Program-made: the position numbers and the translations under genes
NCBI GenBank assembly: GCA_963555755.3
Contig: OY820905.2
Coordinates: forward strand, 3,424,001 to 3,488,000
DNA: 64,000 nt
Direction of reading: 5' to 3'
From: Nitrospirales bacterium
Lineage (GTDB): Bacteria > Nitrospirota > Nitrospiria > Nitrospirales > UBA8639
The notes under the pieces: generated by a model
Databases searched by the model: none
What the model was told of the DNA's origin: nothing
What the model saw: the letters and a program-made list of their open reading frames with translations, nothing else
Part shown: piece after piece, positions 1-64,000 of the stretch
Layout of the letters: each line of letters starts with the position of its first letter
Position numbering within the stretch: the stretch's first letter is position 1

Positions 1-2
1 TC

Positions 3-716
3 ACTAAGGCTGCCACATCGCCTTTTACCATGATTGGGGGATTGTTAGGCGGGAGTGGCGATGACTTAGCGGTGGTGCAGTTTCCTGTGGGGCAAGCGGC
101 ATTGGCTGAGGGCCAGATAGAAAAACTTTCGACGTTGGCTTCGGCTCTTTCCCAACGTCCCGGGTTGCGATTGGAAATTACCGGAGGCGCCGAGCCTACA
201 AAAGATGGTCTGCGCATGGCGGAAGTCAAACTCGAGGATCAGCTTAAAGAAATTCGGCAACAGGAGTTGGTTTCTCCCGGTCAAATGAAATCCGAGTCAT
301 CAGCCAAAGTGAATCTTTCCTCAACTGGTCGAGACCGATTGGTGAAGAAGCTCTACGTTGAGAAGTTCGGACAAGACCTCGGTAAAGGGCGCTCAGCGGT
401 CGGTGAACAATCTGGTGGGGACGGCGACACGTCCGCGGATTCCCCATTGGATGAAGAAGTAAGTGGCTCTCAATCATCCCCATCAAAGAAACACATTCTT
501 TCTTTAGAGGAAATGCGCCATCGGTTGCTTGAAACTATTCAGATCACGGAAGATGAATTACGACTGTTGGCGCAGGAACGCGCCAGGAGCATTCGGGATT
601 ATCTCGTCAATCAGGAAAAGATTTCGGAAGAACGCATTTTTCTGGTGGAGGCCAATCTTGTCTCTGAATCCAATGCCGATACCATCATCACTAACCTCAC
701 TCTTACTGCCCCGTAA
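3..716 (+). CDS. C-terminal part of a DUF748/OmpA-like-domain envelope protein (5' truncated by window edge)
   Basis: Frame is open from position 3. The motifs F..G...L....IEKL..LA.AL..RP.LRLEI.G and L..LAQERA.SIRDYL...I..ERI are typical of DUF748 protein C-termini. Confidence 0.7.
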   Translation, partial: TKAATSPFTMIGGLLGGSGDDLAVVQFPVGQAALAEGQIEKLSTLASALSQRPGLRLEITGGAEPTKDGLRMAEVKLEDQLKEIRQQELVSPGQMKSESSAKVNLSSTGRDRLVKKLYVEKFGQDLGKGRSAVGEQSGGDGDTSADSPLDEEVSGSQSSPSKKHILSLEEMRHRLLETIQITEDELRLLAQERARSIRDYLVNQEKISEERIFLVEANLVSESNADTIITNLTLTAP

Positions 717-1063
717 GGACCTGTGACAAAATGAATTTGACAAAATCGCGCCCAGATTTGGGCAGGATTTGGACGGAACAATTGAGAAAAGGCCGAGGCA
801 TAGCACGGCTATGTTGAGGCTTTTTCGATTGAAACCCGTTCAACCTAGAAACAGCAGTTGGGCGCAAAAAAGCCGTGTAAGACATTGGGGTGCATGGTGA
901 AATACAAAAAGTCGTGGTCACCTCGGTGGTGATAAGACATTTTTGTATTTTGCCAGGTGCGCCAAGAGCTTGCGCGGACTTTTGTGATCCAACTGCTGTT
1001 TCTAGGTTCCAAGATGGCCCGAAGATGGGATGCGAGATATCAAAGTTATTTTATCACAGGTCC
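717..1063. mobile_element. MITE-like element, family D, with nested family F element
   Basis: Ends GGACCTGTGACAAAAT...TTTTATCACAGGTCC, homologous to 34872-35050 and 53725-53903. It begins immediately after the TAA stop at 714-716. Confidence 0.8.
842..1008. mobile_element. MITE-like element, family F (nested in D)
   Basis: 20-bp perfect TIR AACCTAGAAACAGCAGTTGG / CCAACTGCTGTTTCTAGGTT. A second copy lies at 29661-30279. Confidence 0.8.
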
Positions 1064-1084
1064 TACACACTGTTTGACATACTC

Positions 1085-1987
1085 ATGCGTATAGGGATTG
1101 ATGTCGGGGGCACAAAGATCGAAGCCATTCTCCTGGATTCGACTGGAGAGGAACTCGCTCGTCGTCGTATGGATTCACCGCAGGGCGACTACTCGGCAAC
1201 GCTCCTCTCCATTGGTGCCCTGGTTGAAGAATTAGAGCGTGACTGTGCGACAGCCCCGACAGTCGGTGTGGGAATTCCCGGGACCATCTCTTCCGGAACA
1301 GGGTTGGTCAAAAATGCCAATTCAACTTGGCTCATCGGCCACCCGCTTCAATACGATTTGGAACAACGATTACAGCGTCCTGTTCGTGTGGCTAATGATG
1401 CGGATTGCTTCGCGGTGTCTGAAGCCACCGATGGTGCGGCAAGGAGTTCGCGGTCGGTGTTTGGGGTAATTTTGGGAACTGGCGTTGGAGGTGGTCTGTG
1501 CTGGGAGGGCCGACCGATATTTGGCCCGAATGCTATTGCTGGTGAATGGGGACATAACCCGCTCCCTTGGCCTGAGGATGATGAGCGTCCAGGCCCAGAC
1601 TGCTATTGTGGTTTGCGTGGGTGCCTGGAAACGTTTCTTTCGGGTCCAGGGTTGCAACGTGACCACTTCGAAAGAACCGGAGAGCATTGTACCCCGCAAG
1701 AAATCTCTGAACGTGCTGTTGGCGAAAGTCCCAAGTGTCTGGAGACGTTGAAGCGATATGAACATCGGTTGGCTCGTGGTTTGGCCAGTGTCATCAATAT
1801 CTTTGATCCGGAAGTGATCGTCTTGGGTGGAGGATTATCGAAAATCGAACGTTTGTATCACACCGTTCCGACCTTGTGGCCCTCTTGGGTATTTTCTGAT
1901 CACGTGGAGACGCAATTGGTTCCTCCACGGTTTGGCGATTCAAGCGGAGTCAGAGGAGCGGCGTGGCTTTGGCCTCTTTCTTCCTAG
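1085..1987 (+). CDS. mak: ROK family sugar kinase (fructokinase Mak-like)
   Basis: MRIGIDVGGTKIE N-terminus, GVILGTGVGGG, GEWGH, CYCG..GCLE zinc motif. ATG 1085 chosen because the upstream extension lies in MITE DNA. Confidence 0.9.
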   Translation: MRIGIDVGGTKIEAILLDSTGEELARRRMDSPQGDYSATLLSIGALVEELERDCATAPTVGVGIPGTISSGTGLVKNANSTWLIGHPLQYDLEQRLQRPVRVANDADCFAVSEATDGAARSSRSVFGVILGTGVGGGLCWEGRPIFGPNAIAGEWGHNPLPWPEDDERPGPDCYCGLRGCLETFLSGPGLQRDHFERTGEHCTPQEISERAVGESPKCLETLKRYEHRLARGLASVINIFDPEVIVLGGGLSKIERLYHTVPTLWPSWVFSDHVETQLVPPRFGDSSGVRGAAWLWPLSS

Positions 1988-2134
1988 TTGGAACATGAAA
2001 CTAGAAACCGCATCATTGTTGCCGAACTCTCGGTGCTGCATTAGAGTGGGTTTGGAAAATTCCAAGAGAAGAAAAGTGGATCATCATGAAGAGGAGGCAA
2101 GGAAACTCGTGCTGTATTGTGAGGGTTCGTACAC

Positions 2135-3832
2135 ATGACAGAATTGAATGCTGATGCGCCAAGAGATTTCATCCGGGCGATGGTTGCGCGGGATGTTGCG
2201 GCCAAGAAGTTTGCGGGTGAAGTGAAAACCCGATTTCCACCAGAGCCAAACGGCTATTTGCATATTGGTCATGCGAAATCCATGTGTTTGAATTTTGGGA
2301 TTGCCGAAGAGTTTCCTGGTGGCTTGTGCAATTTACGGTTCGACGATACCAATCCCACGAAAGAAAATGTGGAATACGTCGAATCTATTCAGGAGGATAT
2401 ACGTTGGCTTGGATTCGATTGGGGTGATCGCCTGTTCTGTGCCTCGAACTATTTTGAGCGTTTGTATGACTACGCGGTGTTCCTGATCAAGCAAGGCCAG
2501 GCCTATGTCGATAGTTTGACTGCCGACGAAATACGTGAGCATCGCGGAACGTTAACCGATCCCGGAAAAGATAGCCCATATCGATCCCGGTCGATTGAGG
2601 AAAACCTGGATTTATTTGGGCGTATGCGGGCAGCCGAGTTTGCGGATGGGGCTCATGTGCTTCGGGCGAAAATCGATATGGCGTCGTCCAATATTAATTT
2701 ACGCGATCCAATACTGTATCGCATTCGCCGGGCTCACCATTATCGTACTGGAGATGCGTGGTGCATCTATCCCAATTATGATTTTGCCCATCCGCTCTCT
2801 GATTCGATTGAGGGCATTACTCATTCCCTGTGTACGTTGGAGTTTGAAGATCATCGGCCCTTGTACGATTGGGTTCTTGATGCCTGTCAGGTTGAACGGC
2901 ATTCACAACAGATTGAATTTGCACGGCTGAATTTGACGTACACGCTTATGAGTAAACGGAAGTTATTAGAATTAGTGGAAGAAAGGCATGTGACAGGATG
3001 GGATGACCCTCGCCTTCCCACGCTGATGGGTCTGCGAAGGCGGGGCTATACCCCGGAGTCCATTCGGAAATTTTGTGACCACATTGGTGTGGCCAAGCGA
3101 GACAGTACTGTCGAAATTACGTTACTGGAGCATTTTATCAGGGACGATTTGAACAAACGTGCCATGCGGGTGATGGCGGTGCTGCGGCCGTTACGCCTGG
3201 TCATTGAAAATTACCCGGAGGAGACAGTTGAAGAACTTTCGGCTGTGAATAATCCGGAAGATACCGCCATGGGGAAGAGAACCATTCCGTTTTCACGAAT
3301 TCTCTATATTGAACAAGATGATTTTCGGGAAGACCCACCCAAAAAGTTTTTCCGGCTAGCCCCCGGGCAAGAAGTCCGTTTGCGCTATGCCTATATCATC
3401 AAATGCGTCAACGTGATCAAGGATGAAGTCACTGGGGACATACTGGAGGTGCGTTGCACCTATGATCCTGAGACGAGAAGTGGGGGGCCTCACGCGTCGC
3501 GAAAAGTGAAGGGGACGCTGCATTGGGTCTCGGTTGCTCATGCGGTTCCGGCTGAAGTCAGGCTGTATGATTATTTGTTCCTCGTCCCCGACCCTGGGAA
3601 TGACAAGGAGGGCAGAGATTATCGAGCCTGTTTGAATCCACATTCTTTAGAACGTTTATCTCAATGCTATGTGGAGCCAAGCTTGCGTAAGGCAAAGCCT
3701 GGCAGCCGCTTTCAATTTGAGCGGCAGGGATATTTTTGTGTGGATCGGGTGGAATCGTCTGAAAACTGGTTGGTCTTTAACCGGACTGTTCCATTACGAG
3801 ATTCGTGGAGCAAAATTGAGAAGGCACAGTAA
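2135..3832 (+). CDS. glnS: Glutamine--tRNA ligase
   Basis: [15 protein letters not shown] (HIGH), [22 protein letters not shown]. Confidence 0.97.
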
Positions 3833-3864
3833 AAAGCCGAGACAGGTAGTGGCCAGAGGGAAGG

Positions 3865-4131
3865 TTAGGGCTCACTCTGAGTGGTTTCGGAAGGGTGACG
3901 GGGAGGGCTGTCCGGTTGAGGCTCAGAAGGTGATAGATTTTCTTTTTGTGCGGCTATGGACTGATTTGAAAGAAACTCTTCCATGTCATGCACGTATTGG
4001 TTTCCAAATAATTGAATAACCCATTCGCGCTGCTGTTCCAGTGGAACTTCCCACGCCTCCCAGGCATCTAACAGTCGGAGCTGATCGTAGGGCATGCAGT
4101 CAAGCTTAATGGTAAACAGGGGGACAGGCAT
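3865..4131 (-). CDS. Hypothetical protein
   Basis: 88-aa ORF with ATG start filling an intergenic gap. No recognisable motif. Confidence 0.4.
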   Translation of the reverse strand: MPVPLFTIKLDCMPYDQLRLLDAWEAWEVPLEQQREWVIQLFGNQYVHDMEEFLSNQSIAAQKENLSPSEPQPDSPPRHPSETTQSEP

Positions 4132-4314
4132 ATAGTTTTATCGGTTGCCGGTTCCCGGAACTCAAATAAAAACCAATTTGGCGGGTCACCGGATTGAACG
4201 GGCGGAATTAGGAGGGGGGGGGAGGACATCCAAAATCATGAATCTTGGCAGGATGTAGCATGTCTTGCGAGGTAAAGTGCTGGTGCCTTGGGAGCGAAGG
4301 ATTAGAATGAGGGG

Positions 4315-4572
4315 TCACTCATCTCGAAGCTGTCGGCGTCGTTTAAAAATGACCATGTGCCCTTCTTCCATATCGATGGACGTTGGAGTATTGCAAATCG
4401 TTCCGGGATAGACGGTGTCCATTTCCCACCCTTCCCCGTATCGTTTGACCAACTGTTTATGTAGCGTGGACAAAGTTGACTCACTCGGCCCTCGTCCTTG
4501 AATCTCTGCCGGTACAGCCATCCCACGTTTTTCGTACTTCCGTCGATCAATCTGTTTTTGTGGTTGTTCCAT
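4315..4572 (-). CDS. Hypothetical small protein (possibly DUF4177-like)
   Basis: GAGG RBS before ATG. The L.K.YGEGWEM...VIFKR pattern resembles DUF4177-type proteins. Confidence 0.5.
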   Translation of the reverse strand: MEQPQKQIDRRKYEKRGMAVPAEIQGRGPSESTLSTLHKQLVKRYGEGWEMDTVYPGTICNTPTSIDMEEGHMVIFKRRRQLRDE

Positions 4573-4660
4573 CTTTTTTCCTCATGCATAGAATGATCCC
4601 GTCCATGAATTCGTGCCTGGTTTTCGTCCAGAATGCGTGCGAGTCAGAATTCTGATGTTA

Positions 4661-4923
4661 GGGTCCGTCACGAAATAACCGGGACAATTGGGAGGCCCAG
4701 ATTTGTGATCGGGGCAAGGCGCGACGAGGGAGCAGAGCGGGGCTCTGTGACCGAGGAGCAACGCCGCCCTGGGCCAAAGATGGGCCTCCCCGGAGGGCCG
4801 GACGCTTTTGGGCTGCGCCGGCGTCGCTCATCGCTTCCATACTCCCGGTATGCGCACTCTTCGCTCCTTGGCTCGCTCCAAAATCGTCTCGGCCAATTGT
4901 ACCGGTTATTTCGTGACGGACCC
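4661..4923. mobile_element. MITE-like element (263 bp) with ~31-bp TIRs
   Basis: GGGTCCGTCACGAAATAACCGG(G/T)ACAATTGG TIRs, flanked by TTA/TTA. Contains the CAAGGCGCGA...GAGCAACGCCG core. Confidence 0.85.
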
Positions 4924-5066
4924 TTAGCCTTTTTCGTTCTCCATCGGGATTTTTTGCCACGTACTTGATACCTGAATACCCTGCACTCATGGCCAGAAAT
5001 TCAGGTTTGATTTGCCCAAAGAAAAAATCGACCATCGAGGCTTTTTGCAAGAAAAGTCTGCACTTA

Positions 5067-5223
5067 GGGTTCGCGCAAAAATAACTTCCCCTGTTTGGGC
5101 GTTGATCCATCCTGTCTGGCGGCGGTGCTCGTCCTTTCCATACGCGGAGTATGCGCAGCCCTCGCGCCTTGCCAGACAGGCACCTCAGCACCCAAACATG
5201 GGAAGTTATTGTTGCGCGAACCC
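5067..5223. mobile_element. MITE-like element, family C (157 bp)
   Basis: GGGTTCGCGCAA...TTGCGCGAACCC TIRs with TTA/TTA flanks. Other copies at 30040, 45182 and 55974. Confidence 0.9.
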
Positions 5224-5466
5224 TTAGGGCCGGACAAAGGCGATGAGAGGCAAGATACGAACGTAGGACACCCTTTTGGCCTGAGGCGCTGGGGTGTGCA
5301 TGCATGACTTGGTGGCGGGGATTAAAGGGCGGACGCCTTGCTCTGAGGACTATCCCATGGTGGCAGTCTGCGTCCATGGAGATGACGGGGTTTCATGTTG
5401 GCCGGAAATATCCGTGGTGTGGTTCTCCTCGTCGTGACTGTCTGCGTGTTATTCGATGGGCTGGAA

Positions 5467-5850
5467 TTACGAAGGAATGAGATGCCCCAGTTTTTCCTTG
5501 ATGCTTTCTTGAGAAAAAGGTTTCATGATATATCCCGTGGTTTTTGCCTGAACCGCCTCCATGATTTGAGCTTCTCGCCCTTCTACTGTGACCAGATACA
5601 CAGAGGTCTCTCGTAAATTTTCATCAACCCGAATGGCTTTGAGCAAATCCAGGCCGTTCAGTCCGGGCATATGCCAATCTGCCATGACTAAATCTACCGG
5701 CTGTTCTTTGAGCATGGTGAGGGCTTCGTCGCCCCGCTCAGCTTCTTTGATTTGCTCAAATCCTAAACGTTGAAAAATTCGGCAGAGTTTTTTTCGGGAA
5801 ACAGCATCGTCGTCTACGACTAAAATCGATTGGATTGTCTGGTCTCCCAT
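5467..5850 (-). CDS. Single-domain response regulator (CheY-like)
   Basis: ILVVDD, DWHMPGLNGLDLL, VT.E, YIMKPF receiver motifs. Confidence 0.9.
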   Translation of the reverse strand: MGDQTIQSILVVDDDAVSRKKLCRIFQRLGFEQIKEAERGDEALTMLKEQPVDLVMADWHMPGLNGLDLLKAIRVDENLRETSVYLVTVEGREAQIMEAVQAKTTGYIMKPFSQESIKEKLGHLIPS

Positions 5851-6057
5851 GGGAATGGTTCCTTCACTAATCGTTACGGAAAAGGTTTTCTGTTGTTAAA
5901 CGTATGGGAACTGTCAGTCGAAAAGCTGCAATCCTTCAGTCATTGTGTTTGTACGTATTAATACTCGATCTTGGAGAATGGTTGGTGCATACTGCCTACT
6001 CGGAATCTCAAAAAGAAACTTTACCAGTCAAAAGGATAATCCTACGAATTTTTCTGT

Positions 6058-6283
6058 AATGGGGCTGTTGAATATTTCGCGTCAATTGCCAATAAAAGCT
6101 CTGGATGAGCCAAGCATTGTCAAGGGGAGGGAATGTTCAAAAAAGCATGCCCTGAGTCTTTCCGAAGGGTCTATCCAGCAAGGCCGCAGCCCTTTTGACG
6201 CGCGGAGCGTACTCATAGTACGTGAGCACGGCAAAAGGGCGAGAACGCCGCTGGCGGCTTTTTTCAACATTCCCGTAATGGAA
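6058..6283. repeat. Dispersed repeat containing a family B hairpin element (6129-6274)
   Basis: Closely similar to 63713-63914. Arms GGGAATGTT...AACATTCCC surround the CAAGGCCGCAG...GAGAACGCCG core. Confidence 0.85.
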
Positions 6284-6386
6284 TAATCGTTTTGTATGAT
6301 CGAATGCGGTAGGCTGAGAAATTTGGAGGGAAGATATTTTTCGCAGAATTAAGGGGAGCAACGGGTCTGGAGATATGGGAAGGCCC

Positions 6387-7277
6387 TTACTGCCGCAGCA
6401 TGTCAAAACTTTGAATGCCCAAGGCATCATAAATTTGAAGCGAGGCCTTGGATTTATTCAACGTGTACAAATGAATCCCTTGGACTTGGTGGTCGAGCAA
6501 ATCTAGAACTTGCTCTGTTGCCCATGCTATGCCAATTCGTTCCCCGTCTTCGACATTCGTCGAACTTCTCATTGCACGAAGCAGCTTTGCTGGAAACCGT
6601 GCGCCGAGTGCGAGTTCGGACATGCGAGCCATCCCCTTTTTGGAGGTGATGGGCATAATCCCGGCGATGATGGGGACGTGGATACCACCCATTTCGCAGC
6701 GGTCACGGAAATCATAAAAATCACGATTATCAAAAAATAATTGTGTGCAAATATAGTCAGCGCCCGCCTCGACTTTTTCCTTCAAAAAGTCGATTTCCTT
6801 GAGACGATTGGGGGTATCCGGGTGACCTTCAGGAAATCCCGCCACCCCAACACCCATGTCGGGGAAATGTTTTTTGATAAAACGGACGAGGTCCGCAGCA
6901 TACGGAAACCCATGGCTTGGTGGAACATACTCTTGTTGGGATTGGGGTGGGTCTCCGCGTAACGCCATAATATTTTTTATGCCGTGCTCATGGTAGGTCT
7001 GGAGAATGTGATGAATTTCGTCTTGGCTCGATCCCACACAGGTTAAATGTGACACAATCGTCAGATTGGTCTTTTCCTGGAGTTTTACCACCAAATCGTG
7101 GGTCAGGGTGCGAGTCGATCCACCGGCACCGTAAGTCACACTAACATAGGCCGGTTTAAGGGGGACCAACTGTTGAATCGTTTGAAATAATTCTTGAGAG
7201 GCCGTTTCAGTTTTTGGGGGAAAGAACTCAAAACTGATAGCCGGTTGGTGCTGTTTCAACACTTGTGCAATATGCAT
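6387..7277 (-). CDS. metF: Methylenetetrahydrofolate reductase
   Basis: SFEFFPPK, SVTYGAGGS, HLTCV, ALRGDPP, TQLFFD, HLYTLN. Confidence 0.96.
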   Translation of the reverse strand: MHIAQVLKQHQPAISFEFFPPKTETASQELFQTIQQLVPLKPAYVSVTYGAGGSTRTLTHDLVVKLQEKTNLTIVSHLTCVGSSQDEIHHILQTYHEHGIKNIMALRGDPPQSQQEYVPPSHGFPYAADLVRFIKKHFPDMGVGVAGFPEGHPDTPNRLKEIDFLKEKVEAGADYICTQLFFDNRDFYDFRDRCEMGGIHVPIIAGIMPITSKKGMARMSELALGARFPAKLLRAMRSSTNVEDGERIGIAWATEQVLDLLDHQVQGIHLYTLNKSKASLQIYDALGIQSFDMLRQ

Positions 7278-8403
7278 GTTCGTCCTTTGTGTCAGACCGT
7301 CGAGTCAGCTCTATGCTGAGTACCCATACAAGCGATCATCATTCATTCAATAACCATAAGGGTTTCTGTCTATATATTTCAAATCTGGGCTTAGGTCAAT
7401 TTGGAAAAAGCCTGAGCGAAGATTTCTGGCGTATTTCTACTGTACGATGAAATCTATTAACGTCAAGGCTTGGCAAGGGTGTGAAGGGAGTTGCCGATAA
7501 CACATGTTAGGTGCAAATGGGTATTCTCTCCCTTCGGATGTGGGGAGCAGGTCATTGAAAGGTTCCTCTGGCCGCCTTTTAGCACATTGGTTGTCCTTCA
7601 ATGAGTGGGCGTAGGATGAAGATTTTGGCGGCTGTTTCTTGATCAAACCGTGAACCGGGAATGTGTTTTGTAATGGAGGGTGCAACTATGCGCAGTCATT
7701 ACTCAGAAACCCAATGGGATCAAATCATCAATGGCCATCATCCGTGGAATGATAAAGGGCCATTTTTGGGAAAGAAGAAGGGCTTGCGATCATTACAATA
7801 CGCGACCAGGATTGTCACGAGATTGGTGTGTTTTGAACCAACGGTGGCCTTGGGTCAAAACGGGTAATAAATCCACATCCTGCTTGCTGTGTCATCGAGA
7901 AGGACTTTCTCTACCGAACACCGACATGTTCCGGAACCCCTTGCGTTCTTTCGCACTCTGAGCATGATAAGGCCCCACTCAGTGCGGCTTTGTACCCTCT
8001 GAGGAGCATGCGGCCCTTTTCCATATTCTGCTACGCGTGCAGCCTTCCCTTCTCAATTTTCCGCTTTTCACCAGTTTTTTGGTCTATGGGAATGTGACAG
8101 ATGGTGTCAAAATTTCCGACATGTCAGAATTTTGGTGTGGAAGTAGGAAAAATATGCCTCACGTCAGGTCATCAACAGGAAGAAAAATGGGCTATGTATT
8201 CAATAGGTTAAACATGGAAAAATTTCTTGGTCATGGTTGAAGTGAAGGGAGGCTACTCCGGTATCGATCTTGCTCACCATAATGGACAGTACAGAAAATG
8301 TTGCCCATTCGTGGTCTGGGCAATGATTATCAAAAACCGACTTCAGGAGACCAGCGGGTGTTTTGGGGGGTCTGTCGTGAGCCAACGGATTAAGGGGGCT
8401 GAT

Positions 8404-10173
8404 ATGGAGAGCAGCCAAGTGCGAGTGCTTCTTGTGAATCTGCGAGAAGAAGACTGCCTTTCCACAAAAAATTTATTATCAGATGCTCGAGATCAGCAGT
8501 TTGTCCTGGAATGGGTGTCGGGTTATGAGGACGCATTGGAGGCGATTCGACATCATGCGCATGATGTGTATTTGTTGGATTACGAGTTGGGCGAACGATC
8601 GGGCATCGATTTAATTCGAGAGGCCATGTACAACGGATGTAAGGCCCCGTTGATCATGCTCACGGATCAAGCTGATTACGGGGTTGATACCGAAGCCATC
8701 AAGGTCGGGGCCGCGGACTCATTGGTCAAAGACCAGATCAATTCGACATTGTTAGAACGGTCGATTCGTTATGCGATTGAACGCAAACGAACGGACGAGC
8801 GAATGGCATTTTTGGCCCAATATGATTCGCTGACAGGTTTGGCAAATCGAAGTCTCTTTAAGGAACTTCTGGCTCTGGCCCTGGCTCGCGCCGAACGCAA
8901 TGGAAAACATGTGGCGCTCATGTTTCTTGACCTGGACCGGTTCAAGATTATTAATGACTCATTGGGCCATGACGGCGGCGATCAGGTCTTAAAAGTTGTG
9001 GCGGAACGTCTCCGTTCCCGCATGCGGAAAAGCGATACGGTTGCCAGGTTGGGAGGCGATGAATTTACCGTCATTCTCGAAGGCATTGGGACTGTGCAAG
9101 ACGCCACGAATGTGGCGCAAGAACTGCTCCAAATCGTGGCACAGCCCATTATGGTTCAGGATCAGGAACTCTTTGTGACGCCAAGTATCGGCATTGCTAT
9201 TCATCCCCAATATGGGAAAGATTCTGACACGCTCATTAAAAATGCGGATATGGCCATGTATCGGGCCAAGCGTCAAGGCCGAAATACCTATCGGTTTTAT
9301 ACCACCACGATGGAATCAAACGGCAAAGCTTCGAAACATTTGGCCATGGAAACAAATTTGCGTCATGCGCTCGACCGTGAAGAATTTCTGCTGCACTATC
9401 AGCCGCTGATTGATCTGAAAAGTGGGCGAGTTATTTCGCTGGAAGCGTTGTTGCGGTGGTGTCATCCCGAACGTGGGCTCATTCATCCCTTGGAATTCAT
9501 TCCCCTGGCAGAGGAAAATGGCATGATCGTGCCGATGGGCGAATGGGTGCTGGCTACGGCATGTCGGCAAAATAAAGAGTGGCAGGAAGCGGGGAATCCC
9601 TTATCGAGTGTCAGTGTTAATTTATCAGCCAGACAATTCCGGCAAAAATCGTTTGTCCGTACCGTGGAAAGCATCCTCGCCGAGAGTAACCTCGATCCTC
9701 AATTTCTGGAGCTCGAACTGACCGAAAGTCTTCTGTTTGAAAGCAATGGCGCATCGACGAACCGGTTGAAAGACCTCAAAGCCTTGGGCATTAAAATTTC
9801 CATTGACGATTTCGGAACAGGCTATTCCTCGCTCAGTTATTTAAAGTGTTTTCCGATCGACACCCTGAAAATTGACCGTTCCTTTGTCGGCGATATTCCT
9901 TCCAATGAAGGGGATTCGGCCATTGCCAGTGGGATGATTGCCTTAGCACACGGGTTGCACATGAAAGTCACGGCAGAAGGGGTCGAAACGCAAGCCCAGT
10001 TGGACTTTTTGCGTGAACAGGAATGTGATGCCATTCAAGGGTATCTCATGAGTCCCGCTGTGCCTCCGGAAGAGGTGACACCTTCTTTTCAAACGAGATG
10101 GTTAGAACCGGTCGAGGCGAGCGGATCGTTTTTGTGGAATTTTTCTTCACTCGCCAAGCGGTTGACCGGCTGA
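8404..10173 (+). CDS. REC-GGDEF-EAL c-di-GMP signalling protein
   Basis: Receiver domain (LLDYEL), YDSLTGLANR, intact GGDEF, EAL and DDFGTGYSSL motifs. ATG 8404 follows an AAGGGG RBS. Confidence 0.92.
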   Translation: MESSQVRVLLVNLREEDCLSTKNLLSDARDQQFVLEWVSGYEDALEAIRHHAHDVYLLDYELGERSGIDLIREAMYNGCKAPLIMLTDQADYGVDTEAIKVGAADSLVKDQINSTLLERSIRYAIERKRTDERMAFLAQYDSLTGLANRSLFKELLALALARAERNGKHVALMFLDLDRFKIINDSLGHDGGDQVLKVVAERLRSRMRKSDTVARLGGDEFTVILEGIGTVQDATNVAQELLQIVAQPIMVQDQELFVTPSIGIAIHPQYGKDSDTLIKNADMAMYRAKRQGRNTYRFYTTTMESNGKASKHLAMETNLRHALDREEFLLHYQPLIDLKSGRVISLEALLRWCHPERGLIHPLEFIPLAEENGMIVPMGEWVLATACRQNKEWQEAGNPLSSVSVNLSARQFRQKSFVRTVESILAESNLDPQFLELELTESLLFESNGASTNRLKDLKALGIKISIDDFGTGYSSLSYLKCFPIDTLKIDRSFVGDIPSNEGDSAIASGMIALAHGLHMKVTAEGVETQAQLDFLREQECDAIQGYLMSPAVPPEEVTPSFQTRWLEPVEASGSFLWNFSSLAKRLTG

Positions 10174-10251
10174 ATCAGGCTGTTTCTATCCTGTTTTTTG
10201 TAGGAGGGTATTCCTAACATACTTGCAATCTGCGAAGAGTAGCGAGAATTG

Positions 10252-10289
10252 AAGGCTCATGGTAAGGTGAGGACCATGAGCCTTTTTTT
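10252..10289 (+). terminator. Rho-independent terminator
   Basis: AAGGCTCATGGT / ACCATGAGCCTT stem followed by a T run. Confidence 0.75.
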
Positions 10290-10324
10290 GTGGCTCTAAT
10301 CGGGTTGACAGAGGTGGTTTTTTG

Positions 10325-10864
10325 ATGGGGAGTGAGGCCTCTAGAGCATTAACGATCACCGTGGAGCAAGGCAGTCTTCTGGATGTCGATACGCAGGTGA
10401 TTGTGAATGCAGCGAATAGTCACGGACTCATGGGAGGGGGCGTGGCGGGAGTCATTCGTCGCGTTGCCGGCTTTCAGGTTGAGGAAGAGGCTCGAAAGCA
10501 TGCCCCAATTCCTGTGGGAATGGCTGTGCTTACCTCCGGTGGGCGAACGAAATTCCGAGGTATCATTCATGCCCCGACCATGTCGGAACCAGCTATGCGG
10601 ATTCCTCCATACAATATAGGGGCTGCCACTCGGGCGGCGTTAGCTTTGGCTGATGAACAAGGTTTTCAATCCCTGGCCATTCCCGGTTTGGGCACTGGTG
10701 TCGGAAAAGTCTCCCCTCAGGAAGCCGCGCGTGAGATGATTCAAGAGATTCAACAATTCAATCCTGAAATTTTACAATCGGTCGTCTTGATCGATATTGA
10801 CCCGGTTATGGTGCAAGCGTGGCGGGATCTTTTATTTCAACAGGGTAACTCCTCAGGTGGATAG
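10325..10864 (+). CDS. Macro domain protein (ADP-ribose binding/deacetylase)
   Basis: IVNAANS..MGGGVAG, IIHAPTM, PGLGTGVG. Confidence 0.92.
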   Translation: MGSEASRALTITVEQGSLLDVDTQVIVNAANSHGLMGGGVAGVIRRVAGFQVEEEARKHAPIPVGMAVLTSGGRTKFRGIIHAPTMSEPAMRIPPYNIGAATRAALALADEQGFQSLAIPGLGTGVGKVSPQEAAREMIQEIQQFNPEILQSVVLIDIDPVMVQAWRDLLFQQGNSSGG

Positions 10865-10984
10865 TCTGAAGGCCGAAGGTGGGGGGTAATCATGCGTGAT
10901 CATACAAAACGTCAGGCATTATGAATGATAGCCTTCAGTCTTTAGCCTTCAGCCTAAATACCTGAGTAGTAAAAAGGAAAAGCC

Positions 10985-11833
10985 GTGCCGCTTGAAGACG
11001 AATTTTGTGACATTGTCAAAAAAGCCAGGTTAGGACTTGGGCAATCCCTCGAACATGTGACTCAACATACGAGCTTGTCCCTCAAAGATATAGAAAGCCT
11101 TGAAAAAGGTGCGCGTGCGCCTTCTGTAGAAGAAGTGGAGTCTTGTGCCAAGGCGTTGTCTTTGAAAACTGCGGCCTTACACGCTGTCGCCATAGAGCAA
11201 TGGGAACCGACTCCTTCGCCGGATTGGGTGGAGACCGCGGTCGTGACGGTCCGTGGGGATATTGGTGGCTATGAAGTCAAAGGCTATGTGGTTTTTGATT
11301 CCAGAACTAAGGACGCGGTCTTCATCGATACGGCCTACAATGCTGAAACCATGCTATCGGAAATCGCCAGCCGAGGCCTCAAGCTGGTTGGCGTGTGTTT
11401 GACACATGGGCATACTGATCATGCCGGAGGGTTAGATCGAATATTGAAGAAATGGCCCGTTCCCGTGTATCTGGGAAATGGCGATTATCCTTTGCTGCCT
11501 TGGAAACCAGATCAGGATCGTCTGGTGGTGTCCCATGACGGCCAGAAAATTTCTGTGGGGAATCTGACGGTCAGTTGTCTTGCGACACCTGGTCATACTC
11601 CTGGCGGTTTTTGTTTTCGCGTGGTTATTGGTGATGATGAATTGTGTTTTGTTGGTGATACGCTCTTTGCCGGTTCGATTGGACGATCGAATCCCTTTTC
11701 ACTGTATCCCGATCATTTGCAATCCGTGCGTGAGCGCGTGCTGCAACTTCCCAACGAGACGGTGTTACTTCCCGGTCATGGCCCCGCGACGACCGTTAAG
11801 GAAGAGATTGTGAATAATCCGTTTGGAACATAA
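10985..11833 (+). CDS. MBL-fold metallo-hydrolase with N-terminal XRE-like HTH
   Basis: THGHTDH, TPGHTPG, VGDTLF, PGHG. The first ~70 aa look like an HTH. Confidence 0.88.
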   Translation: MPLEDEFCDIVKKARLGLGQSLEHVTQHTSLSLKDIESLEKGARAPSVEEVESCAKALSLKTAALHAVAIEQWEPTPSPDWVETAVVTVRGDIGGYEVKGYVVFDSRTKDAVFIDTAYNAETMLSEIASRGLKLVGVCLTHGHTDHAGGLDRILKKWPVPVYLGNGDYPLLPWKPDQDRLVVSHDGQKISVGNLTVSCLATPGHTPGGFCFRVVIGDDELCFVGDTLFAGSIGRSNPFSLYPDHLQSVRERVLQLPNETVLLPGHGPATTVKEEIVNNPFGT

Positions 11834-11860
11834 ACTGCTCGGCTAAGTCCCATTACTTTT

Positions 11861-12859
11861 ATGGACGATTTCAAACTTCCCCCTGCTCGACCCCCCGCTG
11901 GACCAGATAATCGGTTAGAACGCGATCCGAGAGAAGACGATCCGTCGGGAAAAAATGAATGGTCGCCAGAATGGGAGCATCATGTTCCTGAGGCACCAAG
12001 CCTTTTTTCTGTTCTATACCTGCCGATCATCCTTTTTCTCGTCACGGTTTTTACAACCCTCTGGGCTGGAGCCTATCAGATGAATACCAAACCCGTGACG
12101 GGCGCTTGGGATTTTTTAGTTCGGTATCCTGATCACTTGTTTCAGGGGTGGCCTTTTGCTGCGACGTTGTTGGGCATCTTGGTCACTCATGAATTCGGCC
12201 ATTTTTGGCTCGCGCGGATTCATCGAGTCCCGGCTTCGTTTCCCCTGTTCATCCCCGGGCCTCCCCAGTTCATTGGGACCTTTGGGGCCATTATTCGTAT
12301 GCGGTCGCCCATCATGAATCGCCGAGCTTTGTTTGATATCGGCGTGGCAGGTCCTATCGCAGGCTTTGTGGTTGCAGTCATCGCTCTCATTATTGGTTTG
12401 TCGATGTCCACCGTTATTCCGAAGCTCGGGTCGTATGGTCTGCAGTTGGGAGAGCCTCTGCTTCTTCAGTTTTTTGCTTGGATCATATTTGGTCCCATTC
12501 CCGATACCTACGATATTGTGTTGCACCCAGTCGGGTTTGCTGCCTGGTTTGGGCTCTTTGTGACCGCGTTAAACTTGATCCCTATCGGCCAGCTTGATGG
12601 GGGCCATGTGGCCTTTGCCCTGTTTGGTAAACGGCAACGAACACTAGCGTTTGCCATTCTCCCCATTTTAGTGGCGTTGGGAATTTGGGGCTGGCCCGGG
12701 TGGCTTCTGTGGGCAGGGTTGACGGGTTTAGTGGGGATTTCGCATCCACCAGTCAGGGATCCGACTACAGAGTTAGGTCGGGGTCGAGTGTGGGTGGGGT
12801 GGTTGGCGATTGCTATGTTTGTCCTGTGCTTTTCTCCAGTCCCATTCTATTTTGGCTAG
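11861..12859 (+). CDS. Site-2 protease family (M50) membrane metalloprotease
   Basis: HEFGH, AGPIAG, NLIPIGQLDGGH, multiple TM segments. Confidence 0.93.
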   Translation: MDDFKLPPARPPAGPDNRLERDPREDDPSGKNEWSPEWEHHVPEAPSLFSVLYLPIILFLVTVFTTLWAGAYQMNTKPVTGAWDFLVRYPDHLFQGWPFAATLLGILVTHEFGHFWLARIHRVPASFPLFIPGPPQFIGTFGAIIRMRSPIMNRRALFDIGVAGPIAGFVVAVIALIIGLSMSTVIPKLGSYGLQLGEPLLLQFFAWIIFGPIPDTYDIVLHPVGFAAWFGLFVTALNLIPIGQLDGGHVAFALFGKRQRTLAFAILPILVALGIWGWPGWLLWAGLTGLVGISHPPVRDPTTELGRGRVWVGWLAIAMFVLCFSPVPFYFG

Positions 12860-12942
12860 GTGCCTGTTCCAGCCCATCCTCGTGACGATCGTCACTCTCG
12901 GCAAGGCTCCTGGTCAGCATTCGTTTTTCGCAAAGGTACACC

Positions 12943-14322
12943 ATGACAAAACGGAACAACCAATTGGAATCCTATATTCGATCGGTCCGGCCTCAATTTG
13001 AAGATCTGTTAGCGCAGATGGTGGAAACGCCGTCGATCAGTTCTGATCCTGAGCGGGTGAAGGATATTCATCGAGCGGCAAAATTGGGAAAGGAATATCT
13101 CGAAAGTTTTGGGGCGAAGGCTTGCATCATCAAAACAGGTGGCTACCCGGCTGTGTCAGGTGGCTGGCAGATTGGCAAGCAGTATCCGACTCTGACGATT
13201 TATAACCATTTGGATGTGCAGCCGGCGCAAGAACCTGAGTGGCGACAGGAACCCTTTCAGTTTCGCAAGGAAGGCAATCGATACCGTGGGCGAGGGACGA
13301 CGGATGATAAAGGTCCGGCCCTGACTGCACTTCTAGCGGCTAACTATGCGGTTCAGCAGGGAGTGCCCTTAAACATTCAGTTTTTATGGGAGCTGGAAGA
13401 GGAAATTGGGAGTCCCAACTTTCAAGATGCCTTGGATCAGAAAAAACTTGTGGCTCGACCTGACTCCGTATTGATTTCAGATACGATTTGGGTCTCCCGA
13501 CAAAAGCCAGCTATTCCCACCGGGCTTCGTGGATTACTCTCTGCTCAATTGTCCTTGCGAACGGGGACCACGGATGTGCATTCAGGATTAACGGGGGGAG
13601 GCGCGCGCAATCCCTTGGCTGAGTTATGTGATGCAGCTCATGCCTGCGCGGACGCTCGAACGGGGCGAGTGAAAATTCCTGGATTTTATGATGACGTGGT
13701 CCCACCTTCATCCAAAGAGATGAAAGAATTTTTATCGTCGGGATTCGAGGTGAGCCGTTTCAAAAAGGCCTTTGGGTTTCGTGCCATTCGAACCGAAGAT
13801 TGCGCAAAACTGATTAAACGTATTTGGGCCGCTCCCACATTTGAAGTGCATGGCTTGGTTGGTGGGTATAGCGGTCCTGGTGTGAAAACCGTAGTGCCGC
13901 CTTCGGGCCAACTCAAAATCAGTATGCGGCTCGTGCCAAACCAAGACCCGAAAAAAATATTTTCCCAACTCAAAACTTTTCTGAAAAAACATAACCCCGA
14001 TATTCGTCTGGAATGCGATGGGCAACTCGAGCCGTTTCAAGGCGTGACCGGCGGTCCCTATGCGGACGCCTTGTGTAAAGCTGTAGAGGTTGGGTTTGGA
14101 AAAACGCCGTCCTTTATTCGGGAAGGTGGGTCGATTGGTGCGGTGTCACTCATGGAGCGAGCTTGGAAGGTGCCGATTCTGTTTATGGGTCTCAGCCTCC
14201 CCGAGCATGGCTATCATGCACCGAATGAATTCTTCGATTGGGGCCAAGCGTCAGGCGGCATGCGGGCGTTTGTGGAATATTTTTCTCAAGTCGCGCAGAT
14301 GAAAAAAATCTCAAGGGATTGA
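12943..14322 (+). CDS. M20/M25/M40 family metallopeptidase (dipeptidase-like)
   Basis: YNHLDVQP, GRGTTDDKG, EEEIGS, HAPNE. Confidence 0.93.
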   Translation: MTKRNNQLESYIRSVRPQFEDLLAQMVETPSISSDPERVKDIHRAAKLGKEYLESFGAKACIIKTGGYPAVSGGWQIGKQYPTLTIYNHLDVQPAQEPEWRQEPFQFRKEGNRYRGRGTTDDKGPALTALLAANYAVQQGVPLNIQFLWELEEEIGSPNFQDALDQKKLVARPDSVLISDTIWVSRQKPAIPTGLRGLLSAQLSLRTGTTDVHSGLTGGGARNPLAELCDAAHACADARTGRVKIPGFYDDVVPPSSKEMKEFLSSGFEVSRFKKAFGFRAIRTEDCAKLIKRIWAAPTFEVHGLVGGYSGPGVKTVVPPSGQLKISMRLVPNQDPKKIFSQLKTFLKKHNPDIRLECDGQLEPFQGVTGGPYADALCKAVEVGFGKTPSFIREGGSIGAVSLMERAWKVPILFMGLSLPEHGYHAPNEFFDWGQASGGMRAFVEYFSQVAQMKKISRD

Positions 14323-14337
14323 AGAGGGGGAGAAACC

Positions 14338-14757
14338 ATGAATAAGAAAAAGACTTTGATCGTGACAACTTCGATATTTATTTTGTCTCTCTTCATCAAT
14401 CCAGCTCTGGCCGGGTATTGGTGGTGGAGTGGTAGTTCGGCGTGGAAAGATACCTCTTGGTCCACTGTGACAATTTTTTGGAGTCATCATGATATGAATG
14501 ATGTCTCAAAGTGGAAATTTTGTTGGAGACGTAAAAGTAATACCAGCAGTGGCAAAAATCCTTGCGATTACAAAACCGTCATCGTACATGATCCTCAAGC
14601 TTCAATTGACGTCAAATGGGACATCGTCTTTAAATTTCAGGTAGAAGGGTACAACACGAAAAAAGGAAAGTGGAAAACATACTCGACCACGATATCAAGG
14701 CCATGCTTCAATGCTCGTTGGTCAAATGCACAAGTTTCTACCTTATGTAATCCATGA
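14338..14757 (+). CDS. Hypothetical secreted Trp-rich protein
   Basis: Signal-peptide-like N-terminus ending ALA, GAGGGGGAG RBS, AT-richer than neighbours. Confidence 0.65.
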   Translation: MNKKKTLIVTTSIFILSLFINPALAGYWWWSGSSAWKDTSWSTVTIFWSHHDMNDVSKWKFCWRRKSNTSSGKNPCDYKTVIVHDPQASIDVKWDIVFKFQVEGYNTKKGKWKTYSTTISRPCFNARWSNAQVSTLCNP

Positions 14758-14833
14758 GGTAAGGACGGTGGTGTAGGGCAATTTCCAAATCAACTTCCAC
14801 TCGCCCACCAACATTACCCTGATTTTTAATTAT

Positions 14834-15084
14834 GCAGGGTTTCGCCCCTGCAGACGACCTCCTTTTGTTTCGGCAAAAGGAGGCATAACCATTCTTGCCT
14901 GTGCGCGTCCCTCCAGAGAATGGGCTAAAAACGTTCCCATTCTCTTCCAGGTCCCTCCGCTTCCGCCCCGAATAAGATGGCTCAGGAACTCGCGGAGCCT
15001 GTCCTGAGCCTTGTCGAAGGACTCAAACAGCCTTCGCCGAGAAGTCGATTCGGGACTCCAGTTCCGCCGCGCCCAACGCAGGGG
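14834..15084 (+). repeat. Structured repeat, family A, copy 1
   Basis: GCAGGGTTTCGCCCCTGC and CTTTTG-TTTCGG-CAAAAG hairpins. Homologous to copies at 17191, 18465, 45758 and 48526. Confidence 0.85.
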
Positions 15085-15156
15085 AAAGGCAAAGACCTGA
15101 ATGACAATCGAAAAAAATGGTAAGGTGAGTTTACGGATTTGATAGAGGGATGCGTT

Positions 15157-15188
15157 AAAATGTAACAGAATACGACATTCTGTTATAT
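15157..15188. other. Palindromic site ATGTAACAGAAT-N5-ATTCTGTTATAT (candidate recombination or operator site)
   Basis: 11/12 inverted arms. The left part recurs at 17066-17082 (16/17 identical) and a related palindrome lies at 48392-48419. Confidence 0.55.
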
Positions 15189-15275
15189 GGTACTCCCTAT
15201 AAAGGTACTTTGGCAGTGAGACGTCACATGTCGGTGGCCTAGTGATACAATTTGTGAGGCGTCGTACGATTAACC

Positions 15276-15299
15276 GTCCGCTTTCGACCCAAAGCCGAC
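15276..15299. repeat. 24-bp imperfect palindrome GTCCGCTTTCGACCCAAAGCCGAC
   Basis: 19/24 identical to 16959-16982, with degenerate relatives at 16409-16468. Confidence 0.65.
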
Positions 15300-15363
15300 A
15301 TTTTTTTTAACACGCTCAATATGAATGTACTATCTATCGTCCTAAACTGATAATGGAGTAGCT

Positions 15364-16386
15364 ATGCAACTGCTAAGTCCTACACCCGAAAGTGCAAGTC
15401 ATGTACTGCGAGCCGTCGCCACCGTCGCCCGCGCTGCAGATGGCGGGCTAAACCCAACTCACCGTGCAGTCATGGACACAGCCCAGCGGATGCTCTTGAA
15501 GACCGAACTCGATGTCGACGAGCTTGATGAGATCTCACCCGATTCGCTGGCGTCCCGGCTCACGGAACAACCAGAGATCAGCCGACAGGTCATCCGGGCC
15601 ATGGTCTTGATGAGCATGGCCGTCGGTCCACCAAATCCCGCCCAGGTCGAGCTAGTGCTACGATTCGCAGCTGCGCTGGGAGTCGATGAACCGGCAACTC
15701 GCACCATCCAGCATTTGACCGAGCACGATATGCTGTTGTTTCGCTTTGACATATTCCGCCGGGGAAACGCCGGTGACTATGTGCGCGAGCAGTATCGCTC
15801 CCACGGCGGTTTTGTCGGTGTTGCCAAGGCAATTCTCGGTGCTGCGGGCATCCTGCCCGATCCGAAGCTTGCGGCACAGTTCCGAGCCCTTAAGCAGCTG
15901 CCAACCGATACCCTTGGTCATACCTTATATCGTTTCTATACGGCAAAAGGATTCAGCTTTCCCGGTTCCGGTGAGAAACTGAGCTTGCCGCTCGGGGCAT
16001 TATTCCACGATCTCGGCCATATCCTCGGCGGCTACGACACCTCTGTGGAAGGCGAGATGCTTGTGGCTTCCTTCCAGGCAGGCTACCGGCGTACCGAGGA
16101 TGCGTTCTTCACCATATTGTTCGTCGTCGTTGTGCACAGCGCGGGGATAAACCTGACTCCCTTCGAGCTAACGGTACGACTCGGCAGACTCGGAGAGATG
16201 TCTGAGGATATGTTCATCGCAAATCAACGAGGCAGCTCCATGAACACTGATCTTGGCGACGCATGGGATTTCTTGCCGTGGCTGGAGCGGCCGTTGGAGG
16301 AGGCTCGCGAGGAGCTAGGAGTGCCACCGCTATCAAAGCCCCCGAAGTTAGGTGCGCTGGACCTAGGTCTTAACGATTCTACGTAG
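15364..16386 (+). CDS. Hypothetical protein, TerB-like N-terminus plus Coq4-like C-terminal domain
   Basis: L..LP.DTLG and HDLGHILGGYDTSVEGE resemble the Coq4 HDxxH..GY...GE motif. GC-rich codon style differs from flanks. Confidence 0.7.
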   Translation: MQLLSPTPESASHVLRAVATVARAADGGLNPTHRAVMDTAQRMLLKTELDVDELDEISPDSLASRLTEQPEISRQVIRAMVLMSMAVGPPNPAQVELVLRFAAALGVDEPATRTIQHLTEHDMLLFRFDIFRRGNAGDYVREQYRSHGGFVGVAKAILGAAGILPDPKLAAQFRALKQLPTDTLGHTLYRFYTAKGFSFPGSGEKLSLPLGALFHDLGHILGGYDTSVEGEMLVASFQAGYRRTEDAFFTILFVVVVHSAGINLTPFELTVRLGRLGEMSEDMFIANQRGSSMNTDLGDAWDFLPWLERPLEEAREELGVPPLSKPPKLGALDLGLNDST

Positions 16387-16408
16387 CTACGTAAAGGCGT
16401 ATCGGATC

Positions 16409-16468
16409 AACTGCTTTTGGCCGTTTTGAGCCGTTTCGGCCAAGGGTAGAAGGCGACCCATATCCGAC
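16409..16468. repeat. Two degenerate copies of the 24-bp palindrome family between island genes
   Basis: CTGCTTTTGGCCG... and ...CGACCCATATCCGAC. Confidence 0.5.
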
Positions 16469-16489
16469 TTTTTCAGCTAAGTTGCAGAA

Positions 16490-16942
16490 ATGAAAATTAA
16501 ACCGCTTGCTGACCATAAGGAGGTATTACCCATCCTGACCGATTGGTACCTATCGGAGTGGGAACCGTACTATGGAGTTGATGGACCTGGAGATGCACAG
16601 GCAGATCTGGAGTCTCGCTGCAATTATGAAGAGATTCCCATTGGTCTGGTAGCTATCAAGGGAGACCAGGTGTGCGGAACGGTTGCGCTGGATCTCGATG
16701 CAGCCACTAATCTGACACCCTCAATAGTTGGCCTGCTGGTGGGCCGCGCTTATCGAAGAAGAGGCATCGCGGCCGCACTCTTAAAATCGGCTGAAGATCG
16801 CGCGCGCAGGCTTGGTTACAGTCGCGTCTACATGAGCACAACTATCCTGGGCGAGCTACTTAATCGTATGGGATGGGGTAAGTTGGGGGAAGTCGAGTTC
16901 ATGAATAATGAGCGGGGTTGGATTTATGTACGCGACTTTTGA
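16490..16942 (+). CDS. GNAT family N-acetyltransferase
   Basis: LLV...YRRRGIA..LL acetyl-CoA motif A, GW near the C-terminus. Confidence 0.88.
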   Translation: MKIKPLADHKEVLPILTDWYLSEWEPYYGVDGPGDAQADLESRCNYEEIPIGLVAIKGDQVCGTVALDLDAATNLTPSIVGLLVGRAYRRRGIAAALLKSAEDRARRLGYSRVYMSTTILGELLNRMGWGKLGEVEFMNNERGWIYVRDF

Positions 16943-16958
16943 CAATTGACCCTCTCGA

Positions 16959-16982
16959 GTCCGCTTTTGGCCGAAACCGGAC
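16959..16982. repeat. 24-bp imperfect palindrome GTCCGCTTTTGGCCGAAACCGGAC
   Basis: Homologous to 15276-15299, just downstream of the GNAT stop. Confidence 0.65.
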
Positions 16983-17190
16983 ACAATTTGGAGTAATCAA
17001 GATGCATGTCTAACCCGTAAATACAACAGACCCCAAAAAGTAGACGTTGATCTCCAACTTTAGCGAAAATGTAACCGAATACCTGAAAAGGGGACGCTTC
17101 CCTTTCCCGGCCGCATGAATTTGTGGCAAGAAGGAGAATTGAGTTTGTAGGGCCCTCAGTTTTAAAAGTTGGTTTGTTTCTTGAGTGGTT

Positions 17191-17385
17191 CCCCGCCTTT
17201 GTGCGCGGCGGAGCTGGAGTACCGAATCGACTTCTCGGCGAAGGCTGTTTGAGCGGAGCGAGTTCCTGAGCCATCTTGATTCGGTACGGAGGCGGAGGAA
17301 CCCAGCAGGGCCGCGCACAGGTGGAAATGGTTTTGGTCACTTTTGCCGAAACAAAAGTGACTCGTCTGCAGGGGCGAAACCCTGC
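17191..17385 (-). repeat. Structured repeat, family A, copy 2 (inverted)
   Basis: Reverse complement aligns with 14834-15084. Confidence 0.85.
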
Positions 17386-17452
17386 TAGAAATAATTCTTG
17401 CAAATAACCTTGTGCGTCGATTGTAGCCCCAGCTGCTGCTAGATTGCAGCAC

Positions 17453-17599
17453 CTATCGTTGCCTCACCAAAATTCGGATCGGTGTTCCTTCAAATCCAAA
17501 CATGTCGAGTAAACGGTTTTCGAGAAAACGCAGGTAGGTGGCGAGAACCTCAATGGTTTTCCCGACAAACAACGCTGCAATGGATTCGACGGTTGGGGG
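17453..17599 (-). pseudogene. Diverged duplicate of the der 3' end
   Basis: Translates as [48 protein letters not shown], versus Der [44 protein letters not shown]. Confidence 0.9.
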
Positions 17600-17601
17600 A
17601 A

Positions 17602-17630
17602 TTGACAGATGTTACTTCTAGTGGTAGATT
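17602..17630 (+). promoter_or_regulatory. sigma70-like promoter of vapBC
   Basis: TTGACA-N17-TAGATT upstream of vapB. Confidence 0.6.
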
Positions 17631-17654
17631 AAAGAAATATAGGATGAATCATCC

Positions 17655-17909
17655 ATGGCAATCAATATCAAAAATCCAAAAGCTGAGCTTTTAGCCAATC
17701 AACTGGCTAAAAAAACTGGAGAGACGATCACGGATGCGGTCATTCATGCGTTGGAAGATCGTTTGGAACGCGTTGAAGGGTGTCGAACTCGTCCTGATCT
17801 CGTCACAGAGATTCTGAACATTGCTACTCGCTGTAGCGCCTTGCCGGTTCTGGATTCCCGGACACCCGAGGAGATATTGGGCTATTCACACACCGGGTCA
17901 TTTTCCTAA
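17655..17909 (+). CDS. vapB: Type II antitoxin VapB (Rv0623-like)
   Basis: MAINIKNPKAELLA..LA..TGETIT.AV..AL..RL, C-terminal EEILGY, upstream of a PIN toxin. Confidence 0.9.
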   Translation: MAINIKNPKAELLANQLAKKTGETITDAVIHALEDRLERVEGCRTRPDLVTEILNIATRCSALPVLDSRTPEEILGYSHTGSFS

Positions 17910-17915
17910 ATTCAG

Positions 17916-18308
17916 ATGGTCATTGATTCTTCCGCATTGGTTGCCATATTGGTCAATGAACCCGAAGCCCGGGTGATGGCTGAGGCGGTGGCCGCAGATC
18001 CCAAGCGTTTGGTGAGTACCGTTTCGGTATTAGAAACAGGGATCGTGATTGAGGCGCGATATGGGCCCGCAGGGGGAAGGGAACTGGATTTACTGCTTCA
18101 TCGTTGTCGAATGGACGTGGTGCCGCTGACCTCCGAGCAAGTAGAGTTAGCTCGGGAGGCCTATCGGCAATTCGGAAAGGGAAGCCATGCAGCAGGGTTA
18201 AACTTAGGAGATTGTGCGGCCTACGCGTTAGCCCGGAGTACCGGTGAACCACTGCTCTTTAAAGGGAACGACTTTAGTCAGACCGACCTTCGTATCGTTT
18301 CCTATTAA
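17916..18308 (+). CDS. vapC: Type II toxin VapC (PIN domain)
   Basis: MVIDSSALVAIL..EPE, LNLGDC..YALA, PLLFKGNDFSQTD. Confidence 0.94.
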   Translation: MVIDSSALVAILVNEPEARVMAEAVAADPKRLVSTVSVLETGIVIEARYGPAGGRELDLLLHRCRMDVVPLTSEQVELAREAYRQFGKGSHAAGLNLGDCAAYALARSTGEPLLFKGNDFSQTDLRIVSY

Positions 18309-18464
18309 TACATTCTTTGCCGTCCTTCGTCCAATCAATAAACAAAAAGAAAACCAAACCTGGGTTCCCGATTACAAACGTCGGGAACGACAGCAGGGGT
18401 AATTGGTGGGCCATGCCTTTCCCATGTGTTTCTCGTGTTTGGAAAATCAGGTGTTCCTTTCGTC

Positions 18465-18582
18465 TCCCGCCTTTGTGCGCAGCGGAGGCGGAGGGACCCA
18501 GTAGGGCTGCGCACGGGCGAGAATGGTTTTGGGTCCTTTTGCCGAAACAAAAGGACCTCGTCACGCAGGGGCGAAACCCTGC
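18465..18582 (-). repeat. Structured repeat, family A, copy 3 (internally deleted)
   Basis: Retains the GGTCCTTTTGCCGAAACAAAAGGACC and GGGGCGAAACCCTGC hairpins. Confidence 0.8.
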
Positions 18583-18651
18583 TAAAAATCATTCTTGCAT
18601 ATAATCTAGTGCGTCAGTTTGACCCCAAACTGGCGCTTCTAGATTGCCAAC

Positions 18652-20016
18652 CTATCTCTGCCTCACCAAAATTCGAATCGGTGTTCCTTCGAATCCAAAC
18701 GTGTCTCGCAATCGATTTTCCAGAAAACGAAGATAGAAGGTGGGAACCTCGACGGATTTCCCAACGAACAAGGCAAAGGTTGGGGGTTTGGTGGCAACTT
18801 GAGTCATGAATACGGACTTCAAGGGATTTCGTTTTTTGGTGGGGAGTGGATTGTCGTCGAGGGCTTTTTGTAGAAATTGATTGAGTTGGCCTGTTGGCAC
18901 TCGATGGGAGAAGGCTTCCATCACACTCTCAATCTTGGGAAACAGGTGCTCAATAGACGATCCCTGAAGTGCGGAACCGAAAATCGTGGGTACAAATTTA
19001 AAAAAGGGAAAGCGGCGATGCAGTTCTTGGTCGTATCGGGTTTGGGCCGTGGGATCATCTTTTCGCAGATCCCACTTATTGACAAATAGAATGCAGCCTC
19101 GGCCTTGTTTTAATATCAACCCCGCGATCTTGGTATCTTGCTCGGTGGCCCCCTCGATGCCGTCCAATAGAAGAATGGCAATGTCAGATCGTCCTAGGGC
19201 CTTGAGCGTTCTGGCCAGGCTATAGCCTTCGATTCCTCGTTCTATCTTGCCTCGACGCCGGATGCCTGCCGTATCCGTAAACACAAACGGGTGTCCTTGG
19301 TACTCGATGAGAGTATCCACGGGGTCGCGTGTGGTGCCGGGAATCTCGCTCACCACAACCCGGTTCTCTCCAAACAAGGTATTGACTAGCGTGGATTTTC
19401 CGACATTTGGTCGGCCTACGACGGCTACGCGCGGATATGGGGTGCGTTCCTGTTCTTCGTCAAATGGCAGCAAGGGTAAAAACGCTTCGAGTAAATCATC
19501 CACTCCAATGCCGTGCTCAGCGGTAATCGGAAATAACTTGTCTTTCCCCAACTGATAAAAGTCCGCGAGTAAGGTTTCGGCCTTGGGGGTGTCGATTTTA
19601 TTGATCGCATAAAACGTGGGTTTGTTCACATCTCGGAGGAGATGCGCGATCTCTTTGTCAAGTGGGTTGAGGCCTGCCCGTCCATCCATCAGCACCACAA
19701 GAATGTCGGCTTCTGCAATCGCCGCTTGGGATTGGATGCGAACGAGGTTCGCCATCCCTTCGGAAGAGGAGAGGTCCAGGCCTCCGGTGTCTACCAGTTG
19801 GAACCGACGTCCTTGGTATGTGCACTCGGCGGTGATTCGATCACGGGTGACACCTGGCATGTCATCGACGATCGCACTGCGTGTTCCGAGGACTCGGTTG
19901 AAGAAGGTTGATTTGCCAACATTCGGCCTTCCGATAATGGCGACAATGGGCACTTCCCCCTTGGAAAGTCCAGGCAGTGTGTTTCGTTGAACAGGTTTTG
20001 AACGTTTCTGACGCAT
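18652..20016 (-). CDS. der: Ribosome biogenesis GTPase Der
   Basis: Two GRPNVGKST G-domains, DTGG/DTAG, NKID/NKWD, C-terminal GFEGTPIRI. Confidence 0.97.
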   Translation of the reverse strand: MRQKRSKPVQRNTLPGLSKGEVPIVAIIGRPNVGKSTFFNRVLGTRSAIVDDMPGVTRDRITAECTYQGRRFQLVDTGGLDLSSSEGMANLVRIQSQAAIAEADILVVLMDGRAGLNPLDKEIAHLLRDVNKPTFYAINKIDTPKAETLLADFYQLGKDKLFPITAEHGIGVDDLLEAFLPLLPFDEEQERTPYPRVAVVGRPNVGKSTLVNTLFGENRVVVSEIPGTTRDPVDTLIEYQGHPFVFTDTAGIRRRGKIERGIEGYSLARTLKALGRSDIAILLLDGIEGATEQDTKIAGLILKQGRGCILFVNKWDLRKDDPTAQTRYDQELHRRFPFFKFVPTIFGSALQGSSIEHLFPKIESVMEAFSHRVPTGQLNQFLQKALDDNPLPTKKRNPLKSVFMTQVATKPPTFALFVGKSVEVPTFYLRFLENRLRDTFGFEGTPIRILVRQR

Positions 20017-20056
20017 CCGTGAAAATGGGTATCTAGAGGGTGTGGTGCTGTTAAAA

Positions 20057-20236
20057 ATTATCCTAAAAACGTCAGTTCGTTCATTCCTGCTTTGACCCTT
20101 CGATGGGTTGAGGACTCAGGTGGAACAGGGTGGCGTAACCGTCACCTGCATGGTGAGGGTCCGTTCGCCCTGAGCGCCACGGCTCCCGCGCCAGTCGAAG
20201 AGTCCCGAGATTGCCAACTCCCATTTTTAGGATAAT
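20057..20236. repeat. MITE/REP-like element with 13-bp TIRs
   Basis: ATTATCCTAAAAA ... TTTTTAGGATAAT enclosing REP-like CCCTTCGA..CTCAGG and CCCTGAGC..GTCGAAG motifs. Confidence 0.6.
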
Positions 20237-20395
20237 GAAGTTGAGAAACTAACATGGTGGACTCGATCAGAACAAGAAAGGTCCCATGACTTCTTTGTCA
20301 GCGATCTGTTGCCGAATAGAGAAAGGCCGAATGGGTCTACATTGACGGATCGAAATCAGCAATGACAGGAGAGGAAATCGAAGGGGAACGGGAAC

Positions 20396-20923
20396 TTAGA
20401 CGTGCAGGTGTTTGAGCGCGGCAGCACAGAGAATAATGAAGACGCCTATTCCTAGCGCAATACGTTGAAAGGGAATGGGTTCAGCGGTGTGCTCTTCCTT
20501 TTCTTCGGCCGTCTCTTCCCCGGTTGGTTCGATTCCAAAAATCACGGTGTAGAGATACAGCGTCATGATTCCAAGCACTAATGCCAACTTAATGAAAAAG
20601 ATGGTCAGATATTTGGGGTTGTGGGTAATCCCTTCACCGGTCTGCAGTATCATGAGCTCACTGACGTAATGAAGATTGATTCCTCCGGTGAAGAGGATCA
20701 CGAGAAGGAGGAGGCCCACGATCTTGCGGTATTGCTTGTAGAACGTGTCACAAATGGGTTTGATAAATTCTTTAGGGACGGAGGTTTTGAGCCCTGGCGT
20801 GACGGCCATAACCAGAAAGGCCAATCCACCAATCCACACAATGGCCGACAACAGGTGCACCCAGTGATTCAGAATGGGGAGAACCTTATTGAGATCGAGG
20901 AAAACTTCTTGGAGGACGCTCAT
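20396..20923 (-). CDS. CopD-like/DUF4149-like membrane protein
   Basis: HWVHLLSAIVWIGGLAFL motif, 4 predicted TM helices, start overlaps the radical SAM stop. Confidence 0.7.
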   Translation of the reverse strand: MSVLQEVFLDLNKVLPILNHWVHLLSAIVWIGGLAFLVMAVTPGLKTSVPKEFIKPICDTFYKQYRKIVGLLLLVILFTGGINLHYVSELMILQTGEGITHNPKYLTIFFIKLALVLGIMTLYLYTVIFGIEPTGEETAEEKEEHTAEPIPFQRIALGIGVFIILCAAALKHLHV

Positions 20924-22296
20924 TAGAATTTAAAGACGGGCTTTTCGTTTCCAAAACGTTTTTTCCGAAGTTCCTCCATCAATTCAATGGTGATGATGGG
21001 GATGTCCTGTTCGCGGGCGTGTCGTTCCACACCTTTTTTGACCATGGCCCTGAGAAAATAGGGAATACGGCTGAGTCGGGTTTCCGCGGCGTCATCCCAC
21101 TCCACGTCAGATTCCTCGTCGGTGTTAAACGCGACTTTGATTTTCTCGCCCCCTTTGGGCGTATAGAGGCACCATTCATCCGCATCCATCCAGTCGCCAT
21201 GATCGACATATGGTCGAGCACGGCAGCCGCCACAGATCTCGCTGTATTCACAATCTCCACATTTACCCTTCAAGTGAGGGTATCGGAAGGAGTTAAATAT
21301 TTCCGAGTTTTCCCACAAATCCACGAAACTGGTATCTCGAATATTTCCTGCTGAGAGCGGCATATAGGGGCAGGGGGTCATTTCGCCATTCGGCGTAATT
21401 CGAGCGTAGTTCGTCCCTGCCAAACATCCTCCCCCCATGTATCCTTGAGCCTTGGTGATCGGGGAGTTGGGATCTCTTTCATAGGCCAGCCGTTTGAAAT
21501 GTGGGGCGCAACGGGCGCGTACCAGCATGTCCTGGTATTTGTCCTGGGAGTCCAGCAGGTAACTCAAGACGTCTTCATATTGCTCCGGTGTGATGTCCGT
21601 GAGTTCTTCGCCACGACCCGTACAGACCATGAAAAAGACGTTCAGAACCCGTGCACCGAGTTTATGTGCCCAGTCGATGACATCGGGCAACTCCTTATAA
21701 TTCATGGGTTGCGCGCTGAAGTGCACTTGGAATTGGAGGCCATTTCGCTTGCACGCTTCGATGCCCGCGACGGCTCCTTCCCACGCCCCGGAAACGCCAC
21801 GGAAGGTGTCGTGTTTTTGCGGGTCAAGGGAATCAATGCTAATACCCATTCCCATGACGCCGATTTCAACGAGTTCTTTGGCCAGACGATCATTGATCAG
21901 CATGCCATTGGTGCCAAACACCACCATGAATCCTAAGGCAACCGCATGACGGGCAATATCGAGGATGTCTGGTCGAACGAGTGGCTCACCACCTGTGATC
22001 ACCAGCAAGCACCCCTTATTGACATCGGCAATTTGATCAATCAACCGATAGCATTCTTCAGTGGAGAGTTCATCTGACCCGCCGCCAGCTTTGGTTGTGG
22101 CATCGAGGTAGCAGTGATCGCATTTCAGGTTGCAGCGTTTAGTGAGGTTTAACGCAACGAGATAGGGCTTGAAGTCATCGACGGTTCGCCCATCGTTGGG
22201 AGCTGCTGGGGTTGAATAGGATGAAACCTGGCTTTTAAAAAAGCCAAACTTTTCCCCAAGCTGATCGAAGTTGAAAACAGGAAGTGATTTACCCAT
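20923..22296 (-). CDS. Radical SAM/SPASM protein (AhbD/NirJ-like) with C-terminal PCP_red-like domain
   Basis: CNLKCDHC, ITGGEPL, RARCAPHF, GCLAG, PCPY, KCGDCEYSEICGGCRAR. Tail is W.D.A..RL.RIP.FLR.MVKKGVE..A. Confidence 0.88.
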   Translation of the reverse strand: MGKSLPVFNFDQLGEKFGFFKSQVSSYSTPAAPNDGRTVDDFKPYLVALNLTKRCNLKCDHCYLDATTKAGGGSDELSTEECYRLIDQIADVNKGCLLVITGGEPLVRPDILDIARHAVALGFMVVFGTNGMLINDRLAKELVEIGVMGMGISIDSLDPQKHDTFRGVSGAWEGAVAGIEACKRNGLQFQVHFSAQPMNYKELPDVIDWAHKLGARVLNVFFMVCTGRGEELTDITPEQYEDVLSYLLDSQDKYQDMLVRARCAPHFKRLAYERDPNSPITKAQGYMGGGCLAGTNYARITPNGEMTPCPYMPLSAGNIRDTSFVDLWENSEIFNSFRYPHLKGKCGDCEYSEICGGCRARPYVDHGDWMDADEWCLYTPKGGEKIKVAFNTDEESDVEWDDAAETRLSRIPYFLRAMVKKGVERHAREQDIPIITIELMEELRKKRFGNEKPVFKF

Positions 22297-22310
22297 GAGT
22301 AGCTGGCTCC

Positions 22311-24368
22311 CTACTGGGCGCCGGCGCCAGTGAGCTTAGCAATGACATCCTTGACGTTTCCGGATTTCATTGCTTCTTCCATTGTATTTTTGGCCTGCTC
22401 GATACCTTCGTTGGCGACCTCAAGAGTAATCATCGTGGTGCCAATTTTTTCAGCATGCTTGATGATTAAGGCTTTCGTGCAATCTCGCATAAACCCTGCT
22501 GGCGCACGTTCCATGCGTTTGAGGGCTTCCGGATCCCACGTATAGGGGGAGGACTCTTCCATGGGGGTTGTTTCTCCATTCGTACTTGCAGCAGCCTGAG
22601 GCTCTTCCTCCTTATTCGCAAAGATTGGGGTGTAGTCTTCCTCTGCAGCCTCTTTAATTATCGGCTCCGCATATAGGAGTGTAATGGTTGTCATACCGAG
22701 CTTGCGTGCTGTTTTTTCAATTTTGGCTTTAGTCCGTCGGCGTTGGAATCCTGCCGGGACGGCTCGAATGCCTTCCTTGGCATCTTTGGTCCATTGCATG
22801 GGGACGTCATCGTAGGCCATTTGAGTTTCCAGGCCCCCTTCGGCTTTGGCAGCCGCCTCAAAAATACTTTTATCGACTGCCTTGAAATCTTTACCATCCC
22901 CGCCACACACCGGGCATTTCACTGGTTCGTCGCCTTTGCCAATATACCCGCATCCATTACAGACATAGTATTGTCTTGACATACGGTCGAGATAGGCTTG
23001 ATTGCTGGGGCTAATGGCTGGGGAGACTTTGCTTGGTTTTTCCTCGACGACTTGGTTAACCATCCCACTTAACGTGGATCCCATAATATCAGTAGCCACG
23101 GCATCATCGGCCTGCATCTTGTTCCGGTCGATCCCGGCTTCGTCCAGTTGTCCACCCAAGGCTCTCATGGCATCCATGGCACCTTTGGGCAGGATATCTC
23201 CAACTGCCTCATCAACCACGGAATTACTGATGATCGTGTGTCCCTTTTCGATAGCATACCGATGTATTGCTGTCTTCGCGACGCCTCGGGCAAAGACGGG
23301 AATTTTTTCCATTCGGAATAATGCTTCTTCCGTCCAGGCCATTGTATATTCTGCTTGCGTGTCAATCGGCGGAACAAATGTCTGGTTGGAAATGAGGATA
23401 TTACAAGCCGCTGCTCTGAGAAGGTTTTCCGTATTGCTGCCAATGTCCATGTCATCATCGCTGTGCACGCCGATTCTTCCAACAATCAAAAGCCATGGCT
23501 GTTCCTTACGAACGTACTGCAGCAACTTTTCGAACGCTTTTCCGTCTAATAGCGTCGTTTTAATATCTGTGCCGTCTTCTTGGGCAATCTCGCGGGAAAT
23601 ATCCAGGTGAGACTGGTAAATCTTGGCTAATCCACTATCGATGACTTCTTCGTGAAGTTTCTCTTGTTCTTTAAACCGAAACACTTTTCCGGCTTCTTCG
23701 TTTAAGACGCCAGAAATGCTGTAAAAAGCTGCGTAATGGAAGTAGGGATCAAAAGCGGAAATTGCCTCAACCGGTTTATTGAGGGCCTTCCCAAGAGCCA
23801 GCCCGGTTTTGAGTCCTCCAAAGGAATGGGCGCTTCCATCAACGGCTACGACGATCTTGCCACCATTCATGGGCTTCAAATCTTTGATAATGAACATGTC
23901 GCAATTCCGAACTCGTCTGAGGACCCGTTCCGTGTTACTCCCAATGACAGAATCTTTGACGGCCCCAACTCCAAGCCCACCCATGATCGTGAGGTCATAT
24001 CCATTTGTATTGATGTCTTCGGCGAGAACTTTCCAGTTTCGTCCTTCCAAGGAGCGGCGTTCCAATGGAAGGTTGGCTTCCGAACACTTTTTGTCGACAT
24101 AGTCAAGGTAAGAATCGGTAATGATTTGAAGGCCCCGAGTGATTAACGAGTCATGGATTTGCCGTTGTCGATCCAGTTCTTTTTCATCATGATATTCTTC
24201 AGGAAGACCGGCTTCCATTTGCTTGAATCGTTTGTCATGCATTTTGGCGGCATACACATGACTTCCAACTATTTTAGAACCGAATTCTTTTGCCAGACTC
24301 ACACCCAAATCGACGGCCATATTGGAATGGTCCGAATTGTCGACCGGAATGTAGATGGTTTTATACAT
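22311..24368 (-). CDS. Tandem universal stress protein domains plus three PCP_red-like domains and a rubredoxin-like ribbon
   Basis: YKTIYIPVDNS..S and KIVVAVDGS..S with two IGSNTE motifs, CNGC..CPVC, three W..EA...IP/AP..F.R repeats. Confidence 0.85.
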   Translation of the reverse strand: MYKTIYIPVDNSDHSNMAVDLGVSLAKEFGSKIVGSHVYAAKMHDKRFKQMEAGLPEEYHDEKELDRQRQIHDSLITRGLQIITDSYLDYVDKKCSEANLPLERRSLEGRNWKVLAEDINTNGYDLTIMGGLGVGAVKDSVIGSNTERVLRRVRNCDMFIIKDLKPMNGGKIVVAVDGSAHSFGGLKTGLALGKALNKPVEAISAFDPYFHYAAFYSISGVLNEEAGKVFRFKEQEKLHEEVIDSGLAKIYQSHLDISREIAQEDGTDIKTTLLDGKAFEKLLQYVRKEQPWLLIVGRIGVHSDDDMDIGSNTENLLRAAACNILISNQTFVPPIDTQAEYTMAWTEEALFRMEKIPVFARGVAKTAIHRYAIEKGHTIISNSVVDEAVGDILPKGAMDAMRALGGQLDEAGIDRNKMQADDAVATDIMGSTLSGMVNQVVEEKPSKVSPAISPSNQAYLDRMSRQYYVCNGCGYIGKGDEPVKCPVCGGDGKDFKAVDKSIFEAAAKAEGGLETQMAYDDVPMQWTKDAKEGIRAVPAGFQRRRTKAKIEKTARKLGMTTITLLYAEPIIKEAAEEDYTPIFANKEEEPQAAASTNGETTPMEESSPYTWDPEALKRMERAPAGFMRDCTKALIIKHAEKIGTTMITLEVANEGIEQAKNTMEEAMKSGNVKDVIAKLTGAGAQ

Positions 24369-24492
24369 CAAACGCCTCCCTGCGGAACATGACGTTCACA
24401 AGTCATATTTTTTAAATGGTCTGTCGTGTATTTGTCTTCCTACCTAGGCAGACCACCGGAGATCGCACCTCGAGCGGCAGGAATAAACGCGG

Positions 24493-24522
24493 ATACTAGC
24501 ACCTGCTCTTCTCCTAATGCAA
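24493..24522 (-). promoter_or_regulatory. Putative sigma70 promoter of the USP operon
   Basis: TTGCAT-N18-TAGTAT with TG extension on the minus strand, 18 bp from the IS end. Confidence 0.45.
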
Positions 24523-24601
24523 CAGGAGGGCCTTGATCCTCAGGGCCATTTCATTCTTTTTATAAGCAAGGGATTCCATGAGGTTTTTTGTGCCCTCTTT
24601 T

Positions 24602-25274
24602 TCAGGGCAGGGCCATGCGGATGGCTAAATGGGGCTTGCCCCAGAGCAGTCTACACGCCTGCGCGATATTGGTGTAGCCTTTCAGGCGTAAGAGACTGAT
24701 GGCATAGCGTCTCAGACAGGTCATGACCATTGGGCCATTGAGACTTCGTATCTGACTCCTGTCTTCATCAAAGGTGACGTCCAACACATAATGCTGCTTA
24801 TTCTCCACACTCCAATGCTTTCGGTTTTGCGAGAGGATGGTCTTCGGCCCCGCCTTGTCTTTGGACTGACTCGTGACACCGCAGACCGCTTCGACGGTCG
24901 TGAGGCCCTGCTTGAGATGCGTCACTTCCCTCTCAATGCAGAAGACTTGCTGGACATGAGGAAAGTTGACATAGGCATTCAGGGAGTCATCGCACCAGAT
25001 CCTGCGGGTCGTGATCTGCCCATGGCCTTTCTCGGTGGTGGCATAATCGCACCGGCGTGCTCGCAACGCTAAGGCCTCAATGTCGTGCTTCAAGGTGGGC
25101 TGGTTTCCCTTGACGGTGAAGACGAAGTCGGCGCCGCGTTCGTGCACCAGGTACTCGGCAATCTCTTTCTGGGTGAGGAGCGCATCCGCCGTGATCACCT
25201 TCCCTGCGATCTCGAGCGCATCTAACAGGGGCCGCACGCAGGGGATCTCATTGGTCTTGGAGTGAACTTTTTTT
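24602..25274 (-). CDS. IS orfB: ISAs1 DDE transposase C-terminal part, joined by -1 frameshift
   Basis: The -1 frame after AAAAAAAG gives KVHSKTNEIP..., ITADALLTQ, VKGNQ, EKGHG, RKHWSVEN, LDVTFDED. Confidence 0.85.
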
Positions 25275-26349
25275 GGGTGAGGTGGCGCCCGGCTTGATGG
25301 GTGACGGCGCTGAGGACGTGGGTCTGTTCGCTTGGGACCTTCGACGTCCCCCGCATGGTCTTCCCATCAATGGCAATGCCCTGATCCTCCCCGCCGAAGG
25401 TGTCCAGCCACCGGCCGAGCAGGGTATCGACTTCACAGGGGTCGACGGCCGTGATAAAGCGGTAAAGAGTGCTGCGGCTCGGGACGAGGTAGCGCCCCCC
25501 TCGCTGAGTACAGCCTAGCCGCTTGCGCATCGGCTGCGATAACTGCTGGGCCCAGTCCGAGATCGCTTCATAGCCGCGCGCGCCGCACAAGGTGGCACAG
25601 AACATGATCGCCGTGAGGGCGCGTCGGGTGTGCCGTTGCCCTTGCAAATGGCGGGGATCGGTCAGCTGCACCACATACGTAAAGAGGGAGTCCGTCTGTT
25701 TTGTATTCAATCTCATCTGAGGCGCTTCTCCTTTCTGATAGGGCTGATCAAGCATCGGGCGTGCAAGGATCTCTCGGGCTTGGGGATGCAGCCGCACGAC
25801 TAGGATGCGCTTCGGTCTCTCATGCTGAACATAACACGTGTTCGACTTGCGAAACCCTCGTGTCAGACCGAGCTCGTGCCACCCGGCGGCCCGATAGCAG
25901 GTCCCGGTGAAGCGGGCAGGATCGACGAAGGTCTCTAAGAGGAGCAAGGGGTAGCCGTGGTACAGTTGCCAATCGGACGAGATCCGTTTCGCGCAGAGCG
26001 ACAGGACTTTCGAGGCGAGGTTCTTTTGCGAACAGCCCGGCAGCATGAGAAACCGGGTGTTGTTGGCCAGTAAATGGAGTCGTTGCCATTGAAAACAGGG
26101 GGGCCAGCCGATCCAGTGGTCTCGCGGTCTCGATTTGAGGGCCGCCGCCGCAAACACCAGCAAGGCCAGCCAGCGATCCTGCACACAGGCGAGATATTGT
26201 ATCGATTGGCCAATCAGCGGGGCATGACCGAGGTAGTGGTGTCTGTCGAGAAGGGTCTTGAAGGCGTCCTTTTCGTCTCGGACAATTGGGCGAACCACGA
26301 CTTGCCTCAGATCAATGTCCGGCTGTCCGCTTGGCGATTCGTCTGGCAT
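25222..26349 (-). CDS. IS orfA: DUF4338-like domain fused to ISAs1 transposase N-terminal region
   Basis: HHYLG...RDHWIGW...NNTRFL...ETFVDPARFTGTCYRAAGW, then DPR...RH and IAIDGKTMRG. Confidence 0.85.
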   Translation of the reverse strand: MPDESPSGQPDIDLRQVVVRPIVRDEKDAFKTLLDRHHYLGHAPLIGQSIQYLACVQDRWLALLVFAAAALKSRPRDHWIGWPPCFQWQRLHLLANNTRFLMLPGCSQKNLASKVLSLCAKRISSDWQLYHGYPLLLLETFVDPARFTGTCYRAAGWHELGLTRGFRKSNTCYVQHERPKRILVVRLHPQAREILARPMLDQPYQKGEAPQMRLNTKQTDSLFTYVVQLTDPRHLQGQRHTRRALTAIMFCATLCGARGYEAISDWAQQLSQPMRKRLGCTQRGGRYLVPSRSTLYRFITAVDPCEVDTLLGRWLDTFGGEDQGIAIDGKTMRGTSKVPSEQTHVLSAVTHQAGRHLTQKKFTPRPMRSPACGPC

Positions 26350-26995
26350 GCAAAAGAGTATGCCGTAAACGAAAAGAAAAAGCCAGCCTAAATCGATTAT
26401 TCCTTATTATCTATAAAGTTACACTTTAATATGAAATAGCCCTGCTTGATCCTAAAGATGTTGAGGACAAAGGAAATAACCCGAAAGGAGGATTGAATTC
26501 TAAGATTACTGCGGGAGCTTTCGCTACTCGATTCCTTTGGAAAATTTAGGGTGCCCCACTTTTCTTGATATGACCAGGCCAATGGTGGAATTAGGTGTGG
26601 TTTTTGCTGGATCGGAATCCCGGCATGGCTGAAAACGGAGGGAGCAATGATCGATGACTCGATGCGATACAGTTGCCGTTGAAAACTTGATGGTTTAAAT
26701 CTAGAAAACCGAAAAAGGATATGTATCAAAAAAACGAGTGCTTTGGAAGTAACATGTTGTTTTTATTGTGAAAGTTAGTGGTAAGGCTTAGGGAGGCCAT
26801 CACCAATCTGAATTTTTTGTTTGACAAAGGCTCCTTAATTCCTATTTATTTATGGGCGCCAGGTGGGTTATCCTCCCCAATAATTAGCGTTTGAATAGAA
26901 AATCTTTCTCACATCTTTCACCATTCTTAGGATTCTCCTCTAAATACTTACAGAGGGGGTGAATTTATTTTGCTTATTTATGAAGGGAAGGGCTT

Positions 26996-28147
26996 ATGAG
27001 CCAACAGAACTTTCTATTTACTTCTGAGTCGGTCACCGAAGGGCACCCCGACAAAATTGCCGACCAAATTTCCGATGCCATCTTAGATGCCATTATGGCC
27101 AAAGATAAAAATTGTCGTGTGGCGTGTGAAACATTAGTGACCACAGGATTGGCATTTGTAGCTGGTGAAATCTCCACCAAAGCCTACGTGGAAATACCTG
27201 ATATCATTCGGGAGACTATTCGGGATGTGGGGTATACCGATCCCACCTGGGGGTATGATTACCACACCTGTTCTGTCATGACCGCGATTGATTCCCAATC
27301 CGGGGATATTGCCATGGGAGTGGATACCGGTGGTGCTGGGGATCAAGGGTTGATGTTTGGCTATGCCTCCAATGAGACAGCCGAATTAATGCCCATGCCG
27401 ATCGTTTTGGCGCACCGGTTGACGAAACGATTGGCCGAAGTGAGGAAAAAGAACATTTTGCCCTGGGTGCGCCCAGATGGAAAAGCCCAGGTTACGGTTG
27501 AATACAAAAATGGCAAACCCGCCCGGATCGACACGATTGTGGTTTCGACTCAACATAGTGACAAGGTCACGTCGAAAAAAATCGAACAGGAAATCAGGGA
27601 AAAAGTTATTCAGCCTGTGATGCCTAAGAGCATCTTTGATCCCAAAAATGTCAAGTTTCATATCAATCCCACGGGGCGGTTTGTCATAGGGGGGCCCATG
27701 GGCGATACGGGACTGACCGGTCGAAAAATTATTGTGGATACCTACGGTGGTGTGGGAAGCCACGGTGGTGGAGCCTTTTCGGGAAAAGATCCGAGTAAGG
27801 TCGACCGATCAGCTTCCTATCTGGCTCGATACATTGCCAAAAACATTGTTGCGGCCCAACTCGCGGATAAATGTGAAGTCCAATTGGCCTATGCCATTGG
27901 GGTTCCAGAGCCCGTTTCGGTTTTGGTTAATGCCAAAGGAACCGAGAAAGTGGCCATTGAGCTTATCGATAAATTGGTCAGAAAACATTTTCCCATGACT
28001 CCACGAGGGATTATTGATCATTTAAAGCTTCGCCGTCCCATTTACAAAGAGACGGCCGCCTATGGGCATTTCGGGCGAAGCGGCCCAGGATTCACATGGG
28101 AAAAAACTGATAAGGCAGCAATCTTGAAACGCGAAGCTGGCAAATAG
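26996..28147 (+). CDS. metK: S-adenosylmethionine synthetase
   Basis: [35 protein letters not shown]. Confidence 0.98.
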
Positions 28148-28202
28148 TCGCAAACGCAGGCGGCGTATTTACCTGTTTCCAAAAAGAAGAAGAGGAAAAT
28201 TT

Positions 28203-29573
28203 ATGAATACTGAATCCACCGTTAGGGATTGTAAAGTCGCGGATATTAGCCTTGCCGACTGGGGACGCAAAGAAATTCAGATTGCCGAAACAGAAATGCC
28301 TGCCTTGATGGCCTTGCGGGACAAGCATCGGAATGCACAGCCACTCAAAGGCGCGAAAATCCTTGGCTGTATTCATATGACCATCCAGACGGCCGTGTTG
28401 ATTGAAACATTGATCGAATTGGGTGCCGAGGTTCGATGGTCCTCCTGCAACATTTTCTCTACCCAGGATCATGCCGCCGCCGCCATTGCCGTGCGGGGTA
28501 TTCCGGTGTACGCCTGGAAGGGTGAAACGCTTGAAGAATATGAGTGGTGCCTTGAACAAACGATCTTAAAAGATGGCCAGTCTTGGGAAGCCAATATGGT
28601 GCTGGATGATGGTGGGGATTTAACCCTCATGCTCCATGAGAAGTACCCAGCGATGCTGAGCAAAATTCATGGCGTCACCGAAGAGACCACCACCGGTGTC
28701 CATCGCCTTCAAGAGATGCTTGAGAAGGGGACCTTGAAAGTTCCAGCCATCAATGTGAATGACTCGGTGACGAAGTCCAAAAATGATAATAAATACGGAT
28801 GCCGGCACAGTTTGAACGACGCCATTAAGCGTGGGACCGACCATTTGTTAGCTGGGAAGAAAGCCCTCGTAATTGGGTATGGTGATGTCGGGAAGGGGTC
28901 GGCCCAATCGTTGCGACAAGAAGGCATGATTGTGAAAATCTCGGAAATCGACCCGATCTGTGCGATGCAGGCCTGTATGGATGGGTTTGAAATCGTCTCG
29001 CCCTACAATGAAGGGAACAATACCGGCAAAGTCGAAGATATTAATCTTGGCCTCTTGAGCAAAACGGATTTGCTGGTCACGTCGACCGGAAACTTTAATG
29101 TCTGTGATGCAGCCATGCTGCAATCCCTAAAAAATGGGGCGGTAGTGTGCAATATCGGGCACTTCGATAATGAAATCGATACGGCCTACATGCGTGAACA
29201 TTGGGAGTGGGAGGAAGTCAAACCTCAAGTGCATAAGATTTTTCGCAATCGAGGGCAGAATGATCATTTGATCCTCTTGTCAGAAGGCCGATTGGTGAAT
29301 CTTGGAAATGCCACCGGCCACCCTTCCCGTATTATGGATGGATCATTTTCCAATCAAGTCCTTGCTCAGATTTGTCTCTACGAGCGAAAGTTTGCCGATA
29401 ATCCAGGAACTGAGCTCACGCTTGAGGTGTTGCCGAAGAAGCTTGATGAAGAAGTGGCGGCCCATATGGTTCGCGGTTTTGGGGGAGTCATAACCAAACT
29501 CACCAAGACTCAGGCCGATTATATCAATGTGTCGGTGAATGGTCCGTTTAAAGTTGATAGCTACAGGTACTGA
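28203..29573 (+). CDS. ahcY: Adenosylhomocysteinase
   Basis: [37 protein letters not shown]. Confidence 0.98.
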
Positions 29574-29589
29574 TTTCTTCAGATTTTAG

Positions 29590-29625
29590 AGCGGGGTCTT
29601 CCATTAACAATTGGAAGGCCCCGCT
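29590..29625 (+). terminator. Hairpin terminator after ahcY
   Basis: AGCGGGGTCTTCCA / TGGAAGGCCCCGCT stem. Confidence 0.65.
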
Positions 29626-29660
29626 ATTATCCCTCCCTGCAAACCCAACCTCACGTTTTC

Positions 29661-30279
29661 AACCTAGAAACCGCAGGTGGATCACAAAAGCCCGCGCAAG
29701 CTCAAGGAGCCTGTCCAAGATTAGACGGATCTACTACGGGTGCGCTGGGTGTGGCCAGATCTTCCGATCCTTTTCGGGGAATGTTGAAAAAGGCCGCCAG
29801 CCGCGTTCTCGGGCTTTTGGTGTGCTCACGTACTCCGTGTACGCTCCGCGCGCCAAAAGCCCTGCGGCCTTGCTGGACAGCCTTTTTCAACCTTCCCCGT
29901 TTTCGTTGAATAGCCCTACTATTCGCCTCAAACGATCGAAACATCTGACTCAAACCAGCACCCTCTCGCAACGATCCCTAATCTCGGACAGGCTCCTAGG
30001 CGCACCTGGCACAATACAAAAATGTCTCATCACCACTAAGGGTTCGCGCAAGAATACCTTCCCCTGTTTGGGTGCTGAGACACCTGTCTGGCAAGGCGCG
30101 AGGACTGCGCATACTCCTCGTATGGAAAGGACGAGCAACGCCGCCAGACGGGATGGATCGACGCCCAAACAGGGGAAGGTATTCTTGCGCGAACCCTTAG
30201 GTGACCACGACTTTTTGTATTTCACCATGCACGCCAATATCTCACACGTCTTTTTTACGACCAACTGCCGTTCTAAGAT
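29661..30279. mobile_element. Nested MITE cluster: family F host containing element G (29706-29996, itself containing B at 29776-29898) and family C (30040-30196)
   Basis: Removing the inserts restores a sequence colinear with the reverse complement of 842-1008. G has AGGAGCCTGTCC(A/G)AGATTAG TIRs. Confidence 0.85.
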
Positions 30280-30299
30280 GAATGAGGGGCCGGCGGTAA

Positions 30300-30329
30300 T
30301 TGACAGAATCTAGGGGAAATCCCTATAAT
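30300..30329 (+). promoter_or_regulatory. sigma70 promoter of the 2-oxoacid:ferredoxin oxidoreductase operon
   Basis: TTGACA-N18-TATAAT, both hexamers perfect consensus. Confidence 0.7.
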
Positions 30330-30519
30330 AAATGGTTGTACTGCTTTTGGCGTATTCTGGGGCAAAAGGCTCATAATTGAAGCGGCATCTTAGCCTAAAT
30401 ATTTGTCATATTGGGGCTTTTTCGAGGTTGCGAAAAGTTGTCAAGCAGCATACAGTAGCTGGACAGAAGGCGATAATGAGGATATCTGTATTTATTTAAA
30501 GGATTGCGGAGAGTAATCA

Positions 30520-31134
30520 ATGTCGACATCATATCAGGTTTTGCGGGGTCCAGAGCATTTTCTTCCCCCAGCTGCAGCCAGTATGGGTATTCGTCTGCCG
30601 GATCCCGGACAAGCTCATATTCATGGGAAAATTGTCCCGGAAGAAGAGGCCTTGGAAGCTGCGGCTCGTCAGTTTTTATCAGCCAAAGTTCCCACGATTT
30701 TCCCAGGTCCCCTTGTCCTCTGGGCTTGGAATGACAAGGCAGCCAAAAAGGCCACGGCGATTAGATATTTATATGAGACATTGAAAGAATCCGTGACACC
30801 ATCCCAGAATGCCATGCTGATTCCCATGCCTGACTACCGGCCCAAATATCCGAAAATTGACCCTGAAGTCGAAATCAACCCCAATCATCCCAATCTCACC
30901 ATTTGGCATAACAAAATTGATGCGTGTATGTTCGTTGGGGTTCACTGCCACCAGGCGAATCTCTCTCTCAAAATTATTCGTGGAGGGACAGACTGTTATA
31001 CGATTGCTATGTGCGCAATGGCTGGCCATGAAGATGCGATGCTGTCTTTTCGCGACGCAACAGCCGAAAAGATCATGAGATTGGCTGATTGGGTAAAAAA
31101 ATTAAAAGGGTCAGTCGAGCCGCCTAAAGACTAA
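30520..31134 (+). CDS. Five-subunit 2-oxoacid:ferredoxin oxidoreductase, delta subunit
   Basis: IPMPDYRPKYPKI.PEVEINPNHPNLTIWHNKI..C.FVGVHCH motif, first gene of the operon. Confidence 0.85.
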   Translation: MSTSYQVLRGPEHFLPPAAASMGIRLPDPGQAHIHGKIVPEEEALEAAARQFLSAKVPTIFPGPLVLWAWNDKAAKKATAIRYLYETLKESVTPSQNAMLIPMPDYRPKYPKIDPEVEINPNHPNLTIWHNKIDACMFVGVHCHQANLSLKIIRGGTDCYTIAMCAMAGHEDAMLSFRDATAEKIMRLADWVKKLKGSVEPPKD

Positions 31135-31259
31135 GGCTTGAGGGTTGAGAAGTCCCGATAAGGGAACTTCCCCATTTATTTAAGATTTTTAACTATGTAC
31201 AATAGCAGAGCAATGATGTTAAAAAAGCCAATTAGCCCTAATCTGAAGGAGGCGAAATC

Positions 31260-32468
31260 ATGGCCACTGAATCGTTAGTTGGAACAAAAAATAAAGTAGG
31301 TCAGACCATCACCGACGCATGGGAAATGATGCATAACTCCGAGCGTTCCCCATGTTTTTTCACGGGGAGTGAGGTCATCAAAGAAGCTATTCGACGAGCA
31401 AATGTCGATGTAATGATTGCCTATCCGATTACCCCGCAAAGCGAAGCGGCGGCCTTAATCGGAGAATTGTTTGCCGAAGGGTATATCGGAGATTACTTCC
31501 GAGGGGAACATGAGTTCGCGGTGATGTCGCAATGTGCGGGTGCGGCCTTTGGTGGCGCTCGAGTCTTTACGACGACCGCTGGTCCGGGAACCATGCGTGC
31601 CATGGAAAACTTCCCGATGTGGTCTGGAGCACGGCTCCCTATTCAGATGATTGTGACCTGCCGCGGTATTAATTCACCCCTCTCTATTCAACCAGACACC
31701 TTAGAAATCTCATATCTCTTAAACACTGGCATGCTGGTGTGGCATGCTGAAACGGCTCAAGATTTCTATGATTGGATTTTGAAAGGGTACATGGTTTCGG
31801 AAGAGCCGGATGTTCATTTGCCGCTGGCGCTCTGTTGTGATGGGTTCTTTGTAACTCATACCAAAGATATGGTGAATCTGACTCCCGCCGAAATGTGTCT
31901 CCCTCCGTATGATCCGTACCGGTCTCCCGTTCCGTGCATGGATATGGAATGTCCTCCCGTTCGGATGATGCGAGACCCATTTGTGATGAAGAGCAATTAC
32001 ATTAGCTATGCCACCCATGCGAGCTGGCAACAGGAAGTATGGGCTGCTATCGAGCGTTCGAGAAAGCACACCATCCGATGGCTGGATGGGCTTGTTGAAG
32101 TCGAAAACCCGAATGCGGAAATACTCATTGTAGCTTCAGGGACCGCTGTTTCTCAGGGACGGGAAGCCATATCACTTTTGGAAGAAGATGGCATTGATGT
32201 GGGACTCGTAAAAATTAAAGTACTGCGCCCATGGCCAGAAGATGAAATTCGGGAAGCCACGAAAAATGCTAAACACATCATTGTGCCGGAGTTTAACGTT
32301 ACTGGTTGGTTAGCGAGAGAAATCAGAGCGACGATCCCCAATACCGAAAGAGTGTATGCCGGACCGCATGTCTGTGGTGGCATGACCCTGCCGCCGGAAA
32401 TTATTGCGGCTGATATCAAAAAAGTTATCGGTATTAAGACTGCTGCGTTGGTTGGGCGGGGAAGTTGA
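31260..32468 (+). CDS. 2-oxoacid:ferredoxin oxidoreductase, alpha subunit
   Basis: AYPITPQSE, FTTTAGPG, DGFFVTH. Confidence 0.93.
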   Translation: MATESLVGTKNKVGQTITDAWEMMHNSERSPCFFTGSEVIKEAIRRANVDVMIAYPITPQSEAAALIGELFAEGYIGDYFRGEHEFAVMSQCAGAAFGGARVFTTTAGPGTMRAMENFPMWSGARLPIQMIVTCRGINSPLSIQPDTLEISYLLNTGMLVWHAETAQDFYDWILKGYMVSEEPDVHLPLALCCDGFFVTHTKDMVNLTPAEMCLPPYDPYRSPVPCMDMECPPVRMMRDPFVMKSNYISYATHASWQQEVWAAIERSRKHTIRWLDGLVEVENPNAEILIVASGTAVSQGREAISLLEEDGIDVGLVKIKVLRPWPEDEIREATKNAKHIIVPEFNVTGWLAREIRATIPNTERVYAGPHVCGGMTLPPEIIAADIKKVIGIKTAALVGRGS

Positions 32469-32518
32469 AAGAAATTAACATTACAAATGGAGAGAAGATA
32501 ATTATAGGAGGCCGCTAA

Positions 32519-33424
32519 ATGAGTAAAGAACGAATAAAAATAGCTCCGGAAATGTATGACATCATGCCGCCGGAATATCAGGACTTAGTTAACAAAGCCA
32601 CGTATGGGAAAGAATCTCGAGGGTGGAAGGATATTGGTACTTCCAAAGAATTGATTGAAGAACATTCGTTATGTGCAGGGTGTCCGGAGTCAATGGCCTT
32701 TCGGTACATTTTAGCATCCCTCCCTGCTCCCGAAGATACCGTGATGGTGGGTTCGACAGGCTGTACCAGTCTAGTTTTCCCCCACATCGCCATTCATAAT
32801 ATTCACTCTCTCTTTGGAAACCAAAACGCGATTGCTTCCGGACTCAAGCGAGCGTTGACTGTGCGGTTTCCTGGGCAGGTCAAAGATGTCGTGGTGTTGG
32901 CAGGGGATGGCGCAACGGTCGATATTGGACTCGATATGACCTTACAAGCGTGGTTCCGCCAAGAAAAGTTCACCACCATTTGTTTTGATAATGAACTCTA
33001 CGCCAATACCGGCGGCCAAGAAAGCGGATTGATGCAAAAAGGGTTTGTGGCAAAGATGGCTCCCGTGGGAAAGAACTTCGAAAAAGTTCGACTTCCTGAA
33101 ATTGCGAGAGAATCCGGCTGTCATTACATCGTGAATTGTACGGTCAGCAAACCAAACCTTGTGGAAAAAGTGATTAAAAACGCGATCTATGTAGCTCGCG
33201 AAATTGGGCCGACCTATTTGCAGCTGTATACTCCCTGCATTCTTGAAATTGGAAAAAACAGCATGGAAGGCCTTCAAGAAATGCGGGACTCGGAAAAACC
33301 CACCGAACGCTTTGCGTACAGAGAATATATCAGTGATCAGGCAAAAGAATTGTTGACCGAAATGGCCGCAAAAGAAAAAGAAAGAAAAGCTGCTGCCAAA
33401 AAGCAACTGGCAGGAAAAGCCTAA
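32519..33424 (+). CDS. 2-oxoacid:ferredoxin oxidoreductase, beta subunit (TPP-binding)
   Basis: LCAGC, GSTGC, AGDG...DNELYANTGGQ. Confidence 0.93.
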   Translation: MSKERIKIAPEMYDIMPPEYQDLVNKATYGKESRGWKDIGTSKELIEEHSLCAGCPESMAFRYILASLPAPEDTVMVGSTGCTSLVFPHIAIHNIHSLFGNQNAIASGLKRALTVRFPGQVKDVVVLAGDGATVDIGLDMTLQAWFRQEKFTTICFDNELYANTGGQESGLMQKGFVAKMAPVGKNFEKVRLPEIARESGCHYIVNCTVSKPNLVEKVIKNAIYVAREIGPTYLQLYTPCILEIGKNSMEGLQEMRDSEKPTERFAYREYISDQAKELLTEMAAKEKERKAAAKKQLAGKA

Positions 33425-33453
33425 CCAGCCAAGGTTGGTCAAGGAGGAACGTA

Positions 33454-34152
33454 ATGATCAAAAAGAGAATCAATATTCGAATGTCAGGCCTTGGAGGGCA
33501 AGGTGCGGTCACAGCAGCTCATGTGATGGCGATGGCGGCTTCTCGCGATGGGAAATTTTCGATCTCCAATCCATTTTTTGGCGCTGAAAAGCGGATGGCC
33601 CCGGCAGAAAGTTATTGCCGAATTGGGATCAACAAAATTTTTGACCGTGGAGAGTTGGTCTATCCTGATGTGATTGAAGTGTTTCACCCGCAAGTCATTA
33701 CATTGGGTAAAAGTTACACGATGCCATTTTATTCAGGCATCAAAGAAGGAGGACTCGTCATCATCAACTCGGACATGCCTCTTCTTACGGATGAAGATGT
33801 GAAGCGGTTGAAGGATTTAGACGTGGCGGTGTTTTACATTGCCGGGACTCAGGTTGCGTTAAAAGTTGCGGGTACCGAGCTTTCCACGAACATGACCATG
33901 ATTGGGTCGGTCGCCGGGATTACGAAATGTGTCTCTTTGAAGGGACTCGAGGGGGCTCTTCAGGAGAGGTTCGGCAAAAAGTTTGTGGCTTCTGGTGGTA
34001 CTGCTACCTTGGATGAAGCCATCAAAAAGAAATTCGCTAAAAAAGAAATGCTGTTAAAGAAAAATATGGATGCTATAATTGCTGCGTACGACATGGCGTC
34101 TGAATGGGCCGAAAAGAATAATTACGAACTAGCCGTCGCCGCCGCGGCATAA
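33454..34152 (+). CDS. 2-oxoacid:ferredoxin oxidoreductase, gamma subunit
   Basis: IRMSGLGGQGAVTA, FFGAEKR. Confidence 0.93.
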   Translation: MIKKRINIRMSGLGGQGAVTAAHVMAMAASRDGKFSISNPFFGAEKRMAPAESYCRIGINKIFDRGELVYPDVIEVFHPQVITLGKSYTMPFYSGIKEGGLVIINSDMPLLTDEDVKRLKDLDVAVFYIAGTQVALKVAGTELSTNMTMIGSVAGITKCVSLKGLEGALQERFGKKFVASGGTATLDEAIKKKFAKKEMLLKKNMDAIIAAYDMASEWAEKNNYELAVAAAA

Positions 34153-34177
34153 AGAAATAGGGAAAAGGTAGTTATCA

Positions 34178-34456
34178 ATGTATAACGTAGCGCTTGTGAC
34201 TGGTGAAAAGTGTGTGGCTAAAAAAGGATGCCGATTGTGTATCATGTATTGCCCAGAGGCGAATACCTTGGATCTCGACGTCGAAAAGATGATTGCCATG
34301 GTGATCATTAACCGGTGTAAGGGATGTGAGTTGTGCATGGTCGTGTGTGATGCGGCCAAACACGAAGCCATTACCATGGTGGCTGTCAACGCCGATGGAA
34401 CATTAACGAGTTCGGCTGGGGAGGCCGCTGAGTTAGGGCAAGCCTATTCAAATTAA
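34178..34456 (+). CDS. 2-oxoacid:ferredoxin oxidoreductase, epsilon subunit (2[4Fe-4S] ferredoxin-like)
   Basis: C.....CRLC...CP and CKGCELC...C motifs. Confidence 0.9.
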   Translation: MYNVALVTGEKCVAKKGCRLCIMYCPEANTLDLDVEKMIAMVIINRCKGCELCMVVCDAAKHEAITMVAVNADGTLTSSAGEAAELGQAYSN

Positions 34457-34470
34457 CGAGTAGATGATAA

Positions 34471-34517
34471 ATAAAGCCCCATGACATTGGTTTAAGTGAA
34501 ATGTCGTGGGGCTTTAT
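34471..34517 (+). terminator. Terminator after the oxidoreductase operon
   Basis: ATAAAGCCCCATGACAT / ATGTCGTGGGGCTTTAT stem. Confidence 0.7.
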
Positions 34518-34568
34518 TATGTCCAGTGGAATAAAGGCCAATTCCTAATTTAATTGTGAGAAAACCAA

Positions 34569-34832
34569 ATGAGCCAAGATCTTCGAGAATTAATGGATGG
34601 AATCCGCGATCGGATGACTCAATTTCATGAAAAGTTAGAAAGTCGAGCCCAAGAAATTGAACTCACGGGCGGAGACCATGATGTGGCGAAAAAATTAACC
34701 ATGGGCGCTGATGCGATGAAAGACAGCGGCAATATCTATGTGTCCTGGGCCCGCCATTATGTCGCGCTGTCAGAGGGTGGAGCTGCGGAGGCCGAGGAAG
34801 GGGAAGAGGATTCTGACGATTTTCAGTTTTAA
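34569..34832 (+). CDS. Hypothetical helical protein with acidic tail
   Basis: Clean 87-aa ORF with host-like codon usage, containing GADAMKDSGNIY.SWARHY. Confidence 0.7.
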   Translation: MSQDLRELMDGIRDRMTQFHEKLESRAQEIELTGGDHDVAKKLTMGADAMKDSGNIYVSWARHYVALSEGGAAEAEEGEEDSDDFQF

Positions 34833-34871
34833 TAAACGTGATACACTCTTTTTAGGAAAAATGCTGGCTTA

Positions 34872-35050
34872 GGACCTGAGAGAAAATAACTTGGACGTCT
34901 CGCATCCCATCTTTGGGCCACCTTTGAACGGGCCTCAATCGAAACACCTTCAACATAGCTGTGCTAGGCCTCGGGTTTTCCTCAATCGTTCCGTCCAAAT
35001 CCGACCCAAATCTTGGCCCGATATTGTCCAAGTTATTTTCTCTCAGGTCC
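34872..35050. mobile_element. MITE-like element, family D (179 bp)
   Basis: 25-bp perfect TIR GGACCTGAGAGAAAATAACTTGGAC with TTA/TTA flanks. Confidence 0.9.
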
Positions 35051-35186
35051 TTAGCGTTTTTTTTGGTATTGATCAAAAGAACTCGCCAGTATATGATTTG
35101 AATGGCTAGCATTTAACCGCAATACACCGACTCCTTTTTTCACAGTTGTGTTCCTCGGTAGCTCAGTTGGTAGAGCGGTCGGCTGT

Positions 35187-35743
35187 AAGGAGACGTGGCC
35201 TGGTGGCAGAAAGGAGAAAATACGCTGATCGTAGAGAATATCTGATCAATGCCGTCTGAAAACGTCGCAAGGAAATTCGCCAAAAAGTAATACTCCATTT
35301 TGGCGGACGTTGTCAGCGGTGTGATTATGATCGGTGTATAGAAACATTGGAGTGCCATCATCTTGAGTCCTCAGAGAAAGATTTTGGAATTTCTAGCAAA
35401 GGGTATACTCGAAGCTGGAACCAAATCCTGAAGGAACTTGAAAAATGTGTGCTCCTGTGTGCCAATTGCCATCGAGAGGTTCACGCCGGATTGCAGCTTC
35501 CACAGGAAACTGTGGTTGAAAAATCGGGTGAATTCAGGGAAGCCTTCCCCGGGTTCGTGACGAACTCGGAATGGGAACCCTGAGCGAAGCCTGCCGAAGG
35601 GTCTCGTGTAGGCAGGAACGTGCAGAGACTAGAGGCTGAGGAACCCAACCCAATAAGGCCTCACAAGCGCCCGACACCCTCCCCTGATTGTTCAGGCGGG
35701 TGATGAGATAGTCCGAGCCCGGTAGAAATGCTGGGGGTACTCG
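35187..35743 (+). ncRNA. Group I self-splicing intron (557 nt, IA-like) at tRNA position 35/36
   Basis: P1 GGCTGT/GTGGCC with U.G at the 5' splice site, P3 TCGGGTG/CGCCCGA, P4 TCAGGG/CCCTGA, R GCAGAGACTAG, S GAGATAGTCC, GAAA-capped P9, terminal G. Confidence 0.93.
35203..35583 (+). pseudogene. Intron-encoded HNH-type endonuclease with in-frame TGA at codon 19
   Basis: GTG 10 nt after AAGGAG. MAERRKYADRREYLINAV*KRRKEIR...GGRCQRC..CIETLECHH...KCVLLCANCHREVH is a zinc-binding HNH signature. Confidence 0.85.
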
Positions 35744-35789
35744 TAACCGACTGGTCGCAAGTTCGAGTCTTGCCCGAGGAGCCAATTTA

Positions 35790-35822
35790 AAAAGGCCATG
35801 AGATAATTTCTCATGGCCTTTT
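35790..35822. terminator. Bidirectional terminator between tRNA-Asn and fdx
   Basis: AAAAGGCCATGAGA / TCTCATGGCCTTTT perfect stem. Confidence 0.85.
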
Positions 35823-35860
35823 ATTTTTGTAGGGAGAAACTGTCTGCGGACCAAAGGATT

Positions 35861-36277
35861 TCAGTGACCTTCTTTTACCAAATTTTTATTCCACTCTGGA
35901 ATTTCTACGACAAGGTTTTTGGACCCATCCGGAATGCACTGGCAAGCCAATCGAGATTGCAGCGTGAGGGCCGGAGCTTCGTCCAATTGGTCTAACTCGT
36001 CATCTGTGGCTTCGTTACAGGTCTCCAGTCCTTCCTTTACAATAACGTGACAGGTTGAACAAGCGCATACCCCTCCGCACGCATGTTCCACATCCAGACC
36101 TGCTGCTCCCATGGCAATATCCAGAATACTCCCAGGTTGGCCGGTTGGGCCATAGGGAATTTTACTTGGATCAACCTCGACTACCACATTTTCTCCTGGT
36201 GTTTTGATCGTGACGGTGAATGGTTGTGTCGCGGCTTTTGCTTCAATTTGCTCTATATAAGGATTGCTCCCACCCAT
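35861..36277 (-). CDS. fdx: ISC-type [2Fe-2S] ferredoxin
   Basis: HACGGVCACSTCH...SRLACQ. ATG 36277 follows AAGGAG. Confidence 0.92.
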   Translation of the reverse strand: MGGSNPYIEQIEAKAATQPFTVTIKTPGENVVVEVDPSKIPYGPTGQPGSILDIAMGAAGLDVEHACGGVCACSTCHVIVKEGLETCNEATDDELDQLDEAPALTLQSRLACQCIPDGSKNLVVEIPEWNKNLVKEGH

Positions 36278-36388
36278 CTTGTTCTCCTTGTGTCGTATAA
36301 AAAATTTATACGTATTTATAAATTTTATGTTACTTTTCAATACATTATGTTAAGTTGTGTTAAGTTTCTGCAATCGCCGACTGATGTT

Positions 36389-36462
36389 ATCTCCGACTAA
36401 ATTACTCTTGACTAGACGAGAATGTCAATGGTAGTATTTGTTCCGATGGTTTTGGTCGGAGA
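36389..36462. promoter_or_regulatory. isc promoter with candidate Rrf2/IscR operator half-sites
   Basis: TTGACT-N18-TAGTAT (36408-36437) flanked by the inverted pair TCTCCGACTAAA / TTTGGTCGGAGA. Confidence 0.5.
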
Positions 36463-36502
36463 CTTTATCAATCTGTGATTGGAATGAAGCGAAGAGGTTC
36501 CT

Positions 36503-36982
36503 GTGCTGAAGTTCTCCAAAAAGGCAGATTACGCGTTATTGGCCCTCCAATATATGGCCTCGGTTCATGGCAGTGGGGAACTACAACCGCGTGTGGTGAA
36601 TACCAAGGAAATTGCGGAAGAGCATTTCATGCCAGTTGAGCTGCTCGCGAAAGTTCTGCAAACCTTGGCACGGCATCAAATCATTGAAAGTCACCATAAT
36701 GGGCCCAAGGGTGGGTATGTGTTAGGCCGAGAGCCCAAAGACATTTCCGTCGCCCAAGTATTAGAGGCCATCGAAGGGCCCTTGGGCATAACAGATTGTT
36801 ACCACGAAAAAGATCAGTCGTGGTGTGACCAATTGGAACGTTGTAATATCCGAACACCATTGCTCAAAATTCAAGACAGCATTTATAAATTGCTTAACAG
36901 CATGTCGATTGAGGACATGCTGATGGATGAATCGCCTTTAATCATCGTCGAATCTTTAAAGCTAGAAGGAGTGAACTCATGA
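36503..36982 (+). CDS. Rrf2 family regulator (IscR-like)
   Basis: [21 protein letters not shown], three Cys, heads the isc operon. Confidence 0.9.
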
Positions 36983-38193
36983 AGTTACCCATTTATATGG
37001 ACAACCATTCGACCACGCCCTGCGATCCTCGCGTGGTGGAGGCGATGCTCCCGTATTTCACCGAAAAGTTTGGCAATTCAGCGAGTCGCAACCATTCGTT
37101 TGGTTGGGAGGCTGAAGAAGGGGTAGACACCGCACGAAAGCAAATTGCCAAACTGATCAATGCGGATTCCAAGGAAATTGTCTTTACCAGTGGTGCGACG
37201 GAATCCAATAACTTGGCGTTGAAAGGTGTGGCGGAGATGTATCGCGAAAAAGGTGATCACATCATCACGAGCTCGACGGAACATCGTGCGGTGATCGACC
37301 CGGCCAAATCGCTTGAGAAGAAAGGTGTCAAGGTCACCTATCTTTCGGTGGATAAGACCGGCACGGTGAATCCTGATGATGTGCGCAATGCCATCACGGA
37401 TAAAACCATTTTGATTTCGATTATGTTAGCGAATAACGAAATTGGCACCATCAATCCCATTAAAGAAATTGGGAAGATTGCAAAAGAAAAAGGCGTGCTG
37501 TTCCACTGTGATGCGACTCAAGGCGTCGGAAAAATCCCGGTTAATGTCCAAGAGCTAGGCGTGGATCTGATGTCTTTTTCGGCGCATAAGATTTATGGGC
37601 CGAAAGGCATTGGCGCATTATACGTTCGGCGTAGGGCCCCTCGAGTCCGCTTGGCGCCGATGCAGGATGGCGGTGGTCATGAACGGGGCATGCGGTCAGG
37701 GACACTTCCTGTTCCATTGATTGTTGGTTTTGGAAAAGCCGCGGAGTTGTGCGAACAAGAAATGGCAACAGAGTCCGTTCGAATGATGGCTCTGCGCGAT
37801 CGACTGAAGGCCGGCATTATGGGGGCGATGGAAGAAGTCTATCTGAATGGGCATCCTACCGAACGGCTGCCCGGGAATCTGAATATTAGTTTTGCCTACG
37901 TCGAAGGCGAGGCGTTGCTGATGGGGGTGAAGGAAATTGCCCTTTCTTCTGGCTCGGCGTGTACTTCTGCGACACTCGAACCGTCTTATGTGCTTCGGGC
38001 GCTTGGCGTGGGTTCGGATTTAGCGCATTCGTCCATTCGGTTTGGGATCGGCCGATTTACCACAGAGGAAGAAGTGGACTATACGATTGATCGGATGCTT
38101 AAGGCTGTGAATCATTTGCGAGAGATGTCGCCATTGTATGAAATGGCCAAAGAAGGGATCGATCTCAGTACAGTCGAATGGGCGGCTCACTGA
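36979..38193 (+). CDS. iscS: Cysteine desulfurase
   Basis: [29 protein letters not shown]-terminal EWAAH. Confidence 0.97.
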
Positions 38194-38261
38194 ATTAGAG
38201 AAACAGGAAATATAGCCAATCGTGCTTTGCATAATTGTAAAAATCTAAGGAGGGTAGAATC

Positions 38262-38681
38262 ATGGCATACAGCGAAAAAGTGATTGACCATTACAACAAT
38301 CCTCGCAATATGGGGAGCTTTAAAAAGGACGAGGACGGTGTGGGGACAGGCATTGTTGGTGCTCCTGAGTGCGGCGATGTGATGAAGCTTCAGATTAAAG
38401 TCGAAAATGACACCATCGTCGATGCCAAGTTCAAAACCTTTGGATGCGGGTCGGCCATTGCCAGCTCAAGTTTGGCGACAGAGTGGTTGAAAGGCAAAAC
38501 CGTAGAGGAAGCCGGGCAGATTAAAAATACGGAAATTGTGGAAGAACTCAATCTTCCCCCAGTGAAAATTCACTGTTCAGTGTTAGCGGAAGATGCGATT
38601 AAAGGGGCATTGAATGATTATAAGAAGAAAGCGGAGCTGAAGTCACAGGAAGAAGCAACGGCTGCCTCAGCTAGTTCCTAA
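38262..38681 (+). CDS. iscU: Fe-S cluster scaffold
   Basis: YSEKVIDHY.NPRN.G, APECGD, FGCGSA, LPPVKIHC. Confidence 0.97.
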   Translation: MAYSEKVIDHYNNPRNMGSFKKDEDGVGTGIVGAPECGDVMKLQIKVENDTIVDAKFKTFGCGSAIASSSLATEWLKGKTVEEAGQIKNTEIVEELNLPPVKIHCSVLAEDAIKGALNDYKKKAELKSQEEATAASASS

Positions 38682-38712
38682 ATTGGTGAAGTTGGATTAA
38701 GGGAGAAGGAAT

Positions 38713-39066
38713 ATGGAGACGACACAAACGACAGAAACCCCCCTGGTGACCTTGACGGATGCCGCGGTTGAAGAAGTGAAGCGGTTGATGGATGTGCAAG
38801 ATCTCACCGAAGGTGGTCTTCGCTTGGGCGTCAAAGGTGGTGGATGTTCCGGTCTCAGTTACACAGTTAACTTTGATGACAAGATTGGTGAATTTGATAC
38901 GATTTGCGAAAAGGATGGTGTGAAAATCATCGTGGACGCAAAAAGCGCCATTTATCTTGAAGGCATGCAACTCGATTATCAAAAGGATCTTGTGAGTGGG
39001 GGATTCAAATTTAGTAATCCCAATGCCACCAAAACCTGTGGATGTGGAGAATCCTTCTCCGCGTAA
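38713..39066 (+). CDS. iscA: A-type Fe-S carrier
   Basis: GGCSGLSY, CGCGESF, position in the isc operon. Confidence 0.93.
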   Translation: METTQTTETPLVTLTDAAVEEVKRLMDVQDLTEGGLRLGVKGGGCSGLSYTVNFDDKIGEFDTICEKDGVKIIVDAKSAIYLEGMQLDYQKDLVSGGFKFSNPNATKTCGCGESFSA

Positions 39067-39151
39067 AGACCCACGATAGTGGGGAAATGAAAATGATTCG
39101 AATTGGCGGGCATGGTGCAGTTGAACCATGCCCGTTGTGCGAGTGCCGACG

Positions 39152-39877
39152 ATGAGTACACAACCGACATCAGCTGATCGTGTGTCCCGCGAATTGCCCA
39201 TGGCGCGAAATATGTGCTGGCATTGCCAGTCCGAGGTCTCCGGAGAATACTTTTGCGGTCGATGTGTGAAGATTCAACCGCTTTCGAAAGAGTTGGACTA
39301 TTTTACCTGCATGAACCTTCCTCGCCTGCTTACCATCGATAAAAAATATTTGGAGGACACATTCTATTCGTTGAGTCGTACCTTTCATCCGGATTTCTAT
39401 GCCAATAAGGATGAAGGGGAAAAAGCCGTCAGTCTCGGGAATTCGGCACTTCTCAATACAGCGTATCGCACCCTCAAGGATCCGATCCAGCGGGCAGAAT
39501 ATCTGATTCGATTAGAAGCAGGTTCAGTCAAGGATATTCGTTCTGCCCCACCTGCTGATTTATTTGATGAAATTCTGGAGCTCCAGGAGGATTTAGAGGA
39601 GTTTCGTTCGCTATCCGGTGAGACCGATTCAGAGCGTGGACGAGAATTACGAAACAAGCTTCACACGGATCGAGAGACCCTTGAGGTCCGCCAGGAGCAA
39701 CTCAAGGCTGAACTGTTTGGGAAGTTTCAGGAATGGGATGAGCTTCAGGGCTCATCGGACGGCTCAGCAGACACTCGTGGTAAGAAAAATGACGTGATCA
39801 AAGAAATGCAGGAAATACTTTCTAATCGTACGTATGTACGAAATATCGTGAATGATCTCATCGCGGCCACGAGTTAA
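39152..39877 (+). CDS. hscB: Co-chaperone HscB with N-terminal CxxC-CxxC motif
   Basis: CWHC..CGRC, HPD J-domain, N.AY.TL.DP..RA.Y. Confidence 0.92.
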   Translation: MSTQPTSADRVSRELPMARNMCWHCQSEVSGEYFCGRCVKIQPLSKELDYFTCMNLPRLLTIDKKYLEDTFYSLSRTFHPDFYANKDEGEKAVSLGNSALLNTAYRTLKDPIQRAEYLIRLEAGSVKDIRSAPPADLFDEILELQEDLEEFRSLSGETDSERGRELRNKLHTDRETLEVRQEQLKAELFGKFQEWDELQGSSDGSADTRGKKNDVIKEMQEILSNRTYVRNIVNDLIAATS

Positions 39878-39900
39878 ACCTCAATATTGACAGGAAATTA

Positions 39901-41724
39901 ATGGCAAGAATAGTTGGAATAGACCTTGGCACCACCAATTCATTGGTCGCGTATATGGATGGAGAGGTTCCTCGTGTTATTCAAGGCAAACATGATGAGG
40001 CAAAAGTCCCGTCGATTGTTGGCCTGACGGATAACGGCATTATGGTTGGAGAACCAGCCAAGGAGCATTTGGTTCGGGATCCCTCGAGGACGATTTATTC
40101 CGTCAAGCGGTTTATGGGCAAGTCTTTGGCGGATGTGTCCGAGGAGTTGAAATATTTCCCCTACAGCCTTCAAGAAAAAAACGGGGTGATTCGCATTCAG
40201 GTCGGAGACAAAACGTACTCGCCCCCTCAAGTCTCTGCCATGATTTTGAAGGAACTAAAACTGCGCGCTGAAGCCCACCTTCGAGAAGACATTACCAAAG
40301 TTGTCATTACGGTTCCCGCCTATTTCAATGATGCCCAACGGCAAGCCACGAAAGATGCCGGCCTCATCGCCGGGCTGGAAGTGCTGCGAATCATCAACGA
40401 ACCGACGGCGGCATCCTTGGCTTATGGGTTGCAAAAGAAAACACAGGGCATAATCGCGGTCTACGATCTTGGTGGTGGGACCTTTGATATTTCTCTGCTT
40501 AAACTCAAAGATGGCATCTTTGAAGTACTGGCGACGAATGGCAATACCCATCTAGGGGGAGATGATTTGGATCGGCGACTGGTCGAAACTGTCATGAAGG
40601 ACCTCGACGCCAATCATGGGGTGAAGGTGGAAGACCTCCCCGAACTCATGCAAACGGTTCGGTTAGAATCCGAGCGGGTGAAGATTCGGTTATCCAATGA
40701 GGACAAGACGTCAATGTCCATTCCTCTTCCCGATGAGAGGGGAACGTACACCCGTGAATGGTCTCGAGAGGAATTGGAGTCTCTCACCGTGGACTTAGTG
40801 CGACAAACACTCGCTCCCTGTCGATTGGCGATGCAGGATGCCGAGTTGCAACTCAATGACATAGATGAAGTGGTGTTGGTTGGGGGAAGCACGCGCATGC
40901 CGTTGGTTCGTCAGTTAGTTGAAGAACTGTTTGGCCAGACGCCTCATAGCGAGCTGAACCCTGATGAAGTGGTGGCGCTTGGGGCTGCGGTCCAGGCCGG
41001 TATTCTCGCGGGTGATAACAAAGACATGCTATTGCTCGATGTCACCCCGTTGTCCTTGGGCATTGAAACCATGGGTGGGGTGATGAGCACGTTGATTCGA
41101 CGGAATACCACCATCCCGACGAGCGCCAAGGAAATGTTTACCACCTATGTCGATGGACAAACCTCCGTGGATATTCATATTTTGCAAGGCGAACGTGAGC
41201 TGGTGCAAGACAATCGGAGTCTTGCTCGATTTCAACTCAAAGTTCCACCTCTGCCTGCGGCGGTGCCACGGGTAGAAGTGACGTTCCTGATTGATGCCAA
41301 TGGCATTCTCAATGTCAACGCCGCTGATATCCGAACCGGAGAATCGCAAACTGTGCAAGTGAAACCCTCGCATGGTCTCACCGATGATGAAGTCGAAGGC
41401 ATGATCCGAGAATCATTCCAATTTGCCGCTCAGGACATCAAAGCCCGTCAGGTGATTGAAGCCAGGACTGAGGCGGGTGCCATCCTCGTTGCCACGGAAA
41501 AAGCCTTGAAGCGAGGGACCGATCTCATTACATTCGAAGAGGTCCAAGCGATTCACCAGGTTCTTGAAGATCTTCGGAGAGTCAAAGATCAAGATGATCA
41601 TCGCGTGATTCGGGCAAAGATTTCTGATGTCGAAAACGTCACTCATCATTTGGCTGAAGCTTTAATGGATGCCACGCTCAAAGAAGCGCTCGAAAACAAA
41701 AAACTCTCTGAAGTGACGGATTGA
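39901..41724 (+). CDS. hscA: Fe-S assembly Hsp70 chaperone
   Basis: GIDLGTTNS, DLGGGTFD, VKPSHGLTD, isc operon context. Confidence 0.92.
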   Translation: MARIVGIDLGTTNSLVAYMDGEVPRVIQGKHDEAKVPSIVGLTDNGIMVGEPAKEHLVRDPSRTIYSVKRFMGKSLADVSEELKYFPYSLQEKNGVIRIQVGDKTYSPPQVSAMILKELKLRAEAHLREDITKVVITVPAYFNDAQRQATKDAGLIAGLEVLRIINEPTAASLAYGLQKKTQGIIAVYDLGGGTFDISLLKLKDGIFEVLATNGNTHLGGDDLDRRLVETVMKDLDANHGVKVEDLPELMQTVRLESERVKIRLSNEDKTSMSIPLPDERGTYTREWSREELESLTVDLVRQTLAPCRLAMQDAELQLNDIDEVVLVGGSTRMPLVRQLVEELFGQTPHSELNPDEVVALGAAVQAGILAGDNKDMLLLDVTPLSLGIETMGGVMSTLIRRNTTIPTSAKEMFTTYVDGQTSVDIHILQGERELVQDNRSLARFQLKVPPLPAAVPRVEVTFLIDANGILNVNAADIRTGESQTVQVKPSHGLTDDEVEGMIRESFQFAAQDIKARQVIEARTEAGAILVATEKALKRGTDLITFEEVQAIHQVLEDLRRVKDQDDHRVIRAKISDVENVTHHLAEALMDATLKEALENKKLSEVTD

Positions 41725-41753
41725 ATGTTCTGATACGTTCCAAGGAGAATTAG

Positions 41754-41969
41754 GTGGCTCAAGATTTAATGTGGGAAGACGTAGAAGATATTGGGATTCG
41801 GTTACAGGAAGAACATCCCGATCTGGATCCCCTCACGGTTCGATTTACAGATATGCATAGTTGGATTGTTGCCTGGCCGGAATTTAAGGATGACCCAAAG
41901 AGCTCTAACGAAAAGAAACTCGAGGCGATTCAAATGGCCTGGCACGAGGAGTACCAGGACGCTCAATAA
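41754..41969 (+). CDS. iscX: Fe-S assembly protein IscX
   Basis: W.D...I...L...HPD.DP..VRFTDMH.W...EK.LEAI..AW. Confidence 0.93.
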   Translation: MAQDLMWEDVEDIGIRLQEEHPDLDPLTVRFTDMHSWIVAWPEFKDDPKSSNEKKLEAIQMAWHEEYQDAQ

Positions 41970-42034
41970 TCCCCCGTGAAGCGTAATGCGTGAAGCGTAA
42001 GGGGAGAGGAGAGGGGTTCCTCTTTTACGTCTCC

Positions 42035-44386
42035 CTATTGTTCAAGCTGATCGAATTCGTAGAAATCTAAGGGGTCGGCTGTGCTCCGGGCGGGACGTTG
42101 TGGAACCGTTCCTTCGGCAAAGACTTCAGTTGTGGAGGTTGACGTCGGCTCGCTCACCAGGGTGCCGGTTTTTTGATCAATCTCCACGAATTGAATGCCT
42201 TCAGGGATGCTAAATGTTTGAACGGGTACGGACTTCAGCGCCTCAGCCACAAATTGAATCCAAATGGGCAAGGCGGCATGGGCTCCTGATTCTCTTTTTC
42301 CTAACCGTTCGACATCATCGAATCCTACCCACACGCCGACGGCCAAGTTCGGTGCATATCCGACAAACCAAGCATCTTGGAAATTATTCGTCGTGCCCGT
42401 CTTGCCCGCGAGAGGTCTTCCAATAGAGCGAGCCCGTCTTCCCGTCCCGCTTTGAATCACATCCATCATCATGTGCGTAATCAGATAGGCGGTTTCCTGA
42501 GAGACCACCTGGCGGGGTTCAAAGAGATGTTGCTCAAGAACTTTATCTTCTTGGTCTTTCGCAATTGAAATGGTATAGGGGCGTAAGGCTAAACCCTGAT
42601 TGGCAAAGACGCCAAAGGCGGAGGTGATTTCTACCAATGTGAGGCCCGATGACCCCAAGGCTAGGGAAAGGTCTTGGCTGAGAGGACTTCGGATTCCCAG
42701 TTTCCGGGAAAACTCCGTGACGCGACGCACCCCAATTTGTTCGAGGAGTCGTACCGTTGCCGCATTTCGAGAGTGACGCAAGGCCTCTCGTAGCGTGATC
42801 GAACCAAAAAACCGCTTTTCATAGTTTTCGGGTTTCCAAGTTTTTCCAGGATCCTCCTGCTCATATACGACTGGGGCATCCAAAACTAGCGTGGCCGGGG
42901 TCATTCCCCCATCGAGCGCCGTGGCATAGATGATCGGCTTAAATGCGGATCCTGGCTGGCGAAGCGAAAGGAGCGCTCGATTAAATTGACTTCGTTCAAA
43001 ATCATATCCACCGACCATGGCCCGAATGGCACCGGTTCGTGGGTCGATGGCGATAATCGCGCCTTCAACCCTGGGCGTTTGCTCAAGGAGGAACCGGATT
43101 TTCCCCTTCCTCCTCGATTTGAGGGACACTTCGATGACATCTCCAGGAAGTAACAATTGCTTAGCCGAGGTGATAGGGAAATTTTTGGCTTCCATGACGG
43201 GCGCATCTTTTGGAAGGCGGCGTTTAGCCCAGAGCATATCTTTGAGCGAGATGGTTCCGATGAGACCATTGACGACAACAGTTGCCTCTTCTTTTGAAAC
43301 CTCCGTCACGATACCTTCCAGAATGTCACCGTGTTCGGGAAGGTCGGGTGGTGGATCTTCGGGCAGTATGCCGAGGGGATCTTCGTGCCGAAGCGGGCCG
43401 TGCCACCCCTGCCGTTTATCTAATTGCCTCAGGCCGGTCTGGATTGCTCGTTCAGCTATACGCTGCAATTCAATATTGAGTGTGGTGAAGACTTGGAGCC
43501 CTCCTTTGTACACCATGGATTCCCCATAGGCCTTGCCCAAGTGTTGGCGGACGTTTTCCAAGAAATAGGGAGCCACGCGCTCAATAGATCGTCGTTGAAA
43601 GTTCAGCGTGGTGTCAATGGCCTCCTGTGCGAGGTCGGTCGAGATAAAGTTGGCTTGAGCCATGCGTCCGAGGACATGTTCTTGGCGTTTTTTCGCAAGG
43701 TCAAAATTTTTATAGGGAGAATAGGTGCTAGGGGCTTTGGGTAGGCCAGCCAGGAATGCGGATTCTGGCAAGCTCAGTTCGGCTAGGCCTTTTCCGTAAT
43801 ACGTGAGGGCAGCGCTTCCGATACCATACGCGCCATGTCCAAAGTAGATTTGATTCAAATACATTTCCAGGATTTGATCTTTGGTCAACACCATTTCCAT
43901 TTTAAGGGCAAGAATCAACTCTCGAATTTTTCGTCGAAAGGTGCGTTCTGGAGAAAGAAATAGCGTCCGCGCGAGTTGCTGGGTGATGGTGCTGGCCCCT
44001 TCGAATTTGCCCCCTCGCCTGAGGTTAGTCCAAGCAGCTCGAAAAATCCCCCAAATGTCTAGCCCAGGATGTTCAAAGAATCGGGTATCTTCAACGGCGA
44101 TGAGGGCGTTAATTAAATGCTGAGGCACTTCGGTGAGTCGAGCCAGAATTCTGCGTTCGACATAAAATTGTCCCATGACCTGACCGTTGTCAGCGTGCAC
44201 CTTCGTAATGAGGCTGGGCTGATATTCATGGAGAACTGCGAGTGAGGGCAGGCCTGTAGAAGCATACCAGGCCAGAGCGATAGCCCCACCCATGCCCAGC
44301 CCTGTTCCAACAAGGACGATGATCAGAAGAAATCGTGGCCAACGTCGGCGTGTGGTTTTCTGGGAAGGGCCTTTGGGTGATGCCAT
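42035..44386 (-). CDS. mrcA: Class A penicillin-binding protein 1A
   Basis: EDTRFFEH, GASTITQQL, RQPGSAFKP, SRN, KTGTT. Confidence 0.93.
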   Translation of the reverse strand: MASPKGPSQKTTRRRWPRFLLIIVLVGTGLGMGGAIALAWYASTGLPSLAVLHEYQPSLITKVHADNGQVMGQFYVERRILARLTEVPQHLINALIAVEDTRFFEHPGLDIWGIFRAAWTNLRRGGKFEGASTITQQLARTLFLSPERTFRRKIRELILALKMEMVLTKDQILEMYLNQIYFGHGAYGIGSAALTYYGKGLAELSLPESAFLAGLPKAPSTYSPYKNFDLAKKRQEHVLGRMAQANFISTDLAQEAIDTTLNFQRRSIERVAPYFLENVRQHLGKAYGESMVYKGGLQVFTTLNIELQRIAERAIQTGLRQLDKRQGWHGPLRHEDPLGILPEDPPPDLPEHGDILEGIVTEVSKEEATVVVNGLIGTISLKDMLWAKRRLPKDAPVMEAKNFPITSAKQLLLPGDVIEVSLKSRRKGKIRFLLEQTPRVEGAIIAIDPRTGAIRAMVGGYDFERSQFNRALLSLRQPGSAFKPIIYATALDGGMTPATLVLDAPVVYEQEDPGKTWKPENYEKRFFGSITLREALRHSRNAATVRLLEQIGVRRVTEFSRKLGIRSPLSQDLSLALGSSGLTLVEITSAFGVFANQGLALRPYTISIAKDQEDKVLEQHLFEPRQVVSQETAYLITHMMMDVIQSGTGRRARSIGRPLAGKTGTTNNFQDAWFVGYAPNLAVGVWVGFDDVERLGKRESGAHAALPIWIQFVAEALKSVPVQTFSIPEGIQFVEIDQKTGTLVSEPTSTSTTEVFAEGTVPQRPARSTADPLDFYEFDQLEQ

Positions 44387-44673
44387 AGGATCTGGGGCTG
44401 AAGAAGAATGGAGGACCGGTTGCCCGTGCGAGGGCTTTCTTTTAGTGAATACCTCTTATTAAAGAATACGATAACCCCGGATCGCCCAAAAGACAAGAAA
44501 GGAATTTGAGGAATTATTTTCTTCAGGTTTAACCGGCTTGTTACCCAAAAGGGACAGCCTTTTCATGATCATGGCTCTTATGCTACCTTAACAAATATTC
44601 CGAGCACATGCTCTATGAAAAAACCCTTGCGAGCCGCGAGATTAGATTACTTTCACATTAAGGAGGCCGGTTT

Positions 44674-45144
44674 ATGTCTGATGTTGCTCAAGAAATCAAG
44701 GTTGGTGATGCTGCTCCCGATTTTACCTTAAAAGATCAGGATCAAAATGATGTCACACTGAGTTCGTTTAAGGGCCAAAAAAATGTCGTGTTAGCATTTT
44801 ATCCCTTGGATTGGAGTCCTGTGTGTGAAGGGGAAAATAAATGCATCACCGATGATTTTCCCAGCTTTTCCGATGCGAATTCAGAAATTTTCGGTATTAG
44901 CGCGGACAGCTTTTTTTCTCACAAAGCCTGGGCCGACTCGCTCGACCTCAAACACAAGTTGTTGGCTGATATGCATCGCACCGTGTGTAAATCCTATGGC
45001 CTGTATTTTGATGCCTTGAATTGTGCCAAACGCGCCACGGTTATTGTGGATAAACAGGGCAGGGTCGCCTATGTCAAAGTCCAAGAAATCAAAGTCCCAC
45101 GGGATGACAAGGACATTTTGGAAGCACTGAAAAAATTGAACTGA
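44674..45144 (+). CDS. Peroxiredoxin (AhpE/BCP-like)
   Basis: [27 protein letters not shown]. Confidence 0.9.
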
Positions 45145-45181
45145 CAATATTGTAGGCATTCGAAGGGGATTCCTGAACTAA

Positions 45182-45338
45182 GGGCTCGCGCAAGAATAAC
45201 TTCCCATTTTGGGGTGACGAGACACCTGTCTGGCAAGGCGCGAGGACTGCGCATACTCTTGGTATGTAAGGGACGAGCAACGCCGCCAGACAGGATGGAT
45301 CGACGCTCAAAGATGGGAAGTTATTCTTGCGTGAGCCC
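45182..45338. mobile_element. MITE family C inserted in the loop of a terminator-like hairpin
   Basis: TAA/TAA flanks, surrounded by GAAGGGGATTCCTG and CAGGAATCCCCTTC. Confidence 0.88.
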
Positions 45339-45388
45339 TAACAGGAATCCCCTTCCTTTGTGAAAGGCTACCCAAGGAAAAAGTCTTT

Positions 45389-45724
45389 ATGGCTGGAACG
45401 GTGATTAGTGTTTCCGACGAGAATTATGAAGAATTTACGCAGGCCCCTGCAGCCATGGTGGCCTATGGTATTGGGTCTTGTCAGCCATGTGCCGAGTATG
45501 ATCCGATTTTAGAATCAGTTGCAGCAAAGTATGCTCATATTCGAATTGGCAAGGCTAAAATGCACGTTCCTGGCCGTTGCCGGGGCATTAAAAAACAGCA
45601 CACCTTTGAAACCTACCCCACCACACACTTCTTTTCAAACGGACAATTGTTATTGACGCGAGAAGGGAAGATTGAAGAGTCGGAACTTGCGACTCTTTTT
45701 CAAGAGCATTTTCCCAATCCTTAA
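45389..45724 (+). CDS. Thioredoxin-like protein
   Basis: CQPC active site, YPT.HFF..G. Confidence 0.82.
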   Translation: MAGTVISVSDENYEEFTQAPAAMVAYGIGSCQPCAEYDPILESVAAKYAHIRIGKAKMHVPGRCRGIKKQHTFETYPTTHFFSNGQLLLTREGKIEESELATLFQEHFPNP

Positions 45725-45757
45725 TCTTTTCCCATTCCCTTGTTGAAAATAATTTTT

Positions 45758-45950
45758 GTGGGGTTTCGTCCCCACGCGACGAGTCACTTTTGTTTCGGCA
45801 AAAGTGACCAAAACCATTTTTGCCTGTGCGCGGAACCACGGGGGACTGGTCCGCCGCCCCGAATCAGGATGGCTCGGAAACTCGCTCCGCTCAAACAGTC
45901 CTCGCCGAAGGGGCCGATTCGGGGCAGCGGCCCAGCCGCGCCCAACGCAG
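45758..45950 (+). repeat. Structured repeat, family A, copy 4
   Basis: GTGGGGTTTCGTCCCCAC and GTCACTTTTGTTTCGGCAAAAGTGAC hairpins. Confidence 0.85.
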
Positions 45951-46124
45951 TGAAAGGGAAATCCTTGAACGACAAATATCAAGAAATGGTCGGGAGCTTT
46001 GCCGATCTGTATAAGAGGATGTGATAACTGGCCAGACGGGGAGGAAGTCGTTGAGTATTAAAGGAATTCACAAACCCTCGACGGGAAATCCCGAAGCGTG
46101 TTATACGGATAGGAACTCAAAGAT

Positions 46125-46161
46125 TCGCATCTTATGCGGATCCATCTAATCATTGTTAGGC
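46125..46161 (+). other. attI-like integron site with core GTTAGGC (46155-46161)
   Basis: GTTRRRY core 24 bp before cassette 1, complementary to the GCCTAAC of attC1. No attC hairpin upstream. Confidence 0.6.
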
Positions 46162-46184
46162 GGTAAGAATATCGAGAACGAAAT

Positions 46185-46691
46185 ATGAGAAAAGTGATTA
46201 CTACTCTATTGTCATTATTTGGTTTAGCTGGTAACGCGGCGGCTTTAGATAATGCTGGAATCTATTTATCTTCCAAGTTTGACTTAACTGTCGCCCAGCT
46301 TTCCAAAATTGCGGTTGGTGCTAAAGTGGAAATGGTCGAAAATAATGAAGGGAATTCATTTCAGGTAAGTTGGCCAGATGTTTCCGTAACTATTAACACA
46401 AAGAACGTGTGGTCTGATCGAACCACCCAGATTAGCGGAATGACAAACTGGGCTAAATCTTTGGGGGGTAATAATTCATCGAGCTTTTTAAACAAAATTG
46501 CTTCCGCCACTGATATATTGGGCTGTGTAATTCAGCCCGGATATGACAAGGAACAAAAAGTGGCTCGCTTGGTTAACGAAATTGCCAAAAGATACGAAGG
46601 TTTTATTTTTACATATCAAAGTTTTTACAATGAGCGGGGGCATAAAATTGTTGGGCAAGCGAATGACCCTCAGAAAGTCGGAGGCGCCTAA
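46185..46691 (+). CDS. Gene cassette 1: hypothetical secreted protein
   Basis: Signal peptide, AT-rich, stop codon inside the attC inverse core. Confidence 0.75.
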   Translation: MRKVITTLLSLFGLAGNAAALDNAGIYLSSKFDLTVAQLSKIAVGAKVEMVENNEGNSFQVSWPDVSVTINTKNVWSDRTTQISGMTNWAKSLGGNNSSSFLNKIASATDILGCVIQPGYDKEQKVARLVNEIAKRYEGFIFTYQSFYNERGHKIVGQANDPQKVGGA

Positions 46692-46771
46692 CAATGCGCT
46701 GCTAGGGACTTGGCAAAGCTTTGCTTGAAAAACAGCAAACCTTTACCATGCCCAAGAGCTTACCGTTGGGC
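46686..46771 (+). other. attC site 1 (86 bp)
   Basis: GCCTAAC ... GTTGGGC. Arms GCT(G)CTAGGG(A)CTTGGCAAAG versus CTTTACCATGCCCAAGAGC, with extrahelical bases. Confidence 0.85.
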
Positions 46772-46791
46772 GGCGTACGGAGGCGGCGTGC

Positions 46792-47592
46792 ATGGACTAC
46801 CCGTTTGAGCACCCTGATTTTCACGGCCGGAACCTTGCTCTTCGCACGTCGGGGTTCTTCGCGTCCGCCCGGTTGGTAGTTGATGGCGCCGAAGTCACTG
46901 CGACCAAAGGGAAGTTCGCCCTACACGACAATCAGGGACGCCCTCGGGAGCTCAAGCTCAAGGCGGGTTTTCTTGATCCGGTTCCGAAGGTAGTTCTCGA
47001 CGACACCACAATCGCTCTAGTCAGCCCTCTCAAATGGTACGAGTACGCATGGATGGCACTACCCATCGTGCTCGTGTTTAGCGGTGGTGCGCTGGGTGCT
47101 CTATTCGGAATTACTGCCGCGTATTCAAGCACTCGTATATTCAGAAGCGATCGTGGCGCCGCGGCCAAGTACCTCCTCTCCGGACTCGCTTCCATTGGCG
47201 CAGTTGCAGGGTTTCTGGCGAGTGCGACCGCCCTGCAACTTCTGATCTCCTGGAACACGGACCCCTCATCCGAGAAGGCCCTCGACGAAGTTGCTCGAGC
47301 CTCCAACAAGGAGCTGCCGATGATGATCGACGACCAGACCGAGTTAGTGAAGCTCGAGGGTCTCGAGGGTGTGCTCGTCTACCACTATCGCCTCACGACG
47401 ATCGCGCCGGGCCAAATTTCAGGCGAGGCGCTGGTACAGCGGCTTCGCCCGACAATCTCTGCGAACGCCTGTGCCCACGACGAGAGCAGGGAGCGATTCC
47501 TCGATAATGGCATTGCGCTTCGCTACGCCTACAGCGACGCGGAGGGCGGGACCATTGGTGCGTTCGACGTCTCTGCCAACGACTGCCTCTAA
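46792..47592 (+). CDS. Gene cassette 2: hypothetical membrane protein
   Basis: GGAGG RBS, TM segments, C-terminal N..LP.MID..T domain, GC-rich unlike adjacent cassettes. Confidence 0.78.
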   Translation: MDYPFEHPDFHGRNLALRTSGFFASARLVVDGAEVTATKGKFALHDNQGRPRELKLKAGFLDPVPKVVLDDTTIALVSPLKWYEYAWMALPIVLVFSGGALGALFGITAAYSSTRIFRSDRGAAAKYLLSGLASIGAVAGFLASATALQLLISWNTDPSSEKALDEVARASNKELPMMIDDQTELVKLEGLEGVLVYHYRLTTIAPGQISGEALVQRLRPTISANACAHDESRERFLDNGIALRYAYSDAEGGTIGAFDVSANDCL

Positions 47593-47665
47593 CAACGGTT
47601 CTTTGATGGCGTCGCGTTGGCCAGGCAGCATCCGCGCGGAGGTTCGCGCAGGCCGAGGCCCAGCC

Positions 47666-47795
47666 GCCCAACAAGGGCTTGCAGCGGACCGGCTCACGCT
47701 TTGAGCGAGGCAGACCGTGTTAGAATGCGAGATCTTCTAGCGCTTCAGCCTCGGTGGCAGAGCGCCGCCGGCCGCTGAAGCCCGATCCGCTAGGC
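47666..47795 (+). other. attC site 2 (130 bp)
   Basis: GCCCAAC (complement of the cassette-start GTTGGGC) ... GCTAGGC. GGGCTT(G)CAGCGG(A)CCGGC pairs with GCCGGCCGCTGAAGCCC. Confidence 0.88.
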
Positions 47796-47811
47796 ATGTA
47801 AAAGGAAAGAA

Positions 47812-48276
47812 ATGCAGATAATCAAAAAAATACTCATTGGACTTGGTGTTGTGTTCGCATTATTTATTGGGTTCGTAATATTCATGTTTGGAGAGTCTGG
47901 TGATTTCAAAGAAAATAATGAACAGCTAGTCAGAGAGTATACTCAAAAGTTTAGTCAAAACTGGAGCATTAGTAGTGTTAGTGATCTCAGTACGAATGAT
48001 CTATTGTCCCAAATCACCACTCCAAATGGACAACATTCGTTAAGGCAATTTCAATCATTCGGAAAACTAGTGGAAATCGAAGATATTGAGATAAGTAACT
48101 ACAACACATCCACGGGAGCTGGAACTACCGGTGTGTTCAAATTTAAGGCAAAGTTTGAAAATTTAAATGCTTTGGTTACGGTGACGGTTCGTGAAAAGGA
48201 TAGTGTAGCAAAGGTTCATGGTTTCCACATTGATCCGCTGAGCGAGGTATCTCCACCGAAGGAATTTAATATCTAA
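47812..48276 (+). CDS. Gene cassette 3: hypothetical membrane-anchored protein
   Basis: AAGGA RBS, N-terminal TM, AT-rich, stop codon in the attC inverse core. Confidence 0.78.
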   Translation: MQIIKKILIGLGVVFALFIGFVIFMFGESGDFKENNEQLVREYTQKFSQNWSISSVSDLSTNDLLSQITTPNGQHSLRQFQSFGKLVEIEDIEISNYNTSTGAGTTGVFKFKAKFENLNALVTVTVREKDSVAKVHGFHIDPLSEVSPPKEFNI

Positions 48277-48386
48277 TCAGAGGTTGCAGCCGACCCAAAA
48301 CCCGCCACTTCGTTTTTCGCGTTGCTGTGCTCCATTTTCCCAAAAAAAAGCGTTGTATTTTGCGGGGCTGAACCTAAGCGTTAGAG
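48271..48386 (+). other. attC site 3 (116 bp, degenerate)
   Basis: ATCTAAT ... GTTAGAG. AGGTT(G)CAGCC pairs with GGCTGAACCT. Confidence 0.7.
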
Positions 48387-48391
48387 CAAAA

Positions 48392-48419
48392 ATGTAACGG
48401 AATGCCAATACGGTTACAT
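48392..48419. other. Palindromic site ATGTAACGGAAT-N4-ATACGGTTACAT
   Basis: 10/12 inverted arms, homologous to 15160-15188. Confidence 0.55.
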
Positions 48420-48525
48420 GGAACCTGCCATTTCCTCGTGAAAACCCCTTAAACATTGGCTATTGAGTTTTAATTGGGTTTGCCTTTTACAACTCTAGTT
48501 TACTTGATTCGTTTCTTAAGTATTT

Positions 48526-48848
48526 CCTCCGCCTTCGGGCGCGGCGGAGCCGCAGCCCCGAATCGACCGCTTTGGCGAAGGCTGTTTGAGCGCAGCGAGT
48601 TCCTGAGCCATCTTATTCGGGGCGGAGGCGGAGGGACCCGGAAGAGAATGATCAAAACGTTCGTCAGCGGCGTTCTCGGCCCTTTGCCGTGCTCACGTAC
48701 TTAACGGTCACGCTGCGCGCGCCAAAGCGCCTGCGGCCTTGCTGACGAACGTTTTGATCATTCTCTGTAGGGCCGCGCACGGGTGGAAATGGTTTTGGGC
48801 ACTTTTGCCGAAACAAAAGTGTCTCGTCGCGCGGGGGCGAAACCCTGC
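48526..48848 (-). repeat. Structured repeat, family A, copy 5 (inverted), with nested B-core element at 48643-48766
   Basis: The insert has 26-bp perfect arms AGAGAATGATCAAAACGTTCGTCAGC. Confidence 0.85.
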
Positions 48849-48951
48849 ATCTAATAATTCTGGAAAATAATATTGCATGGGGGGAGATCTCTCGTTCTGC
48901 TCGAGACAAGGATTTCTCCCAAGGGTCGAAATGACAGAAGGAAAAACAGTG

Positions 48952-49767
48952 TCAGGAAACGATAATAGGAGTCCCCGTGTATTCCACACGGGTTTCATGC
49001 TGATTGTGAATGGTGATTTTTGCTAAATGTCCGCCTGAAATCGGTTCGAGCAATGGCCAGAGCGTTTGTGCCAAGGTGAGGAGGGTGGTGGGTTGGGATT
49101 GAAAGGCTGGATCTTGAGATAGGTCTTTTCCATTGAATCGGTCGAGTAGATGTTGGTGAACGAGATTGTCTAAAACGGCAATATCAGTCACCCGTCCAGT
49201 GGCTGGGTCGATGGTTCCAGCGACTGACACATCAACGAAAATGTGAGATCCCAGAGTTTGTATTGCATCGGCTGAAGAATTGATGTCCAGGGAATAGCGT
49301 CGGGTAATTTGTGCTTCGGAGGGTTCCGAATAGTCCGATGTGGAATCGGAAGATCCAGTGGTGTCTGGTGTGGCGAGTTCAGCCCACAGGTCTTCGCCTT
49401 CCGATAAACGAATGGTGTGGAGGTCCTGCGTCTCGGGTCGAGCACGAAATTTTCGCCAAAGCACCAAAGCGAAATTTTCCGTGGTCGGTATCGCGTGTTC
49501 GAAATAGGGTGTGTCCAAGTTCAAATGTTTATGGTCGAATTCTTCGAGGACGTCGGTGACAATGTGCTTAAGGTCGTACAGGTTGATGATCATGCCCGTA
49601 ACTGGATCTACTCTTCCACTCAGAGTCACTTCTAAGAGATAGTTGTGCCCATGCTCCTGATAGCAGGCGCCAAATGTCTGTCGATTCTTGTCAGCATCCC
49701 AATCGGGATTACGATAAAAATGCGAGGCTGAAAATTCTATCCGCTTAGTGAGTGTTGATTTTGGCAT
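48952..49767 (-). CDS. 6-carboxytetrahydropterin synthase-like (QueD/PTPS), tandem domain
   Basis: FSASH...C...HGHNY.LEV, DHKHLN, TTEN, plus a degenerate second T-fold repeat. Confidence 0.85.
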   Translation of the reverse strand: MPKSTLTKRIEFSASHFYRNPDWDADKNRQTFGACYQEHGHNYLLEVTLSGRVDPVTGMIINLYDLKHIVTDVLEEFDHKHLNLDTPYFEHAIPTTENFALVLWRKFRARPETQDLHTIRLSEGEDLWAELATPDTTGSSDSTSDYSEPSEAQITRRYSLDINSSADAIQTLGSHIFVDVSVAGTIDPATGRVTDIAVLDNLVHQHLLDRFNGKDLSQDPAFQSQPTTLLTLAQTLWPLLEPISGGHLAKITIHNQHETRVEYTGTPIIVS

Positions 49768-49789
49768 GGGAGGATATTTCAAAAAAAAA

Positions 49790-49945
49790 GTAACTGCTCA
49801 GGTTGCTTCAATTTTGGCTCAGGACAAGGCGCGAGGAGCGCAGAACCGGAGCATATTGAGCCTGTCCTGAGTACTCGAAGGATAAGGATTTGAGCACCGC
49901 AGCAACGCCGTCATGAGCCAAAAGGGGAGTGACCTGAGTAGTTAC
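49790..49945. mobile_element. MITE-like element, family E
   Basis: GTAACTGCTCAGGT / ACCTGAGTAGTTAC ends, second copy at 54422-54561. Confidence 0.8.
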
Positions 49946-50022
49946 GAAAAAGGGCCAGGAATTTTGCCAATGGCTTGGCAAGATACCCGGCCCCGTTCGA
50001 TCCATTGTGACGGATGATTCAA

Positions 50023-50349
50023 TTAGGTGCTGAAGGAACTGCCGCAACCACAGGTGCTTTTGGCTTGGGGATTCTTAATCGCAAAGCCTGAGCCTTGGAG
50101 GCTGTCCACATAATCGACTTCCGCGCCATTCAACATGGGAGCACTTTGAGAATCGACAATGACTTTCACGCCGCCTTTTTCAATAATGGTGTCGTCATCT
50201 TCCATTTTGGATTCGAAGGACATCCCGTATTGGTATCCGCTGCAGCCTCCGCCTTTCACGTAGATCCGCAACCCAATAATTTCCTCTTCAGTTTCTTCAT
50301 CGACCAATTCTTTTATTTTTTCTTCAGCCATCGGTGTAATAGTGACCAT
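50023..50349 (-). CDS. erpA: Fe-S cluster insertion protein
   Basis: LRIYVKGGGCSGYQYG, NPQAKSTCGCGSSFS. Confidence 0.9.
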   Translation of the reverse strand: MVTITPMAEEKIKELVDEETEEEIIGLRIYVKGGGCSGYQYGMSFESKMEDDDTIIEKGGVKVIVDSQSAPMLNGAEVDYVDSLQGSGFAIKNPQAKSTCGCGSSFST

Positions 50350-50507
50350 TATGCCCTCCACTCAATATTTAAGGTGATATCCCGTTGTTTTTCCACGTTT
50401 TGGATAAAATCGAGGAAACATGTCTTGTAAGAAACCTTGTAAGAAACAATGATAACCACCCACATGGTAGTTGTCAATTTATTGAAGGGAAAATAGATGA
50501 AAAAAAT

Positions 50508-51831
50508 CACTAGTGTCCGGTAAAAGTGACCAACACCCGCGCTAACTCCCTGTTCTAACAAAGGAAATCACGATTTAATGGGTGTTACCGATTTCGATTG
50601 TGAAAAATGCTGTGCTGAGGCACTCTCCGATATTTGGGGGGCACACCATGCACGAGGGGCAACTCATTTTTTCACAAGTCACCGATCATTTACCCCTGCA
50701 CACCTTTCGTCGATCTGTTCAGCGTTATCAAGGCGAACGCTATGTGAAGCAGTTCCGTTGTCTCGATCAGTACCTGGTCATGGCGTTTGCACAGTTGACC
50801 TATCGCGAAAGTCTTCGCGATATCGAAGCCTGTCTTCGTGCTCACCAAACCAAACTCTATCATATGGGGATTCGCACCACGATTTCCCGGAGCACCCTGG
50901 CCGAGGCCAACGAACAACGAGATTGGCGAATTTATGCCGACTTCGCTCAGGCCTTGATCCAGCTGGCCCGTCCCTTGTATGCCAAAGAGGACTTGGGGCT
51001 CGATCTCAACCATACCGTGTACGCGCTCGATGCCTCCACTATCGATCTCTGCCTGTCTCTTTTTCCCTGGGCACGGTTTCGTTCCACCAAGTCCGCCGTG
51101 AAACTCCATACCCTGCTCGATTTACGCGGCAATATTCCGACCTTTATCCATATCTCGGACGGCAAGCTTCACGACGTCAATGTTCTCGATATCCTTCTGC
51201 CAGAGCCTGGAGCATTCTATATCATGGATCGAGGGTATCTGGACTTCGAGCGACTGTTCACCCTCACGCAATCGGGAACATTTTTCGTCATTCGAGCCAA
51301 GAGCAATACGCAGTACAAACGGCAATACTCCCATGCCATCGACAAAGCTCATGGGTTGCGATGCGATCAGACAATCGTGCTGACTGGAGCCAATACCAAG
51401 CACGCCTATCCTCAGCCATTGCGACGAGTCAAATACCACGACAGCAAGACCGACAAGACGTTCAACTTTCTCACCAACAACTTTGCCACGCCGGCACAAA
51501 CCGTCGCCGATCTCTATCGCTATCGCTGGCAAGTGGAGCTCTTTTTTAAATGGATCAAACAGCATCTCAGAATCAAATCGTTTTTTGGCACCTCCGAGAA
51601 TGCCGTCAAGAGCCAGATCTGGATCGCCATCTCGATCTATGTGCTGGTGGCAATCATCAAAAAACGACTCGATCTCAAGGCAGACCTCTACACAATTTTA
51701 CAGGTGTTGAGCCTGACCCTGTTTGAGAAAATTCCATTGAATCAACTCCTTACGGATAAGCGCTACAATGAGGCGGCCTATGCCATGTGCAACCAATTGA
51801 ATTTGTTCGATAATTTAACCGGACAGTAGTG
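50508..51831 (+). mobile_element. IS4-family insertion sequence (1324 bp)
   Basis: TIRs CACTAGTGTCCGGTAAA / TTTAACCGGACAGTAGTG, 9-bp TSD GAAAAAAAT. Confidence 0.93.
50648..51829 (+). CDS. IS4-family transposase (DUF4372 plus DDE_Tnp_1)
   Basis: FAQLTYRESLRDIE, ALDAS.I, MDRGY, Y..RWQVELFFKWIKQ (YREK motif). Confidence 0.93.
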   Translation: MHEGQLIFSQVTDHLPLHTFRRSVQRYQGERYVKQFRCLDQYLVMAFAQLTYRESLRDIEACLRAHQTKLYHMGIRTTISRSTLAEANEQRDWRIYADFAQALIQLARPLYAKEDLGLDLNHTVYALDASTIDLCLSLFPWARFRSTKSAVKLHTLLDLRGNIPTFIHISDGKLHDVNVLDILLPEPGAFYIMDRGYLDFERLFTLTQSGTFFVIRAKSNTQYKRQYSHAIDKAHGLRCDQTIVLTGANTKHAYPQPLRRVKYHDSKTDKTFNFLTNNFATPAQTVADLYRYRWQVELFFKWIKQHLRIKSFFGTSENAVKSQIWIAISIYVLVAIIKKRLDLKADLYTILQVLSLTLFEKIPLNQLLTDKRYNEAAYAMCNQLNLFDNLTGQ

Positions 51832-51848
51832 GAAAAAAATATGAAAAA

Positions 51849-52433
51849 TTAGGTTTTCAGGTCCCTTACCCATTCTTCTCTCATGGTGTCGGGCACTTGA
51901 GCCTCGTCTACGTAGTTCTCATGGGTGATGTGGATCGACGCGTTAGCCCCATGGTTTTGGAGCAGGGGAGTAAAGGATTGGGGCATCACAAAACGAATAA
52001 AATGGACCGCACTGATTTTGTCTTCTTTACTATGGCCGCCTTCGAATTGCGCATAGACGGTTTCATTCTGCACCCGGATCGACAGAGTGTTGGATCGGTC
52101 GAGCCCCTGAAAGGAGTCGAGGGTCTGTTTGATCTGGTCGTCATCGGTAATTTCAATCATTAAGGTGGCGCTGAGCTCACCAGGTTGAGGAAGTAGGGCG
52201 TTGTATACATCGAGTTCATCCTGGATTTTTGAGGGCTCAAATATGCGTTCCGCTCGAATCATTTCTTGGACTTGAAACCGAAGGGTCTCCCGGTTTTCAA
52301 AAAGCAAGGTGACGAGTGGCCCGACTTCGATGCGTCGCCGTTTTTTAAGGGCGATGATCTGTTGTAGAAGCGTCGGACGTGCCGCTTCATATTCGGCATG
52401 GGACATCAAGTCGGCTTGAGTGAGATGTTTCAT
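51849..52433 (-). CDS. DUF3501 family protein
   Basis: K..RRI.VGP...L.FEN..T...QVQEM.R.E, ELDVYN.L.P, K.SAVHF.RF. Confidence 0.88.
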   Translation of the reverse strand: MKHLTQADLMSHAEYEAARPTLLQQIIALKKRRRIEVGPLVTLLFENRETLRFQVQEMIRAERIFEPSKIQDELDVYNALLPQPGELSATLMIEITDDDQIKQTLDSFQGLDRSNTLSIRVQNETVYAQFEGGHSKEDKISAVHFIRFVMPQSFTPLLQNHGANASIHITHENYVDEAQVPDTMREEWVRDLKT

Positions 52434-53710
52434 GATGGCAATTGGTAGGCGTCCCGAATAATTTGAATGGGATGTTGTGTTGCCGGTCCTGTATCTGGTT
52501 GCGTCGCGCCGGCCTGATCAAGCTGAAGCGCCGAAAGTGGACAGTCTGATGCCACCAGATTCGGTTCGCTATTTATAATGGGGCGCACAGCCTTTTTGGC
52601 AATTTTCATGGAGAGGTCAAAGAACTCCACTTTGGCTCCCCACGAACCATCATGCCCCGAACATTTTTCGATGAGTTCAACCTGGGCGCCGGTGAGTTCC
52701 ATGAGCTCTTTGGACTTAAACCCGATGTTTTGATCACGAAGATGACAAGGAACCTGATAGGCAATGCGCTGTTTGGTTTGTACAAGATCGAGCGACAATG
52801 CCCCTTCTTTTTTTAGGCGCATCAGGTATTCGCAGACATCAAACGTTCGTTCGGCTAATTGATTCATGTCAGGTGTCGGCATCAAATAGGGATACTCGCG
52901 TTTAAACATGAGACTGCAACTCGGCGTGGGAATGATAAGATCAAAGCCTTGTTCAAGATAGGGCCGGAAGAGTTTTAAGTGGTGTTGGGCCGTTTGCACC
53001 ATGGTGTCGGTATCACCAACATCAAAGGATGGCATGCTGCAGCACCGTTGCCCTTCTGGAATGACCACTTCAACTCCATTTTTTTCTAACACCTGAACCG
53101 TGGCTTTGCCAATGTCCGTCGCTTGGTAATTCACCATGCAGCTTGGAAACAAGACGACCTTGCGTTGCGCTGATGGCTGTAGTGTGTTGCCCTTTCGTTT
53201 TCTCCACCACTGAGGAAAACTCTCTTTAGCGAAAAATAGCACGTTTCGGTTGCGATGAATCCCCAGGACCTTTTCAATCAATCCTCGTATCCACGGTGTC
53301 GAAAGAGACCAGTTGGTGATAGGCGCCGTCATGCTCCCCAGTTTTCCAATCAAATCCGTCTTGATCAGTAACCGATCACGCCATGAGGCTCCTTGTTCCT
53401 GGACTCGTTGCTTTTTCCAAGCCGCCATGAGCCGTGGAAAGTCAATTTCGTATTGATGTGGAGATGTGTAGGGGCAGTGGTTGTAGCAAAGTTTGCAGTA
53501 GTAGCATTCCTGTTCGATCTGTTCGTAGTCGGCTGCGGTGATTTTGGAAATATCACTGTCGTGTTCGTCAATACGATCCAAAAGGGTGTTAAAGGACGGA
53601 CAGAGGTTAAAGCAACGTCGGCATCCATCACAGATGTCAAAAATTCGATTGGTCTCTTGCTCGAGTTGCGAACGAGTCCAATCCGTGGAAAGGAGGTCAA
53701 TGCCTTTCAA
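52430..53710 (-). CDS. Fe-S oxidoreductase (GlpC/HdrD-like, CCG domains)
   Basis: CDGCRRCFNLC, CYYCKLC..HCPY, CCSMP, CSGHDG, SDCP. Confidence 0.88.
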   Translation of the reverse strand: MKGIDLLSTDWTRSQLEQETNRIFDICDGCRRCFNLCPSFNTLLDRIDEHDSDISKITAADYEQIEQECYYCKLCYNHCPYTSPHQYEIDFPRLMAAWKKQRVQEQGASWRDRLLIKTDLIGKLGSMTAPITNWSLSTPWIRGLIEKVLGIHRNRNVLFFAKESFPQWWRKRKGNTLQPSAQRKVVLFPSCMVNYQATDIGKATVQVLEKNGVEVVIPEGQRCCSMPSFDVGDTDTMVQTAQHHLKLFRPYLEQGFDLIIPTPSCSLMFKREYPYLMPTPDMNQLAERTFDVCEYLMRLKKEGALSLDLVQTKQRIAYQVPCHLRDQNIGFKSKELMELTGAQVELIEKCSGHDGSWGAKVEFFDLSMKIAKKAVRPIINSEPNLVASDCPLSALQLDQAGATQPDTGPATQHPIQIIRDAYQLPS

Positions 53711-53724
53711 TGTCTATCCTGTAA

Positions 53725-53903
53725 GGACCTGAGAGAAAATAACTTGGACAAAATTGCGCCAAGATTTGGGTCGGATTTGGACGGAACGATTGAGGAACAC
53801 CCGAGGCATAGCACAGCTATGTTGAGGGTGTTTCGATTGAGGCCCGTTCAAAGATGGCCCGAAGATTGGATGCAAGATGTCCAAGTTATTTTCTCTCAGG
53901 TCC
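53725..53903. mobile_element. MITE-like element, family D (179 bp)
   Basis: 25-bp perfect TIR with TAA/TAA flanks. Confidence 0.9.
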
Positions 53904-53972
53904 TAATGGCGAAGGATGAAAAAAGAAAAAGCGGAGCAGGGCCGCTGCTCCGCTTCGACACATTAAATGCGA

Positions 53973-54398
53973 TTACGCGTCGTTCAACGATGCCAGGCCT
54001 TTCGTAAACCGGTTCGCATGCGAGCGTTCAGCTTTGGCCAAGGTTTCAAACCACTCGGCTAATTCTTCAAACCCTTCTTCGCGAGCGGTTTTGGCCATAC
54101 CCGGATACATTTGCGTGTACTCGTAGGTTTCGCCTTCGATGGATGCTTTGAGATTGGCTTCGGTGTTGCCGATTGGTTCACCCGTTGCCGGATCGCCCAC
54201 TTCTTTCAGAAAATCTAAATGGCCAAACGCATGGCCGGTTTCGGCTTCTGACGTATCGCGAAATAATCCGCCCACATCCGGAAAGCCTTCGATATCGGCA
54301 CGACGCGCAAAATAGAGATAGCGCCGGTTGGCTTGTGATTCACCGGCAAACGCATCCTTGAGATTGTCATGGCTCTTGGTTCCTTTAAGACCGCTCAT
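53973..54398 (-). CDS. Rubrerythrin (short erythrin type, no rubredoxin domain)
   Basis: [22 protein letters not shown]...[11 protein letters not shown]. Confidence 0.94.
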
Positions 54399-54421
54399 GG
54401 TTTCCTCCTTGTTGATTGAAC

Positions 54422-54561
54422 GTAACTGCTCAGGTCACCCCCCTTTTGCCCCAGGACGGCGTTGCTGTGGTGCTCAAATCCTCACGTATTTCATATACGC
54501 TCCGGTTTTCCGCTCCTCGCGCCTCGTCCTGAGGCAAAATTGGGGCAACCTGAACAGTTAC
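54422..54561. mobile_element. MITE-like element, family E
   Basis: GTAACTGCTCAGGT...ACCTGAACAGTTAC, overlapping the perR stop codon. Confidence 0.8.
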
Positions 54562-55031
54562 GATTGAACATGATTACGACGAGGTGAAGAAATTGTTTTC
54601 CGAGCCTGTGCCTTTTGGCATGGAGAACAGTATCCATAAAACTCGACCTGGTGACTCAGTACCTGAAAGTCCTTGGGGATCTTCGCCTTCTGGCGAATCT
54701 GGTTTAAGGATTGGTCTTCGATATCAAAAATGGCACGACACTCTAAGCAAATCAGATGGTGATGCGGGGTCACATTGGCATCAAACCGAGTTCGGTCATG
54801 CCAATAATTCACCTCCTTGACGAGGCCGGCGTCTTTCAACGTGGACAGGGTGTAATACACCGTATTCGGCGAAATCATGGGATAATCTTTGGCGACCTGT
54901 TGAAACAAGGCTTCCGCCGTCGGGTGACTGGTTGTCTCCGCCAGGGCCTTGTAGATCGCAGCTCGCTGCGGGGTGACTTTTAGCCCCTGGGCTTTAAAAC
55001 GGATGCGAATGTCATTTTGGGAAATAATCAA
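54558..55031 (-). CDS. Fur family regulator (PerR-like)
   Basis: GLKVTPQR.AI, HPTAE, HHHLIC..C, GYC..C, upstream of rubrerythrin. Confidence 0.92.
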   Translation of the reverse strand: MIISQNDIRIRFKAQGLKVTPQRAAIYKALAETTSHPTAEALFQQVAKDYPMISPNTVYYTLSTLKDAGLVKEVNYWHDRTRFDANVTPHHHLICLECRAIFDIEDQSLNQIRQKAKIPKDFQVLSHQVEFYGYCSPCQKAQARKTISSPRRNHVQS

Positions 55032-55043
55032 AGGAATCCTTGT

Positions 55044-55058
55044 TAGGAATCATTCTTA
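55044..55058. promoter_or_regulatory. Candidate Fur/Per box
   Basis: 7-1-7 inverted repeat TAGGAAT-C-ATTCTTA just upstream of the Fur-family gene. Confidence 0.55.
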
Positions 55059-55208
55059 TGTAGCAAATCATCCGATATTCGTCAACGGGGACGACAAATC
55101 GGAAAATTTTTCTAGAAGAACTTGGGGTAAACGAGAAAAGGTAGAGAGAAAGATAAAAGAAAAGGAAGGGCCAGAATGCCTCTGACCCTTCCAGAAACTG
55201 GCCCTGCA

Positions 55209-55691
55209 TTAAAACAAAGGAGTGGGATTGTGTCCTGAGGCCGCCATAAAAAACAACATCGGAATTGAGAGTAAGGTGTTGGTACGGGAAGCCATGAGGG
55301 CCATGCGCCCAGCAGCCTTCTTTTCATCGGCCGTGGCTTCTTTCAGGCCAAGGACTTTTTTCTGGTTTGGCCAAATGATCCCCCAGACGTTCAAGAGCAT
55401 GATCGTGCCTAACCAGGCACCCATCCCGATCACGGCATCTTGGCCTTGAAGGGCAAATGCCGATCCGAAGCGGTGTTGGTTCATTAGCAGCGCGGCACCA
55501 AATACCCATGTGGCTAATGCCCCCCACCGGAACCACCATAGCGCATTTGGTACCAAATGTTTGAACGCTTCAGCCTTGGTTTCAGGAGTGACTTTGCCAA
55601 GAAAGGGAACCTGGATGAAATTGAAATAATACAAAATGCCGATCCAGGTAATGCCGGCGAGAAAATGTCCCCACGCTAACAAGGTTTCCAT
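55209..55691 (-). CDS. Urate hydroxylase PuuD-like (Urate_ox_N) membrane protein
   Basis: H..AGITWIG.LYYFNF.Q, WFRW.A, NVW.IIWPNQK, ASRTN..LSIPML.FM. Confidence 0.85.
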   Translation of the reverse strand: METLLAWGHFLAGITWIGILYYFNFIQVPFLGKVTPETKAEAFKHLVPNALWWFRWGALATWVFGAALLMNQHRFGSAFALQGQDAVIGMGAWLGTIMLLNVWGIIWPNQKKVLGLKEATADEKKAAGRMALMASRTNTLLSIPMLFFMAASGHNPTPLF

Positions 55692-55744
55692 ATCATATCC
55701 TCTTTTGGTTGTGATCGAATCAAGTGAGATTCAGCGTTGTGATG

Positions 55745-55834
55745 TCAGACGAGCATTTTAACGACAAAATATAACACGACAGTCAGCACGAACCCCGAGG
55801 CAATGGTTCCAGGGATCGAGTCGAGTGGATTCAT
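55745..55834 (-). CDS. 29-aa single-TM small protein
   Basis: AAGGAGG RBS then ATG, giving MNPLDSIPGTIASGFVLTVVLYFVVKMLV. Confidence 0.6.
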   Translation of the reverse strand: MNPLDSIPGTIASGFVLTVVLYFVVKMLV

Positions 55835-55973
55835 GGTGTCCTCCTTTATGTTGAACAGTGCACAGCGTTGTTTTTGTGTATTTGGCGTCTCGTGTGACCG
55901 GCCTAGGTTCGTCGTAGAGACGACGAGCTGACGCCTTATCGTATGGTTAGAGAAGCACCCTATCGTATTCTTA

Positions 55974-56131
55974 GGGTTCGCGCAAGAATAACTTCCCGTT
56001 TTGGGGTGCTGAGACACCCGTCTGGCAAGGCGCGAGGACTGCGCATACTCTTTGGTATGTAAGGGACGAGCAACGCCGCTAGACGGGATGAATCGACGCC
56101 CAAACAGGGGGAGTTATTTTTGCGCGAGCCC
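55974..56131. mobile_element. MITE family C overlapping the mpg 3' end
   Basis: TTA/TAA flanks. It supplies the final codons and stop of mpg. Confidence 0.88.
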
Positions 56132-56677
56132 TAAGCAAAAACGCCACGGTTTTTTTGCCCATTCACCAGCGTAATTGACTCCTATCCGGGGTGAAGTGCG
56201 GATGGCTTGACGAGGAATAGGTTCCCCTCGATCTTCCATCCACAACGTGTGTCCAACAGTCATATCGAATCCATTCAGGTCTCGATTGATGTGCAGAAAC
56301 CGTGTCAATCGTCCTGGTCCCTCAATCCGAGTGGGTGGGCCGTCCGCGTTGCTCACGGTCACTTCAATGCCGCGAATCAGAATAGCCGCTGGAAAATCAA
56401 TTGACTCCGTGACGATATTCAGAAGATCGTACATGCCATAAATCAGATACACGTAGGTAACCCCGGCAGGACCGAACATTACTTCAGTGCGTTTGGTACG
56501 CCCTTTGGACGCGTGACACGCCAAATCTTTTTCTCCAATGTAGGCCTCAACTTCTATAATGCGAGCAGTAATACGGGTGTCGTTCGTATCTCGAATGAGA
56601 TATTTTCCCAACAGTTCTTTTGCAACGGATAACGTTGGGCGGTCAAAAAACGTGCGAGGAAGCGGCTTGGGTTTCAT
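56114..56677 (-). CDS. mpg: DNA-3-methyladenine glycosylase (MPG/AAG family)
   Basis: VA.ELLGK, I.EVEAY.G..D.ACH, YVY.IYGMY, GPG.L, PRIGV...PWRF. Confidence 0.93.
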   Translation of the reverse strand: MKPKPLPRTFFDRPTLSVAKELLGKYLIRDTNDTRITARIIEVEAYIGEKDLACHASKGRTKRTEVMFGPAGVTYVYLIYGMYDLLNIVTESIDFPAAILIRGIEVTVSNADGPPTRIEGPGRLTRFLHINRDLNGFDMTVGHTLWMEDRGEPIPRQAIRTSPRIGVNYAGEWAKKPWRFCLGLAQK

Positions 56678-56699
56678 CGTTCCTGGACTCCATCAGTGC

Positions 56700-58430
56700 T
56701 TAACGATCACTGTACGGGGGCAAAGTCGTGAGGCGATGATCTTCAACAGGGCCGCCGACCGTGAAATGATACAACGACTGAAACTGGGTGCTGGGATAAA
56801 AACCAAGCACGCGATGAACCGGATCGTCGAAAAAGCAGCCTATACCTGTTGAACGTACACCAGCCGCTTCTGCTTCCAAATAGAGCACTTGACCGATGAG
56901 GCCCGTTTCCCAAAACAGGCGACGATAAAACCACGGCCCATGGGTTTCTAACGCGGAATCAAACTCCGAAATCATTCCTAAAGAAAAAGCACTTTGTCCG
57001 CCAATCTCTTGCCCACAACTGACTTGGGTCGCAAGGTTTTGGGCATTCCCGTCTTCTAACAGATACAAGGGAAGCCCTCCTGGGCATCCCTCTGGCGTCT
57101 TCCATACGAATTGCTCGTGCATAGATTTTTGAAAATGTTCCTTGAGCTCAGGGTCAGATCTTCGAAGTAACAGGTATATACCTGGGAGCAATCCATCCAC
57201 CCGGTGTACGAACAAGGCGAGATGAATTGTGGGGTCCCACGGAATAGAGTCCCAGGGCATAGACCGTTGGCAAGCTGGCAAATGAGCGTGAGGAAAAACC
57301 CGCTCAAGCATGGTGAAGAAACGAATGGCTGAAATCGAAGTCTTTCCGTCTAAAGCCACCGCACTCCGGCGTTGATGAATAATTTGTCCAGCGGAAACAA
57401 CCGATCTTTCATTCTTGTCTGCACGGTCCTCGGGTTGAGTGGCGCCCCCTTCACCTTCACCTCTCCCCCCAATGGGAGGTGAGGGGTAAAAAGGAACGGT
57501 GGGAGATTCGGCGGAATGTTTCCATGAGGCCTTTGTGACCTCGTCAATGATTTCCCATGGAATAGGATTGTCTCGACTCAGTCGATTCGCTTTGCCCTTC
57601 CAGGTTCCTTGAGCGCAACTTTCCACAGCTTCCTGGTCAAGAGTTAACGGGAGTGATGCAAAAGAGAAGTCATGAGTGGTCAACACCGCAGCGATCAACT
57701 CCGGAAATTCCATCTCGGTCTGCTCAAATTCGTGCAAACGGTTCAGCCCAAGGAGGGCTCCAACAGTTGGATCATCCATGCCCGAAAGAATGATCATGTG
57801 CCAACCTAATGTGGCAGCAGCGATGCGCAGTGTGCCAATGGCATGGCCAATATCGTGCTGACAATAGCGAAAGGCTCGCTCGCCATACTTCCAGGCTTCC
57901 CGCCAGTGAATCGAGCTGAGTCCAACCAAAAATGTACGAGAGGGAAAAGGGGTGAGCAGGCGTTGAATCGACTCCTCCGAACAAGCGAGCCGATGCTCTA
58001 AGCCGTGCTCCTTTGGGGCATAGTGATAGAGGCCGGACTCAAAAGGCACCTCAGCCGACTGGCCGATGAACAAATATCCTTCGGTTGGATGAAGATTTCC
58101 GCTCGATGGATTGCTACGCAACGCCCATTTATTGCCGCCGTATTCTTTCCAGGCTGTGATCGACAGGGCGTACTCAAAAAACCGGGAAAGGCCGTGTAGG
58201 TTCAAAGTCTGGGGAGCAATCGTGTCGCGTTGATAGATTAAATCGTACGGAGGTGAGAGGGGATCGTCTTCCAAGCTGAGCAAGGGCAATTTAACCAAGG
58301 GTGCCCCTTCATATCGTCGAAAGGGATCAGGCTGGTTGGCCCAGTCCAAATACCCAAGAGATCGGGCATAATGATTAAATTCATGCTTGGTCTGCTCATG
58401 ATACTGTTTGACGAGTTCGAGGGGCTCCAT
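56700..58430 (-). CDS. SagB/ThcOx-family (tandem nitroreductase) protein
   Basis: YH..TKH, LDWANQP.PFR.Y, LR.NPSSGNLHPTE.Y, REAWKYGERAFRYC.HD.GH, TGIGCFFDD. Confidence 0.88.
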   Translation of the reverse strand: MEPLELVKQYHEQTKHEFNHYARSLGYLDWANQPDPFRRYEGAPLVKLPLLSLEDDPLSPPYDLIYQRDTIAPQTLNLHGLSRFFEYALSITAWKEYGGNKWALRSNPSSGNLHPTEGYLFIGQSAEVPFESGLYHYAPKEHGLEHRLACSEESIQRLLTPFPSRTFLVGLSSIHWREAWKYGERAFRYCQHDIGHAIGTLRIAAATLGWHMIILSGMDDPTVGALLGLNRLHEFEQTEMEFPELIAAVLTTHDFSFASLPLTLDQEAVESCAQGTWKGKANRLSRDNPIPWEIIDEVTKASWKHSAESPTVPFYPSPPIGGRGEGEGGATQPEDRADKNERSVVSAGQIIHQRRSAVALDGKTSISAIRFFTMLERVFPHAHLPACQRSMPWDSIPWDPTIHLALFVHRVDGLLPGIYLLLRRSDPELKEHFQKSMHEQFVWKTPEGCPGGLPLYLLEDGNAQNLATQVSCGQEIGGQSAFSLGMISEFDSALETHGPWFYRRLFWETGLIGQVLYLEAEAAGVRSTGIGCFFDDPVHRVLGFYPSTQFQSLYHFTVGGPVEDHRLTTLPPYSDR

Positions 58431-58499
58431 GGCTGGAGGATTGTACCTTCCTTAGCCTGTCCTTACAAAGAAGGGGGAAATATCTCAGGCTTCGTAATG

Positions 58500-58621
58500 C
58501 CGGTTGTTCAAATAGGTTCGTCCAGCAAGGCCGCAGGTCTGTTGGCGCGCGGAGCGTACACGGAGTACGTGAGCACGACAACAGACCGAGAACGCCGCTG
58601 GCGACCTATTTCAACAACCGG
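58500..58621. repeat. Family B hairpin element
   Basis: CCGGTTGTT...AACAACCGG arms around the B core, next to the topoisomerase stop. Confidence 0.8.
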
Positions 58622-58623
58622 GG

Positions 58624-60564
58624 CTACACATCCAAATTGTCGGCAAGGGTCGCATTCGCCATCAGAAATTCGTAGCGGGCTTCAGTGCGTTTGCCCATGA
58701 GGTCATGGAAGGTGCGGTCGGTGTGGAGTTCATTTTGCACTTCGACTTTGAGGAGTTGTCGCGTGGCGGGATTGAGGGTGGTCTCTTTCAATTGTTGGGG
58801 GAACATTTCGCCGAGACCTTTGAATCGGCTAATGGTCGGTTTGGCATTGGTACGGGCTTCAGAAAGAATGCGTGCTTTTTCTTCATCCGATCCTGCCCAA
58901 TGCACCTCTTTCCCAATATCGATTCGGTACAAGGGCGGCTGGGCAATATACACGTGCCCTTGTTTGATCAGTTCTGAGACATGCCGGAAGAAGAAGGTCA
59001 GGAGCAAGGTGCTGATGTGATAGCCGTCAATATCCGCATCCATGAGCAAAATGATTTTGTGATACCGTAGTTTCTTCAGATCAAAATCCTTCCCAATCCC
59101 ACAGCCAAGGACCTTCACCAAATCCGCCAGCTCTTTATTCTCGACCACCTTGCCGAGGGTGAGTTCTTCGGTGTTGAGCACCTTGCCACGAATGGGAAAG
59201 ATCGCTTGGTTCTTCAAATCACGTCCTTGCTTCGCGGTTCCACCGGCGGAATCACCCTCAACGATAAACAGCTCACTGACTCCAGGATCCGTGCTTTGGC
59301 AATCCGTGAGTTTCCCTGGCAAGTTCAGCCGATGGCTCACGGCGGATTTCCGCATGACGGCTTTCGAGGCTTCGCGTGAAGCTTCTCGTGCGCGGGCGGC
59401 TAAGATCATGCGGCCAACCAAGGTTTCGGCAATGGTTTTATTGACGTTCAAAAAATTCTCCAACGCGGGTCGAATGGCATTATCGACTAAACCATGTACT
59501 TCGGTATTGTTGAGACGCTCTTTGGTTTGCCCTTGGAATTGAGGATGTAAAATAAGCGCGCTCATGACACAGGCCAATCCCTCCCGGATATCTTCTGCCT
59601 GAAGGCTAAGGCCTTTCGGGGTGAGGTTGTGGGTGTCCATGTAATTGCGGACAGCTTTCACAATGCCAGCTCGCAACCCCAATTCATGGGTGCCCCCACT
59701 GCTTGTGGCCACACCGTTCACATAGCTGCGCACAAACTCCGCAGGTTCGTCAGTCCATTGCAAGGCGACTTCCATCGCAAAGCCATCACCATTGGTCGCG
59801 AGGTGATCGCCACCGTTCAATTTTTTATCCAGATAAAACACAAAGTCCGCAGTCGGTTTTTTGCCTCGTTCGCGGACGAGTTTGGTGAGATATTCTTCAA
59901 TGCCCTGTTCATGCACGAATTGGTGCGTGTGCCCTGTGGTCCCATCTTTGAACGTCAGCTTCAATCCTTTGTGAAGATACGATTTGGCCTCAAGGGTTTC
60001 ATGCAGCAGGGTAGGGTCAAAGGGGGTGTTTTTCCCGAAAATGGTTGAATCAGGACGAAAGTATACTGACGTGCCGGTCCCACGAATCACCCCACCTTTT
60101 TTGACTGGGCCTTGGGGTTTTCCAGCTTGATACGATTGCATCCATTCATGCCCATCGCGTTTCACCGTGACTTCCAAGTGGCGTGATAGGGCATTCACCA
60201 CTGAAGCGCCCACTCCATGTAATCCGCCAGAATGAATGTAACTGCCCGTTTCAAATTTTCCGCCAGCATGCAACGTCGTCATAATAATTTCCAATGCCGA
60301 CTTTTTATATTTCTTGTGCTGGTCGACAGGAATCCCGCGCCCATTGTCGGTGATGCGAATGCCATCCCGACTTTTATCGAGTTCCACGATGATCGTCGTG
60401 GCATACCCATTAATCACTTCATCAATCCCGTTATCCAAAATTTCCCACACGAGACGATGCAGCCCAGTCTTATCCGTACCCCCAATATACATCGCGGGCC
60501 GCTTCCGAACCGGCTCAATGCCTTCTAAAACAACAATGTCACTCGCGTCATATTTTTTGGCCAT
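58624..60564 (-). CDS. Type IIA topoisomerase subunit B (ParE/GyrB-like)
   Basis: VRKRPAMYIG, DNGRGIP, LHAGGKF, EGDSAGG, PIRGKVLN, DADIDG.HI, RFKGLGEM. Confidence 0.93.
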   Translation of the reverse strand: MAKKYDASDIVVLEGIEPVRKRPAMYIGGTDKTGLHRLVWEILDNGIDEVINGYATTIIVELDKSRDGIRITDNGRGIPVDQHKKYKKSALEIIMTTLHAGGKFETGSYIHSGGLHGVGASVVNALSRHLEVTVKRDGHEWMQSYQAGKPQGPVKKGGVIRGTGTSVYFRPDSTIFGKNTPFDPTLLHETLEAKSYLHKGLKLTFKDGTTGHTHQFVHEQGIEEYLTKLVRERGKKPTADFVFYLDKKLNGGDHLATNGDGFAMEVALQWTDEPAEFVRSYVNGVATSSGGTHELGLRAGIVKAVRNYMDTHNLTPKGLSLQAEDIREGLACVMSALILHPQFQGQTKERLNNTEVHGLVDNAIRPALENFLNVNKTIAETLVGRMILAARAREASREASKAVMRKSAVSHRLNLPGKLTDCQSTDPGVSELFIVEGDSAGGTAKQGRDLKNQAIFPIRGKVLNTEELTLGKVVENKELADLVKVLGCGIGKDFDLKKLRYHKIILLMDADIDGYHISTLLLTFFFRHVSELIKQGHVYIAQPPLYRIDIGKEVHWAGSDEEKARILSEARTNAKPTISRFKGLGEMFPQQLKETTLNPATRQLLKVEVQNELHTDRTFHDLMGKRTEARYEFLMANATLADNLDV

Positions 60565-60697
60565 AGGGCTTCCTTGATTGTCTTTTGAATCGGGAGAGTA
60601 GATTATTTCTTAACTTGTATTGCCTCAATTTTCAAGGGCGAAAGATGTTCGGCTAAAGCGGCCTCCAAGAGTCGATTGTCAGCTGCGGCAAATTGCA

Positions 60698-61234
60698 TGG
60701 GCAGATGGTCCAACCCCTACGAAGAGATTTCTCCTTCCACTCGAAATGACAGAGGGGAACTTCTGATAACTCATCGCGAACAAGCTTGCAACTTAGCCCC
60801 GCCCCGCCTGTTGTCATGTTGCCCCTCCTGTTGTCATTTCGACCCTTGGGAGAAATCTCGCCGTTCCTCCCACGCGTGGGCAGACGGGCCAACCCCTACA
60901 AAGAGATTTCTCCTTCCACTCGAAATGACAGAATGGGATTCCTGCTTGGTCAGCTCGAACAAGCTTGCAACTTAGCACCGCCCCGCCTGTTGTCATGTTG
61001 CCCCTCCTGTTGTCATTTCGACCCTTGGGAGAAATCTCGCCGTTCCTCCCACGCGTGGGCAGACGGGCCTACCCCTACAAAGAGATTTCTCCTTCCACTC
61101 GAAATGACAGAATGGGATTCCTGCTTGGTCAGCTCGAACAAGCTTGCAACTTAGCACCGCCCCGCCTGTTGTCATGTTGCCCCTCCTGTTGTCATTTCGA
61201 CCCGTGGGAGAAATCTCACCGTTCCCACCACGCT
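60698..61234. repeat. Tandem repeat, 3 x 179 bp, REP-doublet-like
   Basis: Units start at 60698, 60877 and 61056. Each holds GAGATTTCTCC..TCGAAATGACA and TGTCATTTCGA..GGAGAAATCTC. Confidence 0.9.
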
Positions 61235-61284
61235 GAAGGAAACATTCCACCCCCTCGTTACGATCGCTAATCTTGGACCGGTTC

Positions 61285-62298
61285 CTAGGTCAGCGCCCCA
61301 CTACAGGAAGAACCAGCACCAGCAGTACAACCGAAGCAGTGTTGGGCCATAATGATCGGGCGATGCGCCAGGGATTGATGGTCAAACTCAGGAATCGTCT
61401 GAGGCATCCCGTCGGATAAGGAGATGTCCAACATTTGATGAAAATCGCAATCGTACAAACGCCCATCCCATCCTACACTCAATAACGTTCGGCACATCAC
61501 GGTTTCCGTGGAGGCAGGATTGAAGCTATTGATGAGTAAGGCCATGTATTCATCAAGTTGGCCGGTGGTTCTCAGGTCATCGAGAAACCGGCTAATCGGC
61601 ATGTTCGTGATCGTAAACAATTGATTAAACTCAATGCCAAACCTGGTGCGCAGCTCGTGCTTAAAGTCGATTTCCAATTCACTCTGGTCAGGAGGAAGCT
61701 TGGGCCCCAACGGGTTATACACCAAGTTCAAGATTAAGCCTGTTCCTTCCTTGCCATACCCCAACTGGTTGAGCTGTTGTAAAGCCGTCATGCTCCGCTC
61801 AAACACACCTTTCCCACGTTGTTGATCCACATTGTCCTCTGAGTAGCAGGGCAAGGAGGCCACAATTTCGACTTGATGCTCGGCTAAAAATTGTGGAATG
61901 TGTGACTTCCCTTTCACAAAAAACACGGTGAGGTTGCAACGATCGATCACCTTGCGTCCCAGAGCCCGACATTCAGCCACCAAGTATTCAAAGTGCGGAT
62001 TCATCTCAGGCGCACCCCCAGTGATATCAATTGTCGTAATGCCAGGATTCTGCCGGATCACGGCGAGGACGACTTCAATGGTTTCGCGAGTCATGTTTTC
62101 CGTTCGAGTGGGCCCCGCGTCTACATGACAATGCGAACACGTCTGGTTGCACAACTTTCCAATATTAACCTGGAGCGTATGAATGCCCTTTGCTTCTAAC
62201 GGCTGAATTCCATGGTCCGCCAATGTTTGGCGGAACGACATGTGAGTATTGGCAAGGGTGGAGATTGGGGTGTCGGAAAGAGTCTGAAGAGTTTTCAT
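61285..62298 (-). CDS. arsS: Arsenosugar-biosynthesis-type radical SAM protein (DUF3641)
   Basis: LQVNIGKLCNQTCSHCHVDAGP.RTE, DITGGAPE, DRCNLT, NMPISRF, C-terminal HCFGCTAGAGSSC. Start codon uncertain. Confidence 0.85.
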   Translation of the reverse strand: MKTLQTLSDTPISTLANTHMSFRQTLADHGIQPLEAKGIHTLQVNIGKLCNQTCSHCHVDAGPTRTENMTRETIEVVLAVIRQNPGITTIDITGGAPEMNPHFEYLVAECRALGRKVIDRCNLTVFFVKGKSHIPQFLAEHQVEIVASLPCYSEDNVDQQRGKGVFERSMTALQQLNQLGYGKEGTGLILNLVYNPLGPKLPPDQSELEIDFKHELRTRFGIEFNQLFTITNMPISRFLDDLRTTGQLDEYMALLINSFNPASTETVMCRTLLSVGWDGRLYDCDFHQMLDISLSDGMPQTIPEFDHQSLAHRPIIMAQHCFGCTAGAGSSCSGALT

Positions 62299-62356
62299 GA
62301 ATGAGGTATCCGAGTATGAATTCCCATCACTATGATACCTGGCCTCATAGTTGAGA

Positions 62357-63541
62357 TTAACAACATCCGCCCGTTGGCTCGCAAATGACGGCGTCATGTT
62401 CCCCAGGTTGGGTCGCACGATTGATCACCCCAAAATAAGGCCGATAGGCATCATGTTGGAGAACACGATGCGTTTTGGAACAAATCTCCTCGGGAACGCC
62501 GCATCGAAACGTATGGTCATCATCATCCTGTGCTTCGAGAAACGGGCCGGTAAGCATCGCGAAGTGACCATCCCACACACACGTGATGTCTTCCGGAAGG
62601 ACTTCCGTCCATTGCGCATCGGAACGCGTGAATCCCATAGCTGTTTCAGACAATACGAACAACCCCTGGTAGAAGGGCGATTCTAGGAGTGCGGCGGTTT
62701 CCCTATCGATCGGTTCGGGAATCCCCCGCTTAAAGGCATGGCCCAGTTCATCCGTCACTTGGCTAAAAGGCCCTTTCAATGTCGCAAAGGCACTGGTCGT
62801 GGCTGGAGGATTGGTGAGCTTATAGCCTGTCAGGGTAATCGAGAGGAAATGAATCCCGTCGATCACACGCCAAGGAATGAGGTTCACCTGATGAATGCCC
62901 AAAAATCCTGCTGCGCGAAGCCCATTCCAATATTCATGGAGCGGCAGGGCGCCTGACAGACAGTCCCCCCATTTCTCTTTGTCGTGAATCATGTAGTTGG
63001 GAACGTTTTGATCCGCAACAATATCCGAAATCGAAAACCGACCTCCTCGACGGAGAATGCGAAACATCTCTTGGAAGACCTTGGGCTTATCCGGAGATAA
63101 ATTGATGACGCAGTTGGAGACAATCAAATCCACGTCTTCATTTTTAACAGGCATGGCTTCAGCTTGCCCTTTTCGAAAATCGACATTCGTTTCCGAATAG
63201 CCGAGATTTGTCGCGACGGTCGGAGCATGGGTTCGAGCAAAGGCCAGCATTTCCTCTGTCATGTCGATGCCGATGACTCGTCCCGTTGGCCCGACTCGAC
63301 GCGAGGCTTCGAAGCAATCAATCCCGCCACCCGATCCAATATCCAAGACGGTTTCCCCAGGCTGGACCGTGGTCAACCCCACGGGCGTCCCACAGCCATA
63401 GGACACCTTCAGGACAGGTTCCGGGATGAATGTGCGCAAGTCCTCATGGTCATAGCCTGTCGGACAACACATTTCTTCCCCATTGGTCACTGCCCGGGCA
63501 TACCGTTCACTCACAGCTTGGGTAATCACATCGGATTCCAT
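62357..63541 (-). CDS. arsM: Arsenite methyltransferase-like SAM methyltransferase with C-terminal extension
   Basis: CCP, SYGCG.P, VLDIGSGGG.DC, GIDMT..ML, SNCVINL.PDK, W..C..GAL, terminal GGCC. Confidence 0.8.
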   Translation of the reverse strand: MESDVITQAVSERYARAVTNGEEMCCPTGYDHEDLRTFIPEPVLKVSYGCGTPVGLTTVQPGETVLDIGSGGGIDCFEASRRVGPTGRVIGIDMTEEMLAFARTHAPTVATNLGYSETNVDFRKGQAEAMPVKNEDVDLIVSNCVINLSPDKPKVFQEMFRILRRGGRFSISDIVADQNVPNYMIHDKEKWGDCLSGALPLHEYWNGLRAAGFLGIHQVNLIPWRVIDGIHFLSITLTGYKLTNPPATTSAFATLKGPFSQVTDELGHAFKRGIPEPIDRETAALLESPFYQGLFVLSETAMGFTRSDAQWTEVLPEDITCVWDGHFAMLTGPFLEAQDDDDHTFRCGVPEEICSKTHRVLQHDAYRPYFGVINRATQPGEHDAVICEPTGGCC

Positions 63542-63712
63542 AAATACTCCTATTCAATTATTCGAGACATACCTGATTATTTGGGTATAAACAAAGTGAC
63601 TTCGCTTCGTCAATTTCGTTTCAGAAACGATGTATCTCAAGATGATACCTGAAAAGACGATTGTTGTCTTTTAGCCAACTCACAAATACGCGGCTTGGAG
63701 AAGTAAATCCTC

Positions 63713-63914
63713 AATGGGGCTGTTGAATAATTCGCGTCAATATCCAATAAATGCTCCAGATGAGCCCCACATCGTCAGTGGGTGGGAATGTTCAAAAAAG
63801 TCCGTCCAGCAAGGCCGCAGCCCTTTTGACGCGCGGAGCGTACTCATAGTACGTGAGCACGGCAAAAGGGCGAGAACGCCGCTGGCGGCTTTTTTCAACA
63901 TTCCCTCAATGGAA
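63713..63914. repeat. Dispersed repeat with family B element (63784-63905)
   Basis: Closely similar to 6058-6283. Confidence 0.85.
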
Positions 63915-64000
63915 ATACAGTCGCGGTTCGTAAGGTTTCATGACAGCCATTTGGATGGAAAGCTCGAAACGTCCTTTAAACCTGCTTTACGATGGTGCGC

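Follow-up and report, generated by a model that had tools for sequence, protein, structure and literature searches.

Inward-facing pairs of a structured repeat beside core genes as candidate landing pads for exchangeable genes in marine nitrite-oxidising bacteria

Closest described systems

As far as the accessible text of Cury 2016 (PMC4889954) and of Loot (bioRxiv 10.1101/2022.09.11.507474) describes them, most CALINs are small and have no intI remnant nearby. In the window analysed here, i.e. a whole stretch of 64,000 nucleotides from a Nitrospirales bacterium (contig OY820905.2, positions 3,424,001 to 3,488,000), the second of two islands resembles the CALINs and SALINs of that partial description (PMC4889954): it is a short array of at least two attC sites, judged by hand, with no neighbouring intI. 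It differs from them in that it keeps an attI, and in that attI arrays recur at many loci, each behind a copy of a repeat that we call family A; insertion at attG sites would bring no attI. Compared with a complete integron, the attI site appears to be present, while intI next to it is absent.

The IMU and TIME-COMP elements, in the portions of PMC3575428 and PMC13367494 that cover them, consist of two inverted small non-coding copies around a defective integron, with the enzyme acting in trans; here too, two copies in inverted orientation surround the cargo. However, Tn3-type terminal inverted repeats are missing from family A copies, whose ends, by inspection of the alignment, do not complement each other. 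The copies also have no target duplication, they are ~80% alike instead of identical, they exceed 100 per chromosome, and they form pads that stay fixed while the interiors change. REPIN-RAYT systems (bioRxiv 10.1101/2021.07.10.451892; TIRtrons, PMC3733652), to the extent that the available text presents them, are likewise extragenic, long-lived structured repeats that form inverted doublets with a variable middle. Family A doublets also occupy extragenic space, but the repeat measures ~190 nt and has several covarying stems in place of a ~14-bp palindrome, its shortest doublets span about 430-520 bp (a REPIN doublet of short REP palindromes spans ~100 bp), its middle reaches up to 5 kb and contains genes, and no Y1 gene is flanked by it. 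The BoxC/TM intrastrand triplex repeats, in the accessible part of PMC4666352, share with family A dispersal, triplex potential, tandem inverted pairs, variable loci and deletions that keep a hairpin; family A differs from them in sequence and size, and its predicted triplex is A/T-rich and adjoins a long stem that bears a conserved apical core.

The literature searched, with most subscription papers and all supplements outside the search, gave no account of family A or of the 24-bp site listed below. Family A and its relatives have no match in Rfam (including Flavo-1 and HEARO) at the gathering threshold, family A matches in the plasmid collection cover only 41 bp, and a pattern search for its T module returned 0 viral contigs. 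Flavo-1, which we had presumed to be a lead on the identity of family A, failed as such: its sole match is a different element.

The repeat and the two islands

Family A occurs in 129 copies in the genome of the window (G000), with a hairpin module T, a linker hairpin and a module M in the left copy of island 1 and the T module in the third copy listed below; copies are ~80% identical to one another, with invariant blocks. The core is common to a pan-bacterial repeat and its stems covary. The pan-bacterial repeat is predicted to form a triple helix, and family A is predicted to fold as single-stranded DNA.

A sequence-only reading of the window had assigned one architecture to both islands. 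The shell is indeed of one kind, as inverted family A copies bracket both islands with the terminal hairpin outermost in all four copies, but the interiors hold two different capture systems; the attI, the decayed attC-like site and the third family A copy listed below are additions to that reading. Island 1 (14834-17385) and its neighbourhood contain the following elements:

14836-15080, + strand: family A copy, left end of island 1 (T 14836-14910, linker hairpin, M 14954-15080; HMM match)
15160-15188, no strand: palindrome, 29 bp, invariant outer 7-mers and 15-bp middle (fold z -5.7)
15276-15299, no strand: 24-bp palindromic site, at the left limit of the cargo in which G006 differs
15364-16386, + strand: 340-aa cargo gene, GC 0.58
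16410-16436, no strand: degenerate 24-bp-type site between the two cargo genes
16490-16942, + strand: GNAT acetyltransferase cargo gene
16959-16982, no strand: 24-bp palindromic site, at the right limit of the cargo in which G006 differs
17008-17065, + strand: decayed attC-like site, core intact in G006, no fold here (z +0.3)
17066-17082, + strand: left half of the palindrome, 16/17 direct repeat of 15157-15173
17195-17383, - strand: family A copy, right end of island 1 (HMM match)
17655-18308, + strand: vapBC-type toxin-antitoxin pair between two same-direction family A copies
18505-18580, - strand: third family A copy (T module), just 3' of engA, enclosing the vapBC pair

The left copy starts 78 bp past the stop of a 139-aa gene, and beside vapBC the 3' end of engA is duplicated (17451-17575 and 18650-18774, 82%). 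In comparison with the relative G006, the cargo of island 1 changes at the 24-bp sites, which form a separate family and belong to a separate cassette system, with enzymes that we infer. The 340-aa cargo gene has no match in Pfam, NCBIfam or PADLOC; its homologues, found in 3 of 80 family genomes, are flanked, over the sequence retrieved, by neither family A nor attI nor a 24-bp site and, at 31-35% identity, are not the same cargo.

The palindrome, with its outer ATGTAAC-type arms, is real, since its strict pattern has 9 strand matches where 0.006 are expected, and its left half is the direct repeat that had been reported. The second full copy, in island 2, is one base shorter and pairs well only in the outer 7 bp. 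The proposal that the motif is the shared signature of the islands or marks their cargo boundary is not supported: it is present in 6 of 66 family A clusters, it also occurs away from family A, and both island-1 copies stay put while the cargo changes at the 24-bp sites. The palindrome is therefore a passenger and not the signature of a system, and the copy at 15160-15188 is a passenger of the inner flank. Its 4 matches in viral sequences lie in unrelated contexts. Xer dif sites have an 11-6-11 layout with conserved inner bases; an identity with dif or pdif was rejected, as a length of 29 bp leaves 7 bp for the centre, the inner bases of the arms are variable, and the dif candidate near the terminus differs from the palindrome.

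Island 2 (45758-48848) contains the following elements:

45760-45949, + strand: family A copy, left end of island 2, 35 bp after a thioredoxin stop (HMM match)
46096-46161, + strand: attI of a reverse-orientation integron, predicted crossover G|TT at 46155/46156
46185-46771, + strand: cassette 1, 168-aa gene, GC 0.41 (attC 46686-46771)
46765-47795, + strand: cassette 2, 266-aa gene, GC 0.59 (attC 47666-47795)
47789-48386, + strand: cassette 3, 154-aa gene, GC 0.37 (attC 48271-48386, folds weakly)
48392-48419, no strand: palindrome copy, 28 bp, directly behind the last attC core (z -2.8)
48532-48846, - strand: family A copy, right end of island 2 (M 48532-48634, T 48771-48846)

The right copy lies about 105 bp from the PTPS stop, and its linker holds a nested second repeat of ~125 bp. 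The attI sequence also occurs 3' of intI in a relative (G002:C78) and 3' of intI remnants in G000, and no sigma-70 promoter matches before it. The three attC-like sites have fold z values of -3.3, -2.8 and -0.7, i.e. two fold well and one weakly. At 46764, just before cassette 2, the contigs of two other studies continue into other DNA, and the island-2 cargo DNA was not found in 80 family genomes. As had been read from the letters, recombination-like sites separate the cargo genes of both islands and no recombinase occurs among their ORFs; no tyrosine recombinase lies in or beside island 2, which we describe, from its sites, as a putative integrase-free mini-integron.

The earlier suggestion of action in trans has a sound basis for this integron layer, with attI and attC in place and the integrase apparently elsewhere or lost. 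IntI passes the profile cut-off in G000 and G002, and intI was not found in G003 at E<=1e-30; the G000 integrase, which is without the first ~28 profile positions, may be inactive. Of the 8 attI copies of G000, the 5 that are not in the integron region each have a family A copy upstream on the same strand (4 within 330 bp, one at 4.2 kb), and in G003 all 7 genome-wide attI matches fall in family A clusters. In 16 of 18 cases, attI comes after one and the same M-end type. Most solo attI matches of other genera have no family A nearby, so attI also disperses independently of it.

Orientation, placement and turnover of the pairs

Mapped genome-wide, as the sequence-only reading had proposed, family A pairs inward in a non-random manner: G000 has 62 close neighbours where 19.9 are expected (maximum 32 in 2000 simulations), and neighbouring copies face inward 24 times versus 3 outward (p 5e-5). 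The same orientation prevails in G003 (18 versus 2; 57 copies in the genome) and in G002 (21 versus 2, among 100 of the 113 places listed). The hairpin end is located just 3' of core genes, with 30 of the 34 copies that have a gene within 150 bp of that end facing the gene's 3' end, and there is no replichore bias (56 versus 71). Convergent genes flank only 13 of the 21 inward clusters. Independent landing would suggest fewer pairs than are present, so something favours pairing.

The pairs do not resolve significantly into distinct left and right copy types (22 of 36 mixed versus 17.8 expected, p 0.11), and target duplication around 19 pairs amounts to 4.4 bp versus 4.3 bp in controls, although old insertions could have lost it. 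G002 has 7 short empty doublets, two of its loci carrying such doublets with a common spacer, and metagenome loci of other bacteria show the same polarity in 5 of 5 inverted doublets, two of which look related. In two other genera (G145 and G016), family A occurs as single copies with no inverted partners. G000 and another genus have in common, at unrelated loci, a 1.3-kb block (97.6% identity) that contains two tandem copies and whose mapped end coincides with another repeat. Same-direction arrays with small modules between the copies also occur.

The earlier suggestion that the repeat pairs act as landing pads is supported by the comparison of orthologous loci, where the pair is kept and the interior differs. 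The interiors of both window loci are different in G002, G003 and G006; in G004, locus 2 is empty. Among 27 G003 loci examined, 16 are syntenic with G000; family A is present in both genomes at 12 of these 16, and an interior block of at least 300 bp is common to only 2. Orthologous copies are barely more alike than unrelated ones (T 0.876 versus 0.852, M 0.821 versus 0.775), and 27 pairs of copies have the inner flank in common and the outer flank not. Synteny breaks occur in 10 of 29 gaps with family A versus 1 of 55 without, a difference that is inflated because the gaps with family A are larger and hold other mobile repeats. Six remnants of emptied pads were seen. On the 3' side of gyrB, G002 carries an attI-palindrome unit where G000, G003 and G004 have no family A; this unit and the common-spacer doublets fit movement of the pair as a unit. 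No exchange was seen in progress: contigs of 7 other runs contain no clean excision or inversion joint, the joints seen involving other repeat copies. The kin genomes compared are not independent. Inward pairs beside core genes, with interiors that differ between species, are a genus-wide pattern in these marine nitrite-oxidising bacteria, and both islands are examples of it.

Proposed exchange of interiors and rival explanations

On balance, we lean towards a reading in which family A is anchored downstream of core genes, the interiors vary among species, and the pairs serve as landing pads, with recombination from copy to copy exchanging what lies between them. The repeat would spread as single copies that settle with the hairpin end next to a gene's 3' end, a placement that is observed, through HUH-type nicking, which is a guess. 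Neighbouring copies come to face inward, often between convergent genes. Because of their ~80% identity and invariant blocks, the copies could be substrates of host recombination or gene conversion, which would swap inner flanks and whole interiors across loci and cells; the pattern of swapping is seen in the genomes, while RecA, DNA uptake (ComEC was found in 4 of 5 genomes searched) and homologous recombination are presumed. One interior type, with the reverse-integron attI, would load attC cassettes by IntI acting in trans, and another carries the 24-bp sites; the sites and the swapped cargo are observed, the enzymes supposed. The interiors include integron attachment sites that have gene cassettes but no integrase. 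Pads would lose their interiors through deletions, presumably by slippage, that join short direct repeats located in the two hairpin modules. Nearly precise excision of Tn10, i.e. deletion between short repeats inside two long inverted ends that leaves a small palindrome, is an analogy for this last step only.

No recurring enzyme was found beside family A in Pfam scans of 150 of the 306 G000 neighbours listed, of 138 neighbours from relatives and G000 and of 39 of 104 viral-locus neighbours, or among 111 metagenome neighbours, which were grouped by BLAST clustering alone. The neighbours scanned include no Y2 HUH transposase (IS91/ISCR type), and TnpB (PF07282) was not found in G000, with positive controls; the PF14239 profile matched nowhere and is hence uninformative. 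The recombinase adjoining the copy at C1:3933103 is the housekeeping XerD. Y1/RAYT was also rejected as the cognate enzyme, as none of the 17 Y1 genes is bracketed by family A and they have short ends of their own; one broken Y1 gene has a single T module upstream.

Landing pads fit these data better than transposons: the 19 pairs show no target duplication, and the neighbours searched offered no cognate enzyme. The inward pair could instead be a non-autonomous mobile element, i.e. a large REPIN-like or IMU-like composite that some enzyme moves whole with its interior, as the sequence-only reading had also proposed. The gyrB unit at a site where three relatives have no repeat gives this explanation its footing, together with the 7 empty doublets, the uniform polarity of the metagenome doublets (two of the five look related) and the 18 pairs among 57 G003 copies; we consider it rather unlikely, given the missing target duplication, the copies that are not reliably of two types, the pads that persist with other interiors, the single copies in other genera, the Y1/RAYT genes, none of them bracketed, and the neighbours scanned, with no recurring enzyme.

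It is also conceivable, if improbable, that each copy is a one-ended element with ISCR- or ISEcp1-like behaviour, where transposition from the hairpin end reads into the inner flank, so that attI, palindrome or toxin-antitoxin modules are delivered to another gene's 3' end. Inner flanks do travel with the copies while outer flanks are locus-specific, and this agrees with it, as do the same-direction arrays with small modules, the 97.6% block in another genus and the M-end type that precedes attI in most cases; but recombination between copies gives the same pattern, the end of that block falls at another repeat, the two inner flanks of the island-2 unit are found jointly at several loci, which needs two ends, and no intI-A-attI intermediate was seen, the G002 intI with a family A doublet behind it having no attI match there. 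It seems very unlikely that the pair is inert and that repeats, cassettes and attI fragments have each gathered on their own in neutral hotspots between genes. In favour of this, the genome is full of nested repeats and IS, solo attI exist in other genera, and E. coli triplex repeats also mark unstable loci, with no mechanism shown in the accessible part of PMC4666352; against it stand the strictly polar placement of attI with respect to family A in G000 and G003, the recurrence of one pair of inner flanks at several loci, and the fast sequence turnover of copies at fixed loci.

The landing-pad reading offers an origin for small integrase-free cassette arrays, namely attI platforms multiplied over the chromosome by a repeat; published explanations, i.e. 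integrase loss and insertion at genomic sites, do not cover this origin. It would also define, at sequence level, where accessory genes (toxin-antitoxin pairs, candidate defence genes, restriction systems) turn over in globally relevant nitrifiers. More tentatively, family A may represent locally a class of mobile, structured single-stranded DNA that is pan-bacterial and undescribed (conserved GNA-capped core, covarying stem, pseudoknotted triple helix) and has its own enzyme. In this genus, inverted pairs would have replaced intI as chassis, giving a distributed integron whose many attI pads have no integrase, lie across the chromosome and are exchanged as units. The repeat core, which spans many bacterial groups with strong covariation and has no Rfam family or known enzyme, is thus a target in itself. 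Among the nested repeats and IS in which G000 is rich, a 792-aa gene that lies inside many family A copies is an IS4-type transposase, its target being the linker, with a 10-bp duplication.

Paired family A copies and their variable interiors

Family A, a structured repeat, is composed of module T, which carries a terminal and a second hairpin in 77 nt, and module M of 103 nt; in the genome of the window (G000; 4.62 Mb, 99% complete), 112 T and 96 M matches merge into 129 elements, and full copies share a mean identity of 79%. Neighbouring copies less than 6 kb apart number 62, where 19.9 would be expected. Where neighbours are inverted, they mostly face inward rather than outward, in G000 (24 vs 3) as in the comparison genomes G003 (18 vs 2) and G002 (21 vs 2). 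This facing is explained in part by the placement of T, which lies directly behind the 3' end of a gene in 30 of 34 close cases; inward clusters are located between convergent genes in 13 of 21 cases, and the copies have no replichore bias. In two other genera, the copies occur without inverted pairs, and therefore single copies spread alone.

The window (C1:3424001-3488000) contains two such inward pairs, with all the features named by the sequence-only reading:

14836-17383, island 1 (locus 1)
45760-48846, island 2 (locus 2)
15160-15188 and 48392-48419, palindromes of the ATGTAAC.GAAT motif

The shared architecture observed in that reading is real, while its proposal, that the islands are capture or mobilisation units acted on in trans or landing pads for cassettes, holds in part only. 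At locus 1, between the peptidase M20 gene and engA, the A pair of G003 holds an integron attI site together with a nuclease gene, the A doublet of G002 is empty and accompanied by a small gene pair, and G006 has different cargo set in the flanks of the window, with the two palindromes and the two outer 24-bp sites present (on two contigs). At locus 2, between the thioredoxin and PTPS genes, G003 shares the attI and palindrome flanks of the window around a single, different cassette; other cargo fills the locus in G002, and G004 is empty, with 45 bp between the two genes.

Of 27 loci in G003, 16 keep synteny with G000, eight are synteny breaks and three lack a flank; 12 of the 16 have family A in both genomes, and only two of these share an interior block. 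Synteny breaks occur in 10 of 29 gaps with family A and in 1 of 55 without (4 of 7 and 1 of 18 in G002), a comparison biased by the larger size of the gaps with family A. Inner flanks are common to different loci in 27 pairs, and copies at orthologous positions resemble each other barely more than paralogues do. Taken together, these sequence comparisons argue that the copies exchange sequence and flanks among themselves. In six collapsed pads, the junction falls at a short direct repeat inside the second hairpin, which shows the route by which a pad is emptied; one of these pads is filled in G003.

We favour, with some reserve, a reading in which the A pairs would stay anchored as pads, their interiors being exchanged through homology, and in which capture inside them would be performed in trans by the integrase IntI or by the system of the 24-bp sites. 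Movement of the A pair as a unit, which we hold to be a good deal less probable, draws on a complete attI unit that follows gyrB in G002; three relatives lack an A copy at this position, and the spacers are too diverged for a junction to be read. One-ended capture is unlikely and passive pile-up more unlikely still, both being less likely than anchored pads or unit movement. No cognate enzyme for family A was identified among the neighbouring genes scanned.

Island 2 falls within the definition of a CALIN. Its layout resembles that of IMU/TIME-COMP structures and REPIN doublets, whose defining tests it nevertheless fails. No description of family A or of repeat-anchored attI pads was found in literature mostly outside subscription papers and supplements.

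Separately, two copies of the engA 3' end (17451-17575 and 18650-18774, 82%) surround a toxin-antitoxin pair, in a manner resembling Campbell-type integration; the same engA frame in G006 encloses another toxin-antitoxin pair. Two A copies lie in a 1.3-kb block (L066:3957-5263 and G000 C1:2369993-2371297) that is 97.6% identical between two genera, while the genes beside it are about 70% alike; either the block was transferred recently or G018 was binned wrongly.

Integron sites, 24-bp sites and the palindrome

The attI sequence that opens island 2 also follows a near-complete intI in G002 and C-terminal intI remnants in G000, the arrangement of a reverse-orientation integron. Above the TIGR02249 cut-off, G000 encodes one IntI, truncated at its start and located 1.5 Mb from island 2 around the circle, and G002 encodes three; none was found in G003 at E<=1e-30. 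The attI lies downstream of a same-strand A copy in 5/5 G000 copies outside the integron region and in 7/7 genome-wide G003 matches, while solo attI matches in other genera mostly lack family A within 1.5 kb. Cassette 2 of island 2 starts at the predicted crossover in contigs from two other studies. The chromosomal integron region (L088-L089, G000 C1:318986-332846) holds a truncated intI and three more attI copies, two of them behind short intI C-terminal remnants; in G002 (L448, contig C99), an integron-integrase-like gene (487-aa frame, long N-terminal extension) is followed by an empty A doublet.

Unlike the integron-loaded island 2, island 1 switches cargo at 24-bp palindromes, which belong to a widespread family of sites; at 34 viral loci with these sites, no family A was found. 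In the interiors of other A pairs, toxin-antitoxin pairs are numerous; glyoxalases, a type I restriction system, and TIR and RelA/SpoT genes occur there too.

The ATGTAAC.GAAT palindrome, with a frequency far above chance, is enriched around family A: 5/8 sites lie within 900 bp of a copy, and 3.7% of the G000 genome lies within 700 bp of one. Nevertheless, it is present in only 6/66 A clusters, travels with a few inner-flank lineages, and occurs without family A in G000, G003, G006 and G007. Its sole fixed positions are the outer 7-mers and two mirrored bases; it is likely a protein-binding site, be it an operator or a recombination site. A GTT core often precedes it, so the palindrome may adjoin an integrase target. 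Two tandem palindromes, 98 bp apart, occur at L028:5339-5465 (G000 C1:3971339-3971465), and the left flank of island 1 resembles a deletion between their left arms. A dif-like 28-bp site is located at G000 C1:535429 (minus strand), near the GC-skew maximum.

Predicted fold of family A and its wider core

An alignment of 28 selected copies shows two-sided changes at 16 of the 47 predicted pairs, and fold energy is lower on the M-to-T strand in 44/46 copies with RNA parameters and 39/46 with DNA parameters. Of 44 copies whose core loop could be scored, 34 have GNA there; since single-stranded DNA, when folded, typically shows GNA triloops and tandem G-A pairs, family A is read as a putative DNA structure. 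No Rfam family matches it, and the records that bear it are almost without exception Nitrospirales MAGs.

Its 20-base core occurs at 22 viral loci and, in metagenomes, at 121 or more loci that vary in composition. Among 136 distinct cases, where GNA is imposed by the search pattern, a variable closing stem of at least 5 bp surrounds the core in 92 (2% with swapped partners), and a 3' hairpin follows a pyrimidine linker in 43; pairing between the loop of this hairpin and upstream sequence reaches at least 5 bp in 22 of the 43 (22% in controls), the corresponding pairing in family A itself being short. The purine arm is mirrored by the linker, as by a parallel third strand, in 13 of 15 informative cases (chosen by pattern, some related) against 30%. 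Inverted doublets at metagenome loci have the polarity of the window in 5/5 cases; possibly, a new class of element underlies the family A islands.

Other mobile elements

The linker between T and M of family A is a repeated target of an IS4-type element, which duplicates 10 bp on insertion and encodes a 792-aa DruA-like plus DDE transposase. Further elements are listed with it:

G000 loci L001, L006, L016, L017, L018 and L024, IS4-type insertions in family A
35430-35735, group I intron (Rfam match, 69.7 bits)
5063-5227, 30036-30200, 45178-45341 and 55970-56135; 48640-48768, other MITE-like repeat families
24602-26349, second DruA-like plus DDE transposase pair (several genome copies)

Some of these MITE-like repeats are nested within family A copies. 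The T modules at G000 C1:824594, 1014759 and 3131997 end after the second hairpin, and the continuing sequence starts like the 5' end of a group II intron.

Follow-up and report, generated by a model that had tools for sequence, protein, structure and literature searches.

In a Nitrospirales genome the only tRNA-Asn gene found is interrupted, within the anticodon, by a group I intron, which probably splices itself and carries in its first loop a broken HNH nuclease gene, likely that of a former homing nuclease. Here we describe the locus, which lies in a stretch of 64,000 nucleotides that is called the window throughout, together with the evidence on the history of the family to which it belongs.

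When joined, the two exons (Table 1) form a fully paired 76-nt tRNA-Asn(GTT) with G73 and CCA. ARAGORN in intron mode returned the same gene with a 557-nt intron, and its exon boundaries and the split at 35/36 agree exactly with those of the sequence-only reading, an earlier description of the window made by a model without database searches. That reading had also expected standard finders to miss the tRNA, and indeed ARAGORN in default mode, which does not allow introns, found no tRNA in the 64-kb window; the host that it took to be a probable member of the Nitrospirota is represented by a Nitrospirales genome of 4.62 Mb in 2 contigs, 99.44% complete. This genome holds 46 other tRNA genes, which cover every other amino acid, and ARAGORN detected no second tRNA-Asn in it. 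By BLAST each exon has a single full copy in the genome, and none of the 16 loose anticodon-arm matches inspected there (0/16) is accompanied by a tRNA body. Asparagine makes up approximately 3% of the codons in the long frames of the genome. Since this is the sole tRNA-Asn gene in a near-complete genome, splicing is probably essential to the host, as had been proposed for the case that no second gene would be found.

The gene is flanked by what we take, naming the products from their translations, to be a 2-oxoacid:ferredoxin oxidoreductase-like cluster (30520-34456) and an isc-type iron-sulfur cluster operon (35861-41969). The promoter candidate fits in position and is weak in number, one having been found against 0.9 expected by chance. 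Just upstream of it lies a 179-bp miniature inverted-repeat element (34872-35050), whose terminal inverted repeats are long and whose flanks are of the TTA/TAA type and which has 233 hits in the genome, 123 of them full-length, with a median identity of 90%.

Table 1. Features of the split tRNA-Asn gene and its intron (positions in the window)
Feature	Position	Strand	Evidence
Sigma-70-like promoter candidate, 17-nt spacer	35069..35097	+	9/12 consensus
tRNA-Asn exon 1, positions 1-35, last base U35	35152..35186	+	ARAGORN; intron-free relatives
Group I intron, 557 nt	35187..35743	+	Rfam, ARAGORN, covariation
Purine-rich ribosome-binding-like site of the HNH gene; first two bases extend P1	35187..35192	+	Sequence, +1/+2 covariation
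Broken HNH gene in L1, GTG start, in-frame TGA at 35257-35259	35203..35583	+	Frame, family comparison
Internal guide sequence, 3' strand of P1; G35493 pairs with U35	35491..35498	+	Covariation, pairing probability
P2 hairpin, GAAA loop	35500..35515	+	6/6 pairs covary
P3 (35524-35530 with 35668-35674) around P4, P5/P5a and P6/P6a	35524..35674	+	Rfam, covariation
P4; P6/P6a	35533-35539 with 35578-35584; 35585-35620	+	Rfam, covariation
P7 guanosine-binding helix (35625-35631 with 35709-35714), bulged A	35625..35714	+	Alignment
P7.1-type hairpin between P7 and P3'	35632..35662	+	Alignment
P8	35675..35702	+	Alignment
P9.0, GAAA-capped P9, terminal G35743	35715..35743	+	Alignment
tRNA-Asn exon 2, positions 36-76, G73, CCA	35744..35784	+	ARAGORN; intron-free relatives
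Intrinsic terminator candidate, 14-bp stem	35790..35822	+	Sequence

That the 557-nt insert is a group I intron is almost certain. Rfam model RF00028 matches positions 35430-35735 with 69.7 bits (E 1.3e-15; gathering score 50), which bears out the earlier assignment and is the only group I intron match in the genome, and a core of P2, P3, P4, P6, P7, P8 and P9 is present with the G-binding site in P7. An alignment of 57 related cores, out of 81, has 96.1% of its cells paired and two-sided changes in 39 of 56 pairs, against 32-42% pairing when the structure is slid along the same cores, a control over which the real structure has the advantage of having been drawn from the window sequence. Five of the six pairs of P7 are invariant across these cores; the weakest helix is the P7.1-type hairpin, which is 71-76% paired. 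Mapping and alignment recovered elements that the sequence-only reading had described, namely the P3, P4 and P7 pairings, the hairpin between P7 and P3', the GAAA-capped P9 and the terminal G. Introns of subgroup IC3 are not known to have an insertion between P7 and P3', where the window intron does have one. Hairpins at this place are treated as a class marker in PMC3984707, and the P7.1-type hairpin makes membership of subgroup IA plausible.

Approximately 300 nt, over half of the intron, correspond to the broken HNH gene, which the earlier description had not included. Its relatives among GTDB genomes, of which we analysed the best 80 of 250, are found at the same place. In 76 of the 80 loci the HNH is surrounded by a tRNA with an intron, and cutting at 35/36, a junction that was imposed, restores a tRNA-Asn in all 76; in an open test of eight loop positions 35/36 was allowed in 74 of the 76, the other two having been mis-stemmed by the script. 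The remaining four loci are cut by contig ends, with the matching half visible. Rfam matches were obtained in each of the 20 loci, out of the 80, that were scanned. Among 75 frames 51 are intact, 15 contain a stop or frameshift and 9 have a changed motif. Each of the 50 intact members compared belongs by sequence to PHROG 2255 (best E 1.6e-33) and has a Pfam HNH match at E up to 0.1, and their nuclease and zinc-site residues are invariant. The median dN/dS of 0.12 (maximum 0.23; 72 unsaturated pairs of 1225) indicates purifying selection. A predicted model of one member (pLDDT 87.5) has HNH nucleases as its top, weak matches among solved structures (best Z 4.7), and Foldseek gave no match to it at E up to 0.001. 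None of the 75 frames stops before the guide sequence, all of them running 3-84 codons into the ribozyme, so that translation and folding would exclude each other.

The same HNH also occurs with a different intron architecture. Six of the 81 cores (L071, L078, L082, L092, L100 and L103; four titled Omnitrophota), which share the HNH and the site, lack the hairpin between P7 and P3', so the nuclease rides in two ribozyme types. Loci titled Patescibacteria share site, HNH and core, and lie outside the clade that holds the window core.

Free-standing relatives of the nuclease are found in phages, where they accompany the same tRNA. Among the best 80 of at least 585 viral loci, 77 have tRNAs and 63 have a tRNA-Asn within 1.2 kb. 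After de-duplication to 57 loci, 45 of which have at least three tRNAs, the adjacent tRNA is tRNA-Asn in 36 of the 45, against a mean of 14.4 and a maximum of 26 in 5000 shuffles that ignore relatedness. In Bacillus phage Bastille two tRNA-Asn genes enclose the nuclease gene (product AEQ34205.1), and in Klebsiella phage Muenster it lies directly behind one; the tRNAs are unnamed in the record of a Vibrio phage. As the phage nucleases adjoin tRNA-Asn, they point to the HNH family being a homing nuclease for the tRNA-Asn gene. The empty site has a palindromic core, GTTAAC, and there are relatives with tandem domains; both suggest that the enzyme may act as a homodimer. Most of the tRNA-Asn alleles beside phage nucleases do not have the G31-C39 pair that is common in intron hosts, from which we draw no conclusion on 'immune' alleles. 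On viral contig L207 (1538-1660) a tRNA-Asn contains a 48-nt insert at 35/36 that ends in G, is far too short for a group I core and lies 14 nt behind an HNH relative. The only exact 12-15-nt match to the empty site in the window genome lies near position 4290420 of G000:C1, in a gene for a chain-length-determinant-like protein; considered post hoc as a self-target of the nuclease, this 15-nt match was left as chance.

Within the Nitrospirota the intron is scattered. Among 60 relatives of the window genome 52 gave a match and 8 carry the intron; all 21 of the others that were checked are intron-free and read straight through the same junction, and they include all 3 genomes of the same genus with a match. 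The intron core was matched in 18 of 250 genomes of the phylum, a search of the core alone, independent of tRNA presence, that misses divergent cores. The 35/36 site is moreover filled in genomes titled to more than 15 phyla (titles follow the submitters, and bins may be mixed), and with these counts the view of the sequence-only reading, that the site is rare outside Patescibacteria, is not supported. On an iscS+metK tree of 31 chosen genomes, 18 with and 13 without the intron, no fewer than 8 changes are required to explain where it occurs, and G009 and G019, both intron-free, fall within groups of carriers.

The introns of these relatives differ in how much of the HNH gene is left. In the host family, loop L1 is 305-306 nt long, with a full-length but damaged gene, in the window genome (G000), G022 and G034; it retains 97 nt with both ends of the gene in G242 and G260, and a remnant of 30-33 nt in six genomes of genus g4. 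Further lengths in the series are 67-73 nt and 14 nt, and in the sister family full-length forms occur as well as forms of 6-7 nt. The series follows the order expected from the Goddard-Burt cycle, in which the nuclease decays once empty alleles are gone, as described in PMC3984707.

An old intron, inherited vertically in the Nitrospirales, patchy through repeated loss and with the HNH kept for instance as a splicing helper, would account for part of this, and the nesting of intron-free alleles inside carriers agrees with it. Host-like descent within the Nitrospirales is not rejected by AU tests (p-AU 0.061, 0.23 and 0.107). The divergence of the HNH at fourfold sites between G000 and G022 (17/26) equals that of host iscS (113/166), and 71 of 97 HNH residues are kept between the two, which argues for selection on the gene until long after the hosts split and for a late break. 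By the same tests and divergence, which fit host descent, a recent homing event into the window lineage is not shown. A recent transfer between G000 and genus g4, considered since their cores are 93% and their RNase P RNAs 81-84% identical, was likewise found unsupported (p-AU 0.061). Against vertical inheritance as the whole history, however, the AU test rejects a single clade of Nitrospirota cores (18 rows; p-AU 0.00055), and the window core shares 89-90% identity with cores titled Acetothermia and Rokubacteria. The many relatives that keep the intron in an apparent tRNA-Asn locus after deletion of the HNH gene argue that the HNH is not needed for splicing, its nuclease and zinc-site residues are the ones kept in every intact member, and the free-standing phage relatives follow tRNA-Asn where there is no intron. 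We therefore regard purely vertical descent with a helper HNH as improbable and favour a former homing nuclease.

The window copy of this nuclease is interrupted by an in-frame stop at codon 19, beyond which the frame continues through the guide sequence, P2, P3 and P4. Taken alone it falls under the Pfam cut-off (E 0.074), and it keeps all the invariant Cys, His and Asn residues of the family. This retention might suggest that the protein is still made by read-through of TGA or from a downstream start and that the element is mobile, and in a contig of a near-identical strain an arginine codon occupies the position of the stop, which may be recent. That contig, however, also has a one-base insertion and a depth of 4.3 and may be in error; codon 19 encodes Arg, Gln or Lys in 42 of the 50 intact members and never Trp or Cys; invariant N-terminal residues precede the stop; and five further changes, seen in 0/50 intact members, fall at columns conserved in 38-50 of them. 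Continued expression is thus very unlikely, and we infer that the window copy would stand at the first step of decay, competent for splicing and with its self-mobility lost.

The splice site is defined by a long-range P1, in which the end of the exon pairs with the guide 300 nt downstream of the splice site. The U.G wobble described by the sequence-only reading was found again here as U35-G35493, with a pairing probability of 0.99, and the duplex has -10.4 kcal/mol, against -4.5 to -5.3 at three other GCAG sites. A guide was found automatically in 75 of 77 introns and by eye in the other two, and in all 75 its GCAG is paired to the last four bases of exon 1, up to U35. Watson-Crick pairs join intron positions +1 and +2 to the two bases that precede the guide G in 65 and 52 of the 75 introns (41 and 27 in shuffles), counts that were reached in none of 5000 shuffles, which ignore relatedness. 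A third pair of this extension occurs in 7 of 75 introns, below chance. Exon position 31 does not covary with the guide (A.C in 5/75), so P1 is unsupported beyond four exon bases. A local P1 at 35206 was considered as well, and is weaker and not conserved. By group I chemistry, free guanosine bound at P7 would attack after U35, the freed exon would attack after G35743, and the ligated tRNA would regain its anticodon loop. Dependence of splicing on host or partner proteins, conceivable because a 300-nt P1 loop could slow folding, or splicing at 33/34 to give a Thr anticodon, which the U/G rule alone permits in 19 of 76 relatives, has little to recommend it, since guide pairing decides for 35/36 over 33/34, 35/36 alone obeys the U and G rule in this genome, intron-free relatives are tRNA-Asn with the same body, and three tRNA-Thr genes already exist elsewhere in the genome.

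Public RNA runs contain the intron stretch in the form of contigs, among which the exon-exon junction of the window organism was absent (four runs compared with the window and four with the g4 locus). Joined forms in RNA contigs differ in sequence and occur in a DNA run too; it is the ribozyme fold, together with the need of the cell for tRNA-Asn, that speaks for splicing. In run X2, from one study and as contigs only, contigs cover the intron and not two flanking bins, to which no weight was given. The runs that contain the window organism also contain a g4-type relative whose intron core is 93% identical, and one X2 contig, matching 35148-35786, joins a g4-type upstream flank to the window intron. 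This contig is probably an assembly chimera formed through the shared exon rather than a sign of intron transfer, given that in two further runs the depth of the intron goes with that of the G000-type flank (184 vs 4; 57 vs 14.5).

A self-splicing intron that carries the broken gene of a former homing nuclease, the reading of the locus that we consider likely, leads to the origin of the composite. Collaborative homing, as described in PMC3984707, starts from a nuclease gene on its own and an intron without an ORF that have the same target and later fuse, and according to that review phage introns have been seen only in protein-coding genes. The examples given there are phage protein genes, whereas here the target is a tRNA gene; viral contig L208 (869-1149) has both parts, a free nuclease next to an intron that lacks an ORF and occupies the same 35/36 site, and a second, similar phage case, L212, gave no Rfam hit. 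Intron-borne and free HNH sequences are split on one branch (support 78, 98 columns) of a tree for which similarity to the query had governed the choice of either set, and as this tree is unrooted the direction of capture can only be inferred. We consider the chances evenly balanced that a free phage nuclease for tRNA-Asn was captured once into the P1 loop and then spread the intron over more than 15 phyla, with all stages surviving: the free nuclease by tRNA-Asn, the free nuclease with an ORF-less intron (L208), the intact composite, the broken form of the window, the deleted form and precise loss. Judging from the family, an intact nuclease would cut the empty allele and repair would copy the intron in; with targets exhausted, the HNH gene would decay and be deleted, and the intron could be lost precisely. 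If true, this would constitute a complete chromosomal record of the birth and death of a mobile intron, and the nuclease would be a new one aimed at the near-palindromic anticodon arm of tRNA-Asn.

The 35/36 insertion site in tRNA-Asn appears to have been published already. Nakagawa, Amikura, Omae and Suzuki reportedly described in 2025 group I introns, mostly IA, at this same site within the tRNA-Asn anticodon, missed by annotation and self-splicing in vitro; their hosts are said to be Patescibacteria, with rare cases in other phyla, and most to be without endonuclease genes, whereas the window host belongs to the Nitrospirales and the window family carries an HNH across many phyla. Our literature search, outside which most subscription papers lay, found no paper on an HNH gene in a tRNA-Asn intron. 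Williams 2020 (10.1101/2020.01.27.920355) raised the intron-split bacterial tRNA classes from four to 21 and noted that genes, complete or partial, may be present in introns longer than about 400 bp; by its naming rule the window site would be Asn.4Ug, and the available part of its text, in which Table 1 is an image, contains no mention of 'Asn', 'HNH', 'homing' or 'Nitrospir'. The classical IC3 tRNA introns listed in that part (Leu.3Ug, Arg.5Ug, fMet.2Ug, Ile2.5Ug) resemble the window intron in a short P1 with exon bases, P2, a compact core and GNRA-capped P2 and P9, whereas the window intron differs in its position at 35/36, its extra hairpin between P7 and P3' and its gene in L1. The tRNA-fMet intron of cyanobacteria that encodes I-Ssp6803I, reported by Bonocora and Shub in 2001, is likewise an anticodon-loop group I intron with its own endonuclease aimed there; that enzyme, however, is of the PD-(D/E)XK type and acts in another tRNA at another position, while the window has a broken gene of the HNH type. 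PMC11270868, in its available part, covers rRNA inserts only.

As the window copy is a decayed member and its insertion site is apparently published, the surprise lies in the history of the family rather than in the locus. Standard finders report no tRNA-Asn in such genomes, so that tRNA sets and completeness calls would be wrong for a visible share of the Nitrospirales and of other uncultured groups, and the window organism would depend on a ribozyme for an essential part of decoding. A single bacterial family contains damaged and shortened forms as well as losses, and phage relatives of the nuclease accompany the same tRNA, so that both an origin by collaborative homing and the cycle of decay could be put to the test with a small number of synthetic genes.

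What the first reader, a model, noticed from the sequence alone, without database searches (positions are those of the whole stretch)
35187..35583. Intron-borne HNH endonuclease with RBS in the P1 loop, 3' end overlapping the ribozyme core, and one premature TGA
Seen: AAGGAG (35187-35192) forms most of the P1 loop. GTG 35203 opens a 126-codon CxxC...HH...CANCH..H frame broken only by TGA at 35257-35259. The last ~27 codons run through P2-P4 and stop in the P4 3' strand. Inference: a homing endonuclease targeting intron-less tRNA-Asn anticodon loops, recently inactivated (e.g. CGA>TGA). Its translation and ribozyme folding would compete.
Basis: partly seen in the sequence, partly recalled or inferred. 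Interest (0 to 1): 0.7.

Follow-up and report, generated by a model that had tools for sequence, protein, structure and literature searches.

The report
Dead homing nuclease in tRNA intron
The bacterium's only asparagine tRNA gene is split by a group I intron whose HNH nuclease gene carries a real early stop codon, an ordinary stage of decay, while comparison with relatives shows a long-range RNA helix that likely hides the nuclease's ribosome-binding site when the intron folds for splicing.

Summary
The genome's only tRNA-Asn(GUU) holds a 557-nt group I intron. The TGA at codon 19 is real: contigs from four studies carry it. The nearest intact relative has CGA there. Sibling strains carry further lesions, and none of 25 intron-bearing genomes of the family has a clearly working gene. 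The true guide sequence is GCAGCU at 35493-35498 (GCAGC in 81 of 81), so the ORF lies inside a 306-nt L1 loop and runs into P1-P4; the tail length varies freely. New here: the leader holding the Shine-Dalgarno covaries with the Val-His-Ala codons just before the guide sequence (26 vs 9 independent pairs, p 0.006), and this helix survives ORF deletion. It likely closes the loop and hides the RBS. In this allele ribosomes stop about 230 nt before the core, so little competition remains. Phage relatives stand beside tRNA-Asn genes, which supports that target; cleavage is untested. This scan already reported the same intron family in other genomes. The class appears catalogued, and the P1-ORF layout has a precedent.

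The parts
35069..35097 (+). sigma70-like promoter candidate (TTGATC-17-TATGAT, 9 of 12)
   Evidence: 0.8 such sites expected in shuffles, so weak
35152..35186 (+). 5' exon of the genome's only tRNA-Asn(GUU), ending in anticodon bases G34 U35
35187..35743 (+). 557-nt group I intron between anticodon positions 35 and 36; omega-G at 35743
35187..35192 (+). Shine-Dalgarno-like AAGGAG; -9.4 kcal/mol with the genome's own 16S 3' end (including GUGG 35195-35198)
35181..35186 (+). P1 5' strand (exon end, U at -1)
35192..35200 (+). 5' strand of the predicted long-range P1-extension helix (SD end and spacer; core 35194-35198)
35203..35583 (+). HNH endonuclease pseudogene, 126 codons, GTG start; C37/C40, H52/H53, C86/C89, H90, H94 all retained
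35257..35259 (+). premature TGA at codon 19; CGA in the nearest intact relative
35479..35487 (+). 3' strand of the P1-extension helix = codons V93 H94 A95 (7 of 9 pairs in this copy)
35493..35498 (+). internal guide sequence GCAGCU (P1 3' strand), inside codons L97-L99
35500..35515 (+). P2 hairpin with GAAA loop
35524..35583 (+). P3 5' strand 35524-35530, P4 5' 35534-35539, P5, and P4 3' 35578-35583, which holds the ORF's stop
35584..35743 (+). P6, P6a, P7 (35625-35631 with 35709-35714), P7.1 (35632-35636 with 35658-35662), P3 3' (35668-35674), P8, P9.0, P9
35744..35784 (+). 3' exon, starts with anticodon base U36, ends in encoded CCA
35790..35822 (+). terminator-like hairpin (14 pairs)

Best explanation
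This is a group I intron in the genome's only tRNA-Asn gene that likely still self-splices, carrying in its large P1 loop an HNH gene, likely once a homing endonuclease for intron-less tRNA-Asn genes, that is broken by a CGA-to-TGA change and is decaying. Mechanism. (1, shown) The intron is 35187-35743, the core helices are intact, and P1 uses the guide sequence 306 nt downstream. (2, inferred) It must splice, because no other tRNA-Asn exists in a 99.4% complete genome. (3, inferred) In intact relatives the small zinc-finger HNH protein cuts or nicks the uninterrupted tRNA-Asn gene, and repair copies the intron in. (4, predicted, supported by covariation) The RBS is open while L1 is being transcribed; once codons V93-A95 and the guide sequence appear, they pair with the RBS spacer and the exon end, close the loop, set up the 5' splice site and shut out ribosomes that would otherwise run through the guide sequence and P2-P4. 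(5, shown for the sequence) In this allele translation ends at codon 19, so no nuclease is expected and the core is spared; relatives show the later stages, namely frameshift, internal deletion and collapse of L1 to just the helix.
For: Sole tRNA-Asn: none among 46 uninterrupted tRNAs, one when introns are allowed; the joined exons give tRNA-Asn(gtt). Core: 98.0% of 1400 cells paired, 27 of 56 pairs with two-sided changes, slid controls 31-41% (25 chosen sequences). Guide sequence: GCAGC in 81 of 81; 4 or more pairs in 80 of 80 there against 24 of 80 near the 5' end; 22 relatives with 8-97 nt between splice site and GCAGC. TGA real; CGA in L191; dN/dS 0.058; second lesions in strains. Family: 24 of 114 relatives carry a close intron, 22 of them ORF-deleted, 1 frameshifted, 1 with His90>Arg. 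Helix: own-partner duplex -11.9 against -9.1 kcal/mol (100 distinct); His94 third base matches its partner in 80 of 97, control codons about half; 26 vs 9 edge-disjoint tree pairs, p 0.006, eight control windows p 0.34-1; kept as a hairpin after ORF loss; predicted RBS accessibility 0.56 to 0.22 here and falling in 91 of 104. Target: tRNA-Asn anticodon arm within 350 nt in 67 of 80 viral loci, 11 of 19 clusters, against 13 of 80 at 700-1050 nt.
Against: No spliced RNA was seen: RNA runs were contigs and none showed this genome's exon junction. No cleavage data exist. Pfam HNH is below cut-off (13.3 against 21.4 bits); fold matches are weak (best Z 5.1, Foldseek E 0.2, pLDDT 66.7); the middle Asn of H-N-H is an invariant Lys81. 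The single-position tree test of the helix was underpowered (median p 0.125; V3 and A1 not informative), and I formed the helix idea on the same loci that I tested. The helix is weak in this copy and in L191 (ranks 0.41 and 0.59 among partners), absent in L105, only 2 pairs in L103, and mostly absent in the 29 long-leader introns. Its survival after ORF loss shows a structural role, not a translational one.
Confidence: 0.8

Rival explanations
1. The long-range helix is purely structural: it brings the two P1 strands together across the large loop, and its overlap with the RBS is a side effect of crowding in a 16-nt leader.
For: It is kept after the ORF is gone in the 18 genus-g2 introns and in L102 and L104; the leader is so short that any helix there touches the RBS.
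Against: The predicted SD overlaps the helix strand by 2 nt or more in 70 of 97 short-leader introns with an SD. Long-leader introns have an equally large loop yet mostly lack the helix (-6.4 against -13.6 kcal/mol), and 14 of 29 have a -10-like box in the leader against 4 of 104, as if they express the gene another way. RBS-hiding structure protects splicing in T4 td (PMC3073962, section 8).
Confidence: 0.35
2. The TGA is read through, recoded or bypassed (re-initiation at ATG 35249 with a frameshift in the A run at 35282-35286), so an active or shortened nuclease is still made.
For: All metal-binding residues are retained; codon 19 is also a stop in two other lineages (L210 TGA, L028 TAA); P0003 is a deposited 111-aa product that starts at the equivalent ATG after a +A; ARAGORN gives a possible tRNA-Sec in the genome.
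Against: Position 19 is Gln, Arg or Lys in most relatives and never Cys or Trp in 80 loci; the stops differ (TAA and TGA) and arise by one C>T from CAA or CGA; strains carry a second stop at codon 91; four replacements are specific to this copy, including conserved Gly41>Asp; the SD before ATG 35249 is weak (-2.9 kcal/mol); the shortened form lacks the conserved basic N-terminal helix.
Confidence: 0.05
3. One reading: a short P1 hairpin (GGCUGU with GUGGCC 35195-35200) with AAGGAG as its loop.
For: Six pairs can be drawn, with the U-G wobble at the splice site.
Against: -2.6 against -7.1 kcal/mol for the downstream guide sequence; pair probability 0.0 at three transcript lengths; not conserved (24 of 80 reach 4 pairs); ORF-less relatives keep GCAGC, not this segment's pairing with the exon.
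Confidence: 0.03
4. The HNH family does not target tRNA-Asn DNA; it is a passenger, or cuts elsewhere in tRNA clusters.
For: No biochemistry; 8 of 19 viral clusters have no tRNA-Asn arm within 350 nt, and two clusters supply 57 of the 80 loci; other anticodon arms also occur nearby (TAC 45, GTA 38 of 80, by a loose pattern).
Against: 78 of 80 genome loci lie in the same split tRNA across many phyla; purifying selection; patchy presence, with 3 of 3 scored same-genus genomes uninterrupted, fits homing.
Confidence: 0.1

Closest known systems
[quoted passage not shown] 2025 (bioRxiv 10.1101/2025.07.03.662931)
   Same: Intron in the anticodon loop with U at -1 and omega-G. Williams (whole text read) lists 17 new tRNA settings and notes that introns above about 400 bp may hold whole or partial genes.
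   Different: The text I read does not name Asn: Table 1 and Fig. 3 are images and the supplements are closed. The label 'Asn.4Ug' comes from earlier scan notes, not from my reading. Of Nakagawa I saw only the title in a reference list (not held); that it covers tRNA-Asn and tRNA-Asp at 35/36 with splicing assays is recalled. Neither source, as seen, describes this HNH or its leader helix.
Synechocystis PCC 6803 tRNA-fMet group I intron with its PD-(D/E)XK endonuclease (the name I-Ssp6803I is recalled)
   Same: tRNA intron with the ORF inserted in P1 and overlapping P1/P2 by 61 nt (PMC3073962 Table 1, passage read).
   Different: Different tRNA and different nuclease family; here HNH, and the overlap runs on to P4 (93 nt from codon L97).
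Phage T4 td intron and I-TevI
   Same: The ORF's 3' end overlaps core helices ('core creep', variable and likely dispensable tail); an RNA structure hides the RBS, and opening it impairs splicing (PMC3073962 sections 7 and 8 read).
   Different: I-TevI is GIY-YIG in the P6 loop with a local hairpin; here the predicted occluding strand lies about 290 nt downstream, is coding sequence, and extends P1.
Small zinc-finger HNH endonucleases (PHROG 2255 and 3106; McrA-like; GVE2 and Gme HNH)
   Same: CxxC...HH...CxxCH...H layout; profile matches to E 2e-25; fold neighbours.
   Different: Lys replaces the middle Asn; basic N-terminal helix; tied to tRNA-Asn genes; this copy is a pseudogene.

Membership tests
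Group I intron | Core P3, P4, P6, P7 with the G-binding pair in P7 | tested here: met
   Rfam 69.7 bits against 50; P7 invariant in 25 of 25, 98% of cells paired overall
Group I intron | U-G pair at the 5' splice site in P1, and omega-G | tested here: met
   U35186 with G35493; G35743
Group I intron | Exon ligation restores the host RNA | tested here: met
   Joined exons read as tRNA-Asn(gtt) by ARAGORN; in silico only
Group I intron | Self-splicing activity | not testable with these tools
   No spliced junction of this genome in RNA contigs; inferred from its being the only tRNA-Asn
Subgroup IA (criterion recalled) | Extra helix P7.1 between P7 and P3 | tested here: met
   5 of 5 pairs with two-sided changes; no subgroup models were run
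HNH endonuclease | Zinc-binding CxxC pairs and catalytic or metal-binding His residues | tested here: met
   C37 C40 H52 H53 C86 C89 H90 H94 conserved at 90% or more in 40 sequences; roles assigned from recalled HNH chemistry
HNH endonuclease | Middle Asn of H-N-H | tested here: not met
   Invariant Lys81 where McrA has Asn
HNH endonuclease | Profile or fold match | tested here: inconclusive
   PHROGs HNH strong; Pfam below cut-off here, 39 of 40 members at E 0.1 or better; fold Z 5.1 at best
Functional intron-encoded homing endonuclease | Intact reading frame | tested here: not met
   TGA at codon 19 in contigs of four studies
Functional intron-encoded homing endonuclease | Cuts the intron-less allele at the insertion site | not testable with these tools
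   Only association evidence

The most novel reading that the evidence does not exclude
An uncharacterised HNH homing family, found both inside tRNA-Asn introns of many phyla and free-standing beside phage tRNA-Asn genes, is controlled by a splice-or-translate switch built from its own coding sequence: the codons around its last His fold back about 290 nt onto the RBS, so the gene can be translated only in the seconds before the loop is finished, while a long-leader branch drops the helix and uses an internal promoter.
Probability: 0.45. Interest if true: 0.62.

Novelty: new variant of a known kind. Interest (0 to 1): 0.37.

Why it matters
This copy is an ordinary dead homing gene. The family is more useful: it gives a compact, testable case of how a mobile nuclease is expressed from inside an essential, normally untranslated tRNA precursor without blocking splicing, and the host family shows the decay steps side by side (empty site, stop codon, frameshift, deletions, bare helix). 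It also explains why standard annotation finds no tRNA-Asn in such genomes.

Tried and rejected
Plain ARAGORN on the window found nothing; the intron option was needed. A blastn and tblastn of the genome found no second copy of the intron or ORF. An exact-pattern scan of metagenomes for alleles at codon 19 found 0; a protein-based scan found L191. PDB sequence search gave only McrA at E 0.08; NCBIfam gave nothing. I guessed that viral hits reaching residues 113-115 lay in introns: only 1 of 80 is in a split tRNA-Asn and Rfam found no intron in 14 tested. ARAGORN missed many phage tRNA-Asn genes (29 of 80 direct neighbours), so I recounted by anticodon arm. My first hand-set P6, P7, P7.1 and P8 were out of register and were corrected. 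Rows dropped: 48 of 163 loci and 16 of 163 (no 5' splice site found), then duplicates (100 and 133 distinct); L078. The intron-core tree does not place this copy with support, so I name no donor. Joints 35186-35744 in X3, X9 and X13 come from other organisms' uninterrupted tRNAs or are of unknown origin and are not evidence of splicing. A CGA allele may segregate in X16 (one unlisted T>C and a contig that starts at 35258), but the row was not shown. Nine answered paper searches found no paper on an HNH in tRNA-Asn introns, and none on a long-range RBS helix in L1; the library lacks most subscription papers and the Nakagawa preprint.

Full report
Observation. The sequence shows AAGGAG at 35187-35192, GTG at 35203 and a 126-codon frame broken once by TGA at 35257-35259. 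It lies in a 557-nt intron (35187-35743) that splits the anticodon of tRNA-Asn(GUU) between positions 35 and 36. Rfam scores the core as a group I intron (69.7 bits, cut-off 50). The genome (4.6 Mb, 2 contigs, 99.44% complete) has no tRNA-Asn among 46 uninterrupted tRNAs and one when introns are allowed; the joined exons read as tRNA-Asn. Splicing is therefore inferred, not seen. On a 25-sequence alignment 98.0% of 1400 cells pair in the named core structure, with 27 of 56 pairs changing on both sides, including all five pairs of a P7.1 helix.

Is the stop real? Only assembled contigs were served. Contigs spanning 35257 with no difference came from X1 (depth 24), X3 (139) and X15 (105), and X9's contig has four differences, all elsewhere: four studies, one of which may be the source. 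The nearest relative with DNA, L191, has an open frame and CGA at codon 19; the nearest protein, P0002 (87%), has Arg. In 80 genome loci the codon is a sense codon in 79, mostly Arg (27) or Gln (19), and TAA in one. Against L191, codons 6-95 give dS 0.63, dN 0.037, ratio 0.058, so the gene worked for most of the time since that split. It is not freshly broken, though: four replacements are specific to this copy (Q27, F33, D41, T48), and related strains add a second stop at codon 91 (X13, X16) or an extra A after 35281 (X16, X17). P0003 is the called product of such a frameshifted allele.

GCAGC follows the last His codon in 81 of 81 sequences, directly before a covarying P2 hairpin. It gives four or more pairs with the exon end in 80 of 80, whereas a partner within 25 nt of the splice site does so in 24 of 80. 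In this copy the energies are -7.1 and -2.6 kcal/mol, and folding the precursor gives probabilities near 1 for the downstream P1 and 0.0 for the short one. Relatives that lost the ORF keep only 8-97 nt between the splice site and GCAGC (22 loci). So the ORF sits in a 306-nt L1 and runs through the guide sequence, P2, P3 5', P4 5', P5 and into P4 3'. The tail is most likely core creep: across 133 introns the stop falls 0-89 codons after the guide sequence, and residues 99-126 have pLDDT below 50. The same layout is on record for the Synechocystis tRNA-fMet intron, with the ORF in P1 and 61 nt of overlap with P1/P2 (PMC3073962; Table 1 passage and sections 7 and 8 read).

The protein. It keeps C37, C40, H52, H53, C86, C89, H90 and H94. 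PHROGs HNH families match to E 2e-25; Pfam HNH is below cut-off; fold searches rank HNH domains first but weakly (best Z 5.1); the middle Asn is replaced by an invariant Lys. 1669 proteins match. Of the best 80 of 350 genome loci, 78 lie in a split tRNA gene; ARAGORN named 52 Asn, and the other 26 show the same CTGT / TAAY junction when read directly. In the best 80 of 117 viral loci the gene is free-standing in 79, with a tRNA-Asn anticodon arm within 350 nt in 67, against 13 at 700-1050 nt; by cluster it is 11 of 19, and two clusters hold 57 loci. This points to the tRNA-Asn gene as the target. Cleavage is untested.

Decay in the host family. Of 114 relatives, 24 carry a close intron; the three same-genus genomes with a match are uninterrupted, and three less complete ones gave no match. 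Two of the 24 have a full-length ORF: one frameshifted, one with His90>Arg. The other 22 have deletions. No clearly working copy was found in the family, while 116 of 133 distinct introns from all sources pass a simple intactness test, in a set chosen by protein similarity. The host is likely a marine Nitrospirales-type bacterium (inferred from the closest named loci and the habitats).

A long-range helix over the RBS. The first 22 intron bases pair better with their own 20 bases before the guide sequence than with those of other loci (-11.9 against -9.1 kcal/mol, 100 distinct; kin inflate this). The partner is the Val-His-Ala codons. With the register chosen without the tested base, the His third base matches its partner in 80 of 97, while two control codons match about half. 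The single-site tree test was underpowered (median p 0.125), but on edge-disjoint tree pairs own partners beat swapped ones 26 to 9 (40 informative of 52 pairs, p 0.006), and eight control windows gave p 0.34-1. After ORF deletion the two strands remain as a local hairpin in the 18 genus-g2 introns (one clade) and in L102 and L104, but not in L105 and barely in L103. The predicted SD overlaps the helix strand in 70 of 97. Predicted accessibility of the start region falls from 0.56 to 0.22 in this copy once the partner is made, and falls in 91 of 104 short-leader introns against 15 of 29 long-leader ones. Long-leader introns mostly lack the helix, and 14 of 29 have a -10-like box in the leader against 4 of 104. 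In this copy the helix is modest (7 of 9 pairs). I formed the idea on the same loci that I tested, and all of this is prediction from sequence.

How it likely works. In intact relatives the RBS is open while L1 is transcribed and then closes as P1 and its extension form, which limits ribosomes that would unfold the guide sequence and core, as shown for I-TevI with a local hairpin (PMC3073962 section 8). The nuclease would cut the uninterrupted tRNA-Asn gene and spread the intron. A purely structural role for the helix remains a serious rival.

Novelty. Williams (bioRxiv 10.1101/2020.01.27.920355, whole text read; table and figures are images; supplements closed, and these may bear on this) added 17 tRNA intron settings; I could not see Asn named myself. 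A 2025 preprint on a new insertion site in Patescibacteria tRNA genes was seen by title only; its content is recalled. Earlier notes of this scan report the same family in other genomes, and none matched a word search for the helix. My paper searches found no description of this HNH or of the helix. Verdict: real; an ordinary pseudogene in a known kind of element, with one modestly new, testable family feature. Interest 0.37.

Noticed in passing
window 34867-35055: A 189-bp element with 30-bp terminal inverted repeats sits just upstream of the tRNA promoter; 236 blast hits in the genome, 133 of 150 nt or more, with TTA or TAA flanks in the 12 commonest flank pairs among 72 copies. It looks like an abundant MITE; no transposase was sought.
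   Followed up: partly
run X15, contig 12, on window 35148-35559: A 5267-nt contig is identical over the tRNA 5' exon and intron, TGA included, but has a different sequence upstream of 35148; it may be a strain with another flank or a transfer of the dead intron.
   Followed up: no
L060, L062-L064, L070, L072, L074, L075, L080 and other long-leader loci: The intron leader holds a TATAAT- or TATACT-like box about 10-20 nt before the start codon, suggesting an internal promoter whose -35 region would lie in the tRNA 5' exon.
   Followed up: partly
L135:1360-1440, L160:1365-1440 and related viral loci: Phage tRNA-Asn genes with an unusual D arm that ARAGORN and Rfam both miss lie just upstream of the free-standing HNH gene.
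   Followed up: partly
L111:823-1464: One viral contig carries the complete tRNA-Asn intron with its HNH gene, a possible vehicle for spread.
   Followed up: no
L210, L028 and window 35257: Codon 19 has become a stop in three lineages and the Trp72 codon in two (L243, L267); probably because these codons are one change from a stop.
   Followed up: partly
G000:C1:1606972-1607151: ARAGORN with the intron option gives a tRNA-SeC(tca) call with an 84-nt insert; not examined.
   Followed up: no
G000:C1:2530195-2530287 and 4554637-4554728: Two tRNA-Ser(gct) genes are called in the genome.
   Followed up: no
window 31260-34456 and 35861-41724: The tRNA lies between a 2-oxoacid:ferredoxin oxidoreductase cluster and, downstream, a 2Fe-2S ferredoxin and an Isc-type iron-sulfur cluster operon (Isc names partly from recalled sequence features).
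   Followed up: partly
runs X9, X13, X16 (joint 35187-35492): Marine sediment contigs hold a related ORF-less intron with only about 10 nt in L1.
   Followed up: no

Follow-up and report, generated by a model that had tools for sequence, protein, structure and literature searches.

An integrase-less cassette array at a repeat-bracketed attI site in a Nitrospirales chromosome, likely loaded in trans

We analysed a 64-kb window, the whole stretch of 64,000 nucleotides taken from one Nitrospirales chromosome (genome G000), in which an attI-like site, three gene cassettes and three attC sites occupy positions 46125..48386, with each motif where the original prediction had placed it. The array lies between two chromosomal neighbours that adjoin each other at the empty site of relatives: a thioredoxin-fold gene on the left (45389..45724, + strand; Pfam PF00085, E 2.6e-7), kept in relatives, and a two-domain PTPS/QueD-like gene on the right (48952..49761, - strand; Pfam PF01242 and synteny). 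Between them, the left arm, a copy of a structured dispersed repeat of about 235 bp (45740..45967, +) with its outer terminal hairpin at 45758-45775, is followed by an attI region of the co-oriented-intI integron type (45988..46157, +). This region carries conserved, repeated TTATRCGG-like motifs (about 45997-46017, 46100 and 46131) and leads into the core GTTAGGC at 46155-46161, with GTT at 46155-46157 and the crossover, as we infer, between 46155 and 46156. Behind the cassettes, a conserved 3′ segment of the platform extends from the last core to the right arm (48381..48520, +) and is 79-86% identical in units of the related genomes G002, G003 and G006 and once more in G000. The right arm (48507..48870, -) is an inverted copy of the repeat and contains a nested hairpin element of about 125 bp (48643-48766), which related contigs skip. 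Because the upstream repeat has this inverted partner just downstream, which the original prediction had missed, the repeats are part of the structure.

Cassette 1 (46156..46765, +; 610 bp) carries the inverse core GCCTAAC, exactly complementary to GTTAGGC at the attI junction, and encodes ORF1 (46185..46691, +; 168 aa), a protein without family whose N-terminus is signal-peptide-like by eye and for which we found no Pfam hit and one homologue (54%). Cassette 2 (46766..47789, +; 1024 bp) encodes ORF2 (46792..47592, +; 266 aa), which combines a beta-rich N-domain and two hydrophobic helices seen by hydropathy with a C-domain predicted to adopt the AspS/EpsS pilotin / PA3611 fold (model pLDDT 88; Foldseek E 5.9e-6 to 1.2e-4). 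ORF3 (47812..48276, +; 154 aa) in cassette 3 (47790..48380, +; 591 bp) has an N-terminal membrane anchor by hydropathy and a predicted NTF2-like domain; the best Foldseek rows were NTF2-like, none at E<=0.001, and a Pfam match to DUF3887 was weak and below cut-off (E 0.0067). Hydropathy and predicted models agree with the earlier suggestion that all three products are exported or membrane-bound, and we predict them to be cell-envelope proteins. PADLOC gave no hit for any of the three, and the protein Atlas no result for ORF1 or ORF2. The alternation of AT-rich, GC-rich and AT-rich cassettes was likewise borne out, with 41.5, 61.1 and 39.8% G+C compared to 50.9% for the contig. With 0 differences, contigs from the RNA run X8, which may be DNA, cover cassette 2, the greater part of the thioredoxin gene and a peroxiredoxin gene, and they leave cassettes 1 and 3 uncovered; run X9, of unspecified kind, has a similar coverage pattern, and such contigs cannot prove transcription. 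A promoter scan found one sigma-70 site compared to 2.7 expected, and none in the attI region.

The three attC sites, all on the bottom strand, are attC1 (46686..46771, -; 86 nt, GCCTAAC..GTTGGGC), attC2 (47666..47795, -; 130 nt, GCCCAAC..GCTAGGC, of a long class with an 8-nt R′-L′ spacer) and attC3 (48271..48386, -; 116 nt, ATCTAAT..GTTAGAG). They have R″-L″...L′-R′ boxes, a bottom-strand hairpin and an extrahelical base in L″. For a covariance model, 16 attC sites from elsewhere than the window served as training set; run unfiltered over all 64 kb, the model gave four matches at E<=1, which were attC2 (E 8.9e-10), attC1 (E 1.5e-5), attC3 (E 2.4e-3) and one further match at E 0.68. Bottom-strand folding, which had been proposed as a check together with the model, gave z -3.33 for attC1, -3.0 for an attC2 stretch one base short and only -0.84 for attC3, which is the weakest of the three and is missing from the 13 hits that the model gave across the genome, where only 150 of 1044 candidates were scored. 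A structural scan of both strands of the 4.6-Mb contig returned 16 hits, three of them within 1.7 kb at the array, and the same scan on three shuffled genomes returned 4, 2 and 6; the clustering at the array is not due to chance. An Rfam search of 44-51 kb yielded 0 matches at E<=1. We also rejected an additional attC after ORF2 (CTCTAAC at its stop), which showed neither a fold (z 0.11 and 0.56) nor a model match and whose motif is missing from the tail of about 75 nt shared by homologous cassettes.

The predicted extrahelical base is indeed present, but it is a G on the top strand only, the recombining bottom strand carrying C. This base is usually described as a G on the recombining strand (PMC5027507); the C variant is common to the four attC sites directly behind the intI gene of G000. 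Furthermore, one core letter departs from consensus in attC2 (GCT for GTT) and one in attC3 (AAT for AAC in the inverse core). It had been suggested from these letters that the distal cassette is becoming immobilised: both are real and form the two core ends of cassette 3, whereas immobilisation itself is not established. In assays reported for IntI1 (PMC2811028), in which the complementary base was changed too, an attC with a GCT core retained 0.15-0.48 of normal recombination with wild-type attI1, being reduced 2- to 6-fold; by this analogy, the only use the assay has for our array, GCT cores may be weakened rather than dead. The long class of attC2 recurs with GTT cores in the metagenomic arrays L153-L155. 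The absence of an intact intI is a stronger brake on cassette mobility than the off-consensus cores.

As predicted, no intI is located upstream of the array, where the repeat and the thioredoxin gene are found instead, so that its attI copy has no adjacent integrase gene, whereas a complete integron has an intact intI beside attI. In G000, a single match exceeds the TIGR02249 cut-off; it lies at C1:319 kb, a long way from the array (C1:3470 kb). Profile positions 1-27 are missing from this gene, which borders on an IS3-type end and has a different attI, and a search for its 5′ part found nothing. We therefore rejected the idea that it is intact and serves the array now. Because the only intI of G000 is IS-truncated, the array is probably dormant at present.

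Several comparisons address the identity of the upstream site. Homologues of the attI region (~170 bp) sit directly 3′ of a full-length, co-oriented intI, 170-180 bp behind it, in 3 of 25 GTDB loci (L103, L108 and L122) and behind a partial intI in four more. In G000, two attI copies follow C-terminal stubs of IntI, the better of which is 89-91% identical over 57 aa to two integrases of attI-bearing GTDB loci. In four sediment metagenomes, whose contigs do not reveal whether their attI copies adjoin intI, the depth over attI drops from hundreds to <5 within 10 bp past the core, with mixed loose ends at 46157-46163. Variable cassettes start exactly at the GTT core of attI copies. Judged by these sequence comparisons, the upstream site is a genuine attI, and with this region a new family of attI sequences becomes available for integron detection.

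The original prediction had also missed that orphan attI regions form a multi-copy family, of which the array site is a member. The attI region of the array is one of eight homologous regions in G000, and the congener G003 has nine matches and no intI above the family cut-off. The repeat occurs in G000 in 134 copies or fragments. Across the genus, upstream sequence was long enough for 24 attI copies, and in 18 of them a same-strand arm ends within 700 bp, as it does for 0.9% of random G000 positions, a null drawn from all DNA of this genome, coding included, and set against related genomes that are not independent. An inverted arm follows within 4 kb downstream in 15 of 16 armed copies with downstream sequence; no close arm accompanies the other 6 of the 24 copies, and only about 6 of 20 attI copies of a second genus have an arm within 1 kb. 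Left arms at three sites, namely the array site in G000 and G003, G002:C25 and 2509 kb in G003, form one clade among 82 arms (FastTree support 0.89). This clade leaves out five further left arms that belong to the same attI subtype, and right arms do not track the cargo. Together with its repeat, the platform was likely copied to the array site and to other chromosomal sites. Most G003 units have no detectable attC, which points to decay. We found no mobilising enzyme, no convincing target-site duplication in three units inspected by eye, one of them printed incompletely, and no arms in viral contigs (0 hits). In the literature searched, which left most subscription journals outside, no account described orphan attI platforms that occur in many copies between repeats.

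At the orthologous thioredoxin-PTPS site, the cargo differs among relatives. In G003, a single unrelated cassette lies within the same series of arm, attI, 3′ segment and arm; in G002, the arms have collapsed and a HicAB-like toxin-antitoxin pair is present; and the site is empty in G004 and G011, species about 75-80% identical to G000. G000 and G003 thus have the integrase-less platform in common and none of the cassettes. The two genomes share 194 of 453 fourfold sites (43%) compared to 90-92% of attI, and attI is far more conserved than neutral DNA. Homologues of cassette 2 were found in the metagenomic arrays L153 and L154, in line with the proposed search for cassette relatives in other integrons, with 87-88% nucleotide identity and the same 5′ boundary, an indirect sign that IntI may recombine such a site. 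Cassette 2 shares 72% of fourfold sites with these cassettes in foreign arrays, is unameliorated at 61% G+C and, assuming similar synonymous rates in cassettes and hosts, looks recently acquired and younger than the integrase-less state and the G000-G003 split.

The same site recurs in G000 and its relatives, mostly bracketed by repeats and with different genes, and has therefore likely kept capturing cassettes via an integrase from elsewhere. We put at about 60% the probability that the array is a repeat-bracketed, integrase-less docking site, likely loaded in trans by an integrase whose gene lies elsewhere and, together with its repeat, likely copied. In this scenario, a co-oriented integron would first have lost intI by a deletion up to the neighbouring repeat, leaving repeat, attI, 3′ segment and repeat. 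The platform would then have been duplicated or moved, by some enzyme or by recombination between repeats. IntI acting in trans would have recombined folded attC bottom strands with the G|TT core of attI, adding cassette 3 first, then cassette 2 and then cassette 1. The integrase genes of G000 would since have been broken, and the array would probably stay dormant until an integrase is re-acquired.

Alternatively, each orphan attI could be the relic of a once-complete integron that inserted at that site, was loaded in cis and then lost its intI, with repeats accumulating in dispensable intergenic gaps. The loss of intI is a listed origin of CALINs (PMC4889954), and intI stubs precede some attI copies (two at the main locus, 2/20 and 4/25). 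Moreover, arms lie at varying distances from the core (82 to 395 bp), several of them fail to group as monophyletic, and in another genus the repeat occurs mostly as solo copies and also brackets other cargo. We nevertheless regard independent relics as unlikely: no intI remnant was noted ahead of any inspected copy of the attI subtype of the array, the linker from arm to attI is homologous at different chromosomal sites, and 8-9 separate integron insertions would be needed in a single genome. The platform that G000 and G003 have in common without a common cassette, and the apparent youth of cassette 2 relative to their split, argue in the same direction.

Distinctly improbable, in our view, is that long-lived bays between arm pairs exchanged loaded arrays by double crossover in the arms or in attI and the 3′ segment, no integrase acting at the array site. 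Array replacement through conserved flanks is known for class 1 integrons (PMC3575428). The cargo, which includes non-cassette genes, differs between orthologous arm pairs, the arms are mosaic, and a copy located at a different site in a close relative matches the attI of the array with 98% identity over 111 bp. However, a donor would still have to be loaded at an attI of this subtype, none of which was seen with intI; the unit-bearing sites G002:C25 and 2509 kb in G003 have no arm in G000, and the three cassettes of the array have no other occurrence in this genome. Finally, that the integrase itself spread attI, on attI-bearing circles (from attI x attI or from truncated-attI cassettes) integrated at secondary sites beside the repeat, is highly improbable: attI-bounded cassettes are functional with IntI1 (PMC12901181) and one copy, at G002:C9, follows an attC within an array, but the left junctions of units vary without a shared GTT-type crossover and the arm moves with attI in one clade.

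Tentatively, docking in trans could extend to a distributed integron in Nitrospirales, in which a mobile, repeat-bounded, integrase-free attI module would provide many docking sites, one occasional integrase would act in trans and attC decay would fix genes. In that case, CALINs would include a hidden share that actively receives cassettes and does not consist of leftovers. CALINs are common. Since the attI is identified, conserved and multi-copy, with different cassettes at the same site in sister species, cassette gain in trans becomes directly testable. Moreover, the platform offers a route for scattering and fixing integron cargo across the chromosome.

Taken alone, the array is an ordinary CALIN with cargo of obscure function, as the original prediction held. 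CALINs are defined by two or more attC sites and no nearby intI (PMC4889954), and the array has three same-strand model hits within 1.7 kb and no intI within 4-10 kb, with a small set of genes of obscure function as reported for others (PMC4889954, PMC9024848), two of which are listed for one Nitrospira genome (PMC9024848). Four possible CALIN origins have been listed, attI not being searchable in most integrons (PMC4889954), and IntegronFinder detects attI only in integrons of classes 1-3 (PMC4889954, PMC9024848). Unlike such CALINs, the array keeps a conserved attI, so that it is in principle a recipient and not a donor only, and there are many platforms per genome. With the co-oriented (‘inverted’) intI integrons of the Treponema type it shares an attI family 3′ of an intI transcribed towards the array (PMC3607928, PMC4889954), whereas its own intI is absent and replaced by a repeat, and attI is multi-copy. 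The abundant, structured intergenic repeats with an imperfect terminal hairpin, here preceded by an A/T-rich tract, and often in inverted pairs, resemble REP/REPIN and TIRtron repeats (PMC3733652). In contrast to REPs, the repeat is about 235 bp long and has no GTAG or CGTC tag, and no Y1 transposase hit was bracketed by arms (0/17 in G000 and 0/16 in G002, G005 and G006; a search in G003 gave no hit, and the genomes searched include incomplete drafts). As in MITE- or IMU-flanked class 1 integrons, a non-coding repeat of 200-400 bp stands on both sides of an integron fragment, a transposase being needed in trans (PMC3575428). The array differs from these in being chromosomal, without intI, resistance genes or a target duplication seen, and its arms are not identical copies but divergent ones, about 75-87% identical, from a chromosomal repeat family that is abundant.

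The array in the window is a real cluster of attC sites without a nearby integron integrase gene (CALIN), organised as a repeat-bracketed orphan attI platform. All motifs reported in the original prediction were located, and the three cassettes are real. Their co-oriented ORFs (ORF1, ORF2 and ORF3, of 168, 266 and 154 aa) are each followed by an attC site (attC1, 46686-46771; attC2, 47666-47795; attC3, 48271-48386), and in cassettes 1 and 2 the inverse core is the exact 7-base complement of the cassette's own 5′ end. A lack of attC covariance-model matches had been named as grounds for rejecting the array. A model trained on 16 attC sites, all from outside the window, recovered all three window sites, each on the bottom strand, in a search of the 64 kb (E values 8.9e-10, 1.5e-5 and 2.4e-3), together with one additional match (E 0.68); 92% of the cells in its alignment were paired, and 26-36% once partners were slid. 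A structural scan of the source chromosome (4.62-Mb genome, 99% complete) gave 16 matches including the three window sites, against 2-6 in shuffled sequence. All 13 genome-wide model matches listed (150 of 1044 candidates scored), seven of which are training sequences, fall downstream of an attI of the window type or of the type behind the genome's intI. attC3 is weak, with a fold z of -0.84, and is missing from that genome-wide list. The predicted extrahelical base in L'' is present, but the bottom strand carries a C there rather than the usual G (PMC5027507, in its available text); the C variant also occurs in the four attC sites behind the source genome's intI.

The proposed search of other integrons for cassette homologues found cassette 2 in metagenomic arrays. 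Among seven homologue loci, three are arrays in which a copy follows a different attC site and starts at the same boundary; nucleotide identity is 87-88% for two of these arrays and 74% for the third, and the remaining four loci have no visible attC. ORF2 shows two hydrophobic helices by hydropathy, and in a structure model compared by Foldseek its C-domain is predicted to match the AspS/EpsS pilotin and PA3611 fold. ORF3, for which Foldseek returned nothing at E<=0.001, has an N-terminal anchor and probably an NTF2-like domain. ORF1 has a single homologue and was assigned to no family, and PADLOC gave zero matches for all three products.

The attI-like site, with its core GTT at 46155-46157, proved to be a genuine attI, as judged from homologues behind full-length intI genes and from metagenome breakpoints. 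The ~170 bp preceding the core are homologous to seven other places in the genome, and a 27-letter pattern from the site matched 25 GTDB loci; the titled records sharing the motif are mostly Nitrospirota. In three of these loci a full-length intI on the same strand ends 170-180 bp upstream of attI, a co-oriented layout also described for Treponema integrons (PMC3607928, available part); four have a partial intI in that position, and none was seen in 18, of which five have less than 400 bp of upstream contig. Across an alignment of 43 copies the core is conserved and TTATRCGG-like motifs repeat at about -150, -55 and -24. By analogy with attI1 these may be accessory integrase sites, although their spacing differs from that of attI1 as represented in primers of PMC2811028 (partial text). 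Contigs from four sediment metagenomes cover attI at a summed depth of hundreds as far as the core, but ten bases further on the depth is below 5, with heterogeneous loose ends at 46157-46163; therefore, many different sequences begin at the attI crossover. The intI neighbourhood of these metagenomic copies is not readable from the contigs.

The suggested genome search for intI gave one match above the TIGR02249 cut-off (C1:318997-319857), and no working integrase was found in the genome. Positions 1-27 are missing from this intI, which adjoins the end of an IS3-type element; its 5′ part was not found elsewhere in the genome. A type of attI different from the window's follows it, and this second type also has an orphan copy, with two cassettes, at C1:309.4 kb. 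The attI copies at 325 and 332 kb are each preceded by a C-terminal stub of the cognate integrase type. IS elements have broken up the main integron region (C1:309000-340000), which has four cassettes behind the truncated intI and three attI copies of the window type. An intI match above the cut-off occurs in five of 41 genomes searched; one of the five, the congener G002, has an open full-length frame, and the congener G003 (98% complete) has nine attI matches and no intI above the cut-off. Elements of ~170 bp with GGGGTCA/TGACCCC-type ends lie immediately ahead of intI stubs or attI (C1:323.7, 325.2, 329.4 and 332.4 kb). Their ends resemble those preceding the genome's ~300-aa Y1 transposases, and a Y1 transposase gene adjoins an intI stub in G002 (G002:C39 5785-6731). 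Such elements may target and delete intI.

The array is bracketed by arms of a structured ~235-bp repeat, at 45740-45967 (+) and 48507-48870 (-), with 134 copies or fragments in the genome. Among 25 attI copies from five congeneric genomes, 24 have sufficient upstream sequence, and in 18 of these a same-strand arm ends less than 700 bp from the core (0.9% for random positions in the source genome); an inverted arm follows within 4 kb in 15 of the 16 armed copies with downstream sequence. The six exceptions comprise three copies at the main locus, one separated from its arm by an IS, one whose upstream intI is broken by a stop and one within an array. Downstream of the last core and ahead of the right arm, units in four genomes have a segment of ~135 bp in common. 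The attI query matches 19 of 50 genomes from a second genus; of 20 loci inspected there, about six lie within 1 kb of an arm and two have intI stubs. The repeat is not integron-specific, because elsewhere it also brackets toxin-antitoxin and other genes and in a third genus it is mostly solo.

Several further arrangements of the repeat were seen. In the source genome its copies often flank small gene pairs of toxin-antitoxin-like character, and collapsed ~110-bp inverted arm pairs lie where relatives have a full attI unit. At least five copies of the repeat (C1:575.9, 1962.2, 3276.8, 3296.4 and 3637.3 kb) are interrupted at the same point, about position 117, by a ~2.58-kb element containing a 792-aa ORF. 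The window has a further inverted pair of arms (14819-17407), enclosing two ORFs and no attI; the orthologous bay holds an attI unit in G003 and G006. Nested in the right arm is a hairpin element (48643-48766) whose 26-bp inverted repeat is perfect; related contigs skip this element. At C1:1013240, an attI between two same-strand arms, with neither cassette nor attC behind it, is a candidate empty docking site.

Cargo turns over at the platform's site between the thioredoxin and PTPS genes. This gap holds nothing in two relatives (G004 and G011), and in G002 it contains collapsed arms together with a gene pair identified by eye as HicAB-like. In G003 the platform is present with arm, attI, 3′ segment and second arm, and it encloses a single unrelated cassette, HNH-like, that carries an attC of its own. 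Between the source genome and G003, identity is 90-92% for attI, 82% for the 3′ segment and 82-87% for the arms, although 194 of 453 fourfold-degenerate sites (43%) agree in six flanking genes. At fourfold sites cassette 2 is 72% identical to its foreign copies, and its G+C is still 61%. Given comparable rates, the platform without integrase would thus predate cassette 2, which would then have arrived in trans. Two insertions lie nearby: a 160-bp element (45179-45340; hundreds of matches in the genome) whose terminal inverted repeats are 40 bp long, recently mobile since related metagenome contigs skip it cleanly, and a DDE transposase (DUF4372 + DDE_Tnp_1) insertion at 50582-51829, which the aligned regions of G002, G003 and G004 lack.

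Movement of the platform itself is less certain than cargo turnover. An 82-arm tree places the left arms of the window unit, its G003 orthologue, a unit on G002:C25 and one at 2509 kb in G003 in one clade (support 0.89); five other left arms with the window's attI subtype fall outside it, and right arms do not track cargo. The C25 unit lies 8.5 kb from G002's collapsed site, its arm is the best match in G002 to the window left arm among the three of 125 candidates scored, and both its site and the 2509-kb site have no arm in the source genome. No target duplication was seen at the units inspected, and none of 33 Y1 matches in four genomes is an arm-bracketed transposase. Eight G003 unit sites mapped onto the source genome correspond to two attI, three arms with other cargo, one collapsed pair, one empty site and one that is not syntenic. 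Probably, whole-unit copying and recombination between arms both contribute.

The proposed immobilisation of the distal cassette is a plausible general tendency, though not an established one for cassette 3, to which both the GCT core and the AAT inverse core belong. attC decay is visible in relatives: in most G003 units a gene lies behind attI and attC is undetectable. In the available part of PMC2811028 (Table 4), attC-GCT x attI1 recombination reached 0.15 and 0.48 of wild type, so that GCT would slow rather than stop recombination.

The array fails the test for a complete integron and falls within the CALIN definition as worded in the accessible text of PMC4889954. Its likeness to IMU- and MITE-flanked integrons (PMC3575428, partial text) is one of layout only, and the arm repeat departs from REP repeats on two counts given in the part of PMC3733652 available. 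The available portions of PMC9229058 and PMC10579370 add nothing on attI-headed CALINs. Searches of the open literature turned up no report of orphan attI sites that occur in many copies and lie between repeats. According to the available text of PMC9668308 and bioRxiv 10.1101/2025.06.18.660453, CALINs can be mobilised in trans, and the latter places Xanthomonas CALINs at conserved loci; these portions report no attI heading them.
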